Positions 1-64,000 of a DNA stretch of 64,000 nucleotides are shown one piece after another. Below the pieces are notes generated by a model that searched no databases, had not been told where the DNA came from, and saw nothing but the letters and a program-made list of their open reading frames with translations. The stretch's first letter is position 1, and every line of letters begins with the position of its first letter. This DNA comes from Cyanobacteriota bacterium (lineage in GTDB: Bacteria; Cyanobacteriota; Cyanobacteriia; Cyanobacteriales; Nostocaceae): the NCBI GenBank assembly GCA_046045965.1, contig JBJOKS010000002.1, positions 1 to 64,000 of the forward strand, in the 5' to 3' direction. The translations under genes and the position numbers were made by a program.

Positions 1-4
1 AGGA

Positions 5-652
5 ATGATTTGGTTACGTAATAGTAATCAAACTAATTTAATAATTACTGCTTTAACTATTTCTACAACTTTACCAGTAATAACCATAACTCCTATTGTA
101 CCTTTATGGAAATTAGGTTTATTTTTTATCAAAGTTGGTAGTGTGTTATTTGGTGGTGGTTATTTACTAATTGCATTTCTGCAAGGTGGCTTAGTAGATG
201 AATATGGGTGGTTAACACAAAAACAGTTATTAGATGCTGTCGCTATTGGTCAATTTACTCCCGGACCAGTGCTTTCTACAGCTACATTTATAGGATATAT
301 AATTGCTGATATACCAGGGGCAATTGTAGCAACTATAGGAATTTTTCTCCCTTCATTTTTATTTGTTCTGATCTTAAATCCTCTCATTCCTCGCTTACGT
401 TCCTCATCTTGGACAAGGGCTTTTTTAGATGCAGTTAATGTCAGTGCTGTGGCTTTAATGGTAGTGACTACATTGCAATTAGGAATAGTTACTTTAACTA
501 TAGAGAAAGTGCCTTATATAGATTTTTTTGGTTTAGTTATTTTCTTTATTTCCGCAGTTTTAGCTATTCGCTATCGCATCAATGCTGCATGGTTGGTATT
601 AGGTGGTGGTTTAATTGGTTGGGGTACTTCAATTTTGGGTTATGTCCAATAA
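5..652 (+). CDS. chrA: Chromate efflux transporter, C-terminal part (gene starts before the window)
   Basis: KVGSVLFGGGY and AIGQFTPGP CHR-family motifs; hydrophobic; open at the window edge. Confidence 0.9.
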   Translation: MIWLRNSNQTNLIITALTISTTLPVITITPIVPLWKLGLFFIKVGSVLFGGGYLLIAFLQGGLVDEYGWLTQKQLLDAVAIGQFTPGPVLSTATFIGYIIADIPGAIVATIGIFLPSFLFVLILNPLIPRLRSSSWTRAFLDAVNVSAVALMVVTTLQLGIVTLTIEKVPYIDFFGLVIFFISAVLAIRYRINAAWLVLGGGLIGWGTSILGYVQ

Positions 653-713
653 CAGATGTATAAATTTAGGTTAGTTATTTAACTATAAATGTAGTCAGAA
701 ATAGGTCAAAAAA

Positions 714-1451
714 ATGGTAGAGCATTACGATAATATATCCCAAGAATATAAAAAATCTAAAGAGTTGCCAATCCGCCTGTATATTGAAACATATATATAT
801 TTTAATATGCTTGGTGATTTGACGGGTAAATCAATTCTTGATCTGGCTTGTGGGGAAGGATTTTACACCAGAAAATTCAAACAAAAAGGTGCATCTCTGG
901 TTGTAGGAGTTGATATTTCCGAAAAAATGGTAGAACTCGCAAGACAGGAAGAAGCTAAAAAACAACTTGATATTGAATATATTGTTGCTGATGTACTTGA
1001 ACTAGGTAAAATTGGTAGTTTCGATCTTGTAGTGGCTTCTTATTTACTAAATTATGCCCAAACAAAAGAACAACTATTAGAAATGTGTCAAAACATCTTC
1101 ATTAACCTCAAACCGGGAGGTCGTTTTGTGACCTTAAACAACAATGGTGAACAATCTCCTAGTTCCTATCTGAACACTGAAAAATATGGATTTATCAAAA
1201 GTATCTCTCAACCACTTCAAGCAGGAACAGCTATAAAATATACATTTTCTGTTGATGGAAAGAAATTCAGTTTTGATAACTATTACCTCAGCAAAGATAC
1301 ATATCAATGGGCATTTCAAACTGTTGGGTTTAAAGATATTCGTTGGCAAAAAACACAAGTTTCTCCTGAAGGAATAGAGGAATTTGGTCAAGAATTTTGG
1401 CAGGATTGTCTTGATTGTGAGCCTTTAATTGGGATTGAGTGTTTTAAATAG
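714..1451 (+). CDS. Class I SAM-dependent methyltransferase
   Basis: ILDLACGEG motif I, VVGVDIS motif II, LKPGG motif. Confidence 0.9.
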   Translation: MVEHYDNISQEYKKSKELPIRLYIETYIYFNMLGDLTGKSILDLACGEGFYTRKFKQKGASLVVGVDISEKMVELARQEEAKKQLDIEYIVADVLELGKIGSFDLVVASYLLNYAQTKEQLLEMCQNIFINLKPGGRFVTLNNNGEQSPSSYLNTEKYGFIKSISQPLQAGTAIKYTFSVDGKKFSFDNYYLSKDTYQWAFQTVGFKDIRWQKTQVSPEGIEEFGQEFWQDCLDCEPLIGIECFK

Positions 1452-1470
1452 TGAATTTTTCATCACCCCA

Positions 1471-2907
1471 TCATCCAATTTTCTCCCGTCTCTCTTGCAA
1501 TTTCAACATAATTTCCGCGTGCATCTCACGGGTAATGGGATAGAAAAATGTCAAAATTAAACCAATAATTAAACAAATTGTGGGTATAGGACCCACTGCA
1601 ATTCTAATAGCTAACAATGCTGATTCCGGTTGGATAGGTAATGTACTTTGTCCAACTACAGCTTCTTTAAAACCCGATGCTTGTAAAGCATTACCTACTA
1701 CAAATAAACCAAAAGCTAAACCAAACTTTTGCAATAAAACCATGAAACCATAAAAAACTCCTTCCCGTCTTTGTCCGGTTTGTAATTCATCTAATTCAAT
1801 CACATCGGGAATCATTGACCAAGGAATTAAATAAGCTGTAGAAACTCCACAACCTGCCATGATAGCCATTAGATACATTAAACCAATTTGATTAGATTGT
1901 AAAAAGAAAAGTCCAGCAGCAGCAATTATCCATAAACTCATTCCTAAGAAATAAACAAGTTTTTTACCAAACCTTTTACTTAAATTACTCCAAACAAATA
2001 ACATTAATAAAGCCGTTGCTTGCACCGCAATCAAAACTGTAGGAACTTCTGAATTTTTTAACCCCATACAATAAAGCACAAAATAAGGAATGATACTGGC
2101 TGTAATTTGTACCCCTAACCAAGAAAAAAGATAAATAGCAATTACAAATAAAAAAGGTTTGTTACTGAAGGCAATTTTTATTTGTTCAATAAAAGGAATC
2201 TCTGCTGGTTCTTCCAATTGGATACGTTTAGCTTCAAAAGCCATAATGCGATCGCGTGTTCCATAAACACACCAATATAAAGATAAAGTCGAAATCACAG
2301 TACAAATTGCTGCTAAAACTAAATACTGTTGTTGAGGATTGGCAATCATAGTAAAAACAATTTGTGCTAAAATCAATGATAAAATACTGCCACCAATGGA
2401 AAAAGTAAAGCGAAAGCTATTTAAACTCGTTCTTTCATCGTAATCTTGAGATAGTTCAGGAGTCATTGCCGTATAAGGCAAATTAACCACAGTAAAAAAC
2501 ACCTGAGATATAATTCCAATGACAACGTAATACCAGAACAATGGCCAAATATTACTACTTGGTTCAGAGCTAAATTGTGGTACAATCCATTGCAAGAAAA
2601 AGAAAATACCAAAAGGAATTGCACCATACAACAACCAAGGTAAACGACGACCCCAGCGCCGAGATTTAGTTTTATCTGTTAATACCCCCACAATTGGATC
2701 ATTGACAGCATCCCAAATTTTGCCAATCATCAAAATACTGCCAGCTAAACCAGCGGGAATACCAGCCACATTTGTAAAGAAAACCAGCAGAAAAAATATG
2801 GCAATATTAGAAGTAATCGCAGGTCCTAAATCTCCAGCACCATAAGCCAATTTAGTTTTCAAATCTAACTTTTCACTGGCTAAATTTTCACTATTAACAT
2901 CGTTCAT
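1471..2907 (-). CDS. MFS glycoside-pentoside-hexuronide (MelB-like) symporter
   Basis: AYGAGDLG, WDAVNDPIVG, RWGRRLPW and QRREGVFYG motifs; about 12 TM segments. Confidence 0.9.
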   Translation of the reverse strand: MNDVNSENLASEKLDLKTKLAYGAGDLGPAITSNIAIFFLLVFFTNVAGIPAGLAGSILMIGKIWDAVNDPIVGVLTDKTKSRRWGRRLPWLLYGAIPFGIFFFLQWIVPQFSSEPSSNIWPLFWYYVVIGIISQVFFTVVNLPYTAMTPELSQDYDERTSLNSFRFTFSIGGSILSLILAQIVFTMIANPQQQYLVLAAICTVISTLSLYWCVYGTRDRIMAFEAKRIQLEEPAEIPFIEQIKIAFSNKPFLFVIAIYLFSWLGVQITASIIPYFVLYCMGLKNSEVPTVLIAVQATALLMLFVWSNLSKRFGKKLVYFLGMSLWIIAAAGLFFLQSNQIGLMYLMAIMAGCGVSTAYLIPWSMIPDVIELDELQTGQRREGVFYGFMVLLQKFGLAFGLFVVGNALQASGFKEAVVGQSTLPIQPESALLAIRIAVGPIPTICLIIGLILTFFYPITREMHAEIMLKLQERREKIG

Positions 2908-2971
2908 AATAACCTACGCTCATATTAAGATAGTTGGGATTTGCTTTCAGTGCTAACTAAAAAATACTTAC

Positions 2972-3502
2972 TTGAGTTTTATGTCAGACCTTTACATATC
3001 TTGGTCAGATTATCACCATAAAATTGAAAAATTGGCAGTTAAGATTTATCAATCAGATTGGGAATTCAATCAAATTGTCTGTCTTGCTAGAGGAGGACTG
3101 CGTGTAGGAGATATTCTCTCCCGCATATATAATCAACCATTAGCAATTTTAGCTACATCATCATACAGTGGCGCGGGTAAACAAGAAAGGGGTGGTTTAA
3201 TTGTTTCCCCTCACTTAACGATGACTACCGACAGGTTAGGTTCCCGAATTTTGTTAGTAGATGATTTAGTAGACTCTGGGGTTACGCTACAACAAACTAT
3301 TCCTTGGTTAAAAGCAAATAGCGAGTTTCTCATTGCAGAAATTCGCACTGCTGTAATTTGGTATAAAGCTTGTTCAGTGATTGCTCCAGATTACTATACT
3401 GATTATTTACCTGATAATCCTTGGATTCATCAACCTTTTGAAATTTATGAACATATAACCCCTAAAGAATTAGCTGAAAAGCCAAATTTAGTAATTACAT
3501 AA
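2972..3502 (+). CDS. Type I phosphoribosyltransferase (purine PRTase-like); likely start ATG 2981
   Basis: LARGG and the PRPP-binding loop ILLVDDLVDSGVT; WIHQPFE C-terminal motif. Confidence 0.88.
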   Translation: MSFMSDLYISWSDYHHKIEKLAVKIYQSDWEFNQIVCLARGGLRVGDILSRIYNQPLAILATSSYSGAGKQERGGLIVSPHLTMTTDRLGSRILLVDDLVDSGVTLQQTIPWLKANSEFLIAEIRTAVIWYKACSVIAPDYYTDYLPDNPWIHQPFEIYEHITPKELAEKPNLVIT

Positions 3503-3519
3503 TCAATAAGACCAGATTT

Positions 3520-3673
<154 letters not shown>

Positions 3674-3691
3674 AGTGCTATCAATAAATCT

Positions 3692-3721
3692 TGTAGAGAT
3701 GTTATAGGAAATGTCTCTACA
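3692..3721. repeat. REP-like palindrome TGTAGAGA...TCTCTACA
   Basis: Inverted repeat; related copy at 49256-49283; lies between convergent genes. Confidence 0.7.
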
Positions 3722-3730
3722 TGGATTAAA

Positions 3731-3870
3731 TTACACATAATTTTCATCTAAAAGTTGTTCTAAAGTATCAGGACAATATTTGGGAAAATCAATTTTAAAC
3801 ATGGTTTTTTGTTTAACATATTTTCAAGCACTTCTATCAATATTTTCTAATTCATAACTCCAAGAATTGG
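3731..3870 (-). pseudogene. DUF29-family C-terminal remnant
   Basis: Minus-strand translation SYELENIDRSA*KYVKQKTMFKIDFPKYCPDTLEQLLDENYV* resembles the DUF29 FP..CPY.LEQLLD end; in-frame TGA at 3824-3826; N-terminus absent. Confidence 0.7.
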
Positions 3871-3967
3871 TTTTTTTAATCATGGCTTTAGTTCGCAATA
3901 AGCAGCTATTTTATCAGCAGGGTCTGAGGTCTATGATACTTATCCAGCAAACTTTTTAGCTTCTTTG

Positions 3968-5752
3968 TCACCCCCTCAACATTTCTACTCTACCTGCTTT
4001 CATGGCAATAATCTGGTCAGCACGACGCAACACAGAAGGCCGATGAGAAACCACAAGACAAGTTGGTGTCCAAGGATTTTCTCCCTGTTCTGTATTAACA
4101 AATATCCGCGACCACAATGCCAATTCTGTCTCCACATCCAAGGCGCTGGAAAGGTCATCAAACACTAATAATTCGGGTTTACGGATAAACATCCGTGCTG
4201 CTGCTACTCGTTGCATTTGTCCACCAGAAAGCCGCACACCTTTGGAACCAACTAAAGTTTCTAGACTTTCATTCATAGTTGCTAAATCTTGTTCAAATAC
4301 AGCCATTTTTAAAGCTGTTTCGATGTCAGAATCATCCTTAGATAATCCTAATAAAATATTTTCTCGCAGGGTATAGCTAAACAACTGAGGAATCTGGGGA
4401 GTATAAGCACTGCGAGGGGGAACAAAGAAAGTAGCAGGATTTTCCACAATATTCTCATTCCAGTAAATACATCCGTTTTGTATAGGTAATAATCCTAATA
4501 ACAGCCGCAGCAATGTAGTTTTACCAGAACCAATCTGACCAGTAATTACTGTTAAACTACCGCGCTGAATTTCAAAGCTGATATCTATAATTCCCTGGTT
4601 AGTACCAGGATAAATATAAGTTAGATGAGAAACTCTCAAAGATTGAAGATTATCTCTCTCATTTTTTAAAGGTTGTTCTATTGCTGGTAAATTTTTCTGG
4701 CGACCATTCAGGTCATTCAGATAAAGTTGATTGGGCGCTACCAATGTATCAGCCGATGCACCAGATAGTAAACCAGCCATCCGTTCAAATGACACTTCTG
4801 TATGCTTAGACAATGCCATAAAACCACCAACAGAAGTAAAAAATCCAGTCACAAATGACAGGTTATAAACAAATAAGGCAAAGTCACCTACTGTTAACTG
4901 ATTAACATCGCTCTTCATTAATTGAGAAGCCAGTAGTAGAATTATTCCTGTCCCCAGATTCACCATATTTTGAAATGAAGAATTGAGAATAGCGTTAAAT
5001 AAACTATCCTTAATCATAGTTTGGCGGCGTTGGTCATTCAAAGTGCGAAAATAATCAAGCACATTTTTTTCTGCACCAGCCACCTTAATTGCTTGCACTG
5101 AACCAAATATTTCTCCTAAAATTCCTGTAACTTTTTCTGTAGCTTGGCGGCTGGCTTTTCTATACTTTTTAATCCGAGTTTCTGCTCGTTGAATAATTGC
5201 TACCATTGCTACTAATGGCAGAAATACAAACAGCGTCATCTGCACGTTGATACTCAATAGAATCACTAAACAAAAAATACCAAATATTCCTTCCCCTGAG
5301 AGTTCTGATATCCATGCAATGTTGTCTTCTATTTGTTCGGCATCATCACGAAAATAGCTAATTATTTCACCCTGAGACACAGTTGTTTCCGCCTCTTTAG
5401 TAACAACTATTGGCTGGGCTGTGGGATTTTTAAATAGGCGGTCTAACAAATTATGTCGCAGTAGTGACCGCATTAGAAAACGGTGCTGGGTTTTTGTAAC
5501 TCGCCCCGCAAATATAACTGCAATATGTCCTAAATTTAGGGCTAGTAATAATACAATTAAAGCTAGAGGTGATAATCCCAATTGTTCCTCGTTTGTCAAA
5601 CGATTGAAAAATTCCCGGATGATTAATCCAGGTAGGGCAGGCAAACCCGTAATTAGAATCCAGCAGATACTATCCAGGATATATAGTTTTGGTTTGTAGC
5701 GAATAAGTTGCCATAATAATTCCCAATGTTTGCGCTTTTTTGTTGAATTCAT
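3968..5752 (-). CDS. ABC transporter, fused permease/ATPase (exporter fold), heterodimer subunit
   Basis: N-terminal TMD; Walker A GQIGSGKT, signature LSGGQ, Walker B LLVFDD. Confidence 0.92.
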   Translation of the reverse strand: MNSTKKRKHWELLWQLIRYKPKLYILDSICWILITGLPALPGLIIREFFNRLTNEEQLGLSPLALIVLLLALNLGHIAVIFAGRVTKTQHRFLMRSLLRHNLLDRLFKNPTAQPIVVTKEAETTVSQGEIISYFRDDAEQIEDNIAWISELSGEGIFGIFCLVILLSINVQMTLFVFLPLVAMVAIIQRAETRIKKYRKASRQATEKVTGILGEIFGSVQAIKVAGAEKNVLDYFRTLNDQRRQTMIKDSLFNAILNSSFQNMVNLGTGIILLLASQLMKSDVNQLTVGDFALFVYNLSFVTGFFTSVGGFMALSKHTEVSFERMAGLLSGASADTLVAPNQLYLNDLNGRQKNLPAIEQPLKNERDNLQSLRVSHLTYIYPGTNQGIIDISFEIQRGSLTVITGQIGSGKTTLLRLLLGLLPIQNGCIYWNENIVENPATFFVPPRSAYTPQIPQLFSYTLRENILLGLSKDDSDIETALKMAVFEQDLATMNESLETLVGSKGVRLSGGQMQRVAAARMFIRKPELLVFDDLSSALDVETELALWSRIFVNTEQGENPWTPTCLVVSHRPSVLRRADQIIAMKAGRVEMLRG

Positions 5753-5794
5753 TATAGTTCCTAGTTGTTAATTTTTAGAATCTCACCCGAACCC

Positions 5795-5811
5795 TCTCCT
5801 TAGTAAGGAGA
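5795..5811. repeat. Short palindromic intergenic repeat TCTCCTTA-G-TAAGGAGA
   Basis: Perfect inverted repeat between the two ABC genes. Confidence 0.6.
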
Positions 5812-5862
5812 AGGAGCAGGAATTTTTTTTTCCTTATACAAGATTGAGTTAGTTTCATCTTT

Positions 5863-7623
5863 TTAGATTAATAAATCGGAGCAGCCAGTTTGTAATAACT
5901 GGGCAAAATGCGATTTGGGATTTTTAACTAATTCTTCGCGTTGACCATATTCACTAATGCGACCTTGTTCTAAAATTAAGATTTGATTTGCTTTTTGGAC
6001 GGTGGCTAAACGATGGGCAATAATTATGCCTGTACGTCCAGTTAGTAATTTATCAATGGCTGTTTCAATCAGTTTTTCGGTAATAGGGTCAAGGCGTGAA
6101 GAGGCTTCATCTAATATCACTAAACCAGGGTCTTTGAGAAATACACGCGTAAAGGCTAGTAACTGCGCTTGTCCCGCAGATAAGCCGCTACTATCTGGCC
6201 CCAAATTTGTATCTAAGCCTTGGGGTAATGAATGCAACCATTCGGATAATCCTAATATTTCTAAGGTTTCATAGATGCGTTCGTCGCTAATTTCCTGGTT
6301 AAAAAAGGTGAGGTTATTCCGCACTGTGGTTTGAAACAGTTGTACATCCTGGGTGACTAATCCAATTTTTTGAGGTAAGTCTGTTGAGCAAGTCTGGTTA
6401 ATTGGTAAGCCTCCCAGGTGAATTGAGCCTGATTTTGGGTCATATAGTCTCAGTAATAACCGCGCTAGGGAAGATTTACCGCTACCTGTACGCCCCAGTA
6501 AACCTAATAGTTGTCCAGCAGGTAAATTAAAGGATATGTCTTGCAGTACCAAATCTCCTTCTCCCGATTTCCGGTCATTGTAGCTAAACCAAAGGTGATC
6601 AAAGGTTACGGAAAGTGCGCCTTGAGGAAGTCGTTGTTCGCCTCCTGCACTGAGTTGGGATTTTTCTTGCAGTAAGTCTTGAATGCGGTAAATACTGGCT
6701 TCTGCTTGTTGGAGTTCTTCAAATTGGTTGCGAATTTGCTCGATGGGTTCGCTGAGTAAGTTGGTATAGTAGTACAGTATATATACTGTACCGATGGTGA
6801 TAATATTTTGACTCCAAAGGTAAGCACCAACGGTTAAGGCGATCGCTGTTCCTAATGTAAAGATACCGTTGGTTGTACCCCAAAGAATTGTACTGGCAAA
6901 GCGGGCTTTGTGATAGATGGGTAGCCAGCCTTGCAAGATTTTGTGGAAGCGTTGCATGACATAGCTTTTAGCACCATTGGCGCGTATGTCTTCCATGCCG
7001 GCGAGTTGTTCACCTACGAAACCAAAAAAATCGGCGCTAATTTGGCGATAAGTTCTCCAATAGGGAACGGCTATGGAACGTAGACGGATTAGTGTTCCTA
7101 ATGCTGTGAGACTAAAAAAGGCGATCGCAATCCCAGCACGCCAATCTTCGGCAAATAGCACTACAATCACACCGGACATTAATAATAAATTGCCCAAGAT
7201 GTAAACGGTAAATTTGGAGAAGAATTCCGAAAGGGTGTGAACATCACCGTCTACTCTCTCTAGTAATTCGCCGGGTGTAGTGAATTTATGAAAGGATAAA
7301 TCTAGTCGTAAACAATGTTCAACTAAGTCAGCGCGTAAGGCGTTGGTGGCTCTCCAAGCGACGTTTTCACCGTAGTAGGTAGCAGCAATTGTGATTAGTT
7401 GAGTTACTAAAGCTACACCTATAAATAGTAGGGCGGATATGAGTAAGTTTTGTCCTGAACCACCAGCTACGGCTGTATCAATGAAATAGCGGAGAATTTG
7501 GGGGTTGACTAATTGTAATCCGATGCTGGCTAGGAGCGCGATCGCAAATTTTAAAACCCTTCCTTTTTGGGGTTTGAGATATTCTACAAGTAAGTTCCAG
7601 TATTGCTGTAGTCCGATTTTCAT
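5863..7623 (-). CDS. ABC transporter, fused permease/ATPase (exporter fold), heterodimer subunit
   Basis: TMD plus GRTGSGKS, LSAGQ, VILDE and IAHRL; overlaps the upstream gene by 4 bp. Confidence 0.92.
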   Translation of the reverse strand: MKIGLQQYWNLLVEYLKPQKGRVLKFAIALLASIGLQLVNPQILRYFIDTAVAGGSGQNLLISALLFIGVALVTQLITIAATYYGENVAWRATNALRADLVEHCLRLDLSFHKFTTPGELLERVDGDVHTLSEFFSKFTVYILGNLLLMSGVIVVLFAEDWRAGIAIAFFSLTALGTLIRLRSIAVPYWRTYRQISADFFGFVGEQLAGMEDIRANGAKSYVMQRFHKILQGWLPIYHKARFASTILWGTTNGIFTLGTAIALTVGAYLWSQNIITIGTVYILYYYTNLLSEPIEQIRNQFEELQQAEASIYRIQDLLQEKSQLSAGGEQRLPQGALSVTFDHLWFSYNDRKSGEGDLVLQDISFNLPAGQLLGLLGRTGSGKSSLARLLLRLYDPKSGSIHLGGLPINQTCSTDLPQKIGLVTQDVQLFQTTVRNNLTFFNQEISDERIYETLEILGLSEWLHSLPQGLDTNLGPDSSGLSAGQAQLLAFTRVFLKDPGLVILDEASSRLDPITEKLIETAIDKLLTGRTGIIIAHRLATVQKANQILILEQGRISEYGQREELVKNPKSHFAQLLQTGCSDLLI

Positions 7624-7991
7624 GGTGTAGGAGGGATGCGTACTAAGAGATGCGATCGCAATTTTCCTGGCATTTTGGGGGGTAACACATATCCATTTTT
7701 ACTATCGTGATACATTTGGCTGAATTGCAACAAGTCATTGATGTTTTCTTCTGTCAACTTAACAAAGTGATATGTATATTTTTGGGGACAAACAAATGTC
7801 ACAACACAAGAGCGATCGCAAGTCCACAAACAATCTTCAGCCTGAATATTGATATTTTTGTAAACTGGATTGTTGTTTTGAGCTTCCAGAATTTTAATCA
7901 ATAGTTGGTTTCCTTCAGCACGTTCATCTTCTTCATCGTGACCAAAAATAGCACTACAAGATTTACAAACAAATAAGGTATGAGGTGTCAT
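7620..7991 (-). CDS. DUF1636-family Cys-rich putative metal-binding protein
   Basis: LFVCKSC and CLWTCDRSCVV cysteine pattern; located in an iron-uptake operon. Confidence 0.8.
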   Translation of the reverse strand: MTPHTLFVCKSCSAIFGHDEEDERAEGNQLLIKILEAQNNNPVYKNINIQAEDCLWTCDRSCVVTFVCPQKYTYHFVKLTEENINDLLQFSQMYHDSKNGYVLPPKMPGKLRSHLLVRIPPTP

Positions 7992-8217
7992 AACTGATAA
8001 GTTACTAAAAACTACTTCAACTAATTCTTTTTATAATTCATTCATCAGGAATATCTGGTGAGAATATTGGATAATTTAGTTAAATCTGTATATTGCCAAT
8101 GTAAAATTTTCAATGGCTGATTTTGTGTAAATCATTAAAAATCTCACTTTTAACTCCTATGACATTGATGAATTATCAAGCGATAAATTAGCATAATTAT
8201 CACTAACTCCATAAACT

Positions 8218-9231
8218 TCAAGGCGTGTTAATTAGATACTTAAATAAGTCATCCAGAATTGCATTTGCAGCTAAAATACCACTACCAATCCAATAACTTT
8301 GAACTAAATAAACTTTATTTTCTTTTACAGCTTTTAAATTTTTCCATAGGGGATTTGATTTAAGTTGTTCTAATTTCTTGTTGGCTGTTTCATTCTCTTG
8401 ACTGGTATTTTCACCTGTCCAGACAAATATAACATCACCGTCTGCTTTTTCAATTAATTCATTACCTATAGAAATTTGTACGGAATTACCAAATAATTTT
8501 TTTGCCTCTGAGGCATTTATATTTTGGGATTCTGGACGAGATAATCCGGCATCTTGTAAAACAGTTCCACAGAAAGAATCAAGTAAATAAATGTTAACAT
8601 TATTAGGATAAATTCGCACTACAGAAACTTGATTTTTTGATAAATTATCACCCATTTTCTGCTGAAATTCTTCAAGGCGACGATAATAGTGTTCCATTAA
8701 TTCTTGACCGAGTTCTTTCCTACCTAACGCCAAGCTAAAATTTTTAAACACCTCTTTCCATTGACTACTATTTTCAAATTCTAATAAAACTGTAGGAGCA
8801 ATTTTTGAACTAAGAGAATATATGTATTTTTGATAGTCAAGTCCTAAAATCAAATCAGGTTTAAGTACAAGAATACTTTCTAAATTAGGTTCACCAATTT
8901 GCCCAATGTTTTTTACTCCTGTCAACTGTTTTTGTAAATATGATGAAAAATCCGATATCACACTACCAACAGGTTGAATACCGAGTGCGATCGCATTTTC
9001 CAAAGAAGCTGGATCTAACGTCACAACTCTCTCTAATTTATCTGGAATACAGCTGATACCCGCAGCGTGTTCTACTTGACGACAAGCTGTATTTGTAATT
9101 TGGTGATGAACAGGTATAGAACCACCATAATGACAAGCTACGGTTACGATTAGAGTACACAATATTGTGAACACAAATCGCCACCAGTGAGTTAAGATTT
9201 TGATTTTCATATCACTGTCATTCATGAGCAA
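8218..9231 (-). CDS. Iron-siderophore ABC periplasmic binding lipoprotein (FhuD/FecB family)
   Basis: Lipobox-like VTVAC; ERVVTLD, EPNLESILVLKPDLILG and LWKNLKAVKENKVY motifs. Confidence 0.92.
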   Translation of the reverse strand: MLMNDSDMKIKILTHWWRFVFTILCTLIVTVACHYGGSIPVHHQITNTACRQVEHAAGISCIPDKLERVVTLDPASLENAIALGIQPVGSVISDFSSYLQKQLTGVKNIGQIGEPNLESILVLKPDLILGLDYQKYIYSLSSKIAPTVLLEFENSSQWKEVFKNFSLALGRKELGQELMEHYYRRLEEFQQKMGDNLSKNQVSVVRIYPNNVNIYLLDSFCGTVLQDAGLSRPESQNINASEAKKLFGNSVQISIGNELIEKADGDVIFVWTGENTSQENETANKKLEQLKSNPLWKNLKAVKENKVYLVQSYWIGSGILAANAILDDLFKYLINTP

Positions 9232-9248
9232 CTATACCTGTAATTACC

Positions 9249-12218
9249 TTAAAAATCTACAGCAATTGAACCAACCACAGTAAAAGGATCACCAGGAGCG
9301 ATCGCTTCTCTAAATTCGGCTGAACGGATGTAATTAACATCAAACAGGTTTTTAAAATTAAGAGATGCTCGCCAATTATTTCTTCGGTAATAAATCGCAG
9401 CATCTGTACGCACATAGCTGGGTATTTGGAAAGAATTTTCTAGATCACCTTGTCTATCACCTACAAAAAACGCTCCTAGTCCCAATCCTATTCCTTGTAA
9501 ATTACCTTTTTGAAATTCATAAGTAGTCCAAAGGCTGGCAGAATTATAAGGAGTATTAGCTAATCTATTGCCTTTTAATCCGTCATTATCGGCGGTAACT
9601 ATGGCATCAGTATAGGTATAGGCAGCGATAATATTCCAACCAGGAAGAATTTGCCCAGTTATATCAAGTTCAACACCCCGACTTCTTTGTTCTCCTACAG
9701 GAATACTAAAACTTGTATCGTCGGGATCGGTAGTAGCGACATTAGATTTAGTAATTTGATAAACAGCTAAATTAGTTACCAATTTGCTATCTAAAAATTC
9801 TCCACGAATTCCTGCCTCATACTGTGTACCACGTTCTGGATCTAAGAAAGAACCATCAGCCCTGGTAGCAAAATTGGGTTGAAATGATTGGCTATAGCTG
9901 GCATACAGTGATATAGGTTTAATAGGTTGGTAAACTATACCAAAACGAGGAGTAAAAGCGGTATCGTATTGATTAGAAGTTTCATCGTTAAATCTGCTTT
10001 CTTGGTCTACAAAATCAAACCTTCCCCCCAATACTAATTTTAAATTCTCCGCTAGGGTAATTTGATCCTGTAAAAATATTCCTAAAGAACTACTCGTATC
10101 TCTATTATCCCGCACTACATTTGTAAGTTCTGAAAGAGCCGGTCTGGCTATTTGATTGTAAACTGGGTTAAAAACATTAATGCTTGGAGTTAAACCCGCA
10201 GGTAATCGTTTTTGTGTTCCTTCCGATGTTCTGTTGGCAAAATCAACACCAAATAAAAGAGTATGTTCTATAGAACCAGTTTTAAATTTACTGGTTAAAT
10301 CAGTTTGCACAGCATAGCTTCGAGCAATATCATCATTAGATCGAAAATTTCTTTCTAAATTGCCAGTAGCACTATCAAAATCTAGAGTTTCTGCACGGTA
10401 GTCAAAAGTATCAGATGATAAAAATCTAAATGTATTCCGTAGCTTTAAATTGTCATTAAACCGATGTTCTAACTGGTAGCTGGCACTAATTTCTTCTATC
10501 TTACTCACATCATCTGGTTCACCAAAAATCCGGTTTCGGGGAACATCCACCACCTGATTACCCACAGCAAATAGACCACGATCAAAAGGTCTTTCATCAT
10601 TCAAATAACTAAATTCTAGAGTTAAATCTGTTTGTTTACCAAGTTGGAAACTAAATACAGGCGCGAAGAATGTACGATTGATTCTTTGGTCAAAATTACG
10701 GAAACTACCTGAGTTTTCATAAGCCGCATTCAACCGATAAGCAGCAGTTTTTTCAGGATTTAAAGCATCGGAAATATCTATTGTCCCCCGATAAAATGAG
10801 TAATTTCCTACCTGAAATTCAGCAGAATAAAAAGGTTGAAATAGAGGTTTTTTGGTAACTAAGTTAATTACTCCTCCTGGTTCTAAATTACCGTACAAAA
10901 CTGAAGCTGGACCTTTGAGAACTTCTAATCGTTCTAAATTGGCAGTTTCGTTCAAGCCACCTCTAAAACCATTATTAGCTATACCATTGGTAAGAATATC
11001 GTCGCTGGAGAAACCACGAATCACAAACCTGTCTTTTGTACTCCCAAAGTTATCACCAGTGCTAACACCACTGACGTTGCGGAGTGCATCATAAAGTTTA
11101 ATAACATTTTGGTCTTTTAATACTTGTTCAGTAACTACTTGTATTGATTGTGGTGTATCCCGTAGTGGTGTATCAGTTCTAGTAGCAGTGGTAGCATCAA
11201 TTACACGATATCTATCTTGCTCGCCTGTAACTATCAATTCAATAGGTTGATCAGCTTCCGATGTTGGTTGTTCTGGTTGAGTTTCATTTTCTGACTGGGG
11301 GGTTGTTGGTGTGGGTTGGGTTTCTGGTTGAGTGGTTGGTGTTTCTGCTTGTGGGGTAGATGCAGTTGCAGCAACACCAAAAATTAAACCTTCGTCACTA
11401 TCAAATAATTCTACTGTGGGGGGATTATCTGTTCCCGTCACGGTAACTCTAATGGTGTTGGTATTAAAGTTACTAACTGTAATCTCGCTAACTCCAGCAA
11501 CAGGTTGTTTTTGGCTAACTGTATCACCATTGGGTAAACTCAGTTGGGCTGAAGGAATATCAACAATGAATGTGTTACCGTCTTTTTGCGGTGATACTTG
11601 TAGTTTGTCACCTTCTGGAGTAGCTAGGATGATTTCTAAGCCGTTGCTGGTGGTGTTAAATTTAACTTCACTAATCTTAACTACTGTTTGAGTTTGTTGT
11701 GGTGAAGTTGTAGCAGATGCAAGGGGTGTAAGTTCAAAAATTAACCCTTCATCACCATCAAATAATTCTGCGGTTGGTACACCTTTTTCACCTGTAACTG
11801 TTAGTTGGACGGTGTTAGCGTTAGTTTGTGTGACACTAACATCAGTAATACCCGCAACAGGATTTTTCTGGTTAAAACTGTTTTGTGTACCCAATGATAG
11901 GACAGTGTTTGGTATTTCTACTATAAAATTACTGCCTTGGCTTTTATTGACTGGCTGGAGTGCTTCTATATTGGGACTTTCTAAAATTACTTCAATACCT
12001 TTATCAGTAGTATTAACTTTAACACCTGTGATTTTAGTGGCTGATGTATTGCGGTTTTGTGCTAGTATTTGCGCTGCCATGAGTGAATAATGCTCTTTAT
12101 CTTCAACGCTAGATATTTCTTTGATTTGCTTTTCTGCATAGGCTGGTTGTACTAAGCTGCCGATAACAGCTAATGCTAATCCCGCCGAATGTATCTCTTT
12201 CATTAACTCAAACTTCAT
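9249..12218 (-). CDS. TonB-dependent siderophore receptor with two N-terminal AMIN domains
   Basis: Signal peptide, two homologous AMIN-like repeats, P/T/Q linker, TonB-box-like IELIVTG, plug motifs (DTPQSIQVV, LEVLKGPASVLYG), C-terminal Phe. Confidence 0.95.
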   Translation of the reverse strand: MKFELMKEIHSAGLALAVIGSLVQPAYAEKQIKEISSVEDKEHYSLMAAQILAQNRNTSATKITGVKVNTTDKGIEVILESPNIEALQPVNKSQGSNFIVEIPNTVLSLGTQNSFNQKNPVAGITDVSVTQTNANTVQLTVTGEKGVPTAELFDGDEGLIFELTPLASATTSPQQTQTVVKISEVKFNTTSNGLEIILATPEGDKLQVSPQKDGNTFIVDIPSAQLSLPNGDTVSQKQPVAGVSEITVSNFNTNTIRVTVTGTDNPPTVELFDSDEGLIFGVAATASTPQAETPTTQPETQPTPTTPQSENETQPEQPTSEADQPIELIVTGEQDRYRVIDATTATRTDTPLRDTPQSIQVVTEQVLKDQNVIKLYDALRNVSGVSTGDNFGSTKDRFVIRGFSSDDILTNGIANNGFRGGLNETANLERLEVLKGPASVLYGNLEPGGVINLVTKKPLFQPFYSAEFQVGNYSFYRGTIDISDALNPEKTAAYRLNAAYENSGSFRNFDQRINRTFFAPVFSFQLGKQTDLTLEFSYLNDERPFDRGLFAVGNQVVDVPRNRIFGEPDDVSKIEEISASYQLEHRFNDNLKLRNTFRFLSSDTFDYRAETLDFDSATGNLERNFRSNDDIARSYAVQTDLTSKFKTGSIEHTLLFGVDFANRTSEGTQKRLPAGLTPSINVFNPVYNQIARPALSELTNVVRDNRDTSSSLGIFLQDQITLAENLKLVLGGRFDFVDQESRFNDETSNQYDTAFTPRFGIVYQPIKPISLYASYSQSFQPNFATRADGSFLDPERGTQYEAGIRGEFLDSKLVTNLAVYQITKSNVATTDPDDTSFSIPVGEQRSRGVELDITGQILPGWNIIAAYTYTDAIVTADNDGLKGNRLANTPYNSASLWTTYEFQKGNLQGIGLGLGAFFVGDRQGDLENSFQIPSYVRTDAAIYYRRNNWRASLNFKNLFDVNYIRSAEFREAIAPGDPFTVVGSIAVDF

Positions 12219-12380
12219 TTCCGTTACTCCTTCCCCTACACCTGTAAACAGAGTTTTCCCTAAGTTTTGTAATTGTGTGCTTCCTCAAACAGCAGAAACT
12301 GTCACGCCTAAAATCTATGACGCAAGACTTTCTTGATAGTGGTTTATCTCAATATATACAAGATTTCTCACTAAAGTAGC

Positions 12381-12429
12381 TGCAAGTCATTTGCATTTAG
12401 AGCCATCACTATTAAGAACTATTATCACA
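12381..12429. promoter_or_regulatory. Putative Fur-type boxes at the TBDT promoter
   Basis: 7-1-7 near-palindrome TGCAAGT-C-ATTTGCA (12381-12395) and ATTAAGAACTATTATCACA (12411-12429). Confidence 0.5.
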
Positions 12430-12709
12430 AAGATTTTTACAAAGCAAGTATTTTTTCAAACTAGCCGTGGCTGTGCTGACTGAAGGGAAAGCTATGGGGT
12501 GTATGCAATTTTGGACTAAAATACTTATTAAATAAGGCTTTGAGGCGATTATATAAAACCCTGTGCTGTCACTTTTAAGTCACAATTCCGTGATATTACA
12601 GTGTGTCATCTATCTAGAGGAGTAATTTATGAGGATGCAAAAAACTTATATGTTATCAATAAAGTAATAATTTTTATTAATTACTTAATGGTTGTAATTT
12701 TCAATAAAT

Positions 12710-12749
12710 TGCTATAAGGTGAATTTGTTAATTGAAAATAAATAGCAAT
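12710..12749 (+). promoter_or_regulatory. Putative extended -10 (TGCTATAAG) followed by a Fur-like box for the NRPS operon
   Basis: ATTGAAAAT-A-AATAGCAAT imperfect palindrome at 12731-12749, just downstream of TGnTATAAG. Confidence 0.45.
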
Positions 12750-12921
12750 AACTAACCAATAGTTAATTGCTAACTGGAAGCAAGAGACTAACTAAACGCA
12801 AATGAGACGCTGCTAATATCTGCAAACTGACAGGTAAGCACTGGAAATTTAGCTCTTTGTTAAGGTTTCTAGACAGGTTTCAATTCAATTTTCTTGTGTG
12901 CATCGAGGCTGAGAAAGTAAA

Positions 12922-15900
12922 ATGACTCAATCTGTTAATGATTTTTCTACGCTTGTAGAGTTACTGCGTTATAGGTCTTTGGAACAACTAAATACTGAGG
13001 CTTTTACTTTTCTGCCAGATGGAGAAGCACAGGGAAAGTCTTGGAATTACGCAGATTTGGACTGTCAAAGTAGAGTCATAGCTTGTCAACTGCAAGCATT
13101 AAAATTAACTGGTGAACGTGCATTACTCCTGTACCCACCAGGACTAGATTATTTAGCGGCTTTTTTTGGTTGTTTATATGCTGGAGTAGTAGCAGTTCCC
13201 GCCTATCCTCCCCGTAATCACCGCAACACACCGAGAATTTTAGCGATTTTAAAAGACTCACAAGCGTCAGTTATCCTGACCACATCAGGAATATTGTCAC
13301 AGGTGCAAACTTTACTAAAAGATACATTTGATACTAATAATATTCATTGGCTAACTACCGATGACCTTGAACCAGGTATAGAAGCAGATTGGCAAGAACC
13401 CGTAATAAATACGGACACTTTAGCATTTTTGCAATACACATCTGGTTCTACTGGTACACCTAAAGGGGTCATGCTAACTCATGGTAATTTATTACACAAC
13501 GCCGAAGTTACCAGGCAATACATGGAACATACAGCTAGTAGTAAATTTATTACTTGGCTACCTGCTTACCATGATATGGGATTAATTGGCGGTATCTTAC
13601 AGCCTTTGTATGGTGGATTTCCCTGTGTGATCATGCCCCCAACATCCTTTTTACAGCGTCCTTATCGGTGGTTAAAAGCCATTTCTGATTACCGTGGAAC
13701 TACTAGCGGCGCACCTAACTTTGCGTATCAATTATGTATTGACAAAATTACTCCAGAACAACGGCAAACCTTAGATTTAAGTAGTTGGGATGTAGCATTT
13801 AACGGTGCTGAACCTATCCGTCAAGAAACCTTAGAAAGATTTACACAAACCTTTGCAGAATGCGGTTTTCGTGCAGAAGCTTTCTATCCTTGCTATGGTA
13901 TGGCAGAAGCAACCTTAATGGTTTCTGGTAGCGTTAAATCTGCGTTAGTTAGAAACAAAAATTTACAAAAAACCGCTTTAGAATGCAATTATGTAATAGA
14001 TAGTCTTACTAACGCAGAGAACAGTATACACATCGTTTCCTGTGGTCGAGTTGTACCGCAACAACAGATAGTTATTGCTAACGCAGACACCTTAACCCGT
14101 TGCAGTGCTGATGAAGTTGGCGAAATTTGGGTATCAGGGCCAAGTATTGGTCATGGTTACTGGAACAGGCCAGAGGAAACAGCGCAAACATTTAACGCAT
14201 ATCTGCAAGATACAGGAGAAGGTCCATTTTTACGGACGGGAGATTTAGGTTTTCTCCATGATGGTGAACTTTTCATAACTGGACGTGCAAAAGATTTAAT
14301 AATTATTAGAGGACGTAATCTTTACCCCCAAGATATTGAACTCACAGCAGAACGTAGTCATAAAATGTTGCGTGCAGGAAGTGTTGCTGCTTTTGCGGTG
14401 GAGGTAGAAAAAGAAGAACAGTTAGTAGTAGTTCAAGAATTAGAATTTCGTGCGAAACCGAATATAGAAGAAGTAATAAATGCGATTAGAAAAGCTATTA
14501 CAGAAGAACATGAAATACAAGTTTATGCTGTTATTTTAATTAAAGGTGGCACAATTTCTAAAACCTCCAGTGGTAAAATTCAACGTCGCGCAACAAAAGC
14601 GAGATTTTTAGAAGGTACATTAGAAGTTGTTGGTAGTAGTATTTTAGAAATTAACCAAGCAACAGAACCGGAAACAGTTCTTACCCGCAGTGACTTATTA
14701 AAAACTGTACCAGAACAAAGACAACAATTATTAAATTCTCACTTACAAAAATTAGTATCTAGGGTTTTGAGAGTAAAACCTGAACAGGTAGATTTTCAAC
14801 AACCTTTAAGTAGTTTGGGTTTAGATTCTCTGAAAGTATTTGAGTTAAAAAATCGGATAGAAGTTGATTTTCAGGTAGTTATATCTATAGCTGAATTATT
14901 TGATGGTGCGGGTATTGCTGAGTTAACACATCAAATTCTTGAGCAAGTCAATAATAATGTCAATCATGTATACTTGCCTATTTCTAAAGTTGAGAAAAAT
15001 ACTAATCAGTACCCGCTAACTTTCACTCAACAACAGTTATGGTTTATCAATCAACTGCAACCAGGAACAGCTACATATAATATTCCTGTAGCAGTTCACA
15101 TTCCCGGAAATTTGAATTTTTCAGCTTTGGTAAATAGCCTCAATGCCATTATTCAAAGACATGAAATTTTACGCACTTGCTTTACCTTAGTAGATGGTGA
15201 AACTGTGCAGAAAATTGTTGATGTTGTGAATTTTACATTACCACAAATTGATTTACAGCATCTTGAACAGCAACAGCAAGAAACGGAGATAAAACGTTTA
15301 TATTTAGAAATAGCACAGACAGCTTTTGACTTAGAAAAAGCACCGTTATTAACAACGAAGTTGCTAAAACTGCACCCAGAAAAATCTATCTTGATTTTGA
15401 CATTACATCATTTAGTAGGTGACGGTTTTTCTATCAATATTTTAGTTAAAGAACTATCAACAATTTATCAATCCTTCTGTGCTGGTGAACCTGCTAATTT
15501 ATCAGAACTGCTTTTACAATATAGCGATTTTGTGTATTGGCAACGGCAATATTTAACAGGGGAAATTTTAGCACAAAATTTAGATTATTGGCGACAAAAA
15601 TTAAGCGGTGATTTACCTGTTTTACAACTACCAACAGACCAACCTAGACCACCTATACAAACTTTTAAAGGAGCGCAGCAGAAGTTTACAATTTCCAAAG
15701 CGTTAACTGAAGAAATTAAACAGTTAAGTAAAAGGGAAGATGCTACTTTATTTATGACTTTGTTAGCGGTATTTCAAACATTGCTTTATCGCTACACAGG
15801 TCAGGAAGATATTATTATAGGTTCACCAATTGCTAACCGTAACCGTGCAGAATTAGAACAATTAATTGGCTGTTTTGTCAATACTTTGGTATTACGTAGC

Positions 15901-18225
15901 AATTTAGCAGGAAATCCCAGCTTTAAAGAATTGTTAGCAAGGGTTAAAAAGACAGCAATTGAGGCTTATACTCACCAAGATTTACCTTTTGAAAAGTTAG
16001 TAGAAGCTTTACAGCCAAATCGGGATCTTAGCTATAACCCATTGTTCCAGGTAATGTTTGTACTTCAAAATTCTGATTCAGATACAATTTGGAAAACTGA
16101 AGAACTGGAGACAGCAACATCTAAGTTTGATATCCTGTTATCAATGATTGAAAGTGAGGGAGAATTAACAGGAACTCTGGAATATAATACTGGTTTATTT
16201 AACGCTGATTCTATTAGCAGAATGATTGGACATTTTCAAACTTTGCTAGAAAGTATAGCGAATAATGTTAATCAGTCTATTTCCGAATTACCAATATTGA
16301 CACCTGCTGAAAGTCAAACATTGTTAGTTGAGTGGAATAATACTCAAGTTGAGTATCCTGAATTTGCTTGTATTCATCATCTGTTTGAAGCACAGGTTGA
16401 AAAAACACCGGATGCTGTAGCAGTAGTATTTGAACATCAAAAACTTACCTATCAGGAGTTAAATAAAAAAGCCAATCAATTAGCACATTACCTGCAAATT
16501 TTAGGCGTGAAACCAGATACCTTGGTGGGTATTTGTATGGAACGATCTTTAGAAATGGTAGTGGGAATATTAGCCATTATGAAAGCGGGTGGAGCTTATT
16601 TACCATTAGATTCTAGCTATCCTCAAGAGCGTTTAGAGTTCATGTTAACAGATGCTCAATTATCATTCTTGCTAGTACAAACCCATCTAGTTGAACAATT
16701 ACCACCTCACCAAACGGAAGTTATAAATGTAGATAAAAATTGGGGTGAATTTGCGAATTATAGTGAATTAAATCCAGAAAGTAATGTACAATTAAAAAAT
16801 ATTGCTTATGTAATTTATACTTCTGGTTCAACAGGCAAACCCAAAGGAGCAATTAACACTCATCAAGGTTTATGTAACCGTTTATTGTGGATGCAAGATA
16901 CTTATAAATTGACATCCAACGATCAGGTTTTACAAAAAACGCCTTTTAGTTTTGATGTTTCTGTCTGGGAATTTTTCTGGCCTTTATTTACTGGTGCAAC
17001 CTTAGTGGTGGCTAAACCAGGTGGTCATCAAGATGCAAATTATTTAGTTGAGTGTATTCAGCAACAAAAAATTACAACCTTGCATTTTGTACCATCAATG
17101 CTGCAAGTGTTTTTAGAATCACCAACATTAGAACAATGTCACAGTTTAAAACGGGTTATTTGTAGTGGTGAAGCATTATCTTCTGAACTGCAAACGCGAT
17201 TTTTTGAATGTTGGCAATCTACAGGCTTAAATAATGTAGAATTACATAATCTCTATGGACCAACAGAAGCTGCAATTGATGTAACTTCCTGGCAATGTCA
17301 ACCATACTATCAAGAAAATATAGTTCCTATTGGTCGTCCTATCGCTAACACCCAAATCTATATTTTAGATTCACATTTGCAACCTGTTCCTATTGGTGTT
17401 GCTGGTGAATTGTATATTGGTGGTATGGGTTTAGCAAGAGGTTATTGGAATAGACAAGAATTGACAAATGAAAAGTTTATTTCTAGTCCTTTTGATGCTG
17501 GAAAACGCCTTTATAAAACAGGAGATTTAGCCCGTTATCGTGCTGATGGGAATATTGAATTTTTGGGTAGAATTGATCATCAAATAAAACTGCGTGGTTT
17601 TCGCATTGAATTAGGAGAAATTGAGGCAGTTATAGTACAATGTTCTCAAGTTAAAGAAACAGTAGTTATTGCTAATCAACAACGGTTAATTGCTTATGTA
17701 GTTCCTGAGCAAAAAGCGACATTTTCAACCACTGAACTAAAGCAGTTGATTAAACAAAAACTGCCGGAATATATGCTTCCTTCTGCCTTTGTGGTTTTAG
17801 AAGCATTACCTTTGACACCTAATGGTAAAGTAGATCGTCGTGCTTTACCAGCACCGGATAATTTACGTCCAGAATTAGCAAATAATTATCAACCTCCTGA
17901 ATCTGATGTAGAAAAATCAATTGCTAAAATTTGGAAACAAGTATTACAATTAGAAAAAGTAGGTGTTAATGATAATTTCTTTGACCTGGGTGGACATTCT
18001 TTATTAGTTGTACAGGTAAATAATAAACTTAGAGAAATTTTAAACCGGGATTTATCAGTTGTAGATATTTTTCAAAATCCTACTATTAAGTCATTAGCTG
18101 AATATTTAAGTAACAATTCAGAAGCAACAACTTTAGGCAAAATGCGCGAAAGAGTTGGTAAACAAAGAGAGGTTCTGAACCAACGCAATCAATTATTAAT
18201 GAAGAAACGAAAGAATTTTAAGTAA
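12922..18225 (+). CDS. NRPS starter: FAAL-ACP-C-A(Ser)-T
   Basis: FAAL motifs AFLQYTSGSTG, WLPAYHDMGLIG, YGMAEATL; ACP LGLDSL; C HHLVGDG; A code read as DVWH..LIDK (Ser type); PCP LGGHSL. Confidence 0.93.
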   Translation: MTQSVNDFSTLVELLRYRSLEQLNTEAFTFLPDGEAQGKSWNYADLDCQSRVIACQLQALKLTGERALLLYPPGLDYLAAFFGCLYAGVVAVPAYPPRNHRNTPRILAILKDSQASVILTTSGILSQVQTLLKDTFDTNNIHWLTTDDLEPGIEADWQEPVINTDTLAFLQYTSGSTGTPKGVMLTHGNLLHNAEVTRQYMEHTASSKFITWLPAYHDMGLIGGILQPLYGGFPCVIMPPTSFLQRPYRWLKAISDYRGTTSGAPNFAYQLCIDKITPEQRQTLDLSSWDVAFNGAEPIRQETLERFTQTFAECGFRAEAFYPCYGMAEATLMVSGSVKSALVRNKNLQKTALECNYVIDSLTNAENSIHIVSCGRVVPQQQIVIANADTLTRCSADEVGEIWVSGPSIGHGYWNRPEETAQTFNAYLQDTGEGPFLRTGDLGFLHDGELFITGRAKDLIIIRGRNLYPQDIELTAERSHKMLRAGSVAAFAVEVEKEEQLVVVQELEFRAKPNIEEVINAIRKAITEEHEIQVYAVILIKGGTISKTSSGKIQRRATKARFLEGTLEVVGSSILEINQATEPETVLTRSDLLKTVPEQRQQLLNSHLQKLVSRVLRVKPEQVDFQQPLSSLGLDSLKVFELKNRIEVDFQVVISIAELFDGAGIAELTHQILEQVNNNVNHVYLPISKVEKNTNQYPLTFTQQQLWFINQLQPGTATYNIPVAVHIPGNLNFSALVNSLNAIIQRHEILRTCFTLVDGETVQKIVDVVNFTLPQIDLQHLEQQQQETEIKRLYLEIAQTAFDLEKAPLLTTKLLKLHPEKSILILTLHHLVGDGFSINILVKELSTIYQSFCAGEPANLSELLLQYSDFVYWQRQYLTGEILAQNLDYWRQKLSGDLPVLQLPTDQPRPPIQTFKGAQQKFTISKALTEEIKQLSKREDATLFMTLLAVFQTLLYRYTGQEDIIIGSPIANRNRAELEQLIGCFVNTLVLRSNLAGNPSFKELLARVKKTAIEAYTHQDLPFEKLVEALQPNRDLSYNPLFQVMFVLQNSDSDTIWKTEELETATSKFDILLSMIESEGELTGTLEYNTGLFNADSISRMIGHFQTLLESIANNVNQSISELPILTPAESQTLLVEWNNTQVEYPEFACIHHLFEAQVEKTPDAVAVVFEHQKLTYQELNKKANQLAHYLQILGVKPDTLVGICMERSLEMVVGILAIMKAGGAYLPLDSSYPQERLEFMLTDAQLSFLLVQTHLVEQLPPHQTEVINVDKNWGEFANYSELNPESNVQLKNIAYVIYTSGSTGKPKGAINTHQGLCNRLLWMQDTYKLTSNDQVLQKTPFSFDVSVWEFFWPLFTGATLVVAKPGGHQDANYLVECIQQQKITTLHFVPSMLQVFLESPTLEQCHSLKRVICSGEALSSELQTRFFECWQSTGLNNVELHNLYGPTEAAIDVTSWQCQPYYQENIVPIGRPIANTQIYILDSHLQPVPIGVAGELYIGGMGLARGYWNRQELTNEKFISSPFDAGKRLYKTGDLARYRADGNIEFLGRIDHQIKLRGFRIELGEIEAVIVQCSQVKETVVIANQQRLIAYVVPEQKATFSTTELKQLIKQKLPEYMLPSAFVVLEALPLTPNGKVDRRALPAPDNLRPELANNYQPPESDVEKSIAKIWKQVLQLEKVGVNDNFFDLGGHSLLVVQVNNKLREILNRDLSVVDIFQNPTIKSLAEYLSNNSEATTLGKMRERVGKQREVLNQRNQLLMKKRKNFK

Positions 18226-18253
18226 TTTGATCAGCAATTTGAAAGGTTAAGTT

Positions 18254-21200
18254 ATGGAAAGTATTGCGATTATCGGAATTTCTGGACGGTTTCCAGGAGC
18301 TAAAAATATAACTGAGTTTTGGCAGAATTTATATGATGGAGTTGAGGCTATTTCTCAATTTAGCGATGAAGAATTAATTGCTGCGGGAGTTGATTCATTA
18401 TTACTAAATAATCCTAACTATATAAAAGTTGGGTCGGTATTAGAAGATATTGATTTATTTGATGCTGGTTTCTTTGGCTTTAACCCCAAAGAAGCAGAAA
18501 TGACTGATCCCCAACATCGGTTATTTTTAGAATGTGCTTGGGAGGCTTTAGAAAATGCGGGTTATGATGTGCAAAGATGTGAAAGTCGAATAGGGGTTTA
18601 TGCTGGTGCTAGTTTAAATAACTATCTATCTTTTAATTTAAATATTGATCAAATTGGTTCTGCTCATAGTTTTCAGAAATTAATTGGGAATGATAAAGAT
18701 TTTTTGTCTACCCGCGTTTCCTATAAATTAAATCTCACAGGACCGAGTTTAACAATACAAACCGCTTGTTCTACTTCTTTAGTTGCCACTGCTTTAGCTT
18801 GCCAAAGTTTATTAAATTACCAATGTGATATGGCTTTGGCTGGTGGTGCGTCAGTGCGTGTACCTCAAAAAACCGGGTATTTGCATCAAGAAGGGGGAAT
18901 TTTATCACCTGATGGCCATTGTCGCGCTTTTGATGCTAAAGCCCAAGGAACGGTTATTGGTAACGGTGTGGGTGTGGTGTTGTTAAAGCGGTTATCCGAT
19001 GCGATCGCAGATAGTGATCATATCTATGCTGTCATCAAAGGTAGTGCCATCAATAACGATGGTTCTAGTAAAGTTGGCTACACTGCACCCAGTGTAAATG
19101 GCCAAGCAGAGGCGATCGCCGAAGCCATAGCTTTAGCAGACATAGAACCGGAAACCATCACTTACATTGAAACTCACGGAACAGGAACAGCTTTAGGCGA
19201 CCCCATAGAGATATCTGCATTAACCAATGTTTTCCGTGCAGAGACAGATAAAAAAGGTTTCTGTGCCATAGGTTCAGTGAAAACAAATATTGGACATTTA
19301 GACGCAGCAGCAGGGGTTACAGGTTTAATTAAAACCGCCTTATCTTTGCAACATAAATTAATTCCTCCCAGCTTAAATTTTGAACAACCTAACCCAGAAA
19401 TTGACTTTGCAAACAGTCCTTTTTATGTCAATACTAAGCTGACAGAATGGAATACAAATCATATACCCAGACGTGCTGGAGTTAGTTCTTTAGGTATTGG
19501 TGGAACTAATGCTCATGTGATTTTAGAAGAAGCCCCAGAACAAGTCAAAAATCAAAAGTCAAAAGTCAAAAATCAATATTTATTATGTTTATCAGCTAAA
19601 ACTGATTCAGCTTTGGAAACTACTACCGAAAATTTAGTTCAACATTTAAAACAAAATCCTGATTTGGATTTAGCAGATGTAGCGTATACATTGCAAGTAG
19701 GAAGAAGTATTTTTAATTATCGTCGGTTTGTAGTTTGTCAAAACATTCAAGAGGCAATAAATACCTTAGAAAATCCCGACAACCAACAAGTATTAACTCA
19801 CTTTGAAGAACCCACAAAACGGGCTATTACTTTCATGTTTTCTGGACAGGGTTCTCAATATGTGAACATGGGTAAAGAACTTTATGAAAATGAGCCGACA
19901 TTTAGGGAACAGGTTGATAGTTGTTGTCTGCTACTCGAACCCTATTTAGGTTTAGATTTACGAGCAGTTATTTATCCCCAAGACTCAGAAAAACAAGCAA
20001 CAGTAGAACAATTAAAACAGACATCCTTAGCACAACCAGCATTGTTTGTAATTGAATATGCTTTAGCTCAACTGTGGATATCCTGGGGTATTTCTCCTCA
20101 AGCAATGATTGGACATAGTATAGGGGAATATGTAGCCGCTTGTTTAGCTGGTATCATGTCTTTAAAAGATGCCTTAAATATAGTTGCTGTCAGAGGAAAA
20201 TTGATGCAGCAAATCTCCCCAGGGGCAATGCTTTCTGTTTCTGCATCAGCAAATGAAATTAAAGATTTAATAACTGAAAATTTAGATTTAGCTGTTATTA
20301 ATTCACCTTCTTTGTGTGTAATTTCAGGAACTAATCAAGCTATTGATGAACTACAAGAAAAATTAACTACATTAAACATAGAATTTCGTCGTTTACACAC
20401 TTCCCATGCTTTTCATTCCTTCATGATGGAGGAAATGTTAGATTCATTTATTGCGGAAGTGACAAAAGTAAAACTGAATCCTCCGCAAATTCCTTTCATT
20501 TCTAATTTAACAGGAACTTGGATTACACCAGAACAAGCAACATCTCCAAATTATTGGGCGCAGCATTTACGGCAAACTGTTAATTTTTCTGCTGGTTTAT
20601 CAGTTTTATTACAAGAAACTGAAAGCATTTTGTTAGAAGTAGGACCAGGAAGAACTTTATGTAGTCTAGTTAAACAACACACCCAACAAGCAGCAGGACA
20701 AGTTGTTTTACCTTCTTTGCGTCATCCCCAGGAAGAAAAATCAGATATTAATTTCTTGCTCAATATTTTAGGGCGTTTATGGTTAGCAGGAGTTGAGATT
20801 AATTGGTCTGGTTATTATAGCCATGAACAACGTTACCGTGTACCTTTACCTACCTATCCTTTTGAACGTCAACGTTATTGGATTGAACCAGAAATACAAA
20901 AACCAGTAATTAATAAAGCTGGTAAAAAAGCTAATATTGATGAATGGTTTTATATTCCTTCTTGGAAACGAGTTCCCATTATTAAAACCAAAGATATTAA
21001 TTCTGGTTGCTCGTTAATTTTTGTAGATGAATCGAGTATAGGTTCAGAACTTGGGCAAAGATTTCAAGAACTAGGACAGGATGTAATTACTGTCAAAGTT
21101 GGAGAAATCTTTAAGCAAGTAGATAGTGATATTTACACTATCAACCCCAAACAAGCAGATGATTATCATCAATTGCTGCGACAGTTACGGGAAGAAGGTA

Positions 21201-22810
21201 AAATACCTAATACAATTGTCCATTTGTGGAGTGTTTCCCAATCACAAGCTTTATCTTGGGAAACAACTCAGAATTTAGGTTTTTACAGTCTTGTTTATCT
21301 AGCGCAAGCTATTGGACAACAGCAGATAAGTGATAAAATTCAACTGTTTGTGATTGCCAATCATCTGCATAATATTACAGGAAATGAAGAATTATATCCT
21401 GAAAAAACAACTATCTTGGGTGCTTGTAAAGTCATTCCTCAAGAATATCAGAATATAACTTGTCGTTTGGTTGATATTGTACTACCAACATTAGCCAGTG
21501 AAGACTTTATAGCGCAATTACTAGGAGAATTAACCGCAGAATCACAAGATGCTATCATTGCTTACCGTAATAATTACCGTTGGGTACAAACTTTTGAACC
21601 TATTTCTCTAGAACCAGCTAGCGCAGATAAAGTCAAGTTAAGAAAAAACGGAGTTTATCTAATTACAGGTGGTATGGGAGGTATGGGTTTCACATTAGCA
21701 GAATACCTTGCCAAAACCGTACAAGCTAAACTGATTTTATTAGGACGTTCGGTAACATCGGAAAATGCAAAAATTAAGGAATTAGAAGCTTTGGGTGCGG
21801 AAGTATTGGTAATTGCTGCTGATGTGACAAATGATGAGCAAATGCAAAATGTTATTGCTCAATCTTTAGAAAGTTTTGGTAAAATTAATGGTGTGATTCA
21901 TGCTGCTGGGGTTGCTGGTGCGGGAATGATTCAACTCAAAACCCCAGAAATTGCCGAAAGTGTTTTTGATCCTAAAGTTAAAGGCACAATAGTATTAAAT
22001 AATGTCCTCAAAAATCAAGATTTAGACTTTTTAGTTCTTTGTTCATCTTTAAGTTCAATTCAAGGAGGATTTGGACAGGTAGATTATTGTGCTGCCAATA
22101 CATTTTTAGATGCCTTTGCACAATGGAATAAAACAACAAATAACAGATTAACAATTGCTATTAATTGGGATGCTTGGCAACAAGTTGGCATGGCAGTTAA
22201 TACCAATGTTCCCAATGAAATCAAAAACTGGCGGGAAGAAACTTTAAAAAATGCTATTCTACCCACAGAAGGAATAGATGTCTTTAGCCGCATTTTAGCT
22301 AATTCACTACCACAAGTTCTACCACAAGTTATAGTTTCTACCCAAGATTTACAAACAGGGATTGGGCAACTTAACCAATTGATTGTATCTTTATCAATTG
22401 CTCAAAAACCAGCAAATACTGTTCAAGTATCTGCTAGTAGACATTCACGTACTCTGCAAGAAAATACTTATGTAGCTCCTCGTAACGAAATTGAACAAAC
22501 TATTGTGAATATCTGGGAAGAACTCATAGGTATTGAAAAAGTAGGGATTCACGATAACTTCTTTGAATTAGGGGGACATTCTTTATTAGCAGTCCAAACT
22601 ATATCCCGGATTCGAGAAACTTTTCAAATTGAATTACCACTGCGTACCCTTCTCTTTGATGCTCCTACAGTTAACGAATTATCTAATATTATCATTGCAA
22701 AACAACCACAATCAGAAGAACTTGATGAAATAGCGCAGCTATTAGCAGAAGTAGAAAATCTTTCCTATGCAGAACTACAAAAACAACTAGCTCAAGAAAC
22801 AGCAATATGA
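18254..22810 (+). CDS. Type I PKS module KS-AT(malonyl)-KR-ACP
   Basis: KS TACSTS and HGTGT; AT GHSIG and HAFHS; KR GGMGGMG and YCAAN; carrier LGGHSL; no DH, ER or MT seen. Confidence 0.93.
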   Translation: MESIAIIGISGRFPGAKNITEFWQNLYDGVEAISQFSDEELIAAGVDSLLLNNPNYIKVGSVLEDIDLFDAGFFGFNPKEAEMTDPQHRLFLECAWEALENAGYDVQRCESRIGVYAGASLNNYLSFNLNIDQIGSAHSFQKLIGNDKDFLSTRVSYKLNLTGPSLTIQTACSTSLVATALACQSLLNYQCDMALAGGASVRVPQKTGYLHQEGGILSPDGHCRAFDAKAQGTVIGNGVGVVLLKRLSDAIADSDHIYAVIKGSAINNDGSSKVGYTAPSVNGQAEAIAEAIALADIEPETITYIETHGTGTALGDPIEISALTNVFRAETDKKGFCAIGSVKTNIGHLDAAAGVTGLIKTALSLQHKLIPPSLNFEQPNPEIDFANSPFYVNTKLTEWNTNHIPRRAGVSSLGIGGTNAHVILEEAPEQVKNQKSKVKNQYLLCLSAKTDSALETTTENLVQHLKQNPDLDLADVAYTLQVGRSIFNYRRFVVCQNIQEAINTLENPDNQQVLTHFEEPTKRAITFMFSGQGSQYVNMGKELYENEPTFREQVDSCCLLLEPYLGLDLRAVIYPQDSEKQATVEQLKQTSLAQPALFVIEYALAQLWISWGISPQAMIGHSIGEYVAACLAGIMSLKDALNIVAVRGKLMQQISPGAMLSVSASANEIKDLITENLDLAVINSPSLCVISGTNQAIDELQEKLTTLNIEFRRLHTSHAFHSFMMEEMLDSFIAEVTKVKLNPPQIPFISNLTGTWITPEQATSPNYWAQHLRQTVNFSAGLSVLLQETESILLEVGPGRTLCSLVKQHTQQAAGQVVLPSLRHPQEEKSDINFLLNILGRLWLAGVEINWSGYYSHEQRYRVPLPTYPFERQRYWIEPEIQKPVINKAGKKANIDEWFYIPSWKRVPIIKTKDINSGCSLIFVDESSIGSELGQRFQELGQDVITVKVGEIFKQVDSDIYTINPKQADDYHQLLRQLREEGKIPNTIVHLWSVSQSQALSWETTQNLGFYSLVYLAQAIGQQQISDKIQLFVIANHLHNITGNEELYPEKTTILGACKVIPQEYQNITCRLVDIVLPTLASEDFIAQLLGELTAESQDAIIAYRNNYRWVQTFEPISLEPASADKVKLRKNGVYLITGGMGGMGFTLAEYLAKTVQAKLILLGRSVTSENAKIKELEALGAEVLVIAADVTNDEQMQNVIAQSLESFGKINGVIHAAGVAGAGMIQLKTPEIAESVFDPKVKGTIVLNNVLKNQDLDFLVLCSSLSSIQGGFGQVDYCAANTFLDAFAQWNKTTNNRLTIAINWDAWQQVGMAVNTNVPNEIKNWREETLKNAILPTEGIDVFSRILANSLPQVLPQVIVSTQDLQTGIGQLNQLIVSLSIAQKPANTVQVSASRHSRTLQENTYVAPRNEIEQTIVNIWEELIGIEKVGIHDNFFELGGHSLLAVQTISRIRETFQIELPLRTLLFDAPTVNELSNIIIAKQPQSEELDEIAQLLAEVENLSYAELQKQLAQETAI
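19544..19576 (+). repeat. In-frame (G/A)TCAAAA heptamer array in the KS-AT linker
   Basis: GTCAAAA-ATCAAAA-GTCAAAA-GTCAAAA-ATCAA, encoding VKNQKSKVKNQ. Confidence 0.8.
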
Positions 22811-23895
22811 AATTCAGTATTCTCTACTTTTCCGGTGATGGTTCAACAACAGAATCAGATAAATATAAACTGTTACTAGAAACAGCTAAATTGGCTGACA
22901 AAAATGGGTTTACAGCCGTATGGACTCCCGAACGCCATTTTCATCCTTTCGGGGGTTTGTATCCCAATCCTTCGGTAATTAGTGCAGCTTTGGCAATGAT
23001 AACTGAGAACATTCAACTGAGATCAGGTAGTGTTGTCATGCCATTACAACATCCTGTTAGAGTTGCTGAAGAATGGGCAGTAGTTGATAATTTATCTGGT
23101 GGTAGAGTTGGACTTTGTTTTGCACCTGGTTGGCACGCTGATGATTTTTTATTACGTCCAGAAAATTACACTGAACGTAAAGAAATTATGTGGCGTGACA
23201 TCGAGATTTTACAAAATCTTTGGCAAGGTAAAGAAAGTGAATTTGTTAATGGTTCAGGTAATAAAGTTAAGGTAAAAACATTTCCTCGACCCATACAACC
23301 TGAAGTACCAATTTGGGTTACTTGTCAAGCAGATTCTACGTTTATTGGTGCAGGTAAAATAGGTGCTAATGTTTTAACTTCTTTATTATATGCAACTATT
23401 GATGATTTAGCCCAGCAAATATCCCTATATCGTCGAACTTTGGCACAATATGGACATGATCCAAAAAGTTGCAAAGTTTCTTTAATGATGCACACCTATA
23501 TAGGAGATAATGAACAATTAGTTAAACAACAAGTAAAGCGACCTTTTTGTAATTACCTGAAAACACATTTTGGCTTAGTTGAAACCTTAGCTAAACGCAT
23601 CAACTTTCAATTCAGTCCTGAAAATTTTACAGAAGAAGACAGACAACAGCTTTTAGAATTTGCCTTTGAGCGATATTTCCAACAAGGTAGAGTGTTAATT
23701 GGTACGCCAGAAACTTGTCGTCAAACAATTGATCGCTTAACAGAAATTGGTGTAGATGAAATAGCTTGTTTGGTTGATTTTGGCTTGGAATTTAATACAG
23801 TAATGACAAGCTTGAATAAATTAACAGACTTCAAGCAAAACTATCAGTCAATAAAAAACATAAGTAAATATTCTAGTCTCAGCTTATTTGGGTGA
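22807..23895 (+). CDS. Stand-alone luciferase-like flavin monooxygenase (natural-product type)
   Basis: AVWTPERHFHPFGGLYPNPSV and RVAEEWAVVDNLSGGRVG motifs; ATGA overlap with the PKS gene. Confidence 0.92.
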   Translation: MKFSILYFSGDGSTTESDKYKLLLETAKLADKNGFTAVWTPERHFHPFGGLYPNPSVISAALAMITENIQLRSGSVVMPLQHPVRVAEEWAVVDNLSGGRVGLCFAPGWHADDFLLRPENYTERKEIMWRDIEILQNLWQGKESEFVNGSGNKVKVKTFPRPIQPEVPIWVTCQADSTFIGAGKIGANVLTSLLYATIDDLAQQISLYRRTLAQYGHDPKSCKVSLMMHTYIGDNEQLVKQQVKRPFCNYLKTHFGLVETLAKRINFQFSPENFTEEDRQQLLEFAFERYFQQGRVLIGTPETCRQTIDRLTEIGVDEIACLVDFGLEFNTVMTSLNKLTDFKQNYQSIKNISKYSSLSLFG

Positions 23896-23902
23896 ATTAA
23901 TT

Positions 23903-26900
23903 ATGAAAGATATAAATGAAAGAATTGCCGCCTTATCCCCCGAACAACGAGCATTGTTTGAAATGCGGCTGAAGCAAAAAAATTTACAGATTAAAAAATC
24001 AACATCAATTCCGAAAAGAACAGCATCGGATATTTTAACGTTATCTTTAAGTCAAGAGAGGTTGTGGTTACTGCATCAACTACAACCAGATACACCTTTA
24101 TATAATGAATCTAGCCTGTTGCGTCTGACAGGTGTGCTTAATACTATAGCTTTAGAAAAAAGTATTAATGAAATTATTAACAGGCACGAAATTCTCCGCA
24201 CTAGCTTTCAGATTGTAGATGAGCAAACTTTACAAGTTATTGCTCCTCAAGTTACATTTAAACTAACAATTGTTGAATTACCAACCTACTCAGAAACAGA
24301 AGTAAATCAAATTGTCACAGAAAAAGCTCGTCAACCTTTTGCTCTGAGCCAAGCACCACTGTTTCGGGGTATGCTAATTCGTATTAGTGAGCAAGAACAT
24401 ATTTTGCTACTTACTAAGCATCACATTATTTCTGATGGTTGGTCATGGCAAATATTTTATCGAGAATTAGCAGTATTATACCAAGGTGTCTGTCAAAATG
24501 TTCCGGCAAAATTGCCAGAATTACCTATTCAATACGCAGATTTTGCACTGTGGCAAAGACAAGATTTACATGAGAAATCCCATCAGCTTAATTATTGGCA
24601 GCAGCAACTCAAAGATGTACCACCAATTCTCAATTTACCAACAGATTATCCCCGTCCTGCACAGCAAAGCTTTAAAGGTGCGCGGGCAACTATTATAATT
24701 CCGCAAATACTAACAAATGCACTCAAATCTTTAAGTCAACAGGAAGGCGTTACCCTGTTTATGGTATTGTTGGCAGCCTTTAAAACCCTGCTTTACCGTT
24801 ACACAGGACAGACAGATTTATTAGTTGGGACTCCCGTTGCCAACCGCACACACAGCGAAATTGAGAATTTACTTGGATGTTTTGTTAACACTTTAGTTTT
24901 ACGGACTGAAGTATCTGGAGAATTGAGTTTTAGAGATTTGGTAAAACGAGTCCGCGAGACTGCTTTAGCTGCTTATACTCATCAAGAATTGCCCTTTGAA
25001 CAGCTAGTTAAAGAACTACAACCGGAACGAACATTAAGCCACACTCCTCTATTTCAGGTGATGTTCGTCTTCCAAGATGCACCAATGTTAGCTCTACAAA
25101 TGCCAAATTTAACCTTATCTCCTTTAATGATAGATAACGGAACTGCTAAGTTTGATTTAACATTATATGTGGAAGATACAAAGGAAGAGTTAATAGGGTT
25201 TTTGGAATATAATACCGAGTTATTTAATAGTGACACCGTTAATCGTATGGTGGGACATTTACAAACTTTATTAGAGGGGATAATTGCTAATTCTGATCAA
25301 TGTATTTCTAAGTTGCCATTATTAACACCTTCTGAGCAGCATCAGTTATTAGTAGAATTTAACCAAAATAAATTAAAAATTCCACAGAACCAGTTTGAAC
25401 AATGCCTACATCATTTAATTGAAGCACAAGTAGAAAAAACACCTGATGCTATTGCAGTAGTTTTTGAAAATGAAAAACTTACTTATAAAGAATTAAATCA
25501 ACGTGCCAATCAATTAGCACATTACTTACAATTTTTAGGAATTAAACTAGAGGAGCGAATTTGTATTTGTTTAGAACGTTCCCCAGAAATGATAGTAGGA
25601 CTTTTAGGAATATTAAAAGCTGGTTGTGCTTATGTTCCAGTAGATCCTAATTATCCCCTAGAGCGTTTAGCTTTTCTATTAGCAGATTCCCAAGCATCAC
25701 TATTATTAACACAACAAAAAATATTAACAAAAATATCGGCATATCAAGGTCAAATTATTTGTTTAGATAGTGATTGGGAAAGGATAGCAGAATCTACACA
25801 AGATAACCCAATTACCAACATTAAACCTGATAGTTTAGCTTATATAATTTACACTTCTGGTTCTACAGGAAAACCCAAAGGAGCAATGAACACCCATCGG
25901 GGAATTTGTAATCGTCTCCTGTGGATGCAAAAAGTATATCAATTAACAGCAGATGATACTGTACTGCAAAAAACTCCTTTTAGTTTTGATGTATCAGTAT
26001 GGGAATTTTTCTGGACTTTAATCACAGGCACTCGTTTAGTAATTGCCCAACCAGAAGGACACAAAGATAGTACATATTTAGTTAATTTAATCTCCCAAGA
26101 AAGTATTACCACTCTACATTTTGTACCGTCAATGCTTCAGGTCTTCTTAGAAACTCCAGGAGTAGAAAAATTAAAATCTATCAAGCGGGTTATTTGTAGT
26201 GGTGAGGCTCTACCTTTCGCACTTCAACAACGCTTTTTTGATACTTTAGATGCCGAACTACATAATCTTTATGGACCAACAGAAGCCGCGATAGATGTTA
26301 CCTTCTGGAAGTGTCAAAAAGACAGTGATAAATCTATAGTTCCCATTGGTCGCCCAATTACCAACAACCAAATTTATTTATTAGATTCCCATTTACAACC
26401 AGTACCTATTGGCGTTCCTGGAGAATTACATATTGGTGGGGTAGGAGTAGCTAGAGGATATTTAAATCGGTCAGATTTAACCAAGGAAAAATTCATTCCT
26501 AATCCTTTTAGTAATCAACCAGAAAGTCGCCTTTACAAAACTGGAGACTTAGCAAGATATTTACCAGATGGTAATATTGAATATTTAGGAAGAATAGATA
26601 ATCAAGTCAAACTCAGAGGTTTTAGAATTGAATTAGGAGAGATTGAATCAGTATTATGTAAACATTCTGCTGTGCGGGAAGCTGTGGTTATTTTGCAGGA
26701 AAATAAATCTCTTGCCGCTTATATAGTTGTTCATGACAACGCTGCTTATTCTATTAATGAACTGCGAAATTATTTACAGAAACACTTACCAGAATATATG
26801 ATCCCTTCTGTGTTTGTGTTACTAGATAGTTTACCATTAACACCTAATGGTAAAATAGATCGTCGAGCATTACCAACGCCTGAACACACTCACCCAGAAT

Positions 26901-28621
26901 TAACACAAACTTTTATTCCTCCCAGTAACCCAACTGAAGAAATATTAGTAGAAATTTGGGCGAAAGTTTTGGGAATAGAACAAGTAGGTATTCACGATAA
27001 CTTTTTTAATTTAGGAGGACATTCTTTATTAGCAACTCAAGTCATTTCCCAAATACGAAAAGCATTAGGGGTAGAAATACCACTACGTCATTTATTTGCA
27101 TCACCCACAGTCTTTCAATTTGCTAAACATATAGAACAGGCAATTAATGAAAAAACAGAATTAAATTCATTAACCTTAATACCTGTTGACAGAAATACAG
27201 AATTACCGCTATCTTTTGGACAGCAAAGATTATGGTTTATTCATCAATTAGATCCTAAATCAACAGCCTATAATGGTTCTGATGTTGTGAAAATACAAGG
27301 TAAATTAGATATTACAGCATTAGAATCAAGCCTTAACGAAATTGTGCGCCGACATGAGGTTTTACGGACTTGCTTTGCAGTTGTTGAAGGGCGACCAATT
27401 CAGAAAATTATTCCCGAATTTAAAATACCTTTACCAATTGTAGATTTACAGAATTTACCAGTAATTGAAAAAGAAAAAGAAGCGCAAAGATTAGAGTTAG
27501 AAAATGCCCAGATACCTTTTGATTTATCACAAATTCCTCTATTGCGATTTGTGTTATTACGTCTCACTCAAGATGAATACATTTTGTTAGTAGCGACTCA
27601 TCATATTATCTCTGATGCTTGGTCAGCAGCAGTGTTAATTAAAGAGGTATCAATACTTTATCAAGCCTTTATTAATGGCGAAAATTCCCCTTTACCAGAG
27701 TTACCAATTCAATACGCTGATTATGCAGTTTGGCAACAACAATGGTTACAGGGTGAGAGACTTAATCATCAATTAAATTACTGGAAAAAACATTTAAAAA
27801 ATGCTAGAATAATTTTAGAATTACCAACTGATAAACCACGCAACAAACTACAAACTTCTTCAGGTAAAAAACACTTTTTTACCCTATCTTCAACTCTATC
27901 TAATAAGTTAAAATCTCTCAGTCAGCAAAAAGGAGTCACTTTATTTATGACTCTGCTGGCAGCTTTTAATACCTTGCTTTACCACTATACACAGCAAGAA
28001 GATATACTTGTAGGTTCTCCTATTGCTAACCGTAACCGCAGTGAATTAGAAGGGTTAATTGGCTTTTTTGTCAACACTTTAGTATTACGCACTAACCTTG
28101 CTCATAACCCTACTTTTCAAGAGTTATTACAACAGGTGAAAGAAACTGCTTTAGGAGCTTATGCACACCAAGATTTACCTTTTGAAAAGTTAGTAGCAGA
28201 ACTACAACTAGAGCGTACTTTAAATCATTCACCGCTATTTCAAGTATGGTTTGTTCTCCAAAATGCACCCAAATCAGATTTGAAATTAGACGGTTTAAAT
28301 CTGAGCATTTTAGAAGGTGAAAGTGGCACTGTTCGTCATGATTTAAAGCTGCAATTAACAGAAACACCCGAAGGTTTACAAGGTTTTTTTGAGTATAAAA
28401 CTGATTTATTTCATGCCACTACTATTAACCGGATGACAGTTGTTTTAGAAACACTACTCACAACTGTTGTAGAACAACCTAATATTCAACTTGACCAACT
28501 GGTAAAACTATTACAAGAAACAGAAAAACAACAACAAATCCGCCAAAATCAAGAATTACAAAAAAACAGGATTCAGAAATTAGGTAAAATAGAACGCAAA
28601 ACAATTATTGGCAACGATTAA
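23903..28621 (+). CDS. NRPS C-A(Ser)-T-C
   Basis: Likely start MKDINERIAALSPEQR (docking helix); C HHIISDG; Ser-type A (FDVSVWEF, TTLHF, VICSG, EAAID); second C HHIISDA at the C-terminus. Confidence 0.92.
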   Translation: MKDINERIAALSPEQRALFEMRLKQKNLQIKKSTSIPKRTASDILTLSLSQERLWLLHQLQPDTPLYNESSLLRLTGVLNTIALEKSINEIINRHEILRTSFQIVDEQTLQVIAPQVTFKLTIVELPTYSETEVNQIVTEKARQPFALSQAPLFRGMLIRISEQEHILLLTKHHIISDGWSWQIFYRELAVLYQGVCQNVPAKLPELPIQYADFALWQRQDLHEKSHQLNYWQQQLKDVPPILNLPTDYPRPAQQSFKGARATIIIPQILTNALKSLSQQEGVTLFMVLLAAFKTLLYRYTGQTDLLVGTPVANRTHSEIENLLGCFVNTLVLRTEVSGELSFRDLVKRVRETALAAYTHQELPFEQLVKELQPERTLSHTPLFQVMFVFQDAPMLALQMPNLTLSPLMIDNGTAKFDLTLYVEDTKEELIGFLEYNTELFNSDTVNRMVGHLQTLLEGIIANSDQCISKLPLLTPSEQHQLLVEFNQNKLKIPQNQFEQCLHHLIEAQVEKTPDAIAVVFENEKLTYKELNQRANQLAHYLQFLGIKLEERICICLERSPEMIVGLLGILKAGCAYVPVDPNYPLERLAFLLADSQASLLLTQQKILTKISAYQGQIICLDSDWERIAESTQDNPITNIKPDSLAYIIYTSGSTGKPKGAMNTHRGICNRLLWMQKVYQLTADDTVLQKTPFSFDVSVWEFFWTLITGTRLVIAQPEGHKDSTYLVNLISQESITTLHFVPSMLQVFLETPGVEKLKSIKRVICSGEALPFALQQRFFDTLDAELHNLYGPTEAAIDVTFWKCQKDSDKSIVPIGRPITNNQIYLLDSHLQPVPIGVPGELHIGGVGVARGYLNRSDLTKEKFIPNPFSNQPESRLYKTGDLARYLPDGNIEYLGRIDNQVKLRGFRIELGEIESVLCKHSAVREAVVILQENKSLAAYIVVHDNAAYSINELRNYLQKHLPEYMIPSVFVLLDSLPLTPNGKIDRRALPTPEHTHPELTQTFIPPSNPTEEILVEIWAKVLGIEQVGIHDNFFNLGGHSLLATQVISQIRKALGVEIPLRHLFASPTVFQFAKHIEQAINEKTELNSLTLIPVDRNTELPLSFGQQRLWFIHQLDPKSTAYNGSDVVKIQGKLDITALESSLNEIVRRHEVLRTCFAVVEGRPIQKIIPEFKIPLPIVDLQNLPVIEKEKEAQRLELENAQIPFDLSQIPLLRFVLLRLTQDEYILLVATHHIISDAWSAAVLIKEVSILYQAFINGENSPLPELPIQYADYAVWQQQWLQGERLNHQLNYWKKHLKNARIILELPTDKPRNKLQTSSGKKHFFTLSSTLSNKLKSLSQQKGVTLFMTLLAAFNTLLYHYTQQEDILVGSPIANRNRSELEGLIGFFVNTLVLRTNLAHNPTFQELLQQVKETALGAYAHQDLPFEKLVAELQLERTLNHSPLFQVWFVLQNAPKSDLKLDGLNLSILEGESGTVRHDLKLQLTETPEGLQGFFEYKTDLFHATTINRMTVVLETLLTTVVEQPNIQLDQLVKLLQETEKQQQIRQNQELQKNRIQKLGKIERKTIIGND

Positions 28622-28839
28622 CTATACTGAGATATCAAAAATATGAATTTAAAAACATTCAAAAGAAAATCAATTACTACCCAGATCCCCGACTTCTGTG
28701 ATCAATTTATAATTTATGGATACCATCAATAAAAGAAGTCGGGGATCTTATCGCCTCGCCTCACCTGAATCATTACCAATTAACTATAGGGAGATATCAA
28801 AAATATGAACTTAAAAACATTCAAAAGAAAATCAATTAC
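28617..28839 (+). repeat. 61-bp direct repeat (28617-28677 / 28779-28839) flanking a 15-bp inverted repeat (28683-28697 / 28734-28748)
   Basis: Copies differ at 3 positions; AGATCCCCGACTTCT...AGAAGTCGGGGATCT lies between them. Confidence 0.92.
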
Positions 28840-29812
28840 CGTATCTTCAGAAAATTTAGTAACTACTAATTTTTTGGAACATACTCAACCGCTACCTCTG
28901 GTCATTCAACCTGCTGTAGATGGCGTAAATTTAGTTAATTGGGCAACCAGTAATCGTGAGTGGATAGAGAAGCAATTAATTCAATATGGAGGGTTACTTT
29001 TCAGAAACTTTCCAGTTAATACCCATAGCGAATTTGCTAATTTTATGCAATCTGTGGCTGGTGATTTAATAGAATATTCTTATCGTTCCACTCCGCGTAG
29101 TCAAGTTGATGGTAAGATATACACATCAACAGAATATCCACCAGATCAATCAATTCCTTTACATAATGAAATGGCCTATTCTCTGAATTGGCCAATGAAA
29201 ATTGCCTTCTTTTGTGTCAAGGCAGCAGCACAAGGTGGAGAAACACCAATTGCTGATAGTCGGAAAGTTTTTCAAAGAATAAATCCAGCAATCAAAGAGA
29301 GATTTATTCAGAAAAATATTATGTATGTCCGTAATTATGGACAGGGAATTGATTTACCTTGGGAAACTGTATTTCAAACTAACGATAAAGCCGAAGTTGA
29401 AGCTTATTGTCAATCTACTGGCATTGAATTTGAATGGCTGAGTGGCAATAAACTGAGAACTCGCCAAGTTTGTCAAGCTGTTGCTACCCATCCTCAAACT
29501 GGTGATTTAGTTTGGTTTAATCAAGCCCATTTGTTTCATATCTCCAGCTTAAAAACTGAGGTTCGTCAATCTTTACTGACTGTACTAAATGCTGAGGAAT
29601 TACCACGTAATTCTTATTATGGAGATGGTTCAGAAATTGAAACATCTGTGTTAGAAGAAATTCATCAAATCTATGAGCAGGAAACAATCACATTCTCTTG
29701 GCAAGAAGGCGATATTTTACTGCTAGATAATATGTTGGTTGCTCATGGACGTAAGCCATTTACAGGTGCGAGAAAAGTTTTGGTAGGGATGGCACAACCT
29801 TATAAAGTTTAA
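28805..29812 (+). CDS. TauD/SyrP-like Fe(II)/2-oxoglutarate dioxygenase, probable aspartyl-PCP beta-hydroxylase
   Basis: YRSTPR, IYTSTEYP, IPLHNEMAY, WFNQAHLFH and DNMLVAHGR motifs; directly precedes the Asp module. Confidence 0.9.
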   Translation: MNLKTFKRKSITVSSENLVTTNFLEHTQPLPLVIQPAVDGVNLVNWATSNREWIEKQLIQYGGLLFRNFPVNTHSEFANFMQSVAGDLIEYSYRSTPRSQVDGKIYTSTEYPPDQSIPLHNEMAYSLNWPMKIAFFCVKAAAQGGETPIADSRKVFQRINPAIKERFIQKNIMYVRNYGQGIDLPWETVFQTNDKAEVEAYCQSTGIEFEWLSGNKLRTRQVCQAVATHPQTGDLVWFNQAHLFHISSLKTEVRQSLLTVLNAEELPRNSYYGDGSEIETSVLEEIHQIYEQETITFSWQEGDILLLDNMLVAHGRKPFTGARKVLVGMAQPYKV

Positions 29813-29847
29813 TATTGGAAATAAATTTAATTAATTAGAGATAAATT

Positions 29848-32800
29848 ATGCAAACTCTATCAATACAAGGCTTTCAAATTTCAACTCAACAAAAACGCTT
29901 ATGGTTATTACAGCAAGAAACTAACCATCAGCCATATCGGGTGCAGTGTGCAGTTTTAGTAGAGGGCAATATTGAATATTCAATTTTAGAAAAGTCTATA
30001 TATGATGTTTGGGCTAAATATGAAATTTTACGTACTAGCTTTCCTACATTGACAGGAATGGCAGTTCCTTTGCAAGCAATTGGAGAGGAAGTATCTATCA
30101 AGTTTAACTATTATGATTGGCAGAATTTAGATACTGAACAACAAAACATCAACGTTGACAATTTATTGCAAGAGCATAATAAATTATATTTTGATTTACC
30201 AAAAGGTTTTACTAGCCAGATTGATGTCATTAAAAATTCTGGAAATCAATACTTTTTACTAATAGCAATATCAGCTATTTGTGCAGATAGAATATCTTTA
30301 CATCATCTTTTGCATGATATTAGTTTTATTTATGATGCTTATATACAGGAACAGGAACTGGAAGATACACCTTTACAATATGCGGATATTGCAGCTTGGC
30401 AAAATGAGTTATTAATGGGAGAAGAAGCGGAAGCAGCAAAAGATTATTGGCATACTCAAAAAGTATCTAATTCTCTGATAGGTAATTTACCCAATGAAGA
30501 TAGGTTTAATTCAAAATATTTGGAATTCCAGATCAACGAACCGCAGAGACACAGAGAACACAGAGATAGAAGTGGTATTAAGGATAAGCTAATATTTACG
30601 CCCAAAGTTATCAGTGTTGATTTTGACTCTGAGACTACAAATAATATTGCAGTTTTATCACAAAAATACTCTGTTGATATTTCAACGGTTTTAATGGCTT
30701 GCTGGCAAATTTTATTATGGCGTTTGACCAACAAATCTGAAGTTGTTTTAGCCTTGTCTTGTGATGGCAGAAATTACGAAGAATTACAGCCAGTAGTTGG
30801 TTTATTAGCAAAATATTTACCTGTTCGTATTCCAATAGAAGAAGATAATATACTTGCTGATATATTAAATGAGTTAGATAAGCAATTAACTGAACTGAAT
30901 CAATGGCAAGACTTTTTTAATTCAGCAGATTTTTTTGTTGAGACTAAAGATAGTCAGGAATCATCATTTTTACCTTTTGCTTTTGAATTTGTATCCCAGC
31001 CTAGTCAATATTTTGCTGGTGATATATCTTTCTCGATGCAAACAATATATAGCTGTATTGAACGCTTCAAGGTAAAACTATTCTGTTGGGATCAAGGTGA
31101 TTCACTTGCAGTAGAATTACACTATGATGCTAACTTATTTGAGCAAAAAAATATTGAAAGATTAGCAGCACAGTTTCAGACTTTGCTAACAAGTGTCATT
31201 AATAATCCAAAAACTAAACTAGCTCAATTAGAAATCCTATCTTCAGAAGAACGCTATCAAATATTAACGGAATTTAACAGTAATAAAAGTGTTATTCCTC
31301 CATACCAGTGCATTCACCATTGGATTGAAGCACAGGTAAATAAAACACCGGATAATATTGCAGTTGTTTTTGGTAATCAACATTTAACCTATCAAGAACT
31401 AAATACTAAAGCTAATAACTTAGCTCATCATTTAGCATCATTAGGGGTTCAACCGGAAACAGTTGTTGCTGTCTGTATTGAGCGTTCTTTAGATATGATA
31501 GTTAGTATTCTTGGCATTCTCAAAGCAGGTGCAGCCTATTTACCTATAGAACCTTTATTACCTGAACAAGCATTAGTTTTTAGATTGCAAGATGCTCAAG
31601 TATCTGTTTTGCTAACTCAAACAAACTTGCTACAAAAAATTAATAAATTACCTTTAGTTGCTGAAAATAATATCAAGGTATTATCTATTAATGAAGAAAT
31701 TAATGATTTAGGAATATCTAATTTTAAATCTCCTAATTCTGAGAATTTAGCTTATGTTATCTACACCTCTGGTTCTACAGGTAAACCTAAAGGTGTTGCT
31801 GTTGAACATCGGCAAATAGTCAACTATGTTAACGGTATTTTAGAAAAACTAAATTTACCAGATGCGGCAAATTTTGCTATTGTTTCTACCTTCGCAGCAG
31901 ACTTAGGAAATACTGCTATTTTCTCAGCATTATGTACAGGTGGATGTTTACATATTATTCCTGAAGATGTTGCTACTGATCCGGTGGCTTTTGCTGATTA
32001 TAATTACCGACATTCTATAGATTGTTTAAAAATTGTTCCTTCTCACTTATCTGCTTTATTATCAGGTTCACATCCCGAAAAACTTTTACCACGTCAGCGT
32101 CTTATTCTGGGTGGCGAAGCTGCTACCTGGGATTTGATTAAACGAGTACGTGAATTAGTACCAGAATGCCAAATTTTTAATCACTATGGACCCACAGAAA
32201 CTACCGTTGGTGTACTCACCTATCCGGTAGAAGAAGTTGCTAATGAACTGACATCAAATACTGTTCCTTTGGGTCGTCCTTTAGCTAATACCCAAATATA
32301 TTTACTTGATAGTTATTATCAACCTGTTCCCTTGGGTGTAATGGGAGAAATATACATTGGTGGTGATAATGTGGCGAGAGGTTATATTAATCATCCAGAA
32401 TTAACTAATGAGCGATTTATTCCCCATCCATTCAGTAGTAAACCCAATGCAAGACTGTATAAAACTGGGGATTTAGGACGCTATCAACCTGATGGTAATT
32501 TAGAGTTTTTAGGTCGAATTGATGACCAAGTAAAATTGCATGGTTATCGCATTGAGTTAGGAGAAATTGAAGCTGTAATTCGCCAACATCCACAAGTTAC
32601 AGAAGCAGTTATAGTGTTTAAAAATAATGATTCAATTAACAAGCAAATTATAGCTTATATTGTTTCTAAAGTACCTATAAAATCTGATGAATTGCGTGAT
32701 TTTATTCAGCAAAAACTGCCTGAATATATGTTGCCTTCTCAGTTTGTTTTCTTGAAGGCTTTACCACTAACAGCGAATGGTAAAATTGACAAGAATGCTT

Positions 32801-34518
32801 TACCAACAAAGAATGTTATTAAACCAGAATTACAAGTTGCTTTTGTTGCACCACGTACACCAGAAGAAATTGCTTTGGCTAAAATTTGGGCTGAACTTCT
32901 TAATTTAGAGCAAGTTAGTATTCATGATAGTTTCTTTGAATTGGGGGGAGATTCGATTATTAGTATCCAGGCGATCGCCAAAGCTAACCAAGTCGGTTTA
33001 AGACTCACTCCCAAGCAAATTTTTGAACACCAAACTATTGCTAAATTAGCCTTAGTTGCAGATACTAGCACCAAGACAGAATCAGAACAAGGATTAGTAA
33101 TTGGTTCTGTACCTCTGACACCAATTCAACATAGTTTTTTTGCCGAAAATTTACCAGAAGCACATCATTGGAATCAATCATTTTTGCTGGAATTACAGCA
33201 AGATATTAAGCTGAATATTTTACAGCAAGCAATACAGTATTTACTGTCACACCATGACGCACTGCGCTTATGTTTTCGACCAACAGCTAATGGTTGGGAG
33301 TGTTTTAATACGGGTATGATATCAGAAATATCATTGACAAAATTTGATTTTTCCCAATTATCACCACAAGAACAAAAAGCAGCTATTGAAGACAAAGCCA
33401 CAGAATTACAGACAACTTTGGATTTATCAAATAGTAAATTAATGCAAGTAGCGTTATTTGATTTAGGTTCTCAAGAAAATAACCGCTTGCTGATCATCAT
33501 TCATCATCTAGCTGTTGATGGTGTATCCTGGCGAATTTTGTTGTCAGATTTGCAAACAGCTATAGAACAAATTCAGCAAAATCAAGAAATTAAATTGCCA
33601 GCAAAAACTACTTCTTTTAAACAATGGAGTGAACGTTTACAAGAATATGCAAACACAAAGACACTACACTCACAATTAGATTTCTGGTGTTCTGATTTAA
33701 GAAAACAAGCTTCTCCTTTACCAGTAGATTATACAGGGGGATTAAATACTGTATCTACAAGTAAAACTCTGTCTGTATTTCTTAATCAAACTGAAACACA
33801 AGCACTGCTGCAAGAAGTACCAGCCAAATACCATACACAAATAAACGATGTTTTTTTAACAGCACTAGCAAAAACTTTTGCAGAGTGGACAGGAGAAAAA
33901 ACACTGTTAATCAACTTAGAGGGACATGGACGAGAAGACATATTTAGTGATGTTGATTTATTTCGTACAGTCGGTTGGTTTACTACTATATTTCCCGTCC
34001 TGTTGAATTTAGAAAATAGTGCCACAGTTGGGGATGCTTTAAAAGCAATTAAAGAACAGCTACGTAGTATCCCAAATCGGGGTTTTGATTATGGTGTATT
34101 GCGTTATTTATGCAGCACTACTCAACATTTAGCTGCTATGCCTCAAGCAGAAATATGTTTCAACTATTTAGGACAATTTGACCAAGTATTACAAGAATCG
34201 GCTTTATTCAAATTAGCATCAGAATCAAGTGGTTTAGAGCGTAGCCTTGTAGGAAATCGCCGCCATTTATTTGATATTAATGGATTTGTGACAGGAAACT
34301 GTCTAAAATTCCATTGGACTTATAGCACAGCAATACATAAAGAAGAAACTGTATTAAGTCTTGCTCAAAATTTTGTCCAAGCACTACAAGAAATTATTAG
34401 CCATTGTCAATCGGCTGATGCAGGGGGTTACACCCCTTCTGATTTTTCTAAAGCAAAGGTAAGTCAAAAAGACCTTGACTTTTTACTAGCAAAAATTAAC
34501 CAAGGGAGTGAGAAATAA
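29848..34518 (+). CDS. NRPS Interface(C-like)-A(Asp)-T-E
   Basis: C-like domain with SAICADR in place of HHxxxDG; A code read as DLTKIGHVGK (Asp); PCP LGGDSI; E HHLAVDGVSW, EGHGRE, RTVGWFT; TPSDF COM tail. Confidence 0.92.
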   Translation: MQTLSIQGFQISTQQKRLWLLQQETNHQPYRVQCAVLVEGNIEYSILEKSIYDVWAKYEILRTSFPTLTGMAVPLQAIGEEVSIKFNYYDWQNLDTEQQNINVDNLLQEHNKLYFDLPKGFTSQIDVIKNSGNQYFLLIAISAICADRISLHHLLHDISFIYDAYIQEQELEDTPLQYADIAAWQNELLMGEEAEAAKDYWHTQKVSNSLIGNLPNEDRFNSKYLEFQINEPQRHREHRDRSGIKDKLIFTPKVISVDFDSETTNNIAVLSQKYSVDISTVLMACWQILLWRLTNKSEVVLALSCDGRNYEELQPVVGLLAKYLPVRIPIEEDNILADILNELDKQLTELNQWQDFFNSADFFVETKDSQESSFLPFAFEFVSQPSQYFAGDISFSMQTIYSCIERFKVKLFCWDQGDSLAVELHYDANLFEQKNIERLAAQFQTLLTSVINNPKTKLAQLEILSSEERYQILTEFNSNKSVIPPYQCIHHWIEAQVNKTPDNIAVVFGNQHLTYQELNTKANNLAHHLASLGVQPETVVAVCIERSLDMIVSILGILKAGAAYLPIEPLLPEQALVFRLQDAQVSVLLTQTNLLQKINKLPLVAENNIKVLSINEEINDLGISNFKSPNSENLAYVIYTSGSTGKPKGVAVEHRQIVNYVNGILEKLNLPDAANFAIVSTFAADLGNTAIFSALCTGGCLHIIPEDVATDPVAFADYNYRHSIDCLKIVPSHLSALLSGSHPEKLLPRQRLILGGEAATWDLIKRVRELVPECQIFNHYGPTETTVGVLTYPVEEVANELTSNTVPLGRPLANTQIYLLDSYYQPVPLGVMGEIYIGGDNVARGYINHPELTNERFIPHPFSSKPNARLYKTGDLGRYQPDGNLEFLGRIDDQVKLHGYRIELGEIEAVIRQHPQVTEAVIVFKNNDSINKQIIAYIVSKVPIKSDELRDFIQQKLPEYMLPSQFVFLKALPLTANGKIDKNALPTKNVIKPELQVAFVAPRTPEEIALAKIWAELLNLEQVSIHDSFFELGGDSIISIQAIAKANQVGLRLTPKQIFEHQTIAKLALVADTSTKTESEQGLVIGSVPLTPIQHSFFAENLPEAHHWNQSFLLELQQDIKLNILQQAIQYLLSHHDALRLCFRPTANGWECFNTGMISEISLTKFDFSQLSPQEQKAAIEDKATELQTTLDLSNSKLMQVALFDLGSQENNRLLIIIHHLAVDGVSWRILLSDLQTAIEQIQQNQEIKLPAKTTSFKQWSERLQEYANTKTLHSQLDFWCSDLRKQASPLPVDYTGGLNTVSTSKTLSVFLNQTETQALLQEVPAKYHTQINDVFLTALAKTFAEWTGEKTLLINLEGHGREDIFSDVDLFRTVGWFTTIFPVLLNLENSATVGDALKAIKEQLRSIPNRGFDYGVLRYLCSTTQHLAAMPQAEICFNYLGQFDQVLQESALFKLASESSGLERSLVGNRRHLFDINGFVTGNCLKFHWTYSTAIHKEETVLSLAQNFVQALQEIISHCQSADAGGYTPSDFSKAKVSQKDLDFLLAKINQGSEK
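30539..30566 (+). repeat. Small dispersed repeat (AACCGCAGAGACACAGAGAACACAGAGA) in frame inside the Interface domain
   Basis: CAGAGA periodicity; encodes the atypical peptide EPQRHREHRD. Confidence 0.65.
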
Positions 34519-34523
34519 ACAAT

Positions 34524-37500
34524 ATGAAAGCTGACAACATTCAAGATATTTATGAACTTTCTCCACTACAACAGGGCATTCTCTTTCATAGTTTATATGC
34601 TCCAGAATCGGCTGTTTATTTTGTCCAGTTATGTTACTCACTCAAGGGCAATTTTAATGTTGTTGCTTTTGCACAAGCTTGGCAAGAAGTAGTCAACCGC
34701 CACACTGTTTTACGTACAGATTTTTATTGGGAAAATATAGAAAAACCTTTACAAATTGTGCATCGAGAAGTCAAAATCTCACTAATACAGCATGATTGGC
34801 GAGATATCAACCCAAATGAACAATCGCAGAAATTAGAGGAATTTTTGCAGCAAGATAGAGCATCCAATTTTGACCTGACACAACCATGTTTAATGCGGCT
34901 TCAGTTAATTCGCTGTACTAGTGATTCTTACTACTTTATTTGGAGTAAACACCATCTCATCTTAGATGGTTGGTCAACTGCTTTAGTATTAAAAGAAGTA
35001 GTAGAAACTTACCAATCACTTTGTCAAGGTGAAAATTTACCTTTAGTATTAGGTAGTTCCTTTGGCGATTATATTGGTTGGTTACAACAGCAAGATTTCA
35101 ACCAAGCTAAAACCTTTTGGCAACAGTCATTAAAGGGAGTGACAGCACCCACACCTTTGATTAATTTAAATGTTGGAAATTCATCAAACCAACATGAAAA
35201 ATATGATCAGCAAGTAATTAAACTTTCACAAACAACCACATCAGAATTACAAACTTTAGCTAGGAAAAATCAACTGACACTAAATACTTTAGTGCAAGGT
35301 GCATGGTCTTTACTTCTCAGCCGTTATAGTAGAGAAACAGATGTAATTTATGGTGTAACAGTCTCCGGTCGTCCAGCAGATTTTGTCAAAGCTGATTCTG
35401 TGGTGGGGATGTTTATTAATACCTTACCTGTGCGAGTGAAAGTTGATGCTCAAGAATCTTTAATATCTTGGTTGAAAAGATTACAAACACAACTAACAGA
35501 AATCAGACAATATGAATATAGCCCACTGGTAGAGGTACAAGGTTGCAGTGAATTACCGCGAGGTTTACCTTTATTTGAAAGCATATTAGTATTTGAGAAT
35601 TATCCCATTGATACTGTGTTAAAAAATGGGATTCAAAATTTAGAAATTCAGTCTATTAGTTCTGTTGATAATACTAACTATCCGCTAACTGTTAGTGTGA
35701 TTCCTGGTAATGAATTAGAAATTCATATAGATTATCAAAATAATCGTTTTGATTTTGCCACCATCAACCGAATGTTAGGACATTTTCAAACATTGTTACA
35801 AGGAATGGTGAATAATCCGCATATCCAACTAAAAGATTTACCACTGTTAACAGTTACAGAGAAACACAAGCTATTAGTAGATTGGAATAACCATAAAGTT
35901 GATTATCCTCAAAATCTGTGCATTCATCAGCTATTTGAACAAGTTGTAGCACAAACTCCTGATAGTGTAGCCGTAGAGTTTGTAGGAAAAAGCCTGACTT
36001 ATCAGCAATTAAATCAACAAGCGAATAAAGTAGCTCATTATTTACAGAAATTAGGAGTTATCCCCGACCAATTAATAGGTATTTGTGTAGAACGCTCATT
36101 AGAAATGGCGATCGCACTTTTAGGGATTTTAAAAGCTGGTGCTGCTTATGTACCACTAGATCCAGATCAACCACAACAACGCTTAGAGTTCATGTTGCAG
36201 GATGCGGGGTGTAGTGTCTTACTCACTCAAAAGCAACTGATTGAAAATATTTCCAACTATGCAGGAAAGGTAATATATCTAGATACAGAATGGGAATTAA
36301 TTGCTAACGAAAAAGAATCTAACCCAACCAGCAAAATACAACCAGAAAATTTAGCTTATCTAATTTACACCTCTGGTTCTACAGGTAAATCGAAAGGGGT
36401 AATGATTCAACATAACAACCTTATTAATGCCTACTATGCTTGGGAAAAAGCTTATCAACTGCGTTATCAAGTTCGTTGTCATTTGCAAATGGCCAGCTTT
36501 TCTTTTGATGTTTTTTCTGGTGATTTTATTCGGGCTTTGTGTTCTGGTGGTAAGTTAGTGCTGTGTCCACGGGAAATACTTCTAGAACCTCAACAACTAT
36601 ATGAATTGATGCGTCAACAAAAAATTGACTGCGCGGAATTTGTACCAGTAGTGTTAAGAAACCTTGTACATTACCTGGAGAAAAGCCAACAAAAACTCGA
36701 TTTTATGCGGTTGGTTATCTGTGGTTCTGATAGTTGGTATGGAGCAGAATATAGTAAATTCAGTAATTTTCTTAGTGAAGAAGCACGGTTAATTAACTCC
36801 TTTGGTGTGACTGAAGCTACCATTGATAGTTCATATTTTGAAAACACTAATGGAGAGTTAGCGTCTGAACAGTTAGTACCAATTGGTAGACCTTATGCTA
36901 ACAGCAAACTTTATATATTAGATGACAATTTACAACTAGTACCTATAGGGGTGATGGGTGAACTTTACATTGGTGGTGATGGTTTAGCCAGAGGCTATCA
37001 TAACCGTCCAGATTTAACAAATGAAAAGTTTATTCCCAATATTTTTAGTACAGAAACAAAAGCACGGCTATATAAAACTGGTGACTTAGTTCGCTATCTG
37101 AACGATGGGAATATTGAGTTTTTAGGTCGCATTGACAACCAAGTAAAAATTCGCGGTTTTCGGATTGAACTGGGAGAAATTGAAGCAATACTCAGTCAAC
37201 ATTCAGAAGTAAAAGAAACTGTGGTTGTTATTAGGGAAGATAACCCAGGTGATAAAAGATTAGTAACTTATATTGTTGCTAATGGCATTCTGCAAACTTC
37301 GGAAATTCGCAACTTTTTAAAAGATAAGCTGCCAGATTATATGATACCTTCAGCGTTTGTGCAGCTTGACACCCTACCACTTACACCAAATGGTAAAATT
37401 GACCGTCGAGCCTTACCAGCACCAGATAAAAGCAACTTAGAACTAGAAAATTCCTTTGTCGCACCTCGTACCGCAGTTGAGGAAATTTTAGCCGGAATTT

Positions 37501-37808
37501 GGGCAAAAATACTTCACATTGAGCGAGTAGGTATTCATGATAGTTTCTTTGAACTTGGTGGACATTCTTTATTAGCAACTCAAGTTATTTCTCGCATTCG
37601 TGAAACCTTCCGCATGGAATTACCTTTACGTTGTTTATTTGAGTCACCAACAGTAGAGAAATTAGCACAAAAAATTATTGCCCAAGAAGCCAAACCAGGA
37701 ATCACAGAAAAAATGGCTCAAATCCTCAAACAGCTTGAGGGTATGTCAGATGAAGAAGCAAAACAAGCATTACAAAACCGCAAAGCAGTAAAAGAGGTGA
37801 AAGCATAA
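34524..37808 (+). CDS. NRPS C(DCL)-A(Orn-like)-T
   Basis: IYELSPLQQG and WSKHHLILDGWS (DCL type); A code read as DVGEIGSIDK (Orn type); PCP LGGHSL. Confidence 0.9.
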   Translation: MKADNIQDIYELSPLQQGILFHSLYAPESAVYFVQLCYSLKGNFNVVAFAQAWQEVVNRHTVLRTDFYWENIEKPLQIVHREVKISLIQHDWRDINPNEQSQKLEEFLQQDRASNFDLTQPCLMRLQLIRCTSDSYYFIWSKHHLILDGWSTALVLKEVVETYQSLCQGENLPLVLGSSFGDYIGWLQQQDFNQAKTFWQQSLKGVTAPTPLINLNVGNSSNQHEKYDQQVIKLSQTTTSELQTLARKNQLTLNTLVQGAWSLLLSRYSRETDVIYGVTVSGRPADFVKADSVVGMFINTLPVRVKVDAQESLISWLKRLQTQLTEIRQYEYSPLVEVQGCSELPRGLPLFESILVFENYPIDTVLKNGIQNLEIQSISSVDNTNYPLTVSVIPGNELEIHIDYQNNRFDFATINRMLGHFQTLLQGMVNNPHIQLKDLPLLTVTEKHKLLVDWNNHKVDYPQNLCIHQLFEQVVAQTPDSVAVEFVGKSLTYQQLNQQANKVAHYLQKLGVIPDQLIGICVERSLEMAIALLGILKAGAAYVPLDPDQPQQRLEFMLQDAGCSVLLTQKQLIENISNYAGKVIYLDTEWELIANEKESNPTSKIQPENLAYLIYTSGSTGKSKGVMIQHNNLINAYYAWEKAYQLRYQVRCHLQMASFSFDVFSGDFIRALCSGGKLVLCPREILLEPQQLYELMRQQKIDCAEFVPVVLRNLVHYLEKSQQKLDFMRLVICGSDSWYGAEYSKFSNFLSEEARLINSFGVTEATIDSSYFENTNGELASEQLVPIGRPYANSKLYILDDNLQLVPIGVMGELYIGGDGLARGYHNRPDLTNEKFIPNIFSTETKARLYKTGDLVRYLNDGNIEFLGRIDNQVKIRGFRIELGEIEAILSQHSEVKETVVVIREDNPGDKRLVTYIVANGILQTSEIRNFLKDKLPDYMIPSAFVQLDTLPLTPNGKIDRRALPAPDKSNLELENSFVAPRTAVEEILAGIWAKILHIERVGIHDSFFELGGHSLLATQVISRIRETFRMELPLRCLFESPTVEKLAQKIIAQEAKPGITEKMAQILKQLEGMSDEEAKQALQNRKAVKEVKA

Positions 37809-40800
37809 TGGATTTATCTGCTGAAAAACGGGATCTTTTGGCGTTATTACTGGAAGAAGAAGATATTGAATATACACCAGTTCAAACAATTTCGCCCAGA
37901 AAAAACACTGACAAATTAGAGCTTTCTTTTGCTCAGAAACGTTTGTGGATTTTAAATCAATTAGAGCCTGGTAATCCCTTTTATAATATTCCTGCTGCCC
38001 TCAAACTAACAGGTAAGCTAGATGTAGACGCTTTGGAATTGAGTTTTAATGAAATTATCCAGCGTCATGAGGTTTTACGTACTAAATTTAACGTTGTAGA
38101 TGGACAACCTATTTTAGAAATAGTCCCTCAGCAAACCATAATTTTACCAATAGTAGATTTAAGAGAAATTGCCTTAACAGAACGTGAAGCAAAGGTACAA
38201 AATTTAGCTGATACTGAATTTAGAAAACCTTTTAATCTTGCATCTGAACCACTTTTACGTAGTACTTTGTTGAAATTAGATAAAGCTGAATATATTTTAC
38301 TGTTGACAATGCACCATATTGTTAGTGATGGTTGGTCAACGGATATATTAGTGCGGGAAGTAGCAGCACTTTATGAATGTTTCACTCAAGGTAAACCTTC
38401 CCCGTTACCACAATTAACTATTCAATATACAGATTATGCTATTTGGCAACGGAAATGGTTACAGGGTGAAGTTTTAGAAACTCAACTCAATTACTGGAAG
38501 CAAAAACTGGCAGGTAATTTACCAATTTTAGAATTACCTACAGATAGACCACGCCCAAAGATTAAAACTTACCAAGGAGCAAAACAATATTTTCAACTAT
38601 CTCCCGAACTTTCTCAGGCTTTAAAAACCTTGAGCCAAAAGCAGGATTGTACTTTATTTATGACCCTGCTGGCAGCTTTCAAGGTGCTACTATATCGCTA
38701 CACAGGTCTGGAAGATATTATAATTGGTTCACCTATTGCTAATCGTAATCGGGCAGAAATTGAAAGCTTAATTGGCTTTTTTGTAAATACTTTGGTCTTG
38801 CGGACTGATTTATCAGAACATCCTACTTTTGTAGATTTACTCAATAGAGTCAGGGAAACCACTTTATCAGCCTATGCTCATCAAGATTTACCTTTTGATG
38901 TATTAGTAGAAGAATTACAACCACAAAGAAACTTGAGCCATACCCCCTTGTTTCAAGTAATGTTTGTTTTGCAAAATGCCCCAATTTCAGCAGTAGAGTT
39001 ATCAGGTTTAACTGTAGAACCTTTAACAAGTGAAGGTGGAAATGCTAAGTTTGATTTAACTCTGTTAGCAGAAGAAACTGATTCAGGAATTAGGGTAGGT
39101 TGGGAATACAACACCAATTTATTTAATGCTGAAACTATCACCCGCATAGGGAATAATTTTCAAACCTTGCTTGAAGGTATTGTTGCCAACCCCCAGCATA
39201 AAATTACAGAACTGCCTTTATTAACGCCAAAAGAACAACATCAATTATTAATAGATTGGAATAACAACCAATTAGAATATGATTTAGATAAATGTATTCA
39301 TCAACTATTTGCAGAGCAGGTAGAACGGACACCTGATGCTGTAGCAGTAGTATTTGAAAATCAACAATTAACTTATCGGGAATTGAATCATCAAGCAAAT
39401 CAATTGGCTTGCTATTTACAAAAAATAGGTGTTAAACCTGATATATTGGTAGGAATTTGTGTAGAGCGTTCCTTAGAAATGGTGGTAGGATTACTAGGGA
39501 TTCTCAAAGCTGGTGGTGCGTATCTCCCACTTGATCCTAATTATCCCCAAGAACGCTTAGAATTTATGGTCAAAGATGCCGATATATCGGTATTATTGAC
39601 TCAGAAAAAATTAGTTAATTTGCTTCCTCAACACCAAACAGAGATTGTTTGTTTAGATTCTTATGAAGTGATAAATTCTGATCCTCTCTGCGTCTTAGCA
39701 TCTCTGAGTGAAGTACATCCTGATAACTTAGCATATCTAATTTACACATCAGGTTCAACCGGAAAACCCAAAGGGGTGATGATTTCCCACCGCGCTCTTT
39801 GTAACCATACTTTATGGATGCAGTCAGAATTTCCCGTAACTGAATCAGACAAAGTTATGCAAAAAACGCCTTTTAGTTTTGATGCTTCTGTTTGGGAATT
39901 TTACGCACCATTAGTAACAGGTGGTAAGTTAATTTTAGCTAAACCAGATGGGCATAAAGATACAACTTATCTTGTAGATTTAATTGCTAAAGAAAACATT
40001 ACTATTTTGCAATTAGTTCCCTCTCTATTGCGAGTGCTGTTAGAGGAGAAAAATCTCAAAAATTGTCAAAGCTTGCGACGGGTATTTTGTGGGGGTGAAG
40101 TATTAAGCGTTGATTTACAAAATAAATTATTTCAGATTTTACCTGATGTAGAACTGTGTAATTTATATGGACCAACTGAAGGAACCATAGATACAACATA
40201 TTATAAATGTAAATACGAAGATAAACTTTCAATTGTGCCGATTGGGAGAGCGATCACTAATACCCAAGTATACCTTTTAGATAGACATCTTCAACCTGTT
40301 CCCATTGGTGTACCCGGTGAAATTTACATCGGTGGTGCAGGTTTAGCAAAGGGTTATCTTAATCGTCCAGATTTAACAGCAGAAAAATTTATATCTAATC
40401 CCTTTCTTACTGGAACAAAGCTATATAAAACAGGTGATTTAGCTCGTTATCTTGCAGATGGAAATATAGAGTTTATTGAGCGCATTGATGGTCAAGTTAA
40501 ACTACGGGGTTTTCGGATTGAACTGGGAGAAATAGAAACACAATTAAACCAGCACTTGCAAGTTAAACAAACTGTGGTTTTAGTTAGGGAAGATATACCA
40601 GGAGAAAAACGCTTAGTAGCTTATATTGTACCTAATCAAAAACACTCACCTACAGTTAGTGAACTGCGTAATTTCTTAAAGCAGAATTTACCTGACTATA
40701 TGATACCAACAGTGTTTATCTTGTTAGATAATCTGCCATTTTTACCCAATGGTAAAATAGACCGGAAAGCACTACCAGCACCAGATAACGCTAGACCTGA

Positions 40801-42481
40801 TTTACAAGCTGTTTTTGCTACATCACGCAATCCAACAGAAGAAATTTTAGTGCAAATATGGTCTGAAGTTCTCCGGTTAGACAATGTGGGAATTAACGAT
40901 AACTTTTTTGAGTTAGGTGGAGATTCAATTCTCAGTCTACAGGTGATTGCTAAAGCTAATCAGGCTGGTTTACAACTAACTCCTAAACAGATTTTTGAAT
41001 ATCAAACAATTGCCGATTTAGCATTAGTAGCAAGTACAAATACAAAAATTGCCACTGAACAAGGCATTGTTACAGGTTATCTCCCCTTAACTCCTATTCA
41101 ACATTGGTTTTTTGATCAAGAACTGCTTGATTCTCATCATTGGAATCAGTCAGTAATGTTAGAGGTTGATCACACTTGTAACCATATTTTATTAGAGCAG
41201 GTGGTAAAACAATTAATTCTGCATCATGATGCTTTACGCTTGCAGTTTGTGAGAACAGAATTTAGTTGGAAATCAATAATTAGTGAACCTGAAACCATAA
41301 CACCTTTTTCTATCATTGATTTATCACACCTACCTAAAAATGAGCATCAACAAACAATAGAGATTGAAGCTAATTCACTACAAGCTGGTCTTGACTTATC
41401 CCAGGGTAAAATAGTTCAGGTTGCTTTATTTAAACTGGGTGAAAGTCAACCTCATAGATTGTTAATTATCATTCACCATTTAGCAATTGATGGAGTTTCC
41501 TGGCGAATTTTACTTGAAGACCTGCAAACAGCTTACCAACAACTTGTTCAGGGTGAAAAAATCCAATTACCTGCTAAAACAACTTCAGTCAAACAGTGGG
41601 CGGAAAAATTGCAAGAATATGCTAACTCAGAAACTGTAAAATCAGAAATTAATTACTGGTTATATCAGCATAATCAAAATATTTCTCCTTTACCTGTTGA
41701 CTATTCTCATGGAGAAAATACTGTAGATTTAGCTTGTACAGTTTCAGTTACTCTCACCCAGGAAGAAACAACATCTTTATTACATGAAGTCCCTGTAACT
41801 TATCAAACACAAATTAATGATATTTTGTTAACTGCCCTGGTACAAACTTTTCAACAATGGACTGGTAACAGTTCACTGTTAGTAAATTTGGAAGGTCATG
41901 GACGAGAAGATATCCTAGAAAATGTTGACTTATCCCGTACTGTTGGCTGGTTTACTACCATCTTCCCAGTTTTATTGGATATCACAGCAGTTTTTGAACC
42001 AGGAATAGCATTAAAAACAGTTAAAGAACAATTGCGTAGTATTCCCCACAAAGGTATTAATTATGGAGTTTTGCGTTATCTCAGTGAAAAGTCAATTACT
42101 GAACAATTGCAAGCTTTACCCCAAGCAGAAATAACATTTAACTACTTGGGTCAATTTGACCAAATAATTTCTCAAACATCAACATTTAAACCTGCGGTTG
42201 AGTCTACAGGAAATAATCAAAGTCCAAGGGGCAAGCGTAACATTTTGCTAGAAATTAATAGCTTAATTGTAGGTGGACAGTTGCGGCTGAATTGGACTTA
42301 TAACAAAGCATTACATCAACCAGAAACAGTAGAAAAACTGGCGCAGGAATATCTTAAAAAATTGCGATCGCTCATTTTTCATTGTCTGTCACCTAACGCT
42401 GGTGGCTTTACACCCTCAGACTTTCCACAAATGAATTTTAGTCAAGCAGAACTTGACCAATTACTTACCGAACTTGATTAA
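37808..42481 (+). CDS. NRPS C(LCL)-A(Gln-like)-T-E
   Basis: MHHIVSDGWS; A code read as DAWQFGLIDK (Gln type); PCP LGGDSI; E HHLAIDGVSW, EGHGRE; TPSDF tail. Confidence 0.9.
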   Translation: MDLSAEKRDLLALLLEEEDIEYTPVQTISPRKNTDKLELSFAQKRLWILNQLEPGNPFYNIPAALKLTGKLDVDALELSFNEIIQRHEVLRTKFNVVDGQPILEIVPQQTIILPIVDLREIALTEREAKVQNLADTEFRKPFNLASEPLLRSTLLKLDKAEYILLLTMHHIVSDGWSTDILVREVAALYECFTQGKPSPLPQLTIQYTDYAIWQRKWLQGEVLETQLNYWKQKLAGNLPILELPTDRPRPKIKTYQGAKQYFQLSPELSQALKTLSQKQDCTLFMTLLAAFKVLLYRYTGLEDIIIGSPIANRNRAEIESLIGFFVNTLVLRTDLSEHPTFVDLLNRVRETTLSAYAHQDLPFDVLVEELQPQRNLSHTPLFQVMFVLQNAPISAVELSGLTVEPLTSEGGNAKFDLTLLAEETDSGIRVGWEYNTNLFNAETITRIGNNFQTLLEGIVANPQHKITELPLLTPKEQHQLLIDWNNNQLEYDLDKCIHQLFAEQVERTPDAVAVVFENQQLTYRELNHQANQLACYLQKIGVKPDILVGICVERSLEMVVGLLGILKAGGAYLPLDPNYPQERLEFMVKDADISVLLTQKKLVNLLPQHQTEIVCLDSYEVINSDPLCVLASLSEVHPDNLAYLIYTSGSTGKPKGVMISHRALCNHTLWMQSEFPVTESDKVMQKTPFSFDASVWEFYAPLVTGGKLILAKPDGHKDTTYLVDLIAKENITILQLVPSLLRVLLEEKNLKNCQSLRRVFCGGEVLSVDLQNKLFQILPDVELCNLYGPTEGTIDTTYYKCKYEDKLSIVPIGRAITNTQVYLLDRHLQPVPIGVPGEIYIGGAGLAKGYLNRPDLTAEKFISNPFLTGTKLYKTGDLARYLADGNIEFIERIDGQVKLRGFRIELGEIETQLNQHLQVKQTVVLVREDIPGEKRLVAYIVPNQKHSPTVSELRNFLKQNLPDYMIPTVFILLDNLPFLPNGKIDRKALPAPDNARPDLQAVFATSRNPTEEILVQIWSEVLRLDNVGINDNFFELGGDSILSLQVIAKANQAGLQLTPKQIFEYQTIADLALVASTNTKIATEQGIVTGYLPLTPIQHWFFDQELLDSHHWNQSVMLEVDHTCNHILLEQVVKQLILHHDALRLQFVRTEFSWKSIISEPETITPFSIIDLSHLPKNEHQQTIEIEANSLQAGLDLSQGKIVQVALFKLGESQPHRLLIIIHHLAIDGVSWRILLEDLQTAYQQLVQGEKIQLPAKTTSVKQWAEKLQEYANSETVKSEINYWLYQHNQNISPLPVDYSHGENTVDLACTVSVTLTQEETTSLLHEVPVTYQTQINDILLTALVQTFQQWTGNSSLLVNLEGHGREDILENVDLSRTVGWFTTIFPVLLDITAVFEPGIALKTVKEQLRSIPHKGINYGVLRYLSEKSITEQLQALPQAEITFNYLGQFDQIISQTSTFKPAVESTGNNQSPRGKRNILLEINSLIVGGQLRLNWTYNKALHQPETVEKLAQEYLKKLRSLIFHCLSPNAGGFTPSDFPQMNFSQAELDQLLTELD

Positions 42482-42498
42482 ATAAAAGGTAACTATTC

Positions 42499-45400
42499 AT
42501 GAATAAAAAAAATATTGAAAATATTTATCCTCTTTCGCCTACCCAACAAGGCATACTTTTTCATACTCTCCGCGCACCAGAATCAGGAGTTTATGTAGTT
42601 CAAAGCTGTTACACATTTAGCCAATCTATTAACATCGCTGCTTTTAAACAAGCTTGGCAACAAGTCATCAATCAGCACCCAATTCTCCGCACTTCTTTTC
42701 ACTGGAAACAGCACAAAGAACCGTTTCAAGTAGTACATAAATCTGTAGAATTACCTTGGCATCAACAGGACTGGCAAAACTTATCTGTCACTGCACAGCC
42801 AGAAAAATTAACAGCATTCTTAGCAGCAGATCGCCAACAAGGATTTGATATTTCTCAACCATCTTTAATGCGGTTGATATTGATTCAAATAGCCCCAGAA
42901 ACTTACCATTTTATTTGGAGTAGCCATCATTTAATTTTAGATGGGTGGTCTACAGCTTTGGTACTAAATCAGGTTTTTCAAGCTTACGAAGCATTATGTA
43001 AAGGACAAGTTTTTCCATTACCACATTCTCGTCCATATCAAGATTATATTGCTTGGTTACAACAGCAAAATTTAGCGAAAGCAGAAGAATTTTGGCGGAA
43101 ACACCTCAAAGGTTTTACTGCACCGACTCAACTAAAAGTTAATACTTTTGCTAATTCAATTACAGGATGTGGGGAAAAATCAATTAAGCTATCATCAGCA
43201 ACAACCACAGCATTACAATCATTTGCACGCCAACAAAAATTAACCTTAAATACTTTAATTCAAGGAACTTGGGCTATCCTTCTCAGTCGTTATAGTGGTG
43301 AAAAAGATATTGTTTTTGGATCTACTTCTGCTGGTCGTCCACCTAAGTTAATTGGTTCAGAATCAATGGTAGGTTTATTTATTAACACCTTACCAGTGCG
43401 TGTACAAATATCTGGAAACGAATTATTAATTCCCTGGTTGCAAAAACTTCAGGCGCAACAAATAGAAGCCCAGCAATATGAATATAGTCCTCTAGTTCAA
43501 GTCCAAGGATGGAGTGAAGTTCCGAGAGATTTGCCTTTATTTGAAACAATTTTAGTATTTGAAAACTACCCTGTAGATGCTGCCTTAAAAGCAAAAGCTA
43601 CAGAGATGCAAATCCATGATATTCGGTCTGCGGAATCAACAAATTATTCCCTTACTCTCTCAGTAGGGACAAGTACAGAATTAAAGTTAGAGATTTTATA
43701 TGATCGTAGTCGTTTTCATGCAGAAACTATAACTAGCATTTTAGGACATCTGCAAACATTATTGGAGGGTATTGTTGCCAATCCTCACCAATCTCTATCT
43801 TCATTACCTTTATTGACATCAGCCGAAATACATCAACAATTGGTGGAATGGAATAATACCCAAAGCAGCTATCCTCAAAATAAGTGTATCCATCAATTAT
43901 TTGAGAAACAGGTAGAAAAAACACCAGATGCAGTAGCGGTGGTGTTTAAAAATGACCAAATCACCTATCAACAACTCAACCAAAAAGCGAATCAACTAGC
44001 ACATTTTTTACAAAAATTGGGTGTAAAACCAGAAATACCAGTTGCCATTTGTATGGAACGTTCCCTGGAAATGGTAATTGGTGTATTAGGAATATTAAAA
44101 GCAGGTGGTGCTTATGTTCCCCTTGATCCTGCTTATCCAAAAGAAAGATTGAAATATATGTTTACCGATGCGGCAATATCGGTAATGCTCACTCAAAATA
44201 AATTATTAGCAAAATTGAGTGAATATCAAGAAAAAATTATTTGTTTAGATACTGACTGGGAGAATATTTCTCAAGAAAGTCAAGCAAATCCCTCAATTAA
44301 TATACAAGCTAATAACTTAGCTTATATCATTTACACTTCTGGTTCTACAGGAAAACCAAAAGGAGTAATGATTGAACATCAATCGTTAATAAATTTTACC
44401 GAAGCTGCCAAAGTTAAATACCAAATTCAACCGGGAGAAAGAATCTTACAATTTGCATCCATTAGTTTTGATGCTGCTGTTGAAGAAATTTATCCTTGTT
44501 TAACATCTGGTGCAACATTGGTACTGCGTACAGATGAAATGCTGACTTCTCTGGCTAAATTTATGGAAAACTGCCGCAATTGGCAAATTACAGTTTTGGA
44601 TTTACCTACAGCATACTGGCATTTAATAGTTTCCGAATTAGCAAATCACAACTTAACTTTACCAGAGTCATTAAGATTAGTCATTATTGGTGGAGAAAGC
44701 GCAATTCCTGAAAAAGTTGCAATTTGGCAACAGCAAGTAGGTACTTATCCTCAGTTAATTAATACCTATGGTCCAACAGAAACAACCGTAGTTGCCACCT
44801 ATTGTAATTTAACTACAACACAAATAAATGGGCAAGAAGTACCAATTGGTTGCCCTATTAATAATGTTCAAATATATCTCTTAGACCAGGACTTACAACC
44901 CTTACCTGTGGGTATACCTGGTGAAATCTACATTGGTGGTGCAGGTTTAGCAAGGGGTTATTTACACCGTCCTGAATTAACAGATGAAAAGTTTACACCC
45001 AATCCTTTTTTACCTGATGCTAAACTATATAAAACAGGAGATTTAGCTCGTTATCTTCCCAACGGTAATATTCAATTTATTGGACGTATTGATACTCAAA
45101 TAAAACTGCGCGGTTTTCGGATTGAACTAGGAGAAATTGAATCTGTTTTAATTCAACATCCAAATATTCAAGAAGCAGTAGTTACAGCGAGACAAAATAC
45201 CTTAGTAGGCTACATAGTTGCTGATTCTCAAAATATACCCAGCAGCAGCGACATTCAAAACTTCCTCAAAGAAAAGTTGCCAGAATATATGATTCCTAAT
45301 GGATTTATATTCTTAGAAAATCTGCCACTAACAACTAATGGCAAAATTGACCATCAAGCCTTACCCGCAGCAGATACGTCTATAACAGAAAGGAAAAAGC

Positions 45401-46878
45401 TATTTAAAGAAGCACGAACTTCCTTAGAGAAGGAATTGCTAACAATCTGGCGGGAAATTTTGCATCGTCCCCAAATTAGCATTGATGAAAACTTTTTCGA
45501 TTTAGGTGGACATTCTTTATTAATAGTTCAGTTATTTGCCCGTATCCGTTCTGCTTTCCAAATAGATTTACCCCTACAGACTTTGTTTGAAGCACCAACT
45601 ATAGAAACTCTTGCAGCACAATTAGAAATAGCCCGTCAAGCTAAATTATCCTCAACAATTACTCTTACTAATTCTACCTTAGACCTCAAAACTGAAGCAG
45701 TTCTTGATCCCACAATTACAGTTGAGGGTAAATCAATTGAATATACAAATGAACCAACTTGTATATTTATCACAGGTGCAACAGGTTTCGTAGGTGCTTT
45801 TTTACTCGACGAACTTCTCAATCAAAGTCAAGCTGAAATTTATTGCTTGGTACGTGCTAATAATTTTGCAGAAGGTAAGCAAAAAATTTATCAAGCTTTA
45901 ACAGCATATTCAATTGGGAATGAATCACAAATTTCTCGAATTGTTCCAGTTTTAGGAGATTTATCTCAACCGCTTTTAGGTCTTTCCCCAGCACAGTTTA
46001 CAGCACTAGCTCAAAAAATAGATGTTATTTACCATAATGGTGCATGGGTACATCATACTTATCCATACTCCACACTCAAAACCGCTAATGTTTTAGGTAC
46101 GCAAGAAGTTTTAAGATTAGCTAGTGAAATTAAAATTAAACCTGTACATTTCATTTCGACTATTAGCGTTTTTTCTGCACCTATAGGTTCTGGAGTACAT
46201 CTAGTTCAAGAACAGTCTAACCTTGATGATTTTCCCATACCAGAAGGTGGTTATACCCAAAGTAAATGGGTTGCAGAACAGCTAATTAATATTGCAAGTA
46301 AACGTGGCTTACCAGTTTCTATTTATAGATTAGGGAGGGTATCAGGACATAGCAGAACAGGTGTATTTAATCCTAATGACTTTTTTTATCGCTTACTTAT
46401 TGGCTGCATTCAATTAGGAAAAGTCCCTAATGTAGACTATTTAGAAAATCTCGCTCCTGTAGATTATGTCAGCAAAGCAATAGTCAATTTATCCCAAAAA
46501 CAACAATCTTTAGGAAAAGCTTTTCACTTACTCAATTCTCATTATCTCGATTTAAATATGCTATTCAATAGCATTCGTGAATTTGGTTATCCAATACAAG
46601 CAATTTCTCAAGCACAGTGGTATGAAGAATTAGTAAAAATAGCAGAAAATTATCCAGACCATCCTTTATATCCATTGATACCATTTTTCATGCACTCTCA
46701 TCAAACTAAAAACTTAAAAGTATTAAAATTTGATTGTGAGCAAACATTAAATTCACTGGCTAACAGTTCCATTTTTTGTCCAAAAATAGATGGAAACCTC
46801 TGCAAAACTTATATCTCACACTTGATTAGTAGTGGTTTAGTCCAAAAACCACAAAAACTGCAAATTTCTGTAAATTAA
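42499..46878 (+). CDS. Terminal NRPS C(DCL)-A(Lys/Arg-like)-T-R (thioester reductase)
   Basis: WSSHHLILDGWS; A code read as DAEDIGTVVK (basic residue); R domain ITGATGFVG and YTQSK; no TE. Confidence 0.9.
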   Translation: MNKKNIENIYPLSPTQQGILFHTLRAPESGVYVVQSCYTFSQSINIAAFKQAWQQVINQHPILRTSFHWKQHKEPFQVVHKSVELPWHQQDWQNLSVTAQPEKLTAFLAADRQQGFDISQPSLMRLILIQIAPETYHFIWSSHHLILDGWSTALVLNQVFQAYEALCKGQVFPLPHSRPYQDYIAWLQQQNLAKAEEFWRKHLKGFTAPTQLKVNTFANSITGCGEKSIKLSSATTTALQSFARQQKLTLNTLIQGTWAILLSRYSGEKDIVFGSTSAGRPPKLIGSESMVGLFINTLPVRVQISGNELLIPWLQKLQAQQIEAQQYEYSPLVQVQGWSEVPRDLPLFETILVFENYPVDAALKAKATEMQIHDIRSAESTNYSLTLSVGTSTELKLEILYDRSRFHAETITSILGHLQTLLEGIVANPHQSLSSLPLLTSAEIHQQLVEWNNTQSSYPQNKCIHQLFEKQVEKTPDAVAVVFKNDQITYQQLNQKANQLAHFLQKLGVKPEIPVAICMERSLEMVIGVLGILKAGGAYVPLDPAYPKERLKYMFTDAAISVMLTQNKLLAKLSEYQEKIICLDTDWENISQESQANPSINIQANNLAYIIYTSGSTGKPKGVMIEHQSLINFTEAAKVKYQIQPGERILQFASISFDAAVEEIYPCLTSGATLVLRTDEMLTSLAKFMENCRNWQITVLDLPTAYWHLIVSELANHNLTLPESLRLVIIGGESAIPEKVAIWQQQVGTYPQLINTYGPTETTVVATYCNLTTTQINGQEVPIGCPINNVQIYLLDQDLQPLPVGIPGEIYIGGAGLARGYLHRPELTDEKFTPNPFLPDAKLYKTGDLARYLPNGNIQFIGRIDTQIKLRGFRIELGEIESVLIQHPNIQEAVVTARQNTLVGYIVADSQNIPSSSDIQNFLKEKLPEYMIPNGFIFLENLPLTTNGKIDHQALPAADTSITERKKLFKEARTSLEKELLTIWREILHRPQISIDENFFDLGGHSLLIVQLFARIRSAFQIDLPLQTLFEAPTIETLAAQLEIARQAKLSSTITLTNSTLDLKTEAVLDPTITVEGKSIEYTNEPTCIFITGATGFVGAFLLDELLNQSQAEIYCLVRANNFAEGKQKIYQALTAYSIGNESQISRIVPVLGDLSQPLLGLSPAQFTALAQKIDVIYHNGAWVHHTYPYSTLKTANVLGTQEVLRLASEIKIKPVHFISTISVFSAPIGSGVHLVQEQSNLDDFPIPEGGYTQSKWVAEQLINIASKRGLPVSIYRLGRVSGHSRTGVFNPNDFFYRLLIGCIQLGKVPNVDYLENLAPVDYVSKAIVNLSQKQQSLGKAFHLLNSHYLDLNMLFNSIREFGYPIQAISQAQWYEELVKIAENYPDHPLYPLIPFFMHSHQTKNLKVLKFDCEQTLNSLANSSIFCPKIDGNLCKTYISHLISSGLVQKPQKLQISVN

Positions 46879-46898
46879 TTCACATCCTCACAACTATC

Positions 46899-48323
46899 AT
46901 GAAGAAAAAATTTTTTAGCTTACAACAAACCTTATCTCCTACCGAGGTTGTACCTCAAAATACACCAGAAAGTTACTTGTCTCAATTCATTAAAAATTAT
47001 AATGCTAGGACAAAAACATCAAAACAAATTACACAAGACTATCGAGCTACTTTAGCTGATAGCCGCAATCCCTATGGGTTTAGTTTGCCTTTGAAAGAGC
47101 TTTGTTATCCCATTGTCGCGCAAAAATCTTTAGGTTCAAGAATTTGGGATGTTGACGGTAATGAATATATAGATTTGGTTATGGGATTAGGTATCAATCT
47201 TTTTGGACATAACCCACCTTTTATTAAACAAGCTTTACTTGAACAACTAGACCAAGGTATTCACATTGGACCACAAACAGAATTAGCTGGTGAAGTTGCG
47301 GAGTTAATCTCAGACCTGACAGGAATGGAAAGAGTAACTTTTAGTAATACAGGCACAGAAGCAGTAATGACAGCAATTCGTATTGCTAGAGCCGCAACAA
47401 AGCGTTATAAAATAGCCATCTTTTCTGGTTCATATCATGGTCATTCTGATGGAACTTTAGTAAAATTGCAAGAATTAGATGGAAAATTGCAAACAGTTCC
47501 TTTAACTTGTGGAGTTCCAAAAAGTATTGTTGAAAATGTGTTGATTTTGGATTATGGAAATCCTCAATCATTGGAAGTAATTAAAACTCATGGCAAAGAA
47601 TTAGCTGCTGTTTTAGTTGAACCTGTACAAGATGGTTGTCTCGATTTACAACCAAAAGAATTTCTGCATCAATTGCGGCAATTAACCACAGAGTTAGGTA
47701 TAGTTTTGATTTTCGATGAAATGATTACTGGGTTTAGAATTCATCCAGGTGGAGCGCAAGCATGGTTTGATGTTCAGGCAGATATAGCTACTTACGGAAA
47801 GATTGTTGGTGGAGGAATGCCAATTAGTGTGATTGCTGGTAAAGCTGTTTATATGGATAAAATTGATGGCGGTATGTGGAACTATGGAGATTCTTCTTTT
47901 CCCCAGGTAGAAACAACATTTTTTGCAGGTACATATTGTAAACATCCTTTATCTTTGGCAGCAGCAAAAGCTGTACTCAAGTATATGCAATCTCAAGGTT
48001 CTCAGTTGCAAACAAAATTGAATCAAAAAACAGCAGAGTTTGTAAAAACTTTAAATGATTATTTTGCAGTATTGGGTTTACCTATAAAAATGACACATTT
48101 TGGTTCTTTATTTGGTCCTGCTAGTTCTGGAGTGTCAGCCAGTTCCAATACAGATTCAGGAATAGGTTTAAGTTTATTAACCTATCATTTAATTCACAAA
48201 GGTATCTTGATTAGAGGTAGTAGCGGTTTTTTATCTACTGCTCATACCGATGAAGATATTAATTACATTATTCAAGCTGTTAAGGATAGTATCAGTGAAT
48301 TGGCTTCAGGAGGATTATTGTAA
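46899..48323 (+). CDS. Class III PLP aminotransferase (GSA-aminomutase-like, PKS/NRPS AMT type), stand-alone
   Basis: WDVDGNEYID, SNTGTEAV, LIFDEMITGFR and DIATYGKIVGGG (catalytic Lys). Confidence 0.9.
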   Translation: MKKKFFSLQQTLSPTEVVPQNTPESYLSQFIKNYNARTKTSKQITQDYRATLADSRNPYGFSLPLKELCYPIVAQKSLGSRIWDVDGNEYIDLVMGLGINLFGHNPPFIKQALLEQLDQGIHIGPQTELAGEVAELISDLTGMERVTFSNTGTEAVMTAIRIARAATKRYKIAIFSGSYHGHSDGTLVKLQELDGKLQTVPLTCGVPKSIVENVLILDYGNPQSLEVIKTHGKELAAVLVEPVQDGCLDLQPKEFLHQLRQLTTELGIVLIFDEMITGFRIHPGGAQAWFDVQADIATYGKIVGGGMPISVIAGKAVYMDKIDGGMWNYGDSSFPQVETTFFAGTYCKHPLSLAAAKAVLKYMQSQGSQLQTKLNQKTAEFVKTLNDYFAVLGLPIKMTHFGSLFGPASSGVSASSNTDSGIGLSLLTYHLIHKGILIRGSSGFLSTAHTDEDINYIIQAVKDSISELASGGLL

Positions 48324-48361
48324 TTGCAAAAATATTCTTGTGTAAAACTTTTGTATAAAAG

Positions 48362-49210
48362 TTGATGAATTTGGCAAAAAAATTATTTGAGGATACAAAA
48401 ATCATGAAAATAACGCCTACTGAACGCATTAATCAACCATCAACAACAGAATTTTGGAATGAGTTTGTAGTTCCAGACAAACCAGTAATTATCACTGGAG
48501 TTGCTAATGAGTGGAAAGCTTGTGAACAGTGGACACCAGAGACATTTAAATCCATGTTTGGAGATGTAATTGCTCCTTTAAGAGCAAGTGATGATGAAAT
48601 AGAGGTATTCTTTGGTGGTTTGGCAGAAAAAAAACTCATTTCTATAGCTGATTATATAGACAGTATTTTGTCGGCAACTCAAGATGGTGAGAAACGGTTA
48701 TATTTAGGTAATATTCCCTTTGATTCTCCTATAGCTAAAGCCCATCTTGACAAAATCAGACCGGATTTTGAATTTCCTAATTATTTTCCAGACAATACTG
48801 GTAATGATTTACGTCTCTGGATTGGAGGAGCTAATCAAAAATCAACTATTCACAACGACAATTATCATAATCTTAATGCACAGATATTTGGTGAAAAAAC
48901 ATTTTTATTGTTTGCCCCAGAAGAGTATCAAAAATTATATGCTACAAAGATGGATGATGAATTATGGTCAAGTCCTATAGACCCGCAAAAGCCGAATTTA
49001 TCAAAATATCCATTATTTGATGATGTTACTGGATTAGAAGCTGTACTTACTCCAGGAGATATACTTTTTATTCCTGCTTTTTGGTGGCATCAAGCACGGT
49101 CAATTACACCAGCTATTAACGTTAATATGTGGGTTTATACTCATAAAATATGTGAAATTTGGGAACAACATCCTGTTTTGAGCGGAAATATGGCTAATGT
49201 TGTTTCGTAA
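48362..49210 (+). CDS. JmjC/cupin-8 Fe(II)/2OG hydroxylase (FIH-like); start may be ATG 48404
   Basis: KPVIITG, LWIG, HxD (IHND) and distal His (PGDILFIPAFWWH). Confidence 0.88.
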   Translation: MMNLAKKLFEDTKIMKITPTERINQPSTTEFWNEFVVPDKPVIITGVANEWKACEQWTPETFKSMFGDVIAPLRASDDEIEVFFGGLAEKKLISIADYIDSILSATQDGEKRLYLGNIPFDSPIAKAHLDKIRPDFEFPNYFPDNTGNDLRLWIGGANQKSTIHNDNYHNLNAQIFGEKTFLLFAPEEYQKLYATKMDDELWSSPIDPQKPNLSKYPLFDDVTGLEAVLTPGDILFIPAFWWHQARSITPAINVNMWVYTHKICEIWEQHPVLSGNMANVVS

Positions 49211-49255
49211 AAGATAAACAACCAATAAATATCTCTGAAAAGTCCAAAAAATAAT

Positions 49256-49283
49256 GTAGAGGCGTTCCATGTACCGTCTCTAC
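49256..49283. repeat. REP-like palindrome GTAGAGGCG...CCGTCTCTAC
   Basis: Imperfect inverted repeat, same family as 3692-3721. Confidence 0.65.
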
Positions 49284-49344
49284 GAAGTTTATGGAAATCT
49301 CTCATTTATAGTATGGTTTTTGCTACTTAGACAGGAGCAATAAT

Positions 49345-50679
49345 TTGCAAGTTCAAGAAATACAACAAACAAACTTACGCACATTTATTATCCTCTGGGC
49401 AACTCAGATATTGTCAGTGATTGGCTCAGAAATGACTTATTTTGCCATTACTATTTGGGCATGGAAGGTTACAGGACAAGCCACTTCTTTATCATTACTT
49501 CTGTTTTTTAACCAAATACCAAAATTAGTTACTGCGCTGTTTGTCGGTATTTTTGTTGATAAATGGAATCGCAAACGGTTAATGATTATCGGGGATACAG
49601 CAACGGGTATATCTACTATTGCTATCCTTTTACTATTTTTAACTAATCAACTAGAAATCTGGCATATCTACGTTGCCGCCGTTGTTATTGGACCTTTCCG
49701 TCATTTCCAATATTTTGCTTTTTCCACTTCTATTTCTACACTTGTACCAAAGCAGCATCTCACGCGAGCGGTGGTAATGACTGAACACATTGGGGAATTT
49801 ACTTCAAATATCATAGCACCAGGTTTAGCAGGAGCAATTTATTCTCTAATTGGTTTGCCAGGTATCCTAACAATTGATATTATCACTTTCCTCATAGCAG
49901 TTAGCGCCACTTGGTTGGTGCATATACCCCAACCTCTAGTAAGTGAAGTTAATCAAACTAAAGGTAAAATTTGGCAAGATTTAACTTTTGGTTATCGCTA
50001 TATTATTAAAAATTCTGGCTTATCAGTTCTCCTATTATTTTTAGTAATTTTTCATTTTATTGATGCCGTAACGATGGGTATACATTCACCTCTAATTTTG
50101 GCTCGCAGTGCTAATGATAGTGCTGTGTTTGCTGGTGTGCAATCTGCTATTGGTTTAGGTGGTTTAGTCGGTGCTTTATTATTAAGTATTTGGGGTGGTT
50201 TTAAACGGCGCATTCATGGTTTATTGTTAGGTACAATTTTTTACTATGGCATCATGATGGTATTTAGCTTAGTCAATTTACCTTCTATTTGGATGATTAC
50301 TGGGTTTATGGCTGCTGTATTTTGGCCGTGGATTACAAGTTCTAATCAAGTTATTTGGCTATCTAAAGTGCCACCAGATGTACAAGGAAGGGTGTTTAGC
50401 ACTCGTTATTTATTAACTTTAATAGCTTCACCTATTGGATTAGCGATCGCCGGTCCTTTAGCTGATAATTTTTTCCAACCAGCAATGATGTCTGAAGGTA
50501 TCCTCACACCAATATTTGGCAGTTTATTCGGTACAAGTTCTGGTGCTGGTTTGGCAGTTCAATATACTTTATTTTCTTTATTGGGTGCTGTTCTTGGTTT
50601 AGGCGGCTATACCTGGCGAAGATTGCGAAATGTAGAAACTATTGTGCCTGACTATGAAGACAAATATATCAAATCTTAA
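49345..50679 (+). CDS. MFS exporter (MefA/EntS-like), candidate siderophore exporter
   Basis: GIFVDKWNRKRLM MFS motif A, VPPDVQGRV; about 12 TM segments. Confidence 0.88.
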   Translation: MQVQEIQQTNLRTFIILWATQILSVIGSEMTYFAITIWAWKVTGQATSLSLLLFFNQIPKLVTALFVGIFVDKWNRKRLMIIGDTATGISTIAILLLFLTNQLEIWHIYVAAVVIGPFRHFQYFAFSTSISTLVPKQHLTRAVVMTEHIGEFTSNIIAPGLAGAIYSLIGLPGILTIDIITFLIAVSATWLVHIPQPLVSEVNQTKGKIWQDLTFGYRYIIKNSGLSVLLLFLVIFHFIDAVTMGIHSPLILARSANDSAVFAGVQSAIGLGGLVGALLLSIWGGFKRRIHGLLLGTIFYYGIMMVFSLVNLPSIWMITGFMAAVFWPWITSSNQVIWLSKVPPDVQGRVFSTRYLLTLIASPIGLAIAGPLADNFFQPAMMSEGILTPIFGSLFGTSSGAGLAVQYTLFSLLGAVLGLGGYTWRRLRNVETIVPDYEDKYIKS

Positions 50680-50784
50680 CTCTTGGTTAATTTGCCCCAA
50701 GCCAAATCCTCAAGCACATTTGCGTTTATTTTGCTTTCCTTAGTATAAATTGCGAATCTCCACTAACTACTATCAAAAATCTGA

Positions 50785-51489
50785 ATGAACGACAGACTCA
50801 GTAACAGCTTTATTACCAGTTCAGAACCATTCACAAAGACCCCCATTTTATCAGGAGAAAATCTCGGTAAAAAAATCCAAAATCAATGGTTATGGCGAAA
50901 CTTAAATTTTGAACTTTTATCAGGAGAAAGCGTTGCTGTAGTTGGTGCTTCTGGTTCTGGGAAGAGTCAGCTATTAAGAGCGATCGCTCATCTTGATTCT
51001 ATCCAATCAGGAAAATTTTTGTGGCAAGGAAAACCTATTGATTCTCAATATATACCCCGCTATCGCTCTCAAGTTATATATCTTCATCAACGTCCTGCAC
51101 TTTGGGAAGGAACTGTAGAAGATAACCTCAAACAAGTTTATCGTTTAGCAATCCATCGTCATCAAGTTTACAACCAACAATTAATTATTGACTATTTACA
51201 AATTTTACATAAACCTATTGATTTTTTACACCGTCCTGTGAGTGCAATTTCTGGAGGAGAAGCGCAAATTGTGGCTTTTTTACGTGCTTTGCAACTTTCA
51301 CCCCTAGTCTTATTACTCGATGAACCTACCGCTTCATTAGATGCAGAAACAGCCTCTTGTTTAGAAGCTTTAGTAACAGCTTGGCAAAAACAAGACCCAC
51401 AAAGAGCATATCTTTGGACAAGTCATAATCCCACTCAGTTGGAACGTATTACTAATCGTACAATTCAAATCACAGGGAACAGGGAATAG
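50785..51489 (+). CDS. fetA: ABC ATP-binding protein, FetA/YbbL-like
   Basis: GASGSGKS, ISGGE and LLLDEPT; short stand-alone NBD upstream of fetB. Confidence 0.75.
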   Translation: MNDRLSNSFITSSEPFTKTPILSGENLGKKIQNQWLWRNLNFELLSGESVAVVGASGSGKSQLLRAIAHLDSIQSGKFLWQGKPIDSQYIPRYRSQVIYLHQRPALWEGTVEDNLKQVYRLAIHRHQVYNQQLIIDYLQILHKPIDFLHRPVSAISGGEAQIVAFLRALQLSPLVLLLDEPTASLDAETASCLEALVTAWQKQDPQRAYLWTSHNPTQLERITNRTIQITGNRE

Positions 51490-51554
51490 GGAAAACAATG
51501 TACCTTAAAAAAACAAGACTTTAAACTTTATTTTTTTGTAAAAATTCCATAATC

Positions 51555-52352
51555 ATGACTAAAAGTTATATTCCTATTAGTTACGCTCAACTAGCATTAG
51601 CAGCTTTATTTATTCTCATTAATATAGCTCTTTCATGGATTTTAAATTTAGGATTGGGAAAAAATCTATTAATTGCTTCCCTGCGAATGGTGGTGCAATT
51701 ACTCATGGTGGGATATATCCTGCAATGGGTATTCACTTTACGTAACCCGGTATTAATAATATGTGTAGCTTTGGCTATGACAATTATGGCGGTGATATCG
51801 AGTGTTAATCGTACTCGTCGGCGGTTTAATAGTATTTACTGGAATAATTTTATTTCTTTATTATGTGGTTCATTTTTAGTTACAGGCTTCACTGTTAGCG
51901 GCATTATTCAAGTAAAACCTTGGTATGATCCTCAGTATTTAATTCCTTTATTGGGCATGATTTTAGGTAATGCTTTAACAGGAACTTCTCTAACTTTAGA
52001 ACGCTTTACAGAAGATTTAATTAATCGTCGTGAACAAATTGAAGCATTGTTAACTTTGGGTGCAACTCGTTGGGAAGCTGCCCATCAAACTATTAGAGAA
52101 GCTTTAAGAGTTGGGATGATTCCTACTATTAATTCGATGATGGTGATGGGGTTAGTCAGTTTACCAGGAATGATGACAGGACAAATTCTAGCTGGTGCAA
52201 GTCCAACTGATGCTATCCGCTATCAAATTGTGATTATTTTTGCTCAAGCATCGGGAACAGCTATCTCCACAATGGGGGTTGTGTTACTGGCATTTTTGGC
52301 ATTATTTAATCAAAAACATCAAATGACAGATGCTTTATCCAAACAACCTTAG
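51555..52352 (+). CDS. fetB: Iron export ABC permease FetB/YbbM (UPF0014)
   Basis: RMVVQLL, YLIPLLGMILGN and GLVSLPGMMTGQILAG motifs. Confidence 0.88.
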   Translation: MTKSYIPISYAQLALAALFILINIALSWILNLGLGKNLLIASLRMVVQLLMVGYILQWVFTLRNPVLIICVALAMTIMAVISSVNRTRRRFNSIYWNNFISLLCGSFLVTGFTVSGIIQVKPWYDPQYLIPLLGMILGNALTGTSLTLERFTEDLINRREQIEALLTLGATRWEAAHQTIREALRVGMIPTINSMMVMGLVSLPGMMTGQILAGASPTDAIRYQIVIIFAQASGTAISTMGVVLLAFLALFNQKHQMTDALSKQP

Positions 52353-52410
52353 TCATAATTTTGATGGTATATTTATACAAATGTTGCAAGTTTTAGAACT
52401 ATTTAATATT

Positions 52411-52431
52411 GGACGGGCTAGAAGCCCATCC
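52411..52431. terminator. Hairpin between the convergent fetB and acylase genes (REP-like, possible terminator)
   Basis: GGACGGGC-TAGAA-GCCCATCC stem-loop. Confidence 0.4.
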
Positions 52432-52463
52432 CACAAGATTAAATTATTCGGATTATCAACCTA

Positions 52464-54581
52464 TCAAAATACTTTTCTTCCTTCTAAATGCTGATTAATT
52501 TCCGGTTTTGTTCGCCACACAGGATGCAACTTTTTCTCTGCAAATAATGGCAATTGATCACTAATATGAGATGAACCTGGTTGAGTTGCATTGCCATAAC
52601 TATTTAATGCCATTGCTCGAACTGGTTGAGAAAATTCTACTGCTGCTACAAAAGAGTCACCACCGACAGATTGAAAACGTCCCTCTGCGGGAGCAAAATC
52701 TACAACTCTAAATGTTCCCAAATATCCATCAGACCCATTAGCAGGTAAATCTAAATTACCCACTCGCAAACGGAAAACTTCTCCCCAACTAACATCTAAA
52801 CTACCGTAGGTTGCTTTTATTTCTTTGGTAACTTTTTCTAATAATTCTACCGCCGCTTGGGGGTTTGCTAAACCATCAGGTGTAGTTAGGGGTTGGTTTT
52901 CATTCCAAGGTTGACTAAATGCTGTATCAAAATCTAATTTATCTGCCCAAGCTGCAAATAAAACCGCACCTTTACTATTAGCATTAGCTTGTCTATCCCA
53001 TTTTTTAAGAACTTCAGTCGCTTGTTTTGCTAATTCATTTCCTTGTTGTGCAGCCGGAATTAAATCATCAAGAATTCGGTCTGCAAATTCCATGCGGGTA
53101 GAATGTTTATAAGCAATCATTTCCTCAAAGGAAATACTTTCATCTTCTGCTAACATTTTGGCAGAACGTTGAGCGCGAAAATACATTGGTCCCCGTGGTG
53201 CTATGTATGATGGATAATTATCTGCTTTGATAGCAATAGGAAAAGTAGTTGTCCAAGGTGCATCATTAGCATTTTGTAACCAACCACTGGATGGATCAAT
53301 TACTTTTGGTAAGTCTTGATAAGGGTGAAATTTAGTCCATAAAGTTTTGGATGTGTCTCCAGGAATTACACCTTGCCAATATTTAAAATCTCCTTCTTTT
53401 CGCACGGGAACTAAACCGTTAAATAGGTGCATAATATGTCCTTCCTGGTCGGCATACATGATGGTAAACATGGGAAGTTGCAACCGTTGTACTACTTTTT
53501 CAAATGCGGTGAGATTTTGCGCTTTTGACATATCCCACCACTGTTCTAATATGCCTGGTCTATCTTGACCGACTACCCTAAGTGCAACTGCTTTACTGTT
53601 TTTTTCGCTAATTACAGGACCATGAATAGAGTTTTTGATTGTTAATAGTTGCTCTCGAAAAGAGCCATTTTTTTGTTTGACTTTTAAGAAAAAATTGTTG
53701 GTTTGAAAAGGAAGAACTTTGTTATCGAAAAGATAACCATCTTTTTGTAATTTCAGTTCGTAGACATCCCAACCATCATGGGTGTTAACGGTGTGAGTCC
53801 AACCTAAATTATCATTGAAGGCGATCGCTAACACAGGAATACCTACCAATGTCGCCCCATAAGCATCAATTCCTGGTGCGGTAATTTGCGCTTCATACCA
53901 TAAAAATAAATCTCCCCAAGGCAAATGAGGGTTTGCTAATAACATTGCTTTATTATTAGCAGAATGTTTTGGTGCGATCGCCCAACCATTAGAACCAGGA
54001 GCAGATTTTTTATCATTAATATTAGCAATTCTGCCAGGATCAACTATAAAGGTATATAACAAAACTCTTTGCAAATGACTCAGTACATCCTGGGGTGTCA
54101 CAGGTAAAACCACCTTTACCTGATCATCAATTAAATCAGGATTTTCCTGAGCATAATTATTAATACCCGTTGCAAAAGCATCTAAATAACTGCGAAATTC
54201 AGGACTTTGCTTTTCATACCAAGAATTAGCTCGTTTAGGTACATCCATTGTTAGTACCCATTTATCGGAATCTAAATACTTTTCTCCCCAATATTCAGAT
54301 GCTTTTCCTCTAGCTTGTCCATAAAGACGTAACAGCAAATTACCATGACTTTGCATTTGCGCCCAACCAAAGGCTTTAAAAGCATTCTCGGATTTATTAG
54401 CATAAATATGAGGAATACCGTAAGTATCCCACAGTATTTCTGTTGTTTTGGGAACTGTACTAAAACTTGGAATATTCACCACCAAAGCAAAGATGATACC
54501 AATTAAAAAAGTTAGAAATCTGCGTGATTTTTGTCGCCAGTTTAAAGAATAATTAAACTGATTTATTGCAGTAATAAACAT
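52464..54581 (-). CDS. Ntn-hydrolase acylase (penicillin/GL-7-ACA acylase family; PvdQ-like role suspected)
   Basis: ILWDTYGIPHIYA; beta-subunit nucleophile GSNGWAI; LLANPHLPW; N-terminal hydrophobic signal. Confidence 0.9.
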   Translation of the reverse strand: MFITAINQFNYSLNWRQKSRRFLTFLIGIIFALVVNIPSFSTVPKTTEILWDTYGIPHIYANKSENAFKAFGWAQMQSHGNLLLRLYGQARGKASEYWGEKYLDSDKWVLTMDVPKRANSWYEKQSPEFRSYLDAFATGINNYAQENPDLIDDQVKVVLPVTPQDVLSHLQRVLLYTFIVDPGRIANINDKKSAPGSNGWAIAPKHSANNKAMLLANPHLPWGDLFLWYEAQITAPGIDAYGATLVGIPVLAIAFNDNLGWTHTVNTHDGWDVYELKLQKDGYLFDNKVLPFQTNNFFLKVKQKNGSFREQLLTIKNSIHGPVISEKNSKAVALRVVGQDRPGILEQWWDMSKAQNLTAFEKVVQRLQLPMFTIMYADQEGHIMHLFNGLVPVRKEGDFKYWQGVIPGDTSKTLWTKFHPYQDLPKVIDPSSGWLQNANDAPWTTTFPIAIKADNYPSYIAPRGPMYFRAQRSAKMLAEDESISFEEMIAYKHSTRMEFADRILDDLIPAAQQGNELAKQATEVLKKWDRQANANSKGAVLFAAWADKLDFDTAFSQPWNENQPLTTPDGLANPQAAVELLEKVTKEIKATYGSLDVSWGEVFRLRVGNLDLPANGSDGYLGTFRVVDFAPAEGRFQSVGGDSFVAAVEFSQPVRAMALNSYGNATQPGSSHISDQLPLFAEKKLHPVWRTKPEINQHLEGRKVF

Positions 54582-54631
54582 GGTATTTTTTTGTTAAAAA
54601 ACTCTCAATATTTTGATTTTAAGAATATTCA

Positions 54632-55420
54632 CTATTTACCCTTGCGTCCTATAGGTACACACATAGGAGTACCCACAACGGGATCATCAACAACACGACA
54701 ATCTAACCCAAATACCTCTTTTACCATTTCCTCATTCATGACTTCTTGTGGTTCTCCAGCAGTAAAAATTCTGCCTTGTTTTACAGCAATTAAATAATCA
54801 GCATAACGACAAGCTTGATTTAAATCATGTAACACCATGACAATAGTTCTCTGCTGAAATTTGTTCAACTCATACAACAAATCTAAAACTTCTATTTGAT
54901 GTGCTAAATCTAAAAAAGTAGTCGGTTCATCTAACAGTAAAATATCTGTATCTTGAGCTAATGCCATAGCAATCCAAGCACGTTGTCTTTGTCCACCAGA
55001 TAAAGTATCTAATGCTCGTTCTGAAAACTTGACTAAATCTGTAATTTCTAAAGCCTGTTGCACAATTTTTTCATCTTTTTCTGACCATTGTTGTAACCAA
55101 CTTTGATAAGGATAACGACCTTGAGCGACTAAATCTTTAACTGTTAAACCTTCTGGTGCTACTGGACTTTGGGGTAAAATTCCTAATTGTTGAGCTACTT
55201 CTTTTGTGGAAAGTTTAAAAATAGATTCTCCATCCAGATATACAGCACCATTACTAGGTTTAAGTAATCTAGCCAAACCTCTTAATAAAGTTGATTTGCC
55301 ACAGCCATTAGCACCAACTAAAACACTAATTTTTCCCAGAGGAATTACTAAATTTAAATCACGAATAATGGTAGTACCATCATAAGCTAAAGTTAAACTT
55401 TTCGTTGATAATCCTTTCAT
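54632..55420 (-). CDS. fecE: Iron-siderophore ABC ATPase (FecE/FhuC)
   Basis: [26 protein letters not shown] and [11 protein letters not shown]. Confidence 0.9.
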
Positions 55421-55483
55421 GAAAATTTGGTAATTGGTAATTGGTAATTAATAATGTATTCGCTATTTTCTATGCTTTCTTCA

Positions 55484-55525
55484 CTGTCACCTGTCACCTG
55501 TCACCTGTCACCTGTCACCTGTCAC
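55484..55525 (+). repeat. (CTGTCAC)6 heptamer array; (TTGGTAA)3 nearby at 55427-55447
   Basis: Read directly in the intergenic region. Confidence 0.95.
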
Positions 55526-56599
55526 CTATTTCTTCCGATTACGAATTAATAAATACAAAAAATAAGGAGCGCCTACACCAGCAGTAACAACTCCACAGGG
55601 AATTTCAATAGGTGCAAATAAAGTTCTTCCTAATAAGTCGGCAACAGTAACAATCATTCCCCCTAATAGTGCTGATGTGGGAATTAAACCTTGATGATTT
55701 GTACCTACTAACTGTCTGCCTAAATGGGGTGAAATTAAACCGACAAAACCGATCATTCCCGCAGTAGCTACTGATGCACCAGCTAAAGCAACTCCTACTA
55801 ATAGTAATAAACTACGTTGAATTTCTACAGACGTTCCTAAACTTCTAGCAACATCATCTCCTAAATTTAAAGTGTCTAAATGTCTGGCTAAAAGTAAAGA
55901 CATGGGGATAAAAATAATTAACCAAGGTAAAAATGAAAATACCTGTTCCCAAGTTCGTCCGTAAACGCTACCAGCTAACCAAACTAAAGCATCATTAACG
56001 TTGTAAATTTCGCCGAAAGTAATCATTAAACTGGTAAAGGCGCTGGCGATCGCTGATAAACCCACACCCATTAAAATTAATAAAATTGGTGAACTACCAT
56101 TATTCCAAGCTAACCAATAAATTAAAGTCGCCATTAACAAAGCACCACCAAAAGCAGATAAAGGTAAGGTGTAAATTGGTGCTGAAGGAAATAAAACAAT
56201 CACTGTCACTGCTGCCAAACTTGCCCCAGAATTGATCCCAATAATACCAGGATCAGCTAAAGGATTGCGTGTTAAACCTTGGAAGATAGTTCCAGAAATT
56301 GCTAATGCTACTCCCACCATAAAAGCCACTACGGTACGAGGTAAACGCAGGGTGTAAATAACAAATAAATGATCAGGGTTTCCTGTATTTACTCCCAATA
56401 AAGTTTTAATAATATCCACTGGTGAAATAGGATATTCACCCCTACCCACATTCATCACTATCGCTACACCAATTATTGCTAATAAAAATAACAGCATTAT
56501 TGGTACACGGCGATCTATCCGAAAAGATATCGCTGAGGAACGTATCACCAATATATTGGATTTTGAAAGTGTTGCTGTATAGTCTTCTCTTCTTTCCAT
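55526..56599 (-). CDS. fecD: Iron-siderophore ABC permease (FecD-like)
   Basis: LRLPR, RNPLADPGIIG, LNLGDDVARSLG and GAPYF FecCD motifs. Confidence 0.88.
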   Translation of the reverse strand: MERREDYTATLSKSNILVIRSSAISFRIDRRVPIMLLFLLAIIGVAIVMNVGRGEYPISPVDIIKTLLGVNTGNPDHLFVIYTLRLPRTVVAFMVGVALAISGTIFQGLTRNPLADPGIIGINSGASLAAVTVIVLFPSAPIYTLPLSAFGGALLMATLIYWLAWNNGSSPILLILMGVGLSAIASAFTSLMITFGEIYNVNDALVWLAGSVYGRTWEQVFSFLPWLIIFIPMSLLLARHLDTLNLGDDVARSLGTSVEIQRSLLLLVGVALAGASVATAGMIGFVGLISPHLGRQLVGTNHQGLIPTSALLGGMIVTVADLLGRTLFAPIEIPCGVVTAGVGAPYFLYLLIRNRKK

Positions 56600-56608
56600 C
56601 TAGTTCAA

Positions 56609-56643
56609 TTTTGGATTTTAGATTTTGGATTTTAGATTTTGGA
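56609..56643 (+). repeat. (TTTT[G/A]GA)5 heptamer array
   Basis: Alternating TTTTGGA/TTTTAGA units. Confidence 0.9.
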
Positions 56644-56697
56644 TTCCAAAAATGTGTTTTTTTCAACAATTGTCAATTATCAATTGATAATTAACTT

Positions 56698-57705
56698 TCA
56701 TTTCTTCACCTTTGATTTAGCCAAATAAACAAAAAAGGGAGCGCCCACCAATGCTGTCATTACACCTACTGGTAATTCCTGGGGTTTAAGCAGGATACGG
56801 GCAGAAATATCTGCTATTAATAGTAAAGTTGCCCCGACGACAGCAGAATAAGGCAAAATCCAGAGATAATTGGTTTTAATGAAAAATCGAACAGTGTGAG
56901 GAACGACTAAACCAAGAAAACCAATGGGTCCTGCAAGGGCTACGGAACTTCCTGCTAGTAAAACTACGCTAATAGCAGTAAGAATTTTAATCCAGGCTGT
57001 TTTTTGACCTAAACCTTTAGCTACATCTTCGCCTAAACTCATGGTGGTAATTTGTTTACCTAAAGCCAAGGCTATTATTAATCCCAATGTGACAAAAGGT
57101 AGAGCCGAAAAAAGAATATTGGCATCTCTACCAGATAATGAACCAGCTAACCAAAATCTAATTTCTTCTAGTGTGCGTTGACTGATGATCAAAATAGCAG
57201 TTGTCAGGGAAGAAATTAAAGCTGTGAGTGCTGCACCTGCGACTGTAATATTGAGTGGGGTAGCGCCTCCTTTTCCCAGTGAACCCAGGAAGTAGACTAA
57301 AATCGCTGTTATTCCCGCACCCAAAAAAGCCGCAATAGTTAAAGTAGTAACTGAGGAAGTACCAAATACAAAAATGGTGGCAACTACGGAAAGTGCAGCA
57401 CCAGATTCAATCCCCAAAATACCGGGATCTGCTAAGGGGTTACGGGTTAAACCTTGCATTAATGCCCCTGATACTGCTAGGGAAGCACCGACTAAAATCG
57501 CAATGAGCGATCGCGGTAATCTGACTGTTTGAATAACTAAGTGTTGATATGAACCGTCAAAGCTGACAAAGGATGTCAAAATCTGATCTATTGGTATTTC
57601 TGCCGATCCTAATGTGACACTAGATACTAAACAAACTAGCAACAGCACTAAACACACAATTAAGCTAAATACAGGTTTAGCCGCCGAATTAATCAACATC
57701 CTCAA
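56698..57705 (-). CDS. fecC: Iron-siderophore ABC permease (FecC-like)
   Basis: VRLPR, RNPLADPGILG, LGEDVAKGLG and GAPFF. Confidence 0.88.
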   Translation of the reverse strand: MRMLINSAAKPVFSLIVCLVLLLVCLVSSVTLGSAEIPIDQILTSFVSFDGSYQHLVIQTVRLPRSLIAILVGASLAVSGALMQGLTRNPLADPGILGIESGAALSVVATIFVFGTSSVTTLTIAAFLGAGITAILVYFLGSLGKGGATPLNITVAGAALTALISSLTTAILIISQRTLEEIRFWLAGSLSGRDANILFSALPFVTLGLIIALALGKQITTMSLGEDVAKGLGQKTAWIKILTAISVVLLAGSSVALAGPIGFLGLVVPHTVRFFIKTNYLWILPYSAVVGATLLLIADISARILLKPQELPVGVMTALVGAPFFVYLAKSKVKK

Positions 57706-57724
57706 CTCCTGACTGCTTTGAAAA

Positions 57725-58123
57725 CTATTTCCGTGTGGCTATTCCTAACTTCACTCCTTCTACCTGTCGCACTTTATCCATCACTGCTACTACTTGTCCG
57801 TGATTAACAGCTTCATCGGCATTAAGAATCACCATTAAAGGTTTTTCTGGTTCTACTTTTTCTCTCACCTGGGCTGCTAATTGCTCTAAACTAACCGCTT
57901 CTTTATTCAAAAATATCTTGCCAGTATTATCAATAGTTAATGTTACCTGTGCCGGACGATCTGTTTTCGCCGTAGCAGCTTGAGGTAAATTAACTGGTAA
58001 ACCCTCAGAACGAGTTAAATACAACGTTGACATGATGAAAAATGTCAAAATTGCAAAGATTACATCAATCATTGGCACAATGTTAATCTGTGCTGGTATT
58101 TCCGGCTCATCTTGTAGACGCAT
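57725..58123 (-). CDS. exbD: Biopolymer transport protein ExbD
   Basis: INIVPMIDVIF and VNLPQA motifs. Confidence 0.93.
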   Translation of the reverse strand: MRLQDEPEIPAQINIVPMIDVIFAILTFFIMSTLYLTRSEGLPVNLPQAATAKTDRPAQVTLTIDNTGKIFLNKEAVSLEQLAAQVREKVEPEKPLMVILNADEAVNHGQVVAVMDKVRQVEGVKLGIATRK

Positions 58124-58760
58124 AGGTTTTTTCTCCTCTTTCGTAGCGACGACGATATAGTAGTTCTAAATGACCACCATATTCTTGAATCAAAGCAATT
58201 TGTCTTTGATAAAATCCCCGGAAAGTATTAGCAAAAACCAGTGTAAAAATTGCCACAATTAAACCTGTAGCGGTAGAAACCAACGCTTCACTAATACCGC
58301 TAGTTACACCCGCTGCTTTTGTTCCTCCAACATCACCGATATTCAGAGAAGCAAAAGAACCAATTAACCCCAATACAGTACCGAGTAACCCTAACAGGGG
58401 CGCGAGGGCAATAATGGTATCAAAAATTGTATTAAATCGTTTAAACAACGGTATTTCTGCTTGGGCTTCACTCTCCAAGGCCAAGCGAAATTCTTCTGGA
58501 TTTGGTTCTTCTAACTCTAAAGCTGTCAAAAAAATCCGTGCAATTGGTAAATCTGCATTCTTTCGCAGTGTATCAATTGTACTGACCACATTGTCTTGAC
58601 GATAGAGATTCAACACATTTCTGACTACCCGTTGCTGACGGGTACTGATTGTTACCCAAAATTTTATCCGTTCGATAATTAGCCCTACTGCCAAAACAGA
58701 AGACAGTAGTAGGGGCCACATGACCACACCACCTGCGGTAAACAGATTTTTGATATCCAT
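58107..58760 (-). CDS. exbB: MotA/TolQ/ExbB proton channel protein
   Basis: GGVVMWPL, APLLGLLGTV and GISEALVSTA. Confidence 0.93.
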   Translation of the reverse strand: MDIKNLFTAGGVVMWPLLLSSVLAVGLIIERIKFWVTISTRQQRVVRNVLNLYRQDNVVSTIDTLRKNADLPIARIFLTALELEEPNPEEFRLALESEAQAEIPLFKRFNTIFDTIIALAPLLGLLGTVLGLIGSFASLNIGDVGGTKAAGVTSGISEALVSTATGLIVAIFTLVFANTFRGFYQRQIALIQEYGGHLELLYRRRYERGEKTYASTR

Positions 58761-58814
58761 GTCCGATTTTCAAGCCTTGCGATGAAATTTCCTGACTATT
58801 TTAGCGAGTATATC

Positions 58815-58866
58815 TGATATCACTTCTCAAGTTATTAAATTAAAGCAAATGAGAATATATGTCAAT
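58815..58866. promoter_or_regulatory. Putative Fur-type boxes in the exbB/tonB divergent promoter
   Basis: TGATATC-A-CTTCTCA (58815-58829) and AATGAGAAT-A-TATGTCAAT (58848-58866). Confidence 0.5.
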
Positions 58867-59030
58867 GTTTTGCCACATCTTTAGGGAATAATACAGTCTC
58901 TGCTGGGATAAAAATCGCTGTAATTATTTGCTAGTAAGAGATTTAGGGTAAAATCCGCAAATACAAGAACTCAAAGTTATTGATTGACTTTTGCATATAA
59001 TTTCTGTTATTCTTCCAAAGTTACTGAAAA

Positions 59031-60611
59031 TTGGTAGCAATAAATATGAGTTTTTCCAGCACAGCCATAGAGCAGCGAGAAAAAGAATTAAAGACACTGA
59101 CAACCTTTTTGACTTATAGCTTGATTGGCTCTTTGGCTATACATATTGGGTTGCTGGCTTCTGGTATTGGTAGTCTACTTACAAAAGTACCAGAAGAAGA
59201 ACCAGTGGAAATCACTTTTGTTGAGACTCCACCGGAAGAAGACATAAAACCAATAGAAGCACCGGAAGAGGAAATAAAACCTAAAGTTGTTGATAATTCG
59301 CGGATTTTCACAAGTTCGAGTAATTCTCATACCTCTCCAACGATATTTGTGCCGCAACCACAAAAAAGTGCAGTGGTTTCAGCGCCACCTCCTGTCATTC
59401 AAAAACAGCAAGTGCAACCTCCTGTAGTTCCTGCTCCGAAAATAGAACCTCTCAAACCTTTACCTTCTATCACAAAGGAAACTGTATCACCTCAAAAAGT
59501 AGATACTCAGCCTCAAGCAGTTTCTCAGCCAAAAAATATCGTTACAAATACTGCTAGTCAACCCTTAACTACAGAGACATCTGCTGTTCCAACATCCTCA
59601 CAACCCAGTTCTGATTTAAGGAATGTGTTGGCAGGAATTAGAGATGGGAGAGCAAGTCAACAAGTTACACAATCATCTCCAGATACTTCCGGTGGTGGTG
59701 GAAATACGGGAGAGAAAACCACAGGAACACGCATTCCTCGTAGCTTTGACAATAGTGGCGGTGGGAATAATGAACCAGCAAATACTACCAAAGTTGCAAC
59801 AGCACCTACAACACCAAAAATAAATAACCCTAATACAAACTCTAATACAAACTCTAATACAAATTCTGGTAGCGGTAGTGGTCGTGCTGCTTGTCGGGAG
59901 TGTAATACAAATTATCCAGAGTGGGCAAGGAGAAGAGGAGTAGAGGGTAGAGTTGAAGTAGCTGTTGATACGGATGATAAAGGTAATGTTACTAAAGTCA
60001 GGTTGTTGAGATCCAGCGGTAACGAAAAATTAGATGCAGAACATTTAGAGCGAGCGCAAAAGTGGAAACTCAAACCCAGTGCAGAGGGTAGACAAGGTGT
60101 TAGTATTGGTACAGAATATGCGATCGCAGGTTCTCAACGACATCGCCAATTGCAAGAACGCAAGAAACAAAGAGAAACAGAACGAAGGAATAGTGCATCT
60201 ACCAACAACGCGAGTAATTCTGCCAGTGAAACACCAAGACGCAGAAGAAGATTGGTAACATCCGTTAGTGACAATATTCCTAGAGAAGCAAACACAGAAA
60301 CCAGAAAAATTCGCCGCAGAAGAAATGCAGCAGCATCAACTGTATCTACTTCTACTTCATCAACAGCTAGTAGACAGCGTTTGGGAGAAGCCCTCAGAAG
60401 AAGAAGAAGAAGAGAGCAAGCAGCAACTAATACTTCTGCATCTTCAGGACAAACAGCAAGAAGAAGACGAAGATGGGAAATAACCCCAGCTTCCTCAGTC
60501 AGTACCAATAGTAGCAGCAGTTCTCAACCTACCAGACGGCGGCGACGTTTGGAACAACCTACGCCTTCAGAGCAAAATCAACAACCATCACAATCAAGTG
60601 ATAGTAATTAG
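59031..60611 (+). CDS. tonB: TonB energy transducer with an Arg/Ser-rich C-terminal extension (likely start ATG 59046)
   Basis: TM helix SLAIH, Pro/Glu-rich spacer, TonB-C YPEWARRRGVEGRVEV...SSG; divergent from exbBD. Confidence 0.88.
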   Translation: MVAINMSFSSTAIEQREKELKTLTTFLTYSLIGSLAIHIGLLASGIGSLLTKVPEEEPVEITFVETPPEEDIKPIEAPEEEIKPKVVDNSRIFTSSSNSHTSPTIFVPQPQKSAVVSAPPPVIQKQQVQPPVVPAPKIEPLKPLPSITKETVSPQKVDTQPQAVSQPKNIVTNTASQPLTTETSAVPTSSQPSSDLRNVLAGIRDGRASQQVTQSSPDTSGGGGNTGEKTTGTRIPRSFDNSGGGNNEPANTTKVATAPTTPKINNPNTNSNTNSNTNSGSGSGRAACRECNTNYPEWARRRGVEGRVEVAVDTDDKGNVTKVRLLRSSGNEKLDAEHLERAQKWKLKPSAEGRQGVSIGTEYAIAGSQRHRQLQERKKQRETERRNSASTNNASNSASETPRRRRRLVTSVSDNIPREANTETRKIRRRRNAAASTVSTSTSSTASRQRLGEALRRRRRREQAATNTSASSGQTARRRRRWEITPASSVSTNSSSSSQPTRRRRRLEQPTPSEQNQQPSQSSDSN

Positions 60612-60643
60612 AAGGGGTGTGGTTAAAAGTAGTTGGTAATTGA

Positions 60644-60686
60644 GCGATGACCCTCCCGCGCGGGCTTCGCCCGCCGTAGGCATCGC
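60644..60686. repeat. Small structured repeat with HIP1-like ends (GCGATG...CATCGC)
   Basis: Outer 6-bp stem plus inner GCGGGC-TTC-GCCCGC hairpin; GC-rich patch in an AT-rich spacer. Confidence 0.6.
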
Positions 60687-61029
60687 CAATGGTTTATTGC
60701 GCTAATCAACCCACATTCTGCACTTCAAAAAGTAGTATAGTTAGTTTTTAAAAGCTATTTCAACAACAATATTTAATGTGTGTAATCAGTTATCAAAAAG
60801 ATAACCGATGACATCGTAAAACTAGAGAGAAAAACTAAGTTAATAAATAATATTTTTGACAAGTAGTAGGTAGAAATTGCAAGATATGACAACGCGACTC
60901 AGTATTTGTAGAGTTTATCCATGACTCTACCTATTTTATTTTTATCATCATTTAAATATAGTGATCCGATTTGATTTATGTCCGCGTAGCGTAGCATAAG
61001 CCATATTTTTCGTAGAGGCAAGGAACAGG

Positions 61030-61110
61030 GAACTCTGTTTATTATACAATTGGTTGACAGATTTTAAATGTCTGCCATCCATAATAAACGAAGTTCCCAT
61101 GTTACCTACC
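61030..61110 (-). pseudogene. IS200/IS605 tnpB-like internal fragment
   Basis: GNMGTSFIMDGRHLKSVNQLYNKQ resembles the segment after RuvC-I in cyanobacterial TnpB proteins; rest of the gene absent. Confidence 0.6.
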
Positions 61111-61247
61111 ATTGACGCTAAAATTAAACTTCCTTGGGTTGATGCTGGGGGGTGAGAATTTGTCAAATAGGCTTGACCTTTGATGCCTGAAGTTTTTCAC
61201 AATCTAAAATCTAAAATCCAAAATTGTAGATAAGCAGGAGTAGACAC

Positions 61248-62042
61248 TTGAAAAAGGCTGGGTTTCCAGGAAAACCGCAAAACTCATCATCAGGACCCGG
61301 TGATGATATTCCAGCGGCTTTACGCGATACTCCTGAGAGCGGGTCTAAGCTGCGCGTGCAACCGCTAGTTTTGGTGATTGGGGGATTAGTAGGATTTATG
61401 GTGATGGCTGTAGGTAGTGGTTTTTTATTTTTTCTGACAGCACCTAACAAAAATGCTGATTCTCAACCAAAACCAGCTAGTTCTATACCAGCAGCAACTA
61501 ATACCCCAGCTAATAATAATGATACGGTTTTGGGACATCTAGCATATCCAGAAGCACCAGAATCAGAACTTTTACCAATTACCGCCGATGGCCGGATCAA
61601 AATGCGACAAGCAGCCGCCCAAAGGTTTCAGCAAATGGCACAAGCAGCCAGAAGCGCAGGTGTAATTTTAGTGCCAATTTCTGGTTTTCGTTCAGTGAAA
61701 GAACAGGAACAGTTGTTTTTTACTATTGGCGCTCAACGAAATCAAACCCCCGCCCAAAGAGCCGCCCTCAGCGCCCCTCCTGGTCATAGCGAACATCATA
61801 CAGGCTATGCAGTAGATATAGGAGATGGAGCAGTACCAGCAACTAACCTACAAGCTAATTTTGAGAATACAAAGGCTTTTGTATGGATGCAAGCTAACGC
61901 AGCCCGGTTTGGTTTTGAATTGTCTTTTCCCAGGGATAACGCTCAAGGTGTGAGTTATGAACCTTGGCATTGGCGTTTTGTAGGCGATCGCAACAGCTTA
62001 GAAACATTCTACAAAGCCAGAAATATCAAACCTGTACAGTGA
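61248..62042 (+). CDS. D-alanyl-D-alanine carboxypeptidase (VanY/M15B)
   Basis: SGFRS, SAPPGHSEHHTGYAVD and YEPWHWRF; N-terminal TM anchor. Confidence 0.92.
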   Translation: MKKAGFPGKPQNSSSGPGDDIPAALRDTPESGSKLRVQPLVLVIGGLVGFMVMAVGSGFLFFLTAPNKNADSQPKPASSIPAATNTPANNNDTVLGHLAYPEAPESELLPITADGRIKMRQAAAQRFQQMAQAARSAGVILVPISGFRSVKEQEQLFFTIGAQRNQTPAQRAALSAPPGHSEHHTGYAVDIGDGAVPATNLQANFENTKAFVWMQANAARFGFELSFPRDNAQGVSYEPWHWRFVGDRNSLETFYKARNIKPVQ

Positions 62043-62155
62043 CTGGGGACTGGGGACTGGGGACTGGGCATTGGTAAAAATCTTTTCTTCCCCTGCCTCC
62101 CCTGCCTCCCCTGCCTCCCCTGCTCCCTGCTACCTGCTACCTGCTCCCTGCTCCA
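62041..62155 (+). repeat. (GACTGGG)4 STRR1-type array followed by CCCCTGCCT/CCTGCT[A/C] repeats
   Basis: Read directly between convergent genes; reverse complement is a permutation of CCCCAGT. Confidence 0.9.
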
Positions 62156-62157
62156 TC

Positions 62158-63978
62158 TCATCTGCCACCTGTCACCTGTTTCTGATACTTCCCTGGATAC
62201 TTGCGGGCAAAATAATCCTCCATAATTTCCAGGATCATGGGTGCTGCAACACTACCGCCACCACCCCCGGAATGTTCACCAAAAGCCACAACTAAAATTT
62301 CTGGTTTATCATTATCTGGTGCATAAGCGCCAAACCAAGCGTGATTTTGTTTAGCTCTACCCTTCCAAGCTTCCGCTGTCCCACTCTTACCAGCTACAGG
62401 GGGAAGAGTTGGTTTATTCAAAACTTTACCTGTACCTTCAGATATTACTTTCCGCAAGCCATCACGAAGGATTTTGATAGTTATCGGCTTCATATTTAAA
62501 GATTCGCGCCACTTTTTTGCATCGCCATTGTCTTTAAGCAAATGTGGTTGCACCCGATATCCACCATTAGCTGGTACAGCAAACATCACAGCCACTTGTA
62601 AAGGTGTAGTTTGTAAAGCACCTTGACCAATAGTCATATTAATAGTATCGCCTATAGTCCAAGGCATTTTCCAGGCTTTGCGTTTCCAGGTGTCATCGGG
62701 AACTAAACCTTTTGCTTCTTCTGTGGAAAAATCAAAGCCAGTTTTTTCACCAAAGCCATACTTACGAGTCCATTCAATTAAAGCAGGTCCACCTATACCT
62801 TTACCAATTTGATAAAAGAAAGTATCACTACTCCACTGCATAGCCCCAACAAAACCCAAGGGACCAAATCCTGCATGATTCCATTCACCAAATCTTGTGC
62901 CACCAATTGTTAAAGAACCATAGGTTTGTAGCACTACGTTAGGAGAAAACTTACCTGATTCTATGCCCGCTGTCGTGGTAACAATTTTAAATGTACTAGC
63001 TGGAGGAAAAGCACTTAAAGCCCGATTCACCAAAGGATGTTCAGCACCTTGGACGCTTTCCCAGTCTTTTTGAGAGAGTTTTTGCTTAGAAAAAATATTC
63101 GGGTCAAAGGTGGGATGGGATACCATCGCTAAAACTTCACCGTTGTTAGGGTTGAGTGCGATGATTGACCCATTGCGTTTACCTAAAGCTTTTTCCGCTG
63201 CTTTTTGGATGTCTAAATCTATAGTCAAGTGTAAATCATTACCAGGTTTTGCCTGTTTTTCTCCCAATACCCGCAGTGGTCTACCAGCACCATCCACTTC
63301 TACTTGCTGACCTCCCCATTCACCCCGCAGGGTTTTTTCATAGGCTTTTTCCACACCCATTTGGCCAATGACATCACCAAGACGATAGCCTTCAGATTTG
63401 CGTTTTTTTAACTGTTCTGCTGTTAGTTCACGGGTATAGCCGAGTATATGGGCTAATTGCCTACCATCTGGATAATAACGTACTGCTTCTGTATTGATTT
63501 CTACATTTGGTAATTCGGTTTCATATTCTTTTAAGGCTGTAACTTGGGCTTCATTTAAATCACGAGCAATGCGAATCAGAGAAGAAGAATTAGCCCCTGC
63601 TTGTTCTAGTTTCTTTTCCATCTCCTCTTGCGGAATATCGAGGATTTGGGATAGACGCGGACCGACAACAGACCATGAGGGCTTAGTATGTGCCATTGGC
63701 CACAAATGAACAGAGCGCGGATAACGAGTAGTAGCTAACAATTTGCCATTCCGGTCAAAAATGTTGCCTCTTTCCGGTTGTTTGGGAATCATGCGAATCC
63801 GGTTAGACTCTGCGCGTTGCCGCAGTTTGGGACCTTCAATAATTTGCAAATAGGCTAAACGAGCGCCTATTCCAGAAGTCATCAGCAAAGTGAATAGGAT
63901 TAAAAATAGCGACTGGGAACCACGCCCAACCGTGCGTGTATTTTTTTGATTACTAAGTAATGGTGGTAATATAGCCAT
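62158..63978 (-). CDS. mrdA: Penicillin-binding protein 2
   Basis: RGNIFDRNG, PASTFK (SxxK), SSD and KSGTAE; N-terminal TM. Confidence 0.93.
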   Translation of the reverse strand: MAILPPLLSNQKNTRTVGRGSQSLFLILFTLLMTSGIGARLAYLQIIEGPKLRQRAESNRIRMIPKQPERGNIFDRNGKLLATTRYPRSVHLWPMAHTKPSWSVVGPRLSQILDIPQEEMEKKLEQAGANSSSLIRIARDLNEAQVTALKEYETELPNVEINTEAVRYYPDGRQLAHILGYTRELTAEQLKKRKSEGYRLGDVIGQMGVEKAYEKTLRGEWGGQQVEVDGAGRPLRVLGEKQAKPGNDLHLTIDLDIQKAAEKALGKRNGSIIALNPNNGEVLAMVSHPTFDPNIFSKQKLSQKDWESVQGAEHPLVNRALSAFPPASTFKIVTTTAGIESGKFSPNVVLQTYGSLTIGGTRFGEWNHAGFGPLGFVGAMQWSSDTFFYQIGKGIGGPALIEWTRKYGFGEKTGFDFSTEEAKGLVPDDTWKRKAWKMPWTIGDTINMTIGQGALQTTPLQVAVMFAVPANGGYRVQPHLLKDNGDAKKWRESLNMKPITIKILRDGLRKVISEGTGKVLNKPTLPPVAGKSGTAEAWKGRAKQNHAWFGAYAPDNDKPEILVVAFGEHSGGGGGSVAAPMILEIMEDYFARKYPGKYQKQVTGGR

Positions 63979-64000
63979 AAGATTAATAAGGAAGTATGAA

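What the first reader, a model, noticed from the sequence alone, without database searches (positions are those of the whole stretch)
12922..49210. Candidate new lipopeptide siderophore line: acyl-Ser-PK-Ser-D-betaOHAsp-Orn-D-Gln-Lys/Arg, released reductively
Seen: a colinear FAAL/NRPS/PKS line with six A domains (codes read by eye as Ser, Ser, Asp, Orn, Gln, basic residue), one malonyl KS-AT-KR module, two E domains and a terminal R domain, inside a complete TBDT/ABC/TonB-ExbBD locus. Known: FAAL-started beta-OH-Asp siderophores exist in cyanobacteria (cyanochelins), and anachelin uses Ser-derived polyketide units. Inference: this residue order with R release, LLM, AMT and JmjC matches no compound I recognise. 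No Cy domain or salicylate/catechol genes are present.
Basis: partly seen in the sequence, partly recalled or inferred. Interest (0 to 1): 0.9.

Follow-up and report, generated by a model that had tools for sequence, protein, structure and literature searches.

The report
Uncharacterised cyanobacterial lipopeptide siderophore gene cluster
This is an intact cyanobacterial gene cluster for an iron-scavenging lipopeptide related to the cyanochelins, whose predicted product matches none of the three described cyanochelins and carries an unusual set of tailoring enzymes.

Summary
Window 12922-49210 holds 11 co-directional genes: FAAL-ACP-C-A(Ser)-T; KS-AT(malonyl)-KR-ACP; a MupA/Atu3671-family LLM; C-A(Ser)-T-C; TauD; interface-A(Asp)-T-E; C-A(Orn)-T; C-A(Gln)-T-E; C-A(Lys/Arg)-T-R; an aminotransferase; a JmjC oxygenase. 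They sit inside an AMIN-TBDT, Fec-type ABC, TonB/ExbBD, exporter, FetAB and PvdQ-like acylase locus.

It is best read as a cyanochelin-like beta-hydroxyaspartate siderophore cluster. It also uses a PKS+LLM cassette and a reductase+aminotransferase tail, features found in fabrubactin/anachelin-type clusters. It has only one beta-OH-Asp module, and its residue order differs from cyanochelins A, B and C.

The tail (TauD, I-A(Asp)-T-E, C-A-T, C-A-T-E, C-A-T-R, aminotransferase, JmjC) recurs in Nostoc sp. 106C and on a Gloeothece PCC 7424 plasmid. A congener keeps the whole line but has three A domains swapped (Thr, Gly, Gly) and an added glycosyltransferase.

No product is known. I could not run a MIBiG comparison, and the 2021 cyanochelin survey was not readable. 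My verdict is a real cluster and a new variant of a known kind, of moderate interest rather than the 0.9 given.

The parts
3968..7623 (-). Two ABC exporter genes with fused membrane and ATPase domains (3968-5752 and 5863-7623); candidate siderophore export.
   Evidence: Pfam ABC_membrane + ABC_tran. 94% and 97% aa identity in congener G007, at the same place.
7620..7991 (-). DUF1636 small protein within the transporter cassette.
   Evidence: Pfam PF07845, 116 bits. 94% aa identity in G007.
8218..9231 (-). Periplasmic siderophore-binding protein.
   Evidence: Pfam Peripla_BP_2. 91% aa identity in G007.
9249..12218 (-). TonB-dependent receptor with an N-terminal AMIN domain.
   Evidence: Pfam AMIN + Plug + TonB_dep_Rec_b-barrel. 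A preprint reports the AMIN-TBDT fusion only in cyanobacteria.
12922..18225 (+). O1: FAAL-ACP-C(starter position)-A(Ser)-T.
   Evidence: Pfam. Code DVWHISLIDK.
18254..22810 (+). O2: KS-AT(malonyl)-KR-ACP.
   Evidence: Pfam. KS has TACSTS, HGTGT and NIGH. AT has GHSIGE and HAFH. KR has TGGMGGMG and YCAAN and no LDD.
22807..23895 (+). O3: stand-alone FMN-dependent luciferase-like monooxygenase. Its ends overlap O2 and O4.
   Evidence: TIGR04020 MupA/Atu3671 family, 499.9 bits against a cut-off of 244. 50-51% aa identity to Agrobacterium orthologs and 56-59% to LLMs in cyanobacterial PKS-LLM-C siderophore-type loci. 44% to the in-line LLM domain of cyanochelin B CcsC.
23888..28621 (+). O4: C-A(Ser)-T-C.
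   Evidence: Pfam, two Condensation stretches. The second domain has HHIISDAWS and groups with the C domains, not the E domains. Code DVWHISLIDK.
28805..29812 (+). O5: stand-alone TauD-family Asp beta-hydroxylase.
   Evidence: Pfam TauD, 175 bits. 55.8% aa identity to the stand-alone TauD on the cyanochelin B plasmid (H32).
29848..34518 (+). O6: interface (non-catalytic C-like) domain, then A(Asp)-T-E.
   Evidence: The Condensation match is only 193 bits. HH is replaced at the aligned motif, and the domain groups at 31-42% with TauD-adjacent domains of other clusters against 21-24% to the window's C domains. Code DLTKIGHVGK is identical to a cyanochelin B Asp module.
34524..37808 (+). O7: C (the type found after an E domain)-A(Orn)-T.
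   Evidence: Pfam. Code DVGEIGSIDK. C4 pairs with C6 at 53%.
37808..42481 (+). O8: C-A(Gln)-T-E.
   Evidence: Pfam. Code DAWQFGLIDK. E motif HHLAIDGVSWRIL.
42499..46878 (+). O9: C-A(Lys/Arg-like)-T-R, with a terminal thioester reductase.
   Evidence: Pfam NAD_binding_4, 235 bits. GATGFVG and YTQSK motifs. Code DAEDIGTVVK is 8 of 10 to Lys DGEDHGTVVK and 8 of 10 to the Arg consensus given in PMC12283262, section 11.
46899..48323 (+). O10: class-III aminotransferase of the reductase-coupled clade.
   Evidence: Pfam Aminotran_3. Best PDB match is the MycA aminotransferase domain, 1.3e-140. It falls in a 9-row group (SH-aLRT 98) that holds all 8 rows with an R domain upstream.
48362..49210 (+). 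O11: JmjC/Cupin_8 2-oxoglutarate oxygenase; no signal peptide seen by eye.
   Evidence: Pfam Cupin_8, 154 bits. Best PDB matches are JMJD5 (5e-27), JMJD7 and FIH, and the HxD...H triad is aligned. Atlas structure match to JMJD5 clusters, TM 0.77-0.79.
49345..50679 (+). MFS exporter (EntS/Mef-like).
   Evidence: Pfam MFS_1 and NCBIfam hits below cut-off. 69-70% aa identity to the gene at the same place in Nostoc sp. 106C.
50785..52352 (+). FetA/FetB-like ABC pair (50785-51489 and 51555-52352).
   Evidence: Pfam ABC_tran and UPF0014. The cyanochelin C preprint describes fetAB next to that cluster.
52464..54581 (-). Ntn-hydrolase acylase (penicillin amidase family, PvdQ-like) with an N-terminal hydrophobic segment.
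   Evidence: Pfam Penicil_amidase, 450 bits. PvdQ model 228 bits, below its cut-off of 950. N-terminus. 59% aa identity to the acylase beside the Gloeothece cluster.
54632..57705 (-). FecE-like ATPase and two FecCD permeases.
   Evidence: Pfam ABC_tran and FecCD twice.
57725..60611 (.). ExbD (57725-58123, -), ExbB (58107-58760, -) and TonB (59031-60611, +).
   Evidence: Pfam ExbD, MotA_ExbB and TonB_C.

Best explanation
The locus encodes the synthesis, export, maturation and re-import of an uncharacterised cyanochelin-like lipopeptide siderophore.

Shown by sequence: the domain order, the A-domain codes, the intact catalytic motifs and the transport context.

Inferred assembly, step by step:
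1. The FAAL loads a fatty acid, which is condensed onto L-Ser.
2. The PKS module adds one malonyl unit, and its KR reduces the keto group.
3. The stand-alone LLM oxidises the alpha carbon of this ACP-bound unit. The likelier outcome is simple alpha-hydroxylation, as in the LLM-KR module of cyanochelin B, whose product is a 2,3-dihydroxy acid. The alternative is an FbnE-type rearrangement to an alpha-hydroxycarboxylate.
4. L-Ser is added.
5. Asp is loaded on O6 and hydroxylated on the carrier protein by TauD, which is recruited by the non-catalytic interface domain. It is then epimerised. By analogy with CcsK/CcsL of cyanochelin B, this gives D-threo-beta-OH-Asp.
6. L-Orn, D-Gln and a Lys/Arg-type residue follow.
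7. The R domain releases the chain as a C-terminal aldehyde.
8. The reductase-coupled aminotransferase converts the aldehyde to a primary amine, giving a 1,2-diamine terminus.
9. The cytoplasmic JmjC oxygenase hydroxylates a still unidentified position of the conserved D-Glx-X tail.

After export through the ABC or MFS transporters, the periplasmic acylase probably removes the fatty acid, as reported for pyoverdine and cyanochelin C. The ferric complex returns through the AMIN-TBDT, the binding protein and the FecCDE system, powered by TonB-ExbBD.
For: Domain map and motifs.

A-domain codes. The method was validated on 4 of 4 cyanochelin B A domains.

Siderophore context. This is the only NRPS cluster in the genome. 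No IucA/IucC was found, and there is no Orn/Lys N-hydroxylase above noise, in a genome that is 92% complete.

Beta-OH-Asp logic: TauD is 55.8% identical to the stand-alone hydroxylase of the cyanochelin B plasmid. The paper assigns D-threo-beta-OH-Asp to that TauD-plus-E-domain module.

LLM: TIGR04020, 500 bits. The LLM domain of cyanochelin B CcsC is 44% identical and sits in a module whose solved product carries an alpha-OH and a beta-OH. FbnE is proposed to make alpha-hydroxycarboxylates.

R and aminotransferase coupling:
- Among 80 loci with a homologous aminotransferase, 6 have an R domain directly upstream. L002 makes a seventh, with a gap of about 1.9 kb. 61 have KS or AT directly upstream.
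- The R-coupled aminotransferases need a single change on the tree (0 of 500 shuffles as low).
- The Nostoc 106C and Gloeothece clusters keep R plus the aminotransferase but have no PKS.

Conservation and integrity: congener G007 has the same 11 genes, with no stop inside any ORF called there. DNA identity is 80-94% across the colinear segments.

Acylase precedent.
Against: Only one classical bidentate ligand (one beta-OH-Asp) is predicted. Cyanochelins A, B and C each use two, so hexadentate binding needs ligands that I only infer.

No product, no expression data and no iron-regulation data exist. No RNA run holds the sequence. An E. coli-type Fur-box scan was uninformative.

The closest solved relative of the aminotransferase is a PKS beta-ketoacyl aminotransferase. 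In cyanochelins B and C, terminal reductases give alcohols, not amines.

The JmjC gene lies in the transporter cassette in Gloeothece, so it may act in iron release rather than in biosynthesis.

The Lys/Arg call is ambiguous. Specificity labels for the Ser, Orn and Gln codes are recalled and were not computed by a predictor.
Confidence: 0.75

Rival explanations
1. The aminotransferase acts on the PKS module, converting the beta-keto thioester to a beta-amino acid as in mycosubtilin, iturin or puwainaphycin. It would work with the LLM to make an alpha-hydroxy-beta-amino unit. The R domain would then release an aldehyde or alcohol that is not aminated.
For: The best PDB match is the MycA aminotransferase domain, 1.3e-140. 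61 of 80 homologous loci have KS or AT directly upstream. 6 of the 80 place an LLM right beside the aminotransferase (L005, L007, L022, L041, L063) or one domain beyond it (L027). Cyanochelins B and C end in alcohols.
Against: The PKS module has an intact KR. The gene sits directly after the R-domain gene, 24 kb from the PKS. The enzyme belongs to the R-coupled clade. Nostoc 106C and Gloeothece keep the R-aminotransferase pair without any PKS.
Confidence: 0.1
2. The cluster makes one of the already described cyanochelins (A, B or C) or another published compound, so nothing is new.
For: It shares the FAAL start, the TauD and interface-domain logic, the AMIN-TBDT cassette, the acylase and FetAB with cyanochelin clusters.
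Against: The residue orders differ. Cyanochelin B is acyl-thiazoline, Phe, Gly, beta-OH-Asp, Ser, beta-OH-Asp, ethanolamine. Cyanochelin C is Val, MeOx, Lys, beta-Ala, beta-OH-Asp, Gly, DHABA. As I recall the abstract of Galica et al. 2021 (paper not held), cyanochelin A has phenolate and oxazole units. No Cy domain is present here. The literature searches found no compound with this order. MIBiG could not be searched.
Confidence: 0.05
3. The line makes a lipopeptide aldehyde or amine with another role (for example a protease inhibitor or a surfactant) and merely lies beside iron-transport genes.
For: Terminal R domains with a basic last residue occur in argininal-type protease inhibitors (recalled). 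Only one beta-OH-Asp is predicted.
Against: Transport genes flank the line on both sides, and the same arrangement is kept in G007. The TauD-plus-interface-domain signature is the one used to recognise beta-OH-Asp siderophores. The Nostoc 106C and Gloeothece relatives carry two hydroxylase modules and TBDT genes.
Confidence: 0.05
4. The JmjC enzyme is not a biosynthetic tailoring enzyme. It would act on the imported ferri-siderophore, in iron release or recycling.
For: In Gloeothece PCC 7424 the ortholog (55% aa identity) lies in the transporter cassette, between a sucrase-ferredoxin gene and the ABC exporters, on the opposite strand from the NRPS.
Against: In the window, in G007 and in Nostoc 106C the gene directly follows the aminotransferase on the biosynthetic strand. 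No such role is known for JmjC enzymes (recalled).
Confidence: 0.15

Closest known systems
Cyanochelin B cluster (Leptolyngbya sp. NIES-3755 plasmid 2, AP017310.1; PMC12628792)
   Same: It has a FAAL start and a PKS module with an LLM-type oxygenase and a KR. It has a stand-alone TauD before an interface-A(Asp)-T-E module that gives D-threo-beta-OH-Asp. It ends in a reductase, and an AMIN-TBDT, binding-protein, FecCD and MFS cassette lies beside it.
   Different: Cyanochelin B has two beta-OH-Asp residues, a Cy/methylthiazoline unit, Phe and Gly, and an in-line LLM. It ends in ethanolamine. I saw no JmjC or aminotransferase in the part I examined (positions 1-46000; the remainder was not inspected). 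The window has one beta-OH-Asp, a Ser-derived polyketide unit, Orn, D-Gln and a basic residue, and the R + aminotransferase + JmjC set.
Cyanochelin C cluster (Myxacorys; bioRxiv 10.64898/2026.07.24.740629)
   Same: The FAAL-started peptide is found without its acyl group, and this is ascribed to a PvdQ-like acylase encoded beside the cluster. It has reductive release, and fetAB and a transporter cassette lie adjacent.
   Different: It is NRPS only, with a Cy domain. Its residues are Val, MeOx, D-Lys, beta-Ala, beta-OH-Asp, Gly and DHABA. Its transaminase is assigned to beta-Ala supply.
Fabrubactin (Agrobacterium fabrum C58) and the anachelin family (Vinnik et al. 2021; paper not held, known to me from recall and from passages of PMC12971057)
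   Same: It has a MupA/Atu3671-family LLM (50-51% aa identity to Agrobacterium orthologs), a FAAL, a KS-AT-KR module, and a C-A-T-R gene directly followed by an aminotransferase of the same clade.
   Different: The last A domain here codes for a basic residue, not Tyr or DOPA. No tyrosinase or candidate FbnL/FbnM is in the window. This cluster has beta-OH-Asp logic and a JmjC gene.
Uncharacterised clusters of Nostoc sp. 106C (NZ_MTAW01000140.1) and Gloeothece citriformis PCC 7424 plasmid pP742401 (NC_011738.1)
   Same: They share the same tail: TauD, I-A-T-E, C-A-T, C-A-T-E, C-A-T-R, aminotransferase (59-73% aa identity) and JmjC (55-63%). They also have a FAAL start, a TBDT and, in Gloeothece, an acylase.
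   Different: Neither has the Ser-PKS-LLM cassette, and both have two hydroxylase modules. Codes for Nostoc: Asp, Ser, DSALIAEVWK (His-like), Orn, Gln, Val. Codes for Gloeothece: Orn, Asp, Gly, Asp, Val, DFWHFGQVDK, DAEDIGSIVK.
Myxochelin B pathway (MxcG reductase + MxcL aminotransferase; recalled, not checked here)
   Same: A carrier-bound acid is reductively released to an aldehyde, which is then transaminated to a primary amine.
   Different: It is a catecholate siderophore built on lysine. I made no sequence comparison.

Membership tests
Cyanochelin-like beta-OH-Asp lipopeptide siderophore clusters (markers used in the cyanochelin C preprint) | NRPS assembly line | tested here: met
   6 A domains and 9 Condensation-family domains.
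Cyanochelin-like beta-OH-Asp lipopeptide siderophore clusters | TonB-dependent siderophore receptor nearby | tested here: met
   AMIN-Plug-barrel TBDT at 9249-12218, divergent from O1.
Cyanochelin-like beta-OH-Asp lipopeptide siderophore clusters | FAAL domain at the start | tested here: met
   O1 residues 1-580 match AMP-binding and the DIP2-like AMP domain, followed by an ACP. They are 54% identical to the cyanochelin B FAAL.
Cyanochelin-like beta-OH-Asp lipopeptide siderophore clusters | Asp beta-hydroxylase with a beta-OH-Asp interface (C-like) domain before an Asp-specific A domain | tested here: met
   TauD at 28805-29812. The O6 N-terminal domain lacks HH and groups with the TauD-adjacent domains of 2 other clusters and of G007. 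It is 30% identical to the cyanochelin B interface domain. The Asp code is identical.
Cyanochelins A, B and C (the named compounds) | Two beta-OH-Asp-derived residues and the published residue order | tested here: not met
   One TauD and one Asp module are present. The residue orders differ.
Fabrubactin/anachelin (Dmaq) family | FbnE-type MupA/Atu3671 LLM | tested here: met
   TIGR04020, 499.9 bits. 50-51% aa identity to Agrobacterium orthologs.
Fabrubactin/anachelin (Dmaq) family | C-terminal module with an R domain followed by an aminotransferase | tested here: met
   O9 and O10. The same aminotransferase clade holds the Agrobacterium sp. SOY23 enzyme.
Fabrubactin/anachelin (Dmaq) family | Dmaq chelator: FbnL/FbnM (Tyr to DOPA) and an aromatic last residue | tested here: not met
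   The last code, DAEDIGTVVK, is of the basic type. Every window ORF of 150 aa or more has another assignment, and no tyrosinase is present. No FbnL/FbnM profiles were available, so their absence rests on the lack of unassigned ORFs.
MycA-type PKS beta-ketoacyl aminotransferases | Sequence family (GSA-aminomutase-like class III) | tested here: met
   PDB 6KFM, 1.3e-140 over residues 24-473.
MycA-type PKS beta-ketoacyl aminotransferases | Placed in or directly after a KS(-AT) module that lacks a KR | tested here: not met
   The gene follows the R-domain gene, and the only PKS module has a KR. It lies in the R-coupled clade.
JMJD5/JMJD7/FIH-type JmjC hydroxylases | Cupin_8 fold with an HxD...H iron triad and a 2OG-binding Lys | tested here: met
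   Aligned to JMJD5 at 5e-27 with HND and WWH conserved, and the Lys of GEK aligned to the Lys of GRK. TM 0.77-0.79 to JMJD5 clusters.
JMJD5/JMJD7/FIH-type JmjC hydroxylases | C3 hydroxylation of Arg, Lys or Asn side chains | not testable with these tools
   The substrate is unknown. The last residue differs among the carrier clusters (basic, basic, Val, basic), while the penultimate D-residue is Gln or Glx-like in all four.
PvdQ/CcsQ-type siderophore maturation acylases | Ntn-hydrolase of the penicillin amidase family, exported, encoded beside a FAAL-started siderophore cluster | tested here: met
   Pfam 450 bits. N-terminal hydrophobic segment. The PvdQ equivalog model scores 228 bits against a cut-off of 950, so it is not PvdQ itself. 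No direct comparison with CcsQ was possible.

The most novel reading that the evidence does not exclude
The conserved tail builds a metal-binding or recognition end group not yet seen in siderophores. The tail is a D-Glx residue, a variable last residue, the R domain, the reductase-coupled aminotransferase and a JMJD5-like JmjC oxygenase. The end group would be a C-terminal 1,2-diamine carrying a JmjC-installed hydroxyl. The hydroxyl could be on the D-Glx residue, making a second alpha-hydroxy-acid-type ligand, or on C3 of the basic residue. Together with an LLM-made alpha-hydroxy unit on the Ser-derived polyketide, this would complete iron coordination around a single beta-OH-Asp. It would also be the first assignment of a JmjC-family enzyme to non-ribosomal siderophore tailoring.
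Probability: 0.25. Interest if true: 0.75.

Novelty: new variant of a known kind. Interest (0 to 1): 0.5.

Why it matters
Few cyanobacterial siderophores have been solved, and a recent genome-mining paper names cyanobacteria as under-studied for peptide metallophores.

This cluster joins three biosynthetic ideas that have so far been described separately:
- cyanochelin-type beta-OH-Asp formation;
- a PKS+LLM oxidation cassette;
- reductive release followed by amination.
It adds a JmjC oxygenase of unknown role.

If the product is isolated, it would test two questions. One is what the LLM does next to a KR: plain hydroxylation or an FbnE-type rearrangement. The other is whether JmjC enzymes tailor non-ribosomal peptides.

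The pair formed by the window genome and its congener G007 is also useful in itself. It is a clean natural case of A-domain replacement inside otherwise conserved C, T and E scaffolds, which is relevant to NRPS engineering and to how siderophore 'privatisation' evolves.

Tried and rejected
- Papers not held. Galica et al. 2021 (PMC8357277) and Vinnik et al. 2021 could not be read. I therefore could not check whether this cluster type is among the 31 published cyanochelin-like clusters, nor the details of the fabrubactin pathway.
- Unreadable supplement. The supplement of PMC12283262, with code tables, could not be read. I used only section 11 and passages of the main text.
- Literature search for the exact codes found 3 papers, none relevant.
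- Search for anachelin + aminotransferase + reductase domain gave no relevant paper among the 15 listed of 139.
- Search for PCC 7424 + siderophore + hydroxyaspartate gave nothing on that cluster.
- Earlier findings of this scan: nothing, in 3 look-ups.
- Fur-box scan. I scanned for the recalled E. coli 19-mer consensus. The best matches (13-14 of 19) were all genic, with no enrichment in the promoter spacers, so the scan was uninformative.
- Promoter scan of the TBDT/O1 spacer found 1 site against 3.1 expected from shuffles, so it was also uninformative.
- Sequencing runs: no RNA holder is listed. I laid no reads.
- Hydroxamate idea for the Orn residue, rejected. There is no Orn/Lys N-hydroxylase above noise in the genome. 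The best hit is 32.6 bits for a family that matches 12 of 14 control genomes. The congener also replaces Orn by Gly.
- Aminotransferase as an Orn, Dab or beta-Ala supplier, rejected. There is no such module in G007, yet the gene is kept at 95%.
- I first read HHLLHD in O6 as a catalytic motif. The alignment shows it is offset from the true motif position, where HH is replaced.
- I did not use structure prediction, complex prediction or the large protein-database searches, because the PDB and Atlas results already placed the enzymes.

Full report
OBSERVATION

The window has about 35% G+C. Between 12922 and 49210 it carries eleven genes on the + strand with short or overlapping junctions.

Pfam, motif searches and alignments of the A and C-type domains give this map:
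- O1: FAAL-ACP-C-A-T
- O2: KS-AT-KR-ACP
- O3: luciferase-like monooxygenase (LLM)
- O4: C-A-T-C
- O5: TauD
- O6: C-like domain, then A-T-E
- O7: C-A-T
- O8: C-A-T-E
- O9: C-A-T-R
- O10: class-III aminotransferase
- O11: Cupin_8/JmjC

The last domain of O4 is a genuine C domain (HHIISDAWS).

The N-terminal domain of O6 has the HH of HHxxxDG replaced. It groups at 31-42% identity with the domains that follow TauD genes or domains in three other clusters. Against the window's own six C domains it is only 21-24% identical. This is what the literature calls the beta-OH-Asp interface domain.

The C domains after each E domain (C4 and C6) form their own pair at 53% identity. That fits D-residue acceptors.

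The KS has its Cys and His residues. The AT has GHSIGE and HAFH, which I recall as the malonyl signature. The KR has its NADPH and Tyr motifs and no LDD. The R domain has GATGFVG and YTQSK.

A-DOMAIN CODES

I read the ten Stachelhaus positions from an alignment. The anchors are recalled from GrsA numbering. The codes are DVWHISLIDK, DVWHISLIDK, DLTKIGHVGK, DVGEIGSIDK, DAWQFGLIDK and DAEDIGTVVK.

The same script returned Cys-, Phe-, Gly- and Asp-type codes for 4 of 4 A domains tested from the cyanochelin B cluster, whose product is solved. The Asp code there is identical to that of O6.

The labels Ser, Orn and Gln rest on recalled canonical codes. For the last domain, section 11 of PMC12283262 gives Lys as DGEDHGTVVK and an Arg consensus of D-[AV]-E-D-[IVL]-G-A-[VI]-[TD]-K. 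O9 matches each at 8 of 10 positions. 'Basic residue' is therefore the honest call.

CONTEXT

Upstream and divergent from O1 lie:
- a TBDT with AMIN, Plug and barrel domains;
- a periplasmic binding protein;
- a DUF1636 gene;
- two ABC exporters.

Downstream lie:
- an MFS exporter;
- a FetA/FetB-like pair;
- a penicillin-amidase-family acylase with an N-terminal hydrophobic segment;
- FecE and two FecCD permeases;
- ExbD, ExbB and TonB.

A preprint reports the AMIN-TBDT fusion only in cyanobacteria.

The nine strong Condensation matches of the 5.29-Mb, 92%-complete genome all lie in the window. No IucA/IucC gene was found, and there is no Orn/Lys N-hydroxylase above noise. This is therefore the only recognisable siderophore synthesis locus in what is assembled.

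RELATIVES

A congener, G007, has the same eleven genes in the same order at 80-94% nucleotide identity across the colinear segments. The transport genes lie around them, partly rearranged. Two other congeners gave no match to the line (G008, 99% complete; G009, 80% complete).

In a sample of 400 further genomes of the phylum, only G007 has a JmjC ortholog at E <= 1e-50 (1 of 400).

In G007 the C, T, E, R, LLM, TauD, aminotransferase and JmjC parts are 78-98% identical in protein. Three A domains are only 53-57% identical, and the Asp A domain is 75% identical. The G007 codes read DFWNIGMVHK (Thr), DILQLGLIWK (Gly), DLTKIGHVGK (Asp), DILQLGMIWK (Gly), DAWQFGLIDK (Gln) and DAEDIGTVVK. A GT1 glycosyltransferase gene is inserted between O1 and O2.

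The parts kept between the two species are therefore:
- the hydroxy-amino-acid-plus-PKS-plus-LLM unit;
- beta-OH-Asp;
- the D-Gln-basic-R-aminotransferase-JmjC tail.
Orn is dispensable, which argues against a hydroxamate.

The tail recurs elsewhere. In Nostoc sp. 106C the order is FAAL-ACP-C-TauD | I-A(Asp)-T-E | C-A(Ser)-T-E-C | TauD | I-A(DSALIAEVWK)-T-E | C-A(Orn)-T | C-A(Gln)-T-E | C-A(Val)-T-R | aminotransferase | JmjC | MFS.

On plasmid pP742401 of Gloeothece citriformis PCC 7424 the same tail ends in DAEDIGSIVK. There the JmjC gene lies in the transporter cassette, and an acylase follows it.

The penultimate, epimerised residue is Gln in three clusters. In Gloeothece it is DFWHFGQVDK, which is 8 of 10 to a Glu code that I recall.

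THE AMINOTRANSFERASE

Its closest solved relative is the aminotransferase domain of mycosubtilin synthase A (1.3e-140).

Among 80 loci fetched with it:
- 61 have KS or AT directly upstream;
- 6 have an R domain directly upstream, and L002 makes a seventh with a gap of about 1.9 kb;
- 10, including L002, have nothing recognisable within 1.5 kb;
- 3 have another neighbour.

In a quick maximum-likelihood tree of 78 rows, I dropped two loci for short or stop-containing matches. The 8 R-coupled rows, including the window and an Agrobacterium sp. SOY23 locus of fabrubactin type, fall in one 9-row group (SH-aLRT 98). The label needs one change (0 of 500 shuffles as low).

Kin share labels, so this shows clustering, not function. 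Still, the enzyme is retained in two clusters that have no PKS, and there is an intact KR in O2. Together these favour transamination of the aldehyde released by R. That step is inferred. Terminal reductases of cyanochelins B and C give alcohols.

THE LLM

O3 scores 499.9 bits on TIGR04020, the MupA/Atu3671 family. Its identities are:
- 50-51% to Agrobacterium orthologs;
- 56-59% to LLMs that follow a KS-AT-KR-ACP gene and precede a C domain on plasmids of Pseudanabaena ABRG5-3 and Gloeocapsa PCC 7428. The first has a salicylate synthase, a TBDT and ExbBD/TonB. The second has a tyrosinase and a TBDT;
- 44% to the LLM domain at the start of cyanochelin B CcsC.

That CcsC module (Ox-cMT-KR) yields a 2,3-dihydroxy-2-methyl acid in the solved structure. 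This supports plain alpha-hydroxylation.

The alternative comes from fabrubactin. FbnE is proposed to create alpha-hydroxycarboxylate ligands, a pathway said to be reported only there (passages of PMC12971057).

Sequence identity does not decide between the two.

THE JmjC ENZYME

It matches no NCBIfam model. Its best PDB matches are JMJD5, an arginyl C3 hydroxylase (5e-27), then JMJD7 and FIH. The HxD...H triad and the 2OG-binding Lys are aligned. The Atlas structure search agrees.

I saw no signal peptide by eye. Its substrate is unknown.

COMPARISON WITH KNOWN SYSTEMS

The locus meets the four markers used for cyanochelin-like clusters. It also has the acylase and FetAB seen at the cyanochelin C locus.

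It fails the compound-level test. It has one beta-OH-Asp module instead of two and a different residue order.

With the fabrubactin/anachelin family it shares the LLM and the R-aminotransferase pair. It lacks the Dmaq logic.

The literature searches found no compound with this order. MIBiG and the 2021 survey were out of reach.

VERDICT

This is a real, intact cluster conserved in one congener. It is a new variant of the cyanochelin-like family with an uncharacterised product.

The main uncertainties are the second and third iron ligands, the role of the JmjC enzyme, the Lys versus Arg call, and whether the line is expressed.

Noticed in passing
window 28660-28781 (spacer between O4 and the TauD gene): There is a MITE-like insert with a perfect 15-nt terminal inverted repeat. 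It is flanked by a direct duplication of about 40 nt that includes the TauD start (28620-28659 versus 28782-28820). The congener G007 has only a 21-nt spacer at this place. Copies of 80-100 nt occur dozens of times in G007, G008 and G009.
   Followed up: partly
G007:C23:110224-147964 (loci L104, L105) compared with window 12922-49210: This is natural A-domain replacement between congeners. Three of six A domains are only 53-57% identical and change the predicted residues (Ser to Thr, Ser to Gly, Orn to Gly). The flanking C, T and E domains stay 76-98% identical.
   Followed up: yes
G007:C23:115556-116830 (L104:5556-6830): G007 has an extra GT1-family glycosyltransferase gene (EryCIII-like C-terminal domain) between the FAAL-NRPS gene and the PKS gene. 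The gene is absent from the window. It suggests a glycosylated variant in the sister species.
   Followed up: partly
window 59031-60611: The TonB protein has its TonB_C domain at residues 293-360. It is followed by a low-complexity tail of about 165 residues with repeated runs of five or six Arg. The G007 match covers only residues 285-424.
   Followed up: no
window 7620-7991: A DUF1636 gene sits between the binding-protein gene and the ABC exporter genes. It is kept at 94% in G007. Its role in siderophore transport or iron handling is unknown.
   Followed up: no
window 19540-19575: A heptamer-like repeat (variants of AGTCAAA) lies inside the KS-AT linker of O2 and encodes KNQKSKVKNQ. Short matches to it are scattered over many G009 contigs.
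   Followed up: no
L101 (NZ_AP017565.1, Pseudanabaena sp. ABRG5-3 plasmid) and L100 (NC_019746.1, Gloeocapsa sp. PCC 7428 plasmid): Two plasmid-borne siderophore-type loci share the KS-AT-KR-ACP | LLM | C cassette, with KS 62-65% and LLM 56-59% identical to the window. One has a salicylate synthase and a Cys-type module. The other has three PKS genes and a tyrosinase.
   Followed up: partly
L005, L007, L022, L041, L063: In five loci from several phyla, the LLM sits right beside a PKS-embedded aminotransferase (KS-AT-AMT-LLM or KS-AT-LLM-AMT). I recall this arrangement as the one that makes alpha-hydroxy-beta-amino fatty acids in puwainaphycin-type lipopeptides.
   Followed up: no

Follow-up and report, generated by a model that had tools for sequence, protein, structure and literature searches.

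A luciferase-like monooxygenase and a JmjC hydroxylase as candidate suppliers of iron ligands in a cyanochelin-like gene cluster of a Nostocaceae cyanobacterium

The window analyzed in this study is a 64,000-nucleotide stretch of the Cyanobacteriota bacterium (Nostocaceae) assembly GCA_046045965.1 (contig JBJOKS010000002.1, positions 1-64,000, forward strand); the genome is 92.2% complete. Domain and code analysis gave a PKS-NRPS assembly line with the order FAAL-ACP-C-A[Ser]-T / KS-AT-KR-ACP / luciferase-like monooxygenase (LLM) / C-A[Ser]-T-C / TauD / interface C-A[Asp]-T-E / C-A[Orn]-T / C-A[Gln]-T-E / C-A[Lys]-T-R / class-III aminotransferase / JmjC. The Orn (34524-37808) and Lys (42499-46878) labels are putative code assignments. 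The features are as follows.

8218..9231, - strand: periplasmic siderophore-binding protein (PF01497)
9249..12218, - strand: AMIN-domain TonB-dependent siderophore receptor (TIGR01783, 453 bits, cut-off 223.5; Pfam)
12730..12751, + strand: imperfect palindrome between the receptor and FAAL genes, predicted as a likely FurA-type iron box (conservation, matrix)
12922..18225, + strand: FAAL-ACP-C-A[Ser]-T starter (domain and code analysis)
18254..22810, + strand: PKS module KS-AT-KR-ACP (malonyl-type AT motif; KR catalytic motifs intact)
22807..23895, + strand: LLM of the MupA/Atu3671 family (TIGR04020), predicted Ser-ketide alpha-hydroxylase, ligand slot 1
23888..28621, + strand: C-A[Ser]-T-C (domain and code analysis)
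28805..29812, + strand: stand-alone TauD-type Asp beta-hydroxylase (PF02668), the only copy in the genome
29848..34518, + strand: interface C-A[Asp]-T-E (code, degenerate C motif), predicted beta-hydroxy-D-Asp, ligand slot 2
34524..37808, + strand: C-A[Orn]-T, a variable spacer (other module types in G001, G074, and G643)
37808..42481, + strand: C-A[Gln]-T-E (code) for D-Gln, predicted JmjC substrate, ligand slot 3
42499..46878, + strand: C-A[Lys]-T-R for reductive release (domain analysis); the last residue differs among relatives
46899..48323, + strand: class-III aminotransferase (PF00202), predicted to convert an aldehyde into an amine
48404 (probable start)..49210, + strand: JMJD5-like JmjC Fe/2-oxoglutarate (2OG) hydroxylase (residues, fold), predicted D-Gln hydroxylase
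49345..50679, + strand: MFS exporter (profile searches)
52464..54581, - strand: PvdQ/CcsQ-like acylase with the nucleophile Ser motif (PF01804; NF051460 below cut-off), predicted to cleave off the fatty acyl starter
54632..60611, strand unspecified: FecEDC, ExbD, ExbB, and TonB uptake genes (profile searches)

The one-Asp layout was found again in seven further genomes (G001, G061, G072, G074, G643, G710, and G739); hence, it is not an assembly artefact. DNA contigs from four sequencing runs covered most of 28500-48400 piecemeal, with no contig across the whole. A methyltransferase at 714-1451 was left uncounted: across 103 residues, it is only 33% identical to the one encoded after the aminotransferase in relatives.

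The palindrome was conserved in 8/8 aligned promoters. With a matrix built from six relatives, it ranked first of 66 genome matches, a site upstream of feoB ranked second, and a tonB/exbB site ninth. An iron-type promoter motif common to the cluster, feoB, and tonB/exbB disfavours the earlier suggestion that the product prefers another metal.

The Asp code is identical to that of the cyanochelin B Asp modules. The HHxxxD motif is missing from the interface C domain and ordinary in every other C domain, and no cyclization domain for a thiazoline or oxazoline was found. A stand-alone TauD gene preceded by a C domain and followed by an inactive interface C domain and the Asp A domain (23888-34518) is the arrangement of interface-type Asp beta-hydroxylation. 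The first-pass annotation had described a single Asp module with a beta-hydroxylase, and exactly one Asp module and one TauD were found.

It had also remarked on the lack of N-monooxygenase, formyl- and acetyltransferase, and catechol genes in the window, and the scan of 32 window ORFs likewise found none. The genome-wide N-hydroxylase search that it proposed returned only three partial PF13434 matches of at most 33 bits, versus 290-410 bits across the entire profile for a genuine N-hydroxylase (G171, control). No full-length Orn/Lys N-hydroxylase of the kind expected for a hydroxamate siderophore was found in the 92.2%-complete genome, and a search of 17 JmjC-bearing genomes, of which six have a listed completeness of 99-100%, gave no full-length PF13434 match. 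The best partial match (C27) was rejected as a hidden N-hydroxylase; it had only a weak oxidoreductase match in the PDB and does not lie near the cluster. It adjoins folE, a COG0523 GTPase gene, and thrS, presumably a zinc-regulated operon, for which a check gave no confirmation.

An NIS synthetase (IucA/IucC) was likewise not found in the 92.2%-complete genome. Genome-wide, AurF was not found, its control being weak, nor was EntA, whose best model match, at 156 bits, fell well short of the cut-off (300). The catecholate combination of EntA/DhbA and aryl-acid loading was not found; loading here is by FAAL. The genome's formyltransferases are PurN, Fmt, PurU, and a fourth within a different NRPS-PKS. 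A GNAT match (C50) was set aside as AAC(6')-type acetyltransferase-like, below the cut-off, and unlinked to the cluster. As for the Dmaq siderophores (anachelin, fabrubactin), no FbnL/FbnM gene was seen among the window ORFs, and the terminal code is Lys-type rather than DOPA; a tyrosinase search gave no match, its control likewise being blank.

An N-hydroxylase encoded elsewhere in the genome might supply ordinary hydroxamates in trans; alternatively, the Asp module might iterate. The genome is 92% complete, and one survey lists 21 cases with chelator genes outside the cluster (PMC12971057). Nevertheless, the 17 JmjC-bearing genomes gave no full-length match that could be the co-regulated N-hydroxylase that the first-pass annotation had allowed for. 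As to iteration, which it had also raised, relatives always encode additional Asp, Asn, or His as explicit modules, and release is by an R domain with no TE. Both versions are largely refuted, and we assign them a very small probability.

The LLM scored 499.9 bits against TIGR04020 (curated cut-off 244.45), which places it in this family. Its best PDB match was the PuwE monooxygenase 6KET (E 2e-107), and it is 45% identical to the Ox domain of cyanochelin B. KR identity tracks the LLM (58-87% in the LLM-adjacent module versus 45-52% in LLM-less JmjC clusters), in favour of a 2,3-diol. Against the proposed role, close LLM orthologues (74%) also occur in clusters that showed neither a TauD nor an interface module (G164; G163, partial). 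An FbnE-type oxidative rearrangement would yield an alpha-hydroxycarboxylate rather than a 2,3-diol and would leave the JmjC part unchanged. The LLM shares its family with Atu3671, and FbnE is the proposed source of the two alpha-hydroxycarboxylates of fabrubactin (PMC12971057). However, the PKS KR motifs are intact and co-vary with the LLM, and PuwE and cyanochelin B, both cyanobacterial, are described as giving simple 2-hydroxy acyl units (PMC4219810, PMC12628792). We regard the rearrangement as improbable and favour the 2,3-diol; a ligand role for the LLM has already been proposed in print.

JmjC residues H150, D152, H229, K165, Y100, S147, and W139 are invariant across 37 homologues. The HxD...H triad, the 2OG-binding Lys/Tyr/Ser, and the JmjC fold are all present, and the closest solved fold is JMJD5 (TM 0.76-0.79). 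The Gln code is identical to that of scytocyclamide LxaC1 Gln. An epimerized Gln-type module occurs in 17/18 JmjC clusters and in 0/20 clusters without JmjC; the eighteenth has a Glu-like D-module. All 17 Gln-type modules have an E domain and none an interface domain. The modules neighbouring the Gln module and the aminotransferase were swapped among relatives while Gln-E was kept, which supports Gln as the substrate, as does the proposal of cupin-8 hydroxylases at D-residue modules of scytocyclamides (PMC7524897). The epimerized Gln module is absent from the first-pass annotation and proved to be the key part. Of the LLM-only clusters, 8/9 have an epimerized interface module in penultimate position, the place taken here by epimerized Gln. 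In 7/9, its code is one residue off the LxaK1 Asn code; therefore, an alpha-hydroxy-amide seems to be tolerated in that slot.

The JmjC clusters form a single clade on the R-domain tree (support 99/97); hence, the Gln-JmjC link amounts to one origin plus the case of Gloeothece citriformis PCC 7424. This strain has a JmjC (55%) within the uptake operon and two Asp interface modules. Its penultimate D-module is non-orthologous and, as we take it, Glu-like, which favours the link. Against the link, the R60 fingerprint is also kept in 41-50% identical acidobacterial and Nonomuraea homologues; a Glx-type module was seen at only 2/8 aligned loci of these, the remainder being fragments with none seen. 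Other cyanobacterial cupin-8 proteins (26-33%) lack the R60/N103/Q145/N151 fingerprint. Orn, initially favoured as the JmjC substrate, was dropped since Gly-type modules take its place in G001 and G074; G643 has a Ser-type module there. The Orn module is missing from 2/13 JmjC clusters and present in 3/20 without JmjC.

If Gln is the substrate, C4 is the most likely site, C3 a weaker second choice, the amide nitrogen unlikely, and any other site more so. C4 hydroxylation is predicted to give an alpha-hydroxy-amide that corresponds to beta-hydroxy-Asn extended by one carbon. Against C4, JMJD5 acts at C3 and the scytocyclamide products carry 3-hydroxy groups; this site would give a weaker six-membered chelate. 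N-hydroxylation of the amide to a primary hydroxamate would provide the strongest ligand and is consistent with the Gln linkage. However, a Glu-like Gloeothece module, if our label is right, offers no amide nitrogen, and we know of no Fe/2-oxoglutarate amide N-hydroxylase. This outcome is held to be rather improbable, and C4 hydroxylation is preferred.

The 2x2 comparison drew on related clusters chosen by similarity to the present cluster's own genes; from 52 stretches fetched, 38 complete clusters were kept and 14 discarded. Interface modules (beta-hydroxy-Asp/Asn/His) were counted. Clusters without LLM and JmjC have three in 9/11 cases and two in the other 2. With LLM alone the count is two in 9/9, and with JmjC alone it is two in 8/8. 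With both enzymes it is one in 8/10 and two in 2. All four cells of the design are filled, and each oxygenase lowers the count by about 0.77. Interface modules and extra oxygenases, which are swapped one for one, add up to exactly three in 34/38 clusters; the exceptions are G063 and G131 with four and G129 and G193 with two. This comparison supports the view that the LLM and JmjC each stand in for one interface beta-hydroxylation module, and with it the central inference of the first-pass annotation that the two enzymes supply the missing ligands.

The LLM and JmjC hydroxyls may not both be ligands. There would then be two good bidentate sites, with 3:2 or 2:1 binding or with backbone or amine donors completing the coordination shell. 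In line with this, the JmjC cassette has a single origin, G129 and G193 total only two, and kin-corrected independent-pair tests (mosaic trees), which almost never reverse, were not significant (median p 0.125, 0.25, 0.25, and 1). Cyanochelin C, too, combines two beta-hydroxy acids with a third ligand that is uncertain (10.64898/2026.07.24.740629, Discussion). Three interface modules in most clusters without either enzyme, and the stepwise loss per enzyme across the crossed design, argue against it. We consider this reading unlikely.

A third ligand could also come from the terminal 1,2-diamine or a derived imidazoline, or the JmjC could hydroxylate Orn/Lys as JMJD5 does Arg. Related clusters usually end in R plus aminotransferase, JMJD5 is the nearest structure, and certain acidobacterial homologues adjoin Lys-type D-modules. 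However, the aminotransferase also occurs in clusters already having three interface modules, and an aldo-keto reductase replaces it in two JmjC clusters (G131 and G062). The last residue varies, and several JmjC clusters lack Orn and several a terminal Lys. JMJD5 E238 is the acidic residue that binds the Arg guanidinium (PMC5862942). It aligns with the invariant JmjC R60 in a profile alignment, with D63/E65 nearby; in this alignment, the acidic residue of a JMJD5-type arginyl C3 hydroxylase is replaced by Arg. Some relatives have substitutes for Orn, for the terminal Lys, or for the aminotransferase, which makes all three unlikely ligand sources. The diamine option of the first-pass annotation is accordingly disfavoured, and this group of explanations is improbable.

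As judged from sequence, the cluster probably directs a linear hexadentate Fe(III) lipopeptide whose ligands would be beta-hydroxy-D-Asp, a 2,3-diol ketide formed by the LLM, and a D-Gln hydroxylated by the JmjC, most likely at C4. The line would be primed with a fatty acyl group by FAAL. The LLM may alpha-hydroxylate the Ser-ketide ahead of ketoreduction to give the 2,3-diol, TauD and the interface module would form beta-hydroxy-D-Asp, and the JmjC would act on D-Gln. The R domain would free an aldehyde that the aminotransferase turns into an amine, leaving the terminal Lys as a 1,2-diamine, and the acylase probably strips the fatty acyl group. The predicted product is acyl-[4-amino-2,3,5-trihydroxypentanoyl]-Ser-(beta-OH-D-Asp)-Orn-(OH-D-Gln)-Lys with a 1,2-diamine end; after deacylation, the calculated masses are 755.389 ([M+H]+) and 808.301 (Fe complex). 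A wider reading, which we rate slightly below an even chance, is that C4 of D-Gln/D-Glu in NRPS siderophores is the target of a subfamily of JMJD5-like JmjC enzymes and that cyanobacteria assemble hexadentate siderophores from four interchangeable cassettes (TauD-Asp/Asn, TauD-His, LLM-ketide diol, and JmjC-Glx) that make up a fixed total of three. Its ligand pair would be 4-hydroxy-Gln (alpha-hydroxy-amide) and 4-hydroxy-Glu (alpha-hydroxy-acid), homologues of beta-hydroxy-Asn/Asp.

The cluster works in a cyanochelin-like manner yet is no cyanochelin cluster. Its FAAL start and adjacent TonB uptake cassette are those of cyanochelins; in place of two beta-hydroxy-Asp modules (or Asp plus DHABA), it has a single interface Asp. 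Cyanochelin B of Leptolyngbya sp. NIES-3755 is described with a FAAL start, an LLM-family Ox and a KR PKS giving a 2,3-diol, interface/TauD beta-hydroxy-Asp, reductive release, and a TonB cassette; Ox and two beta-hydroxy-Asp make three, and photolytic cleavage falls between the diol carbons (PMC12628792). The present cluster differs in its one Asp, lack of a thiazoline, stand-alone LLM, and diol on an amino-acid-derived ketide, and it adds D-Gln, JmjC, aminotransferase, and acylase. Cyanochelin C (Myxacorys spp.) shares a FAAL fused to NRPS, an amide-linked acyl group, a PvdQ-like acylase, FetAB neighbours, and reductive release; it has beta-hydroxy-Asp, DHABA, and an oxazoline from nine ORFs, with PKS, LLM, and JmjC not described (10.64898/2026.07.24.740629). 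For the fabrubactins of Agrobacterium fabrum C58, an LLM-family monooxygenase (FbnE) is proposed to make chelating alpha-hydroxy groups (PMC12971057). Fabrubactins carry Dmaq from DOPA, whereas no Tyr/DOPA-type module was seen here and beta-hydroxy-Asp is present. The crochelins reportedly use a Ser-plus-malonyl gamma-amino acid as an iron ligand, and they are said to differ in being proteobacterial, with no alpha-hydroxyl on this unit and a hydroxamate co-ligand. The scytocyclamide cupin-8 proteins LxaF/LxaG and human JMJD5 share the PF13621 JmjC fold and Fe/2OG residues (PMC7524897, PMC5862942). LxaF/LxaG are likewise proposed to act at epimerized NRPS modules (PMC7524897); the products made or proposed are 3-hydroxy Leu, Asn, or Arg, which are not metal ligands (PMC7524897, PMC5862942).

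According to one survey, eight chelator types serve nearly all peptide metallophores (PMC12971057), and the third ligand of the cyanochelins is stated to be undecided (PMC12628792). In literature searches, a JmjC/Gln-derived ligand (hydroxylated glutamine) was not found in any siderophore. The cluster family is a natural swap experiment that backs a hydroxy-ketide ligand independent of any heterocycle. It points to an additional Gln/Glu ligand with a named enzyme, substrate, predicted mass, and cultured strains. If true, two marker genes would be added for metallophore mining. More speculatively, amide and diol ligands in place of photolabile hydroxy-acids could alter the light-driven release of iron to competitors.

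A complete PKS-NRPS cluster was found in the window, flanked by a TonB-dependent receptor gene and by FecCDE/ExbBD/TonB genes. Three of its genes are discussed here:

22807-23895, + strand: luciferase-like monooxygenase (LLM)
28805-29812, + strand: TauD, stand-alone Asp beta-hydroxylase
48404-49210, + strand: JmjC, JMJD5-like Fe/2-oxoglutarate hydroxylase

Anabaena sphaerica FACHB-251 is the source of the closest named homologues (JmjC 96%, LLM 93%). The six A-domain specificities are, in order, Ser, Ser, Asp, Orn, Gln, and Lys. In cyanochelin B, the Asp modules carry the identical Asp code and the Ser module a Ser code that differs by one residue; the Gln code is identical to scytocyclamide LxaC1. 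The labels Orn, Lys, Thr, Ala, Val, and Glu-like, here and in relatives, are those that we take the modules to have. The His label for relatives follows PMC12283262. The first-pass annotation had counted only one Asp module with a beta-hydroxylase, and this count holds: the cluster contains one TauD and one interface module (a beta-hydroxy-Asp/Asn/His module with a degenerate C domain), and therefore one standard ligand. Elsewhere in the window, at 3968-7991 and downstream of the binding-protein gene, lie a DUF1636 gene and two half-genes for ABC exporters, which belong to the uptake or export cassette. Many unrelated contigs align to 28678-28756 and 30535-30572 and then diverge; these short stretches are probably small dispersed repeats. 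One relative lacks 28627-28804.

The reported lack of an ornithine/lysine N-monooxygenase was borne out genome-wide. In the 92.2%-complete genome, the PF13434 profile gave partial matches only (≤33 bits); true members (genome G171, 1 of 57) score 290-410 bits across positions 2-338. The best match in a set of 18 genomes was 58 bits over 141 positions, and a full-length match occurred in 0/17 JmjC-bearing genomes searched, a set outside which the Gloeothece genome lies. No IucA/IucC was found in the genome (the control worked), and an EntA search of it returned nothing above the cut-off. Three of the four formyltransferases are housekeeping enzymes, and the fourth lies within another NRPS-PKS. 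A large NRPS-PKS region, G000:C5:131882-222166, encodes a 4901-residue protein that starts with a formyltransferase.

Relatives were gathered by matches to the JmjC, LLM, TauD, and aminotransferase of this cluster, that is, via its own genes. The aminotransferase search matched 225 of 389 genomes; 13 high-scoring ones with neither oxygenase orthologue were taken. Of 52 annotated cluster stretches, window included, 38 were tallied. The 14 left out were either incomplete (G007, G062, G073, G163, G250, G308, and the second G074 cluster) or showed no FAAL-to-R cluster containing an interface module within the portion read (G032, G079, G081, G164, G166, G241, and the second G071 cluster); FAAL is the fatty-acyl starter domain and R the reductive release domain.

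The number of interface modules followed the oxygenases. It was three in 9/11 clusters with neither, two in 9/9 with LLM only and in 8/8 with JmjC only, and one in 8/10 with both. Interface modules and oxygenases together made three in 34/38 clusters, which supports the earlier proposal that LLM and JmjC build the missing ligands. The exceptions total four (G063, G131) or two (G129, G193). Cyanochelin B, outside the 38-cluster tally, also totals three (Ox plus two Asp). LLM orthologues were present in two clusters with no TauD seen (G163, G164). The permutation test is naive in that it disregards kinship. JmjC clusters form a single clade on the R tree, and the FAAL tree shows seven state changes for JmjC and five for LLM. 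Independent pairs in the predicted direction averaged 4.0/5 for JmjC on the FAAL tree (median p 0.125), 3.0/5 for LLM on the R tree (median p 0.25), and 2.5/4 for LLM on the FAAL tree (median p 0.25), with no pairs in the opposite direction in these three comparisons. A further single pair on the R tree gave p 1.

A Gln-type module was present in 17/18 JmjC clusters versus 0/20 clusters without JmjC; it carried an epimerase in 17/17 and an interface domain in 0/17. The fragmented JmjC genomes G062 and G066 likewise contain one. The sole JmjC cluster without it, in Gloeothece citriformis PCC 7424, has its JmjC in the uptake operon and an epimerised, Glu-like penultimate module whose A domain falls outside the Gln clade. 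Carriers in culture include Nostoc linckia FACHB-104, which combines LLM, Asp, and Gln/JmjC; Calothrix sp. NIES-2100 and Tolypothrix tenuis PCC 7101, each with Asp, His, and Gln/JmjC; and this Gloeothece strain, with two Asp and Glu-like/JmjC. Orn-type modules occurred in 11/13 JmjC clusters versus 3/20 others. The final residue varies among relatives (Lys-, Ala-, Thr-, Val-, Gly-, or Orn-type), and an aldo-keto reductase replaces the aminotransferase in G131 and G062. Clusters with LLM only have an interface module in penultimate position, which is epimerised in 8/9 and Asn-type in 7/9. The 5' half of this cluster is 71-93% identical by domain to those of G285 and G262, versus 59-61% for R and aminotransferase; the pattern against G064 is the opposite, with the 5' half lower and R/aminotransferase higher. 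From these sequence comparisons, this cluster appears to be recombinant, with D-Gln and JmjC in what would formerly have been a beta-hydroxy-D-Asn or Asp slot.

Relatives differ in other ligands and tailoring genes. Seven LLM-only clusters (L147, L151, L156, L168, L171, L189-L190, L192-L193) have an Asn-type epimerised interface module, on which one TauD is predicted to act in trans and which predicts a beta-hydroxy-D-Asn ligand; a C-T-C protein that lacks an A domain immediately precedes this module in 5/7. A SAM methyltransferase gene downstream of the aminotransferase in most JmjC-less clusters (L151:13907-14656) suggests an N-methylated terminal amine. His-type interface modules with their own TauD occur in G064, G065, G067, G068, G069, G071, G483, G009, G011, G018, G111, G130, G193, G233, and G244 (e.g. 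L117-L119, L029) and predict beta-hydroxyhistidine siderophores in cyanobacteria, a ligand termed rare in one survey.

The Fe triad and 2-oxoglutarate residues are conserved in 37/37 aligned JmjC homologues, and the predicted fold (pLDDT 89) has JMJD5 as its nearest known structure. According to PMC5862942, E238 of JMJD5 binds Arg; this position is an invariant R60 in the JmjC alignment, which speaks against a basic substrate. The R60-type fingerprint is present in acidobacterial and Nonomuraea homologues (41-50%) and absent from cupin-8 proteins (26-33%). Of eight acidobacterial and Nonomuraea loci, two have Glx-type (Gln or Glu) modules; the other six are fragments in which none was seen. 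In acidobacterial NRPS clusters (L040-L056, L239-L256), same-fingerprint homologues often lie beside CmlA-type diiron hydroxylase or TauD genes. A second JmjC group (26-32%, other active-site residues) directly follows a PKS module in G244, G233, G111, and G308 (L205, L208, L212, L201), with an Arg-type module upstream in 3/4 clusters.

The best solved relative of LLM is the PuwE monooxygenase, assigned to the puwainaphycin 2-hydroxy group in PMC4219810. The KR of the PKS is intact and co-varies with LLM across clusters. The cyanochelin B Ox/KR module yields a light-cleaved 2,3-diol, and its authors read the photocleavage as a sign of iron contact, termed unconfirmed (PMC12628792). A family-28 glycosyltransferase gene is inserted beside the PKS-LLM pair at L138:10556-11830, with counterparts in G073, G124, G131, G155, G220, G250, and G710; these eight clusters may thus make glycosylated siderophores. 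In L144-L145 (G074) and L200-L202 (G308), a gene set adjoining the PKS, presumably resembling a hydroxymalonyl or aminomalonyl extender set, is maybe an alternative route to an alpha-hydroxy ketide.

In the proposed pathway, fatty acyl-Ser would be extended with malonyl; LLM would then alpha-hydroxylate the ketide, and reduction would give the 2,3-diol. Next would come Ser, beta-hydroxy-D-Asp, Orn, D-Gln, and Lys, and the aldehyde freed by R would be aminated by the aminotransferase. JmjC would hydroxylate D-Gln, either carrier-bound or after release; MFS would export the product, and an acylase may cut off the acyl chain. The predicted product has a calculated [M+H]+ of 755.389 when deacylated and of 937.556 when it bears a C12 chain. 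C3 would be an alternative site by analogy with enzyme precedent. C4 is preferred, because only C4 gives a five-membered alpha-hydroxy-carbonyl chelate like that of the replaced beta-hydroxy-Asn/Asp and because it fits Gln and Glu alike.

As to the metal, a conserved promoter palindrome lies at 12730-12751, and similar sites precede feoB and tonB/exbB. With a matrix built without the window's genome and G001, these three rank 1st, 2nd, and 9th of 66 genome matches; other top matches adjoin unrelated genes. The palindrome is similar to the FurA consensus in PMC4005646.

Catalogues of broadly similar clusters exist: the cyanochelin C preprint (10.64898/2026.07.24.740629) refers to 31 that are cyanochelin-like and also maps those linked to an acylase. 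They probably include members of this family. For fabrubactin (PMC12971057) and cyanochelin B (PMC12628792), a ligand built by an LLM has been proposed. Neither a JmjC-made hydroxy-Gln/hydroxy-Glu ligand nor the sum-of-three swap was found in a literature search beyond whose reach most subscription papers lay. We consider it fairly probable that both oxygenases build ligands and that Gln is the JmjC target. The cluster is a real feature and probably encodes a cyanochelin-like siderophore that is not itself a cyanochelin.
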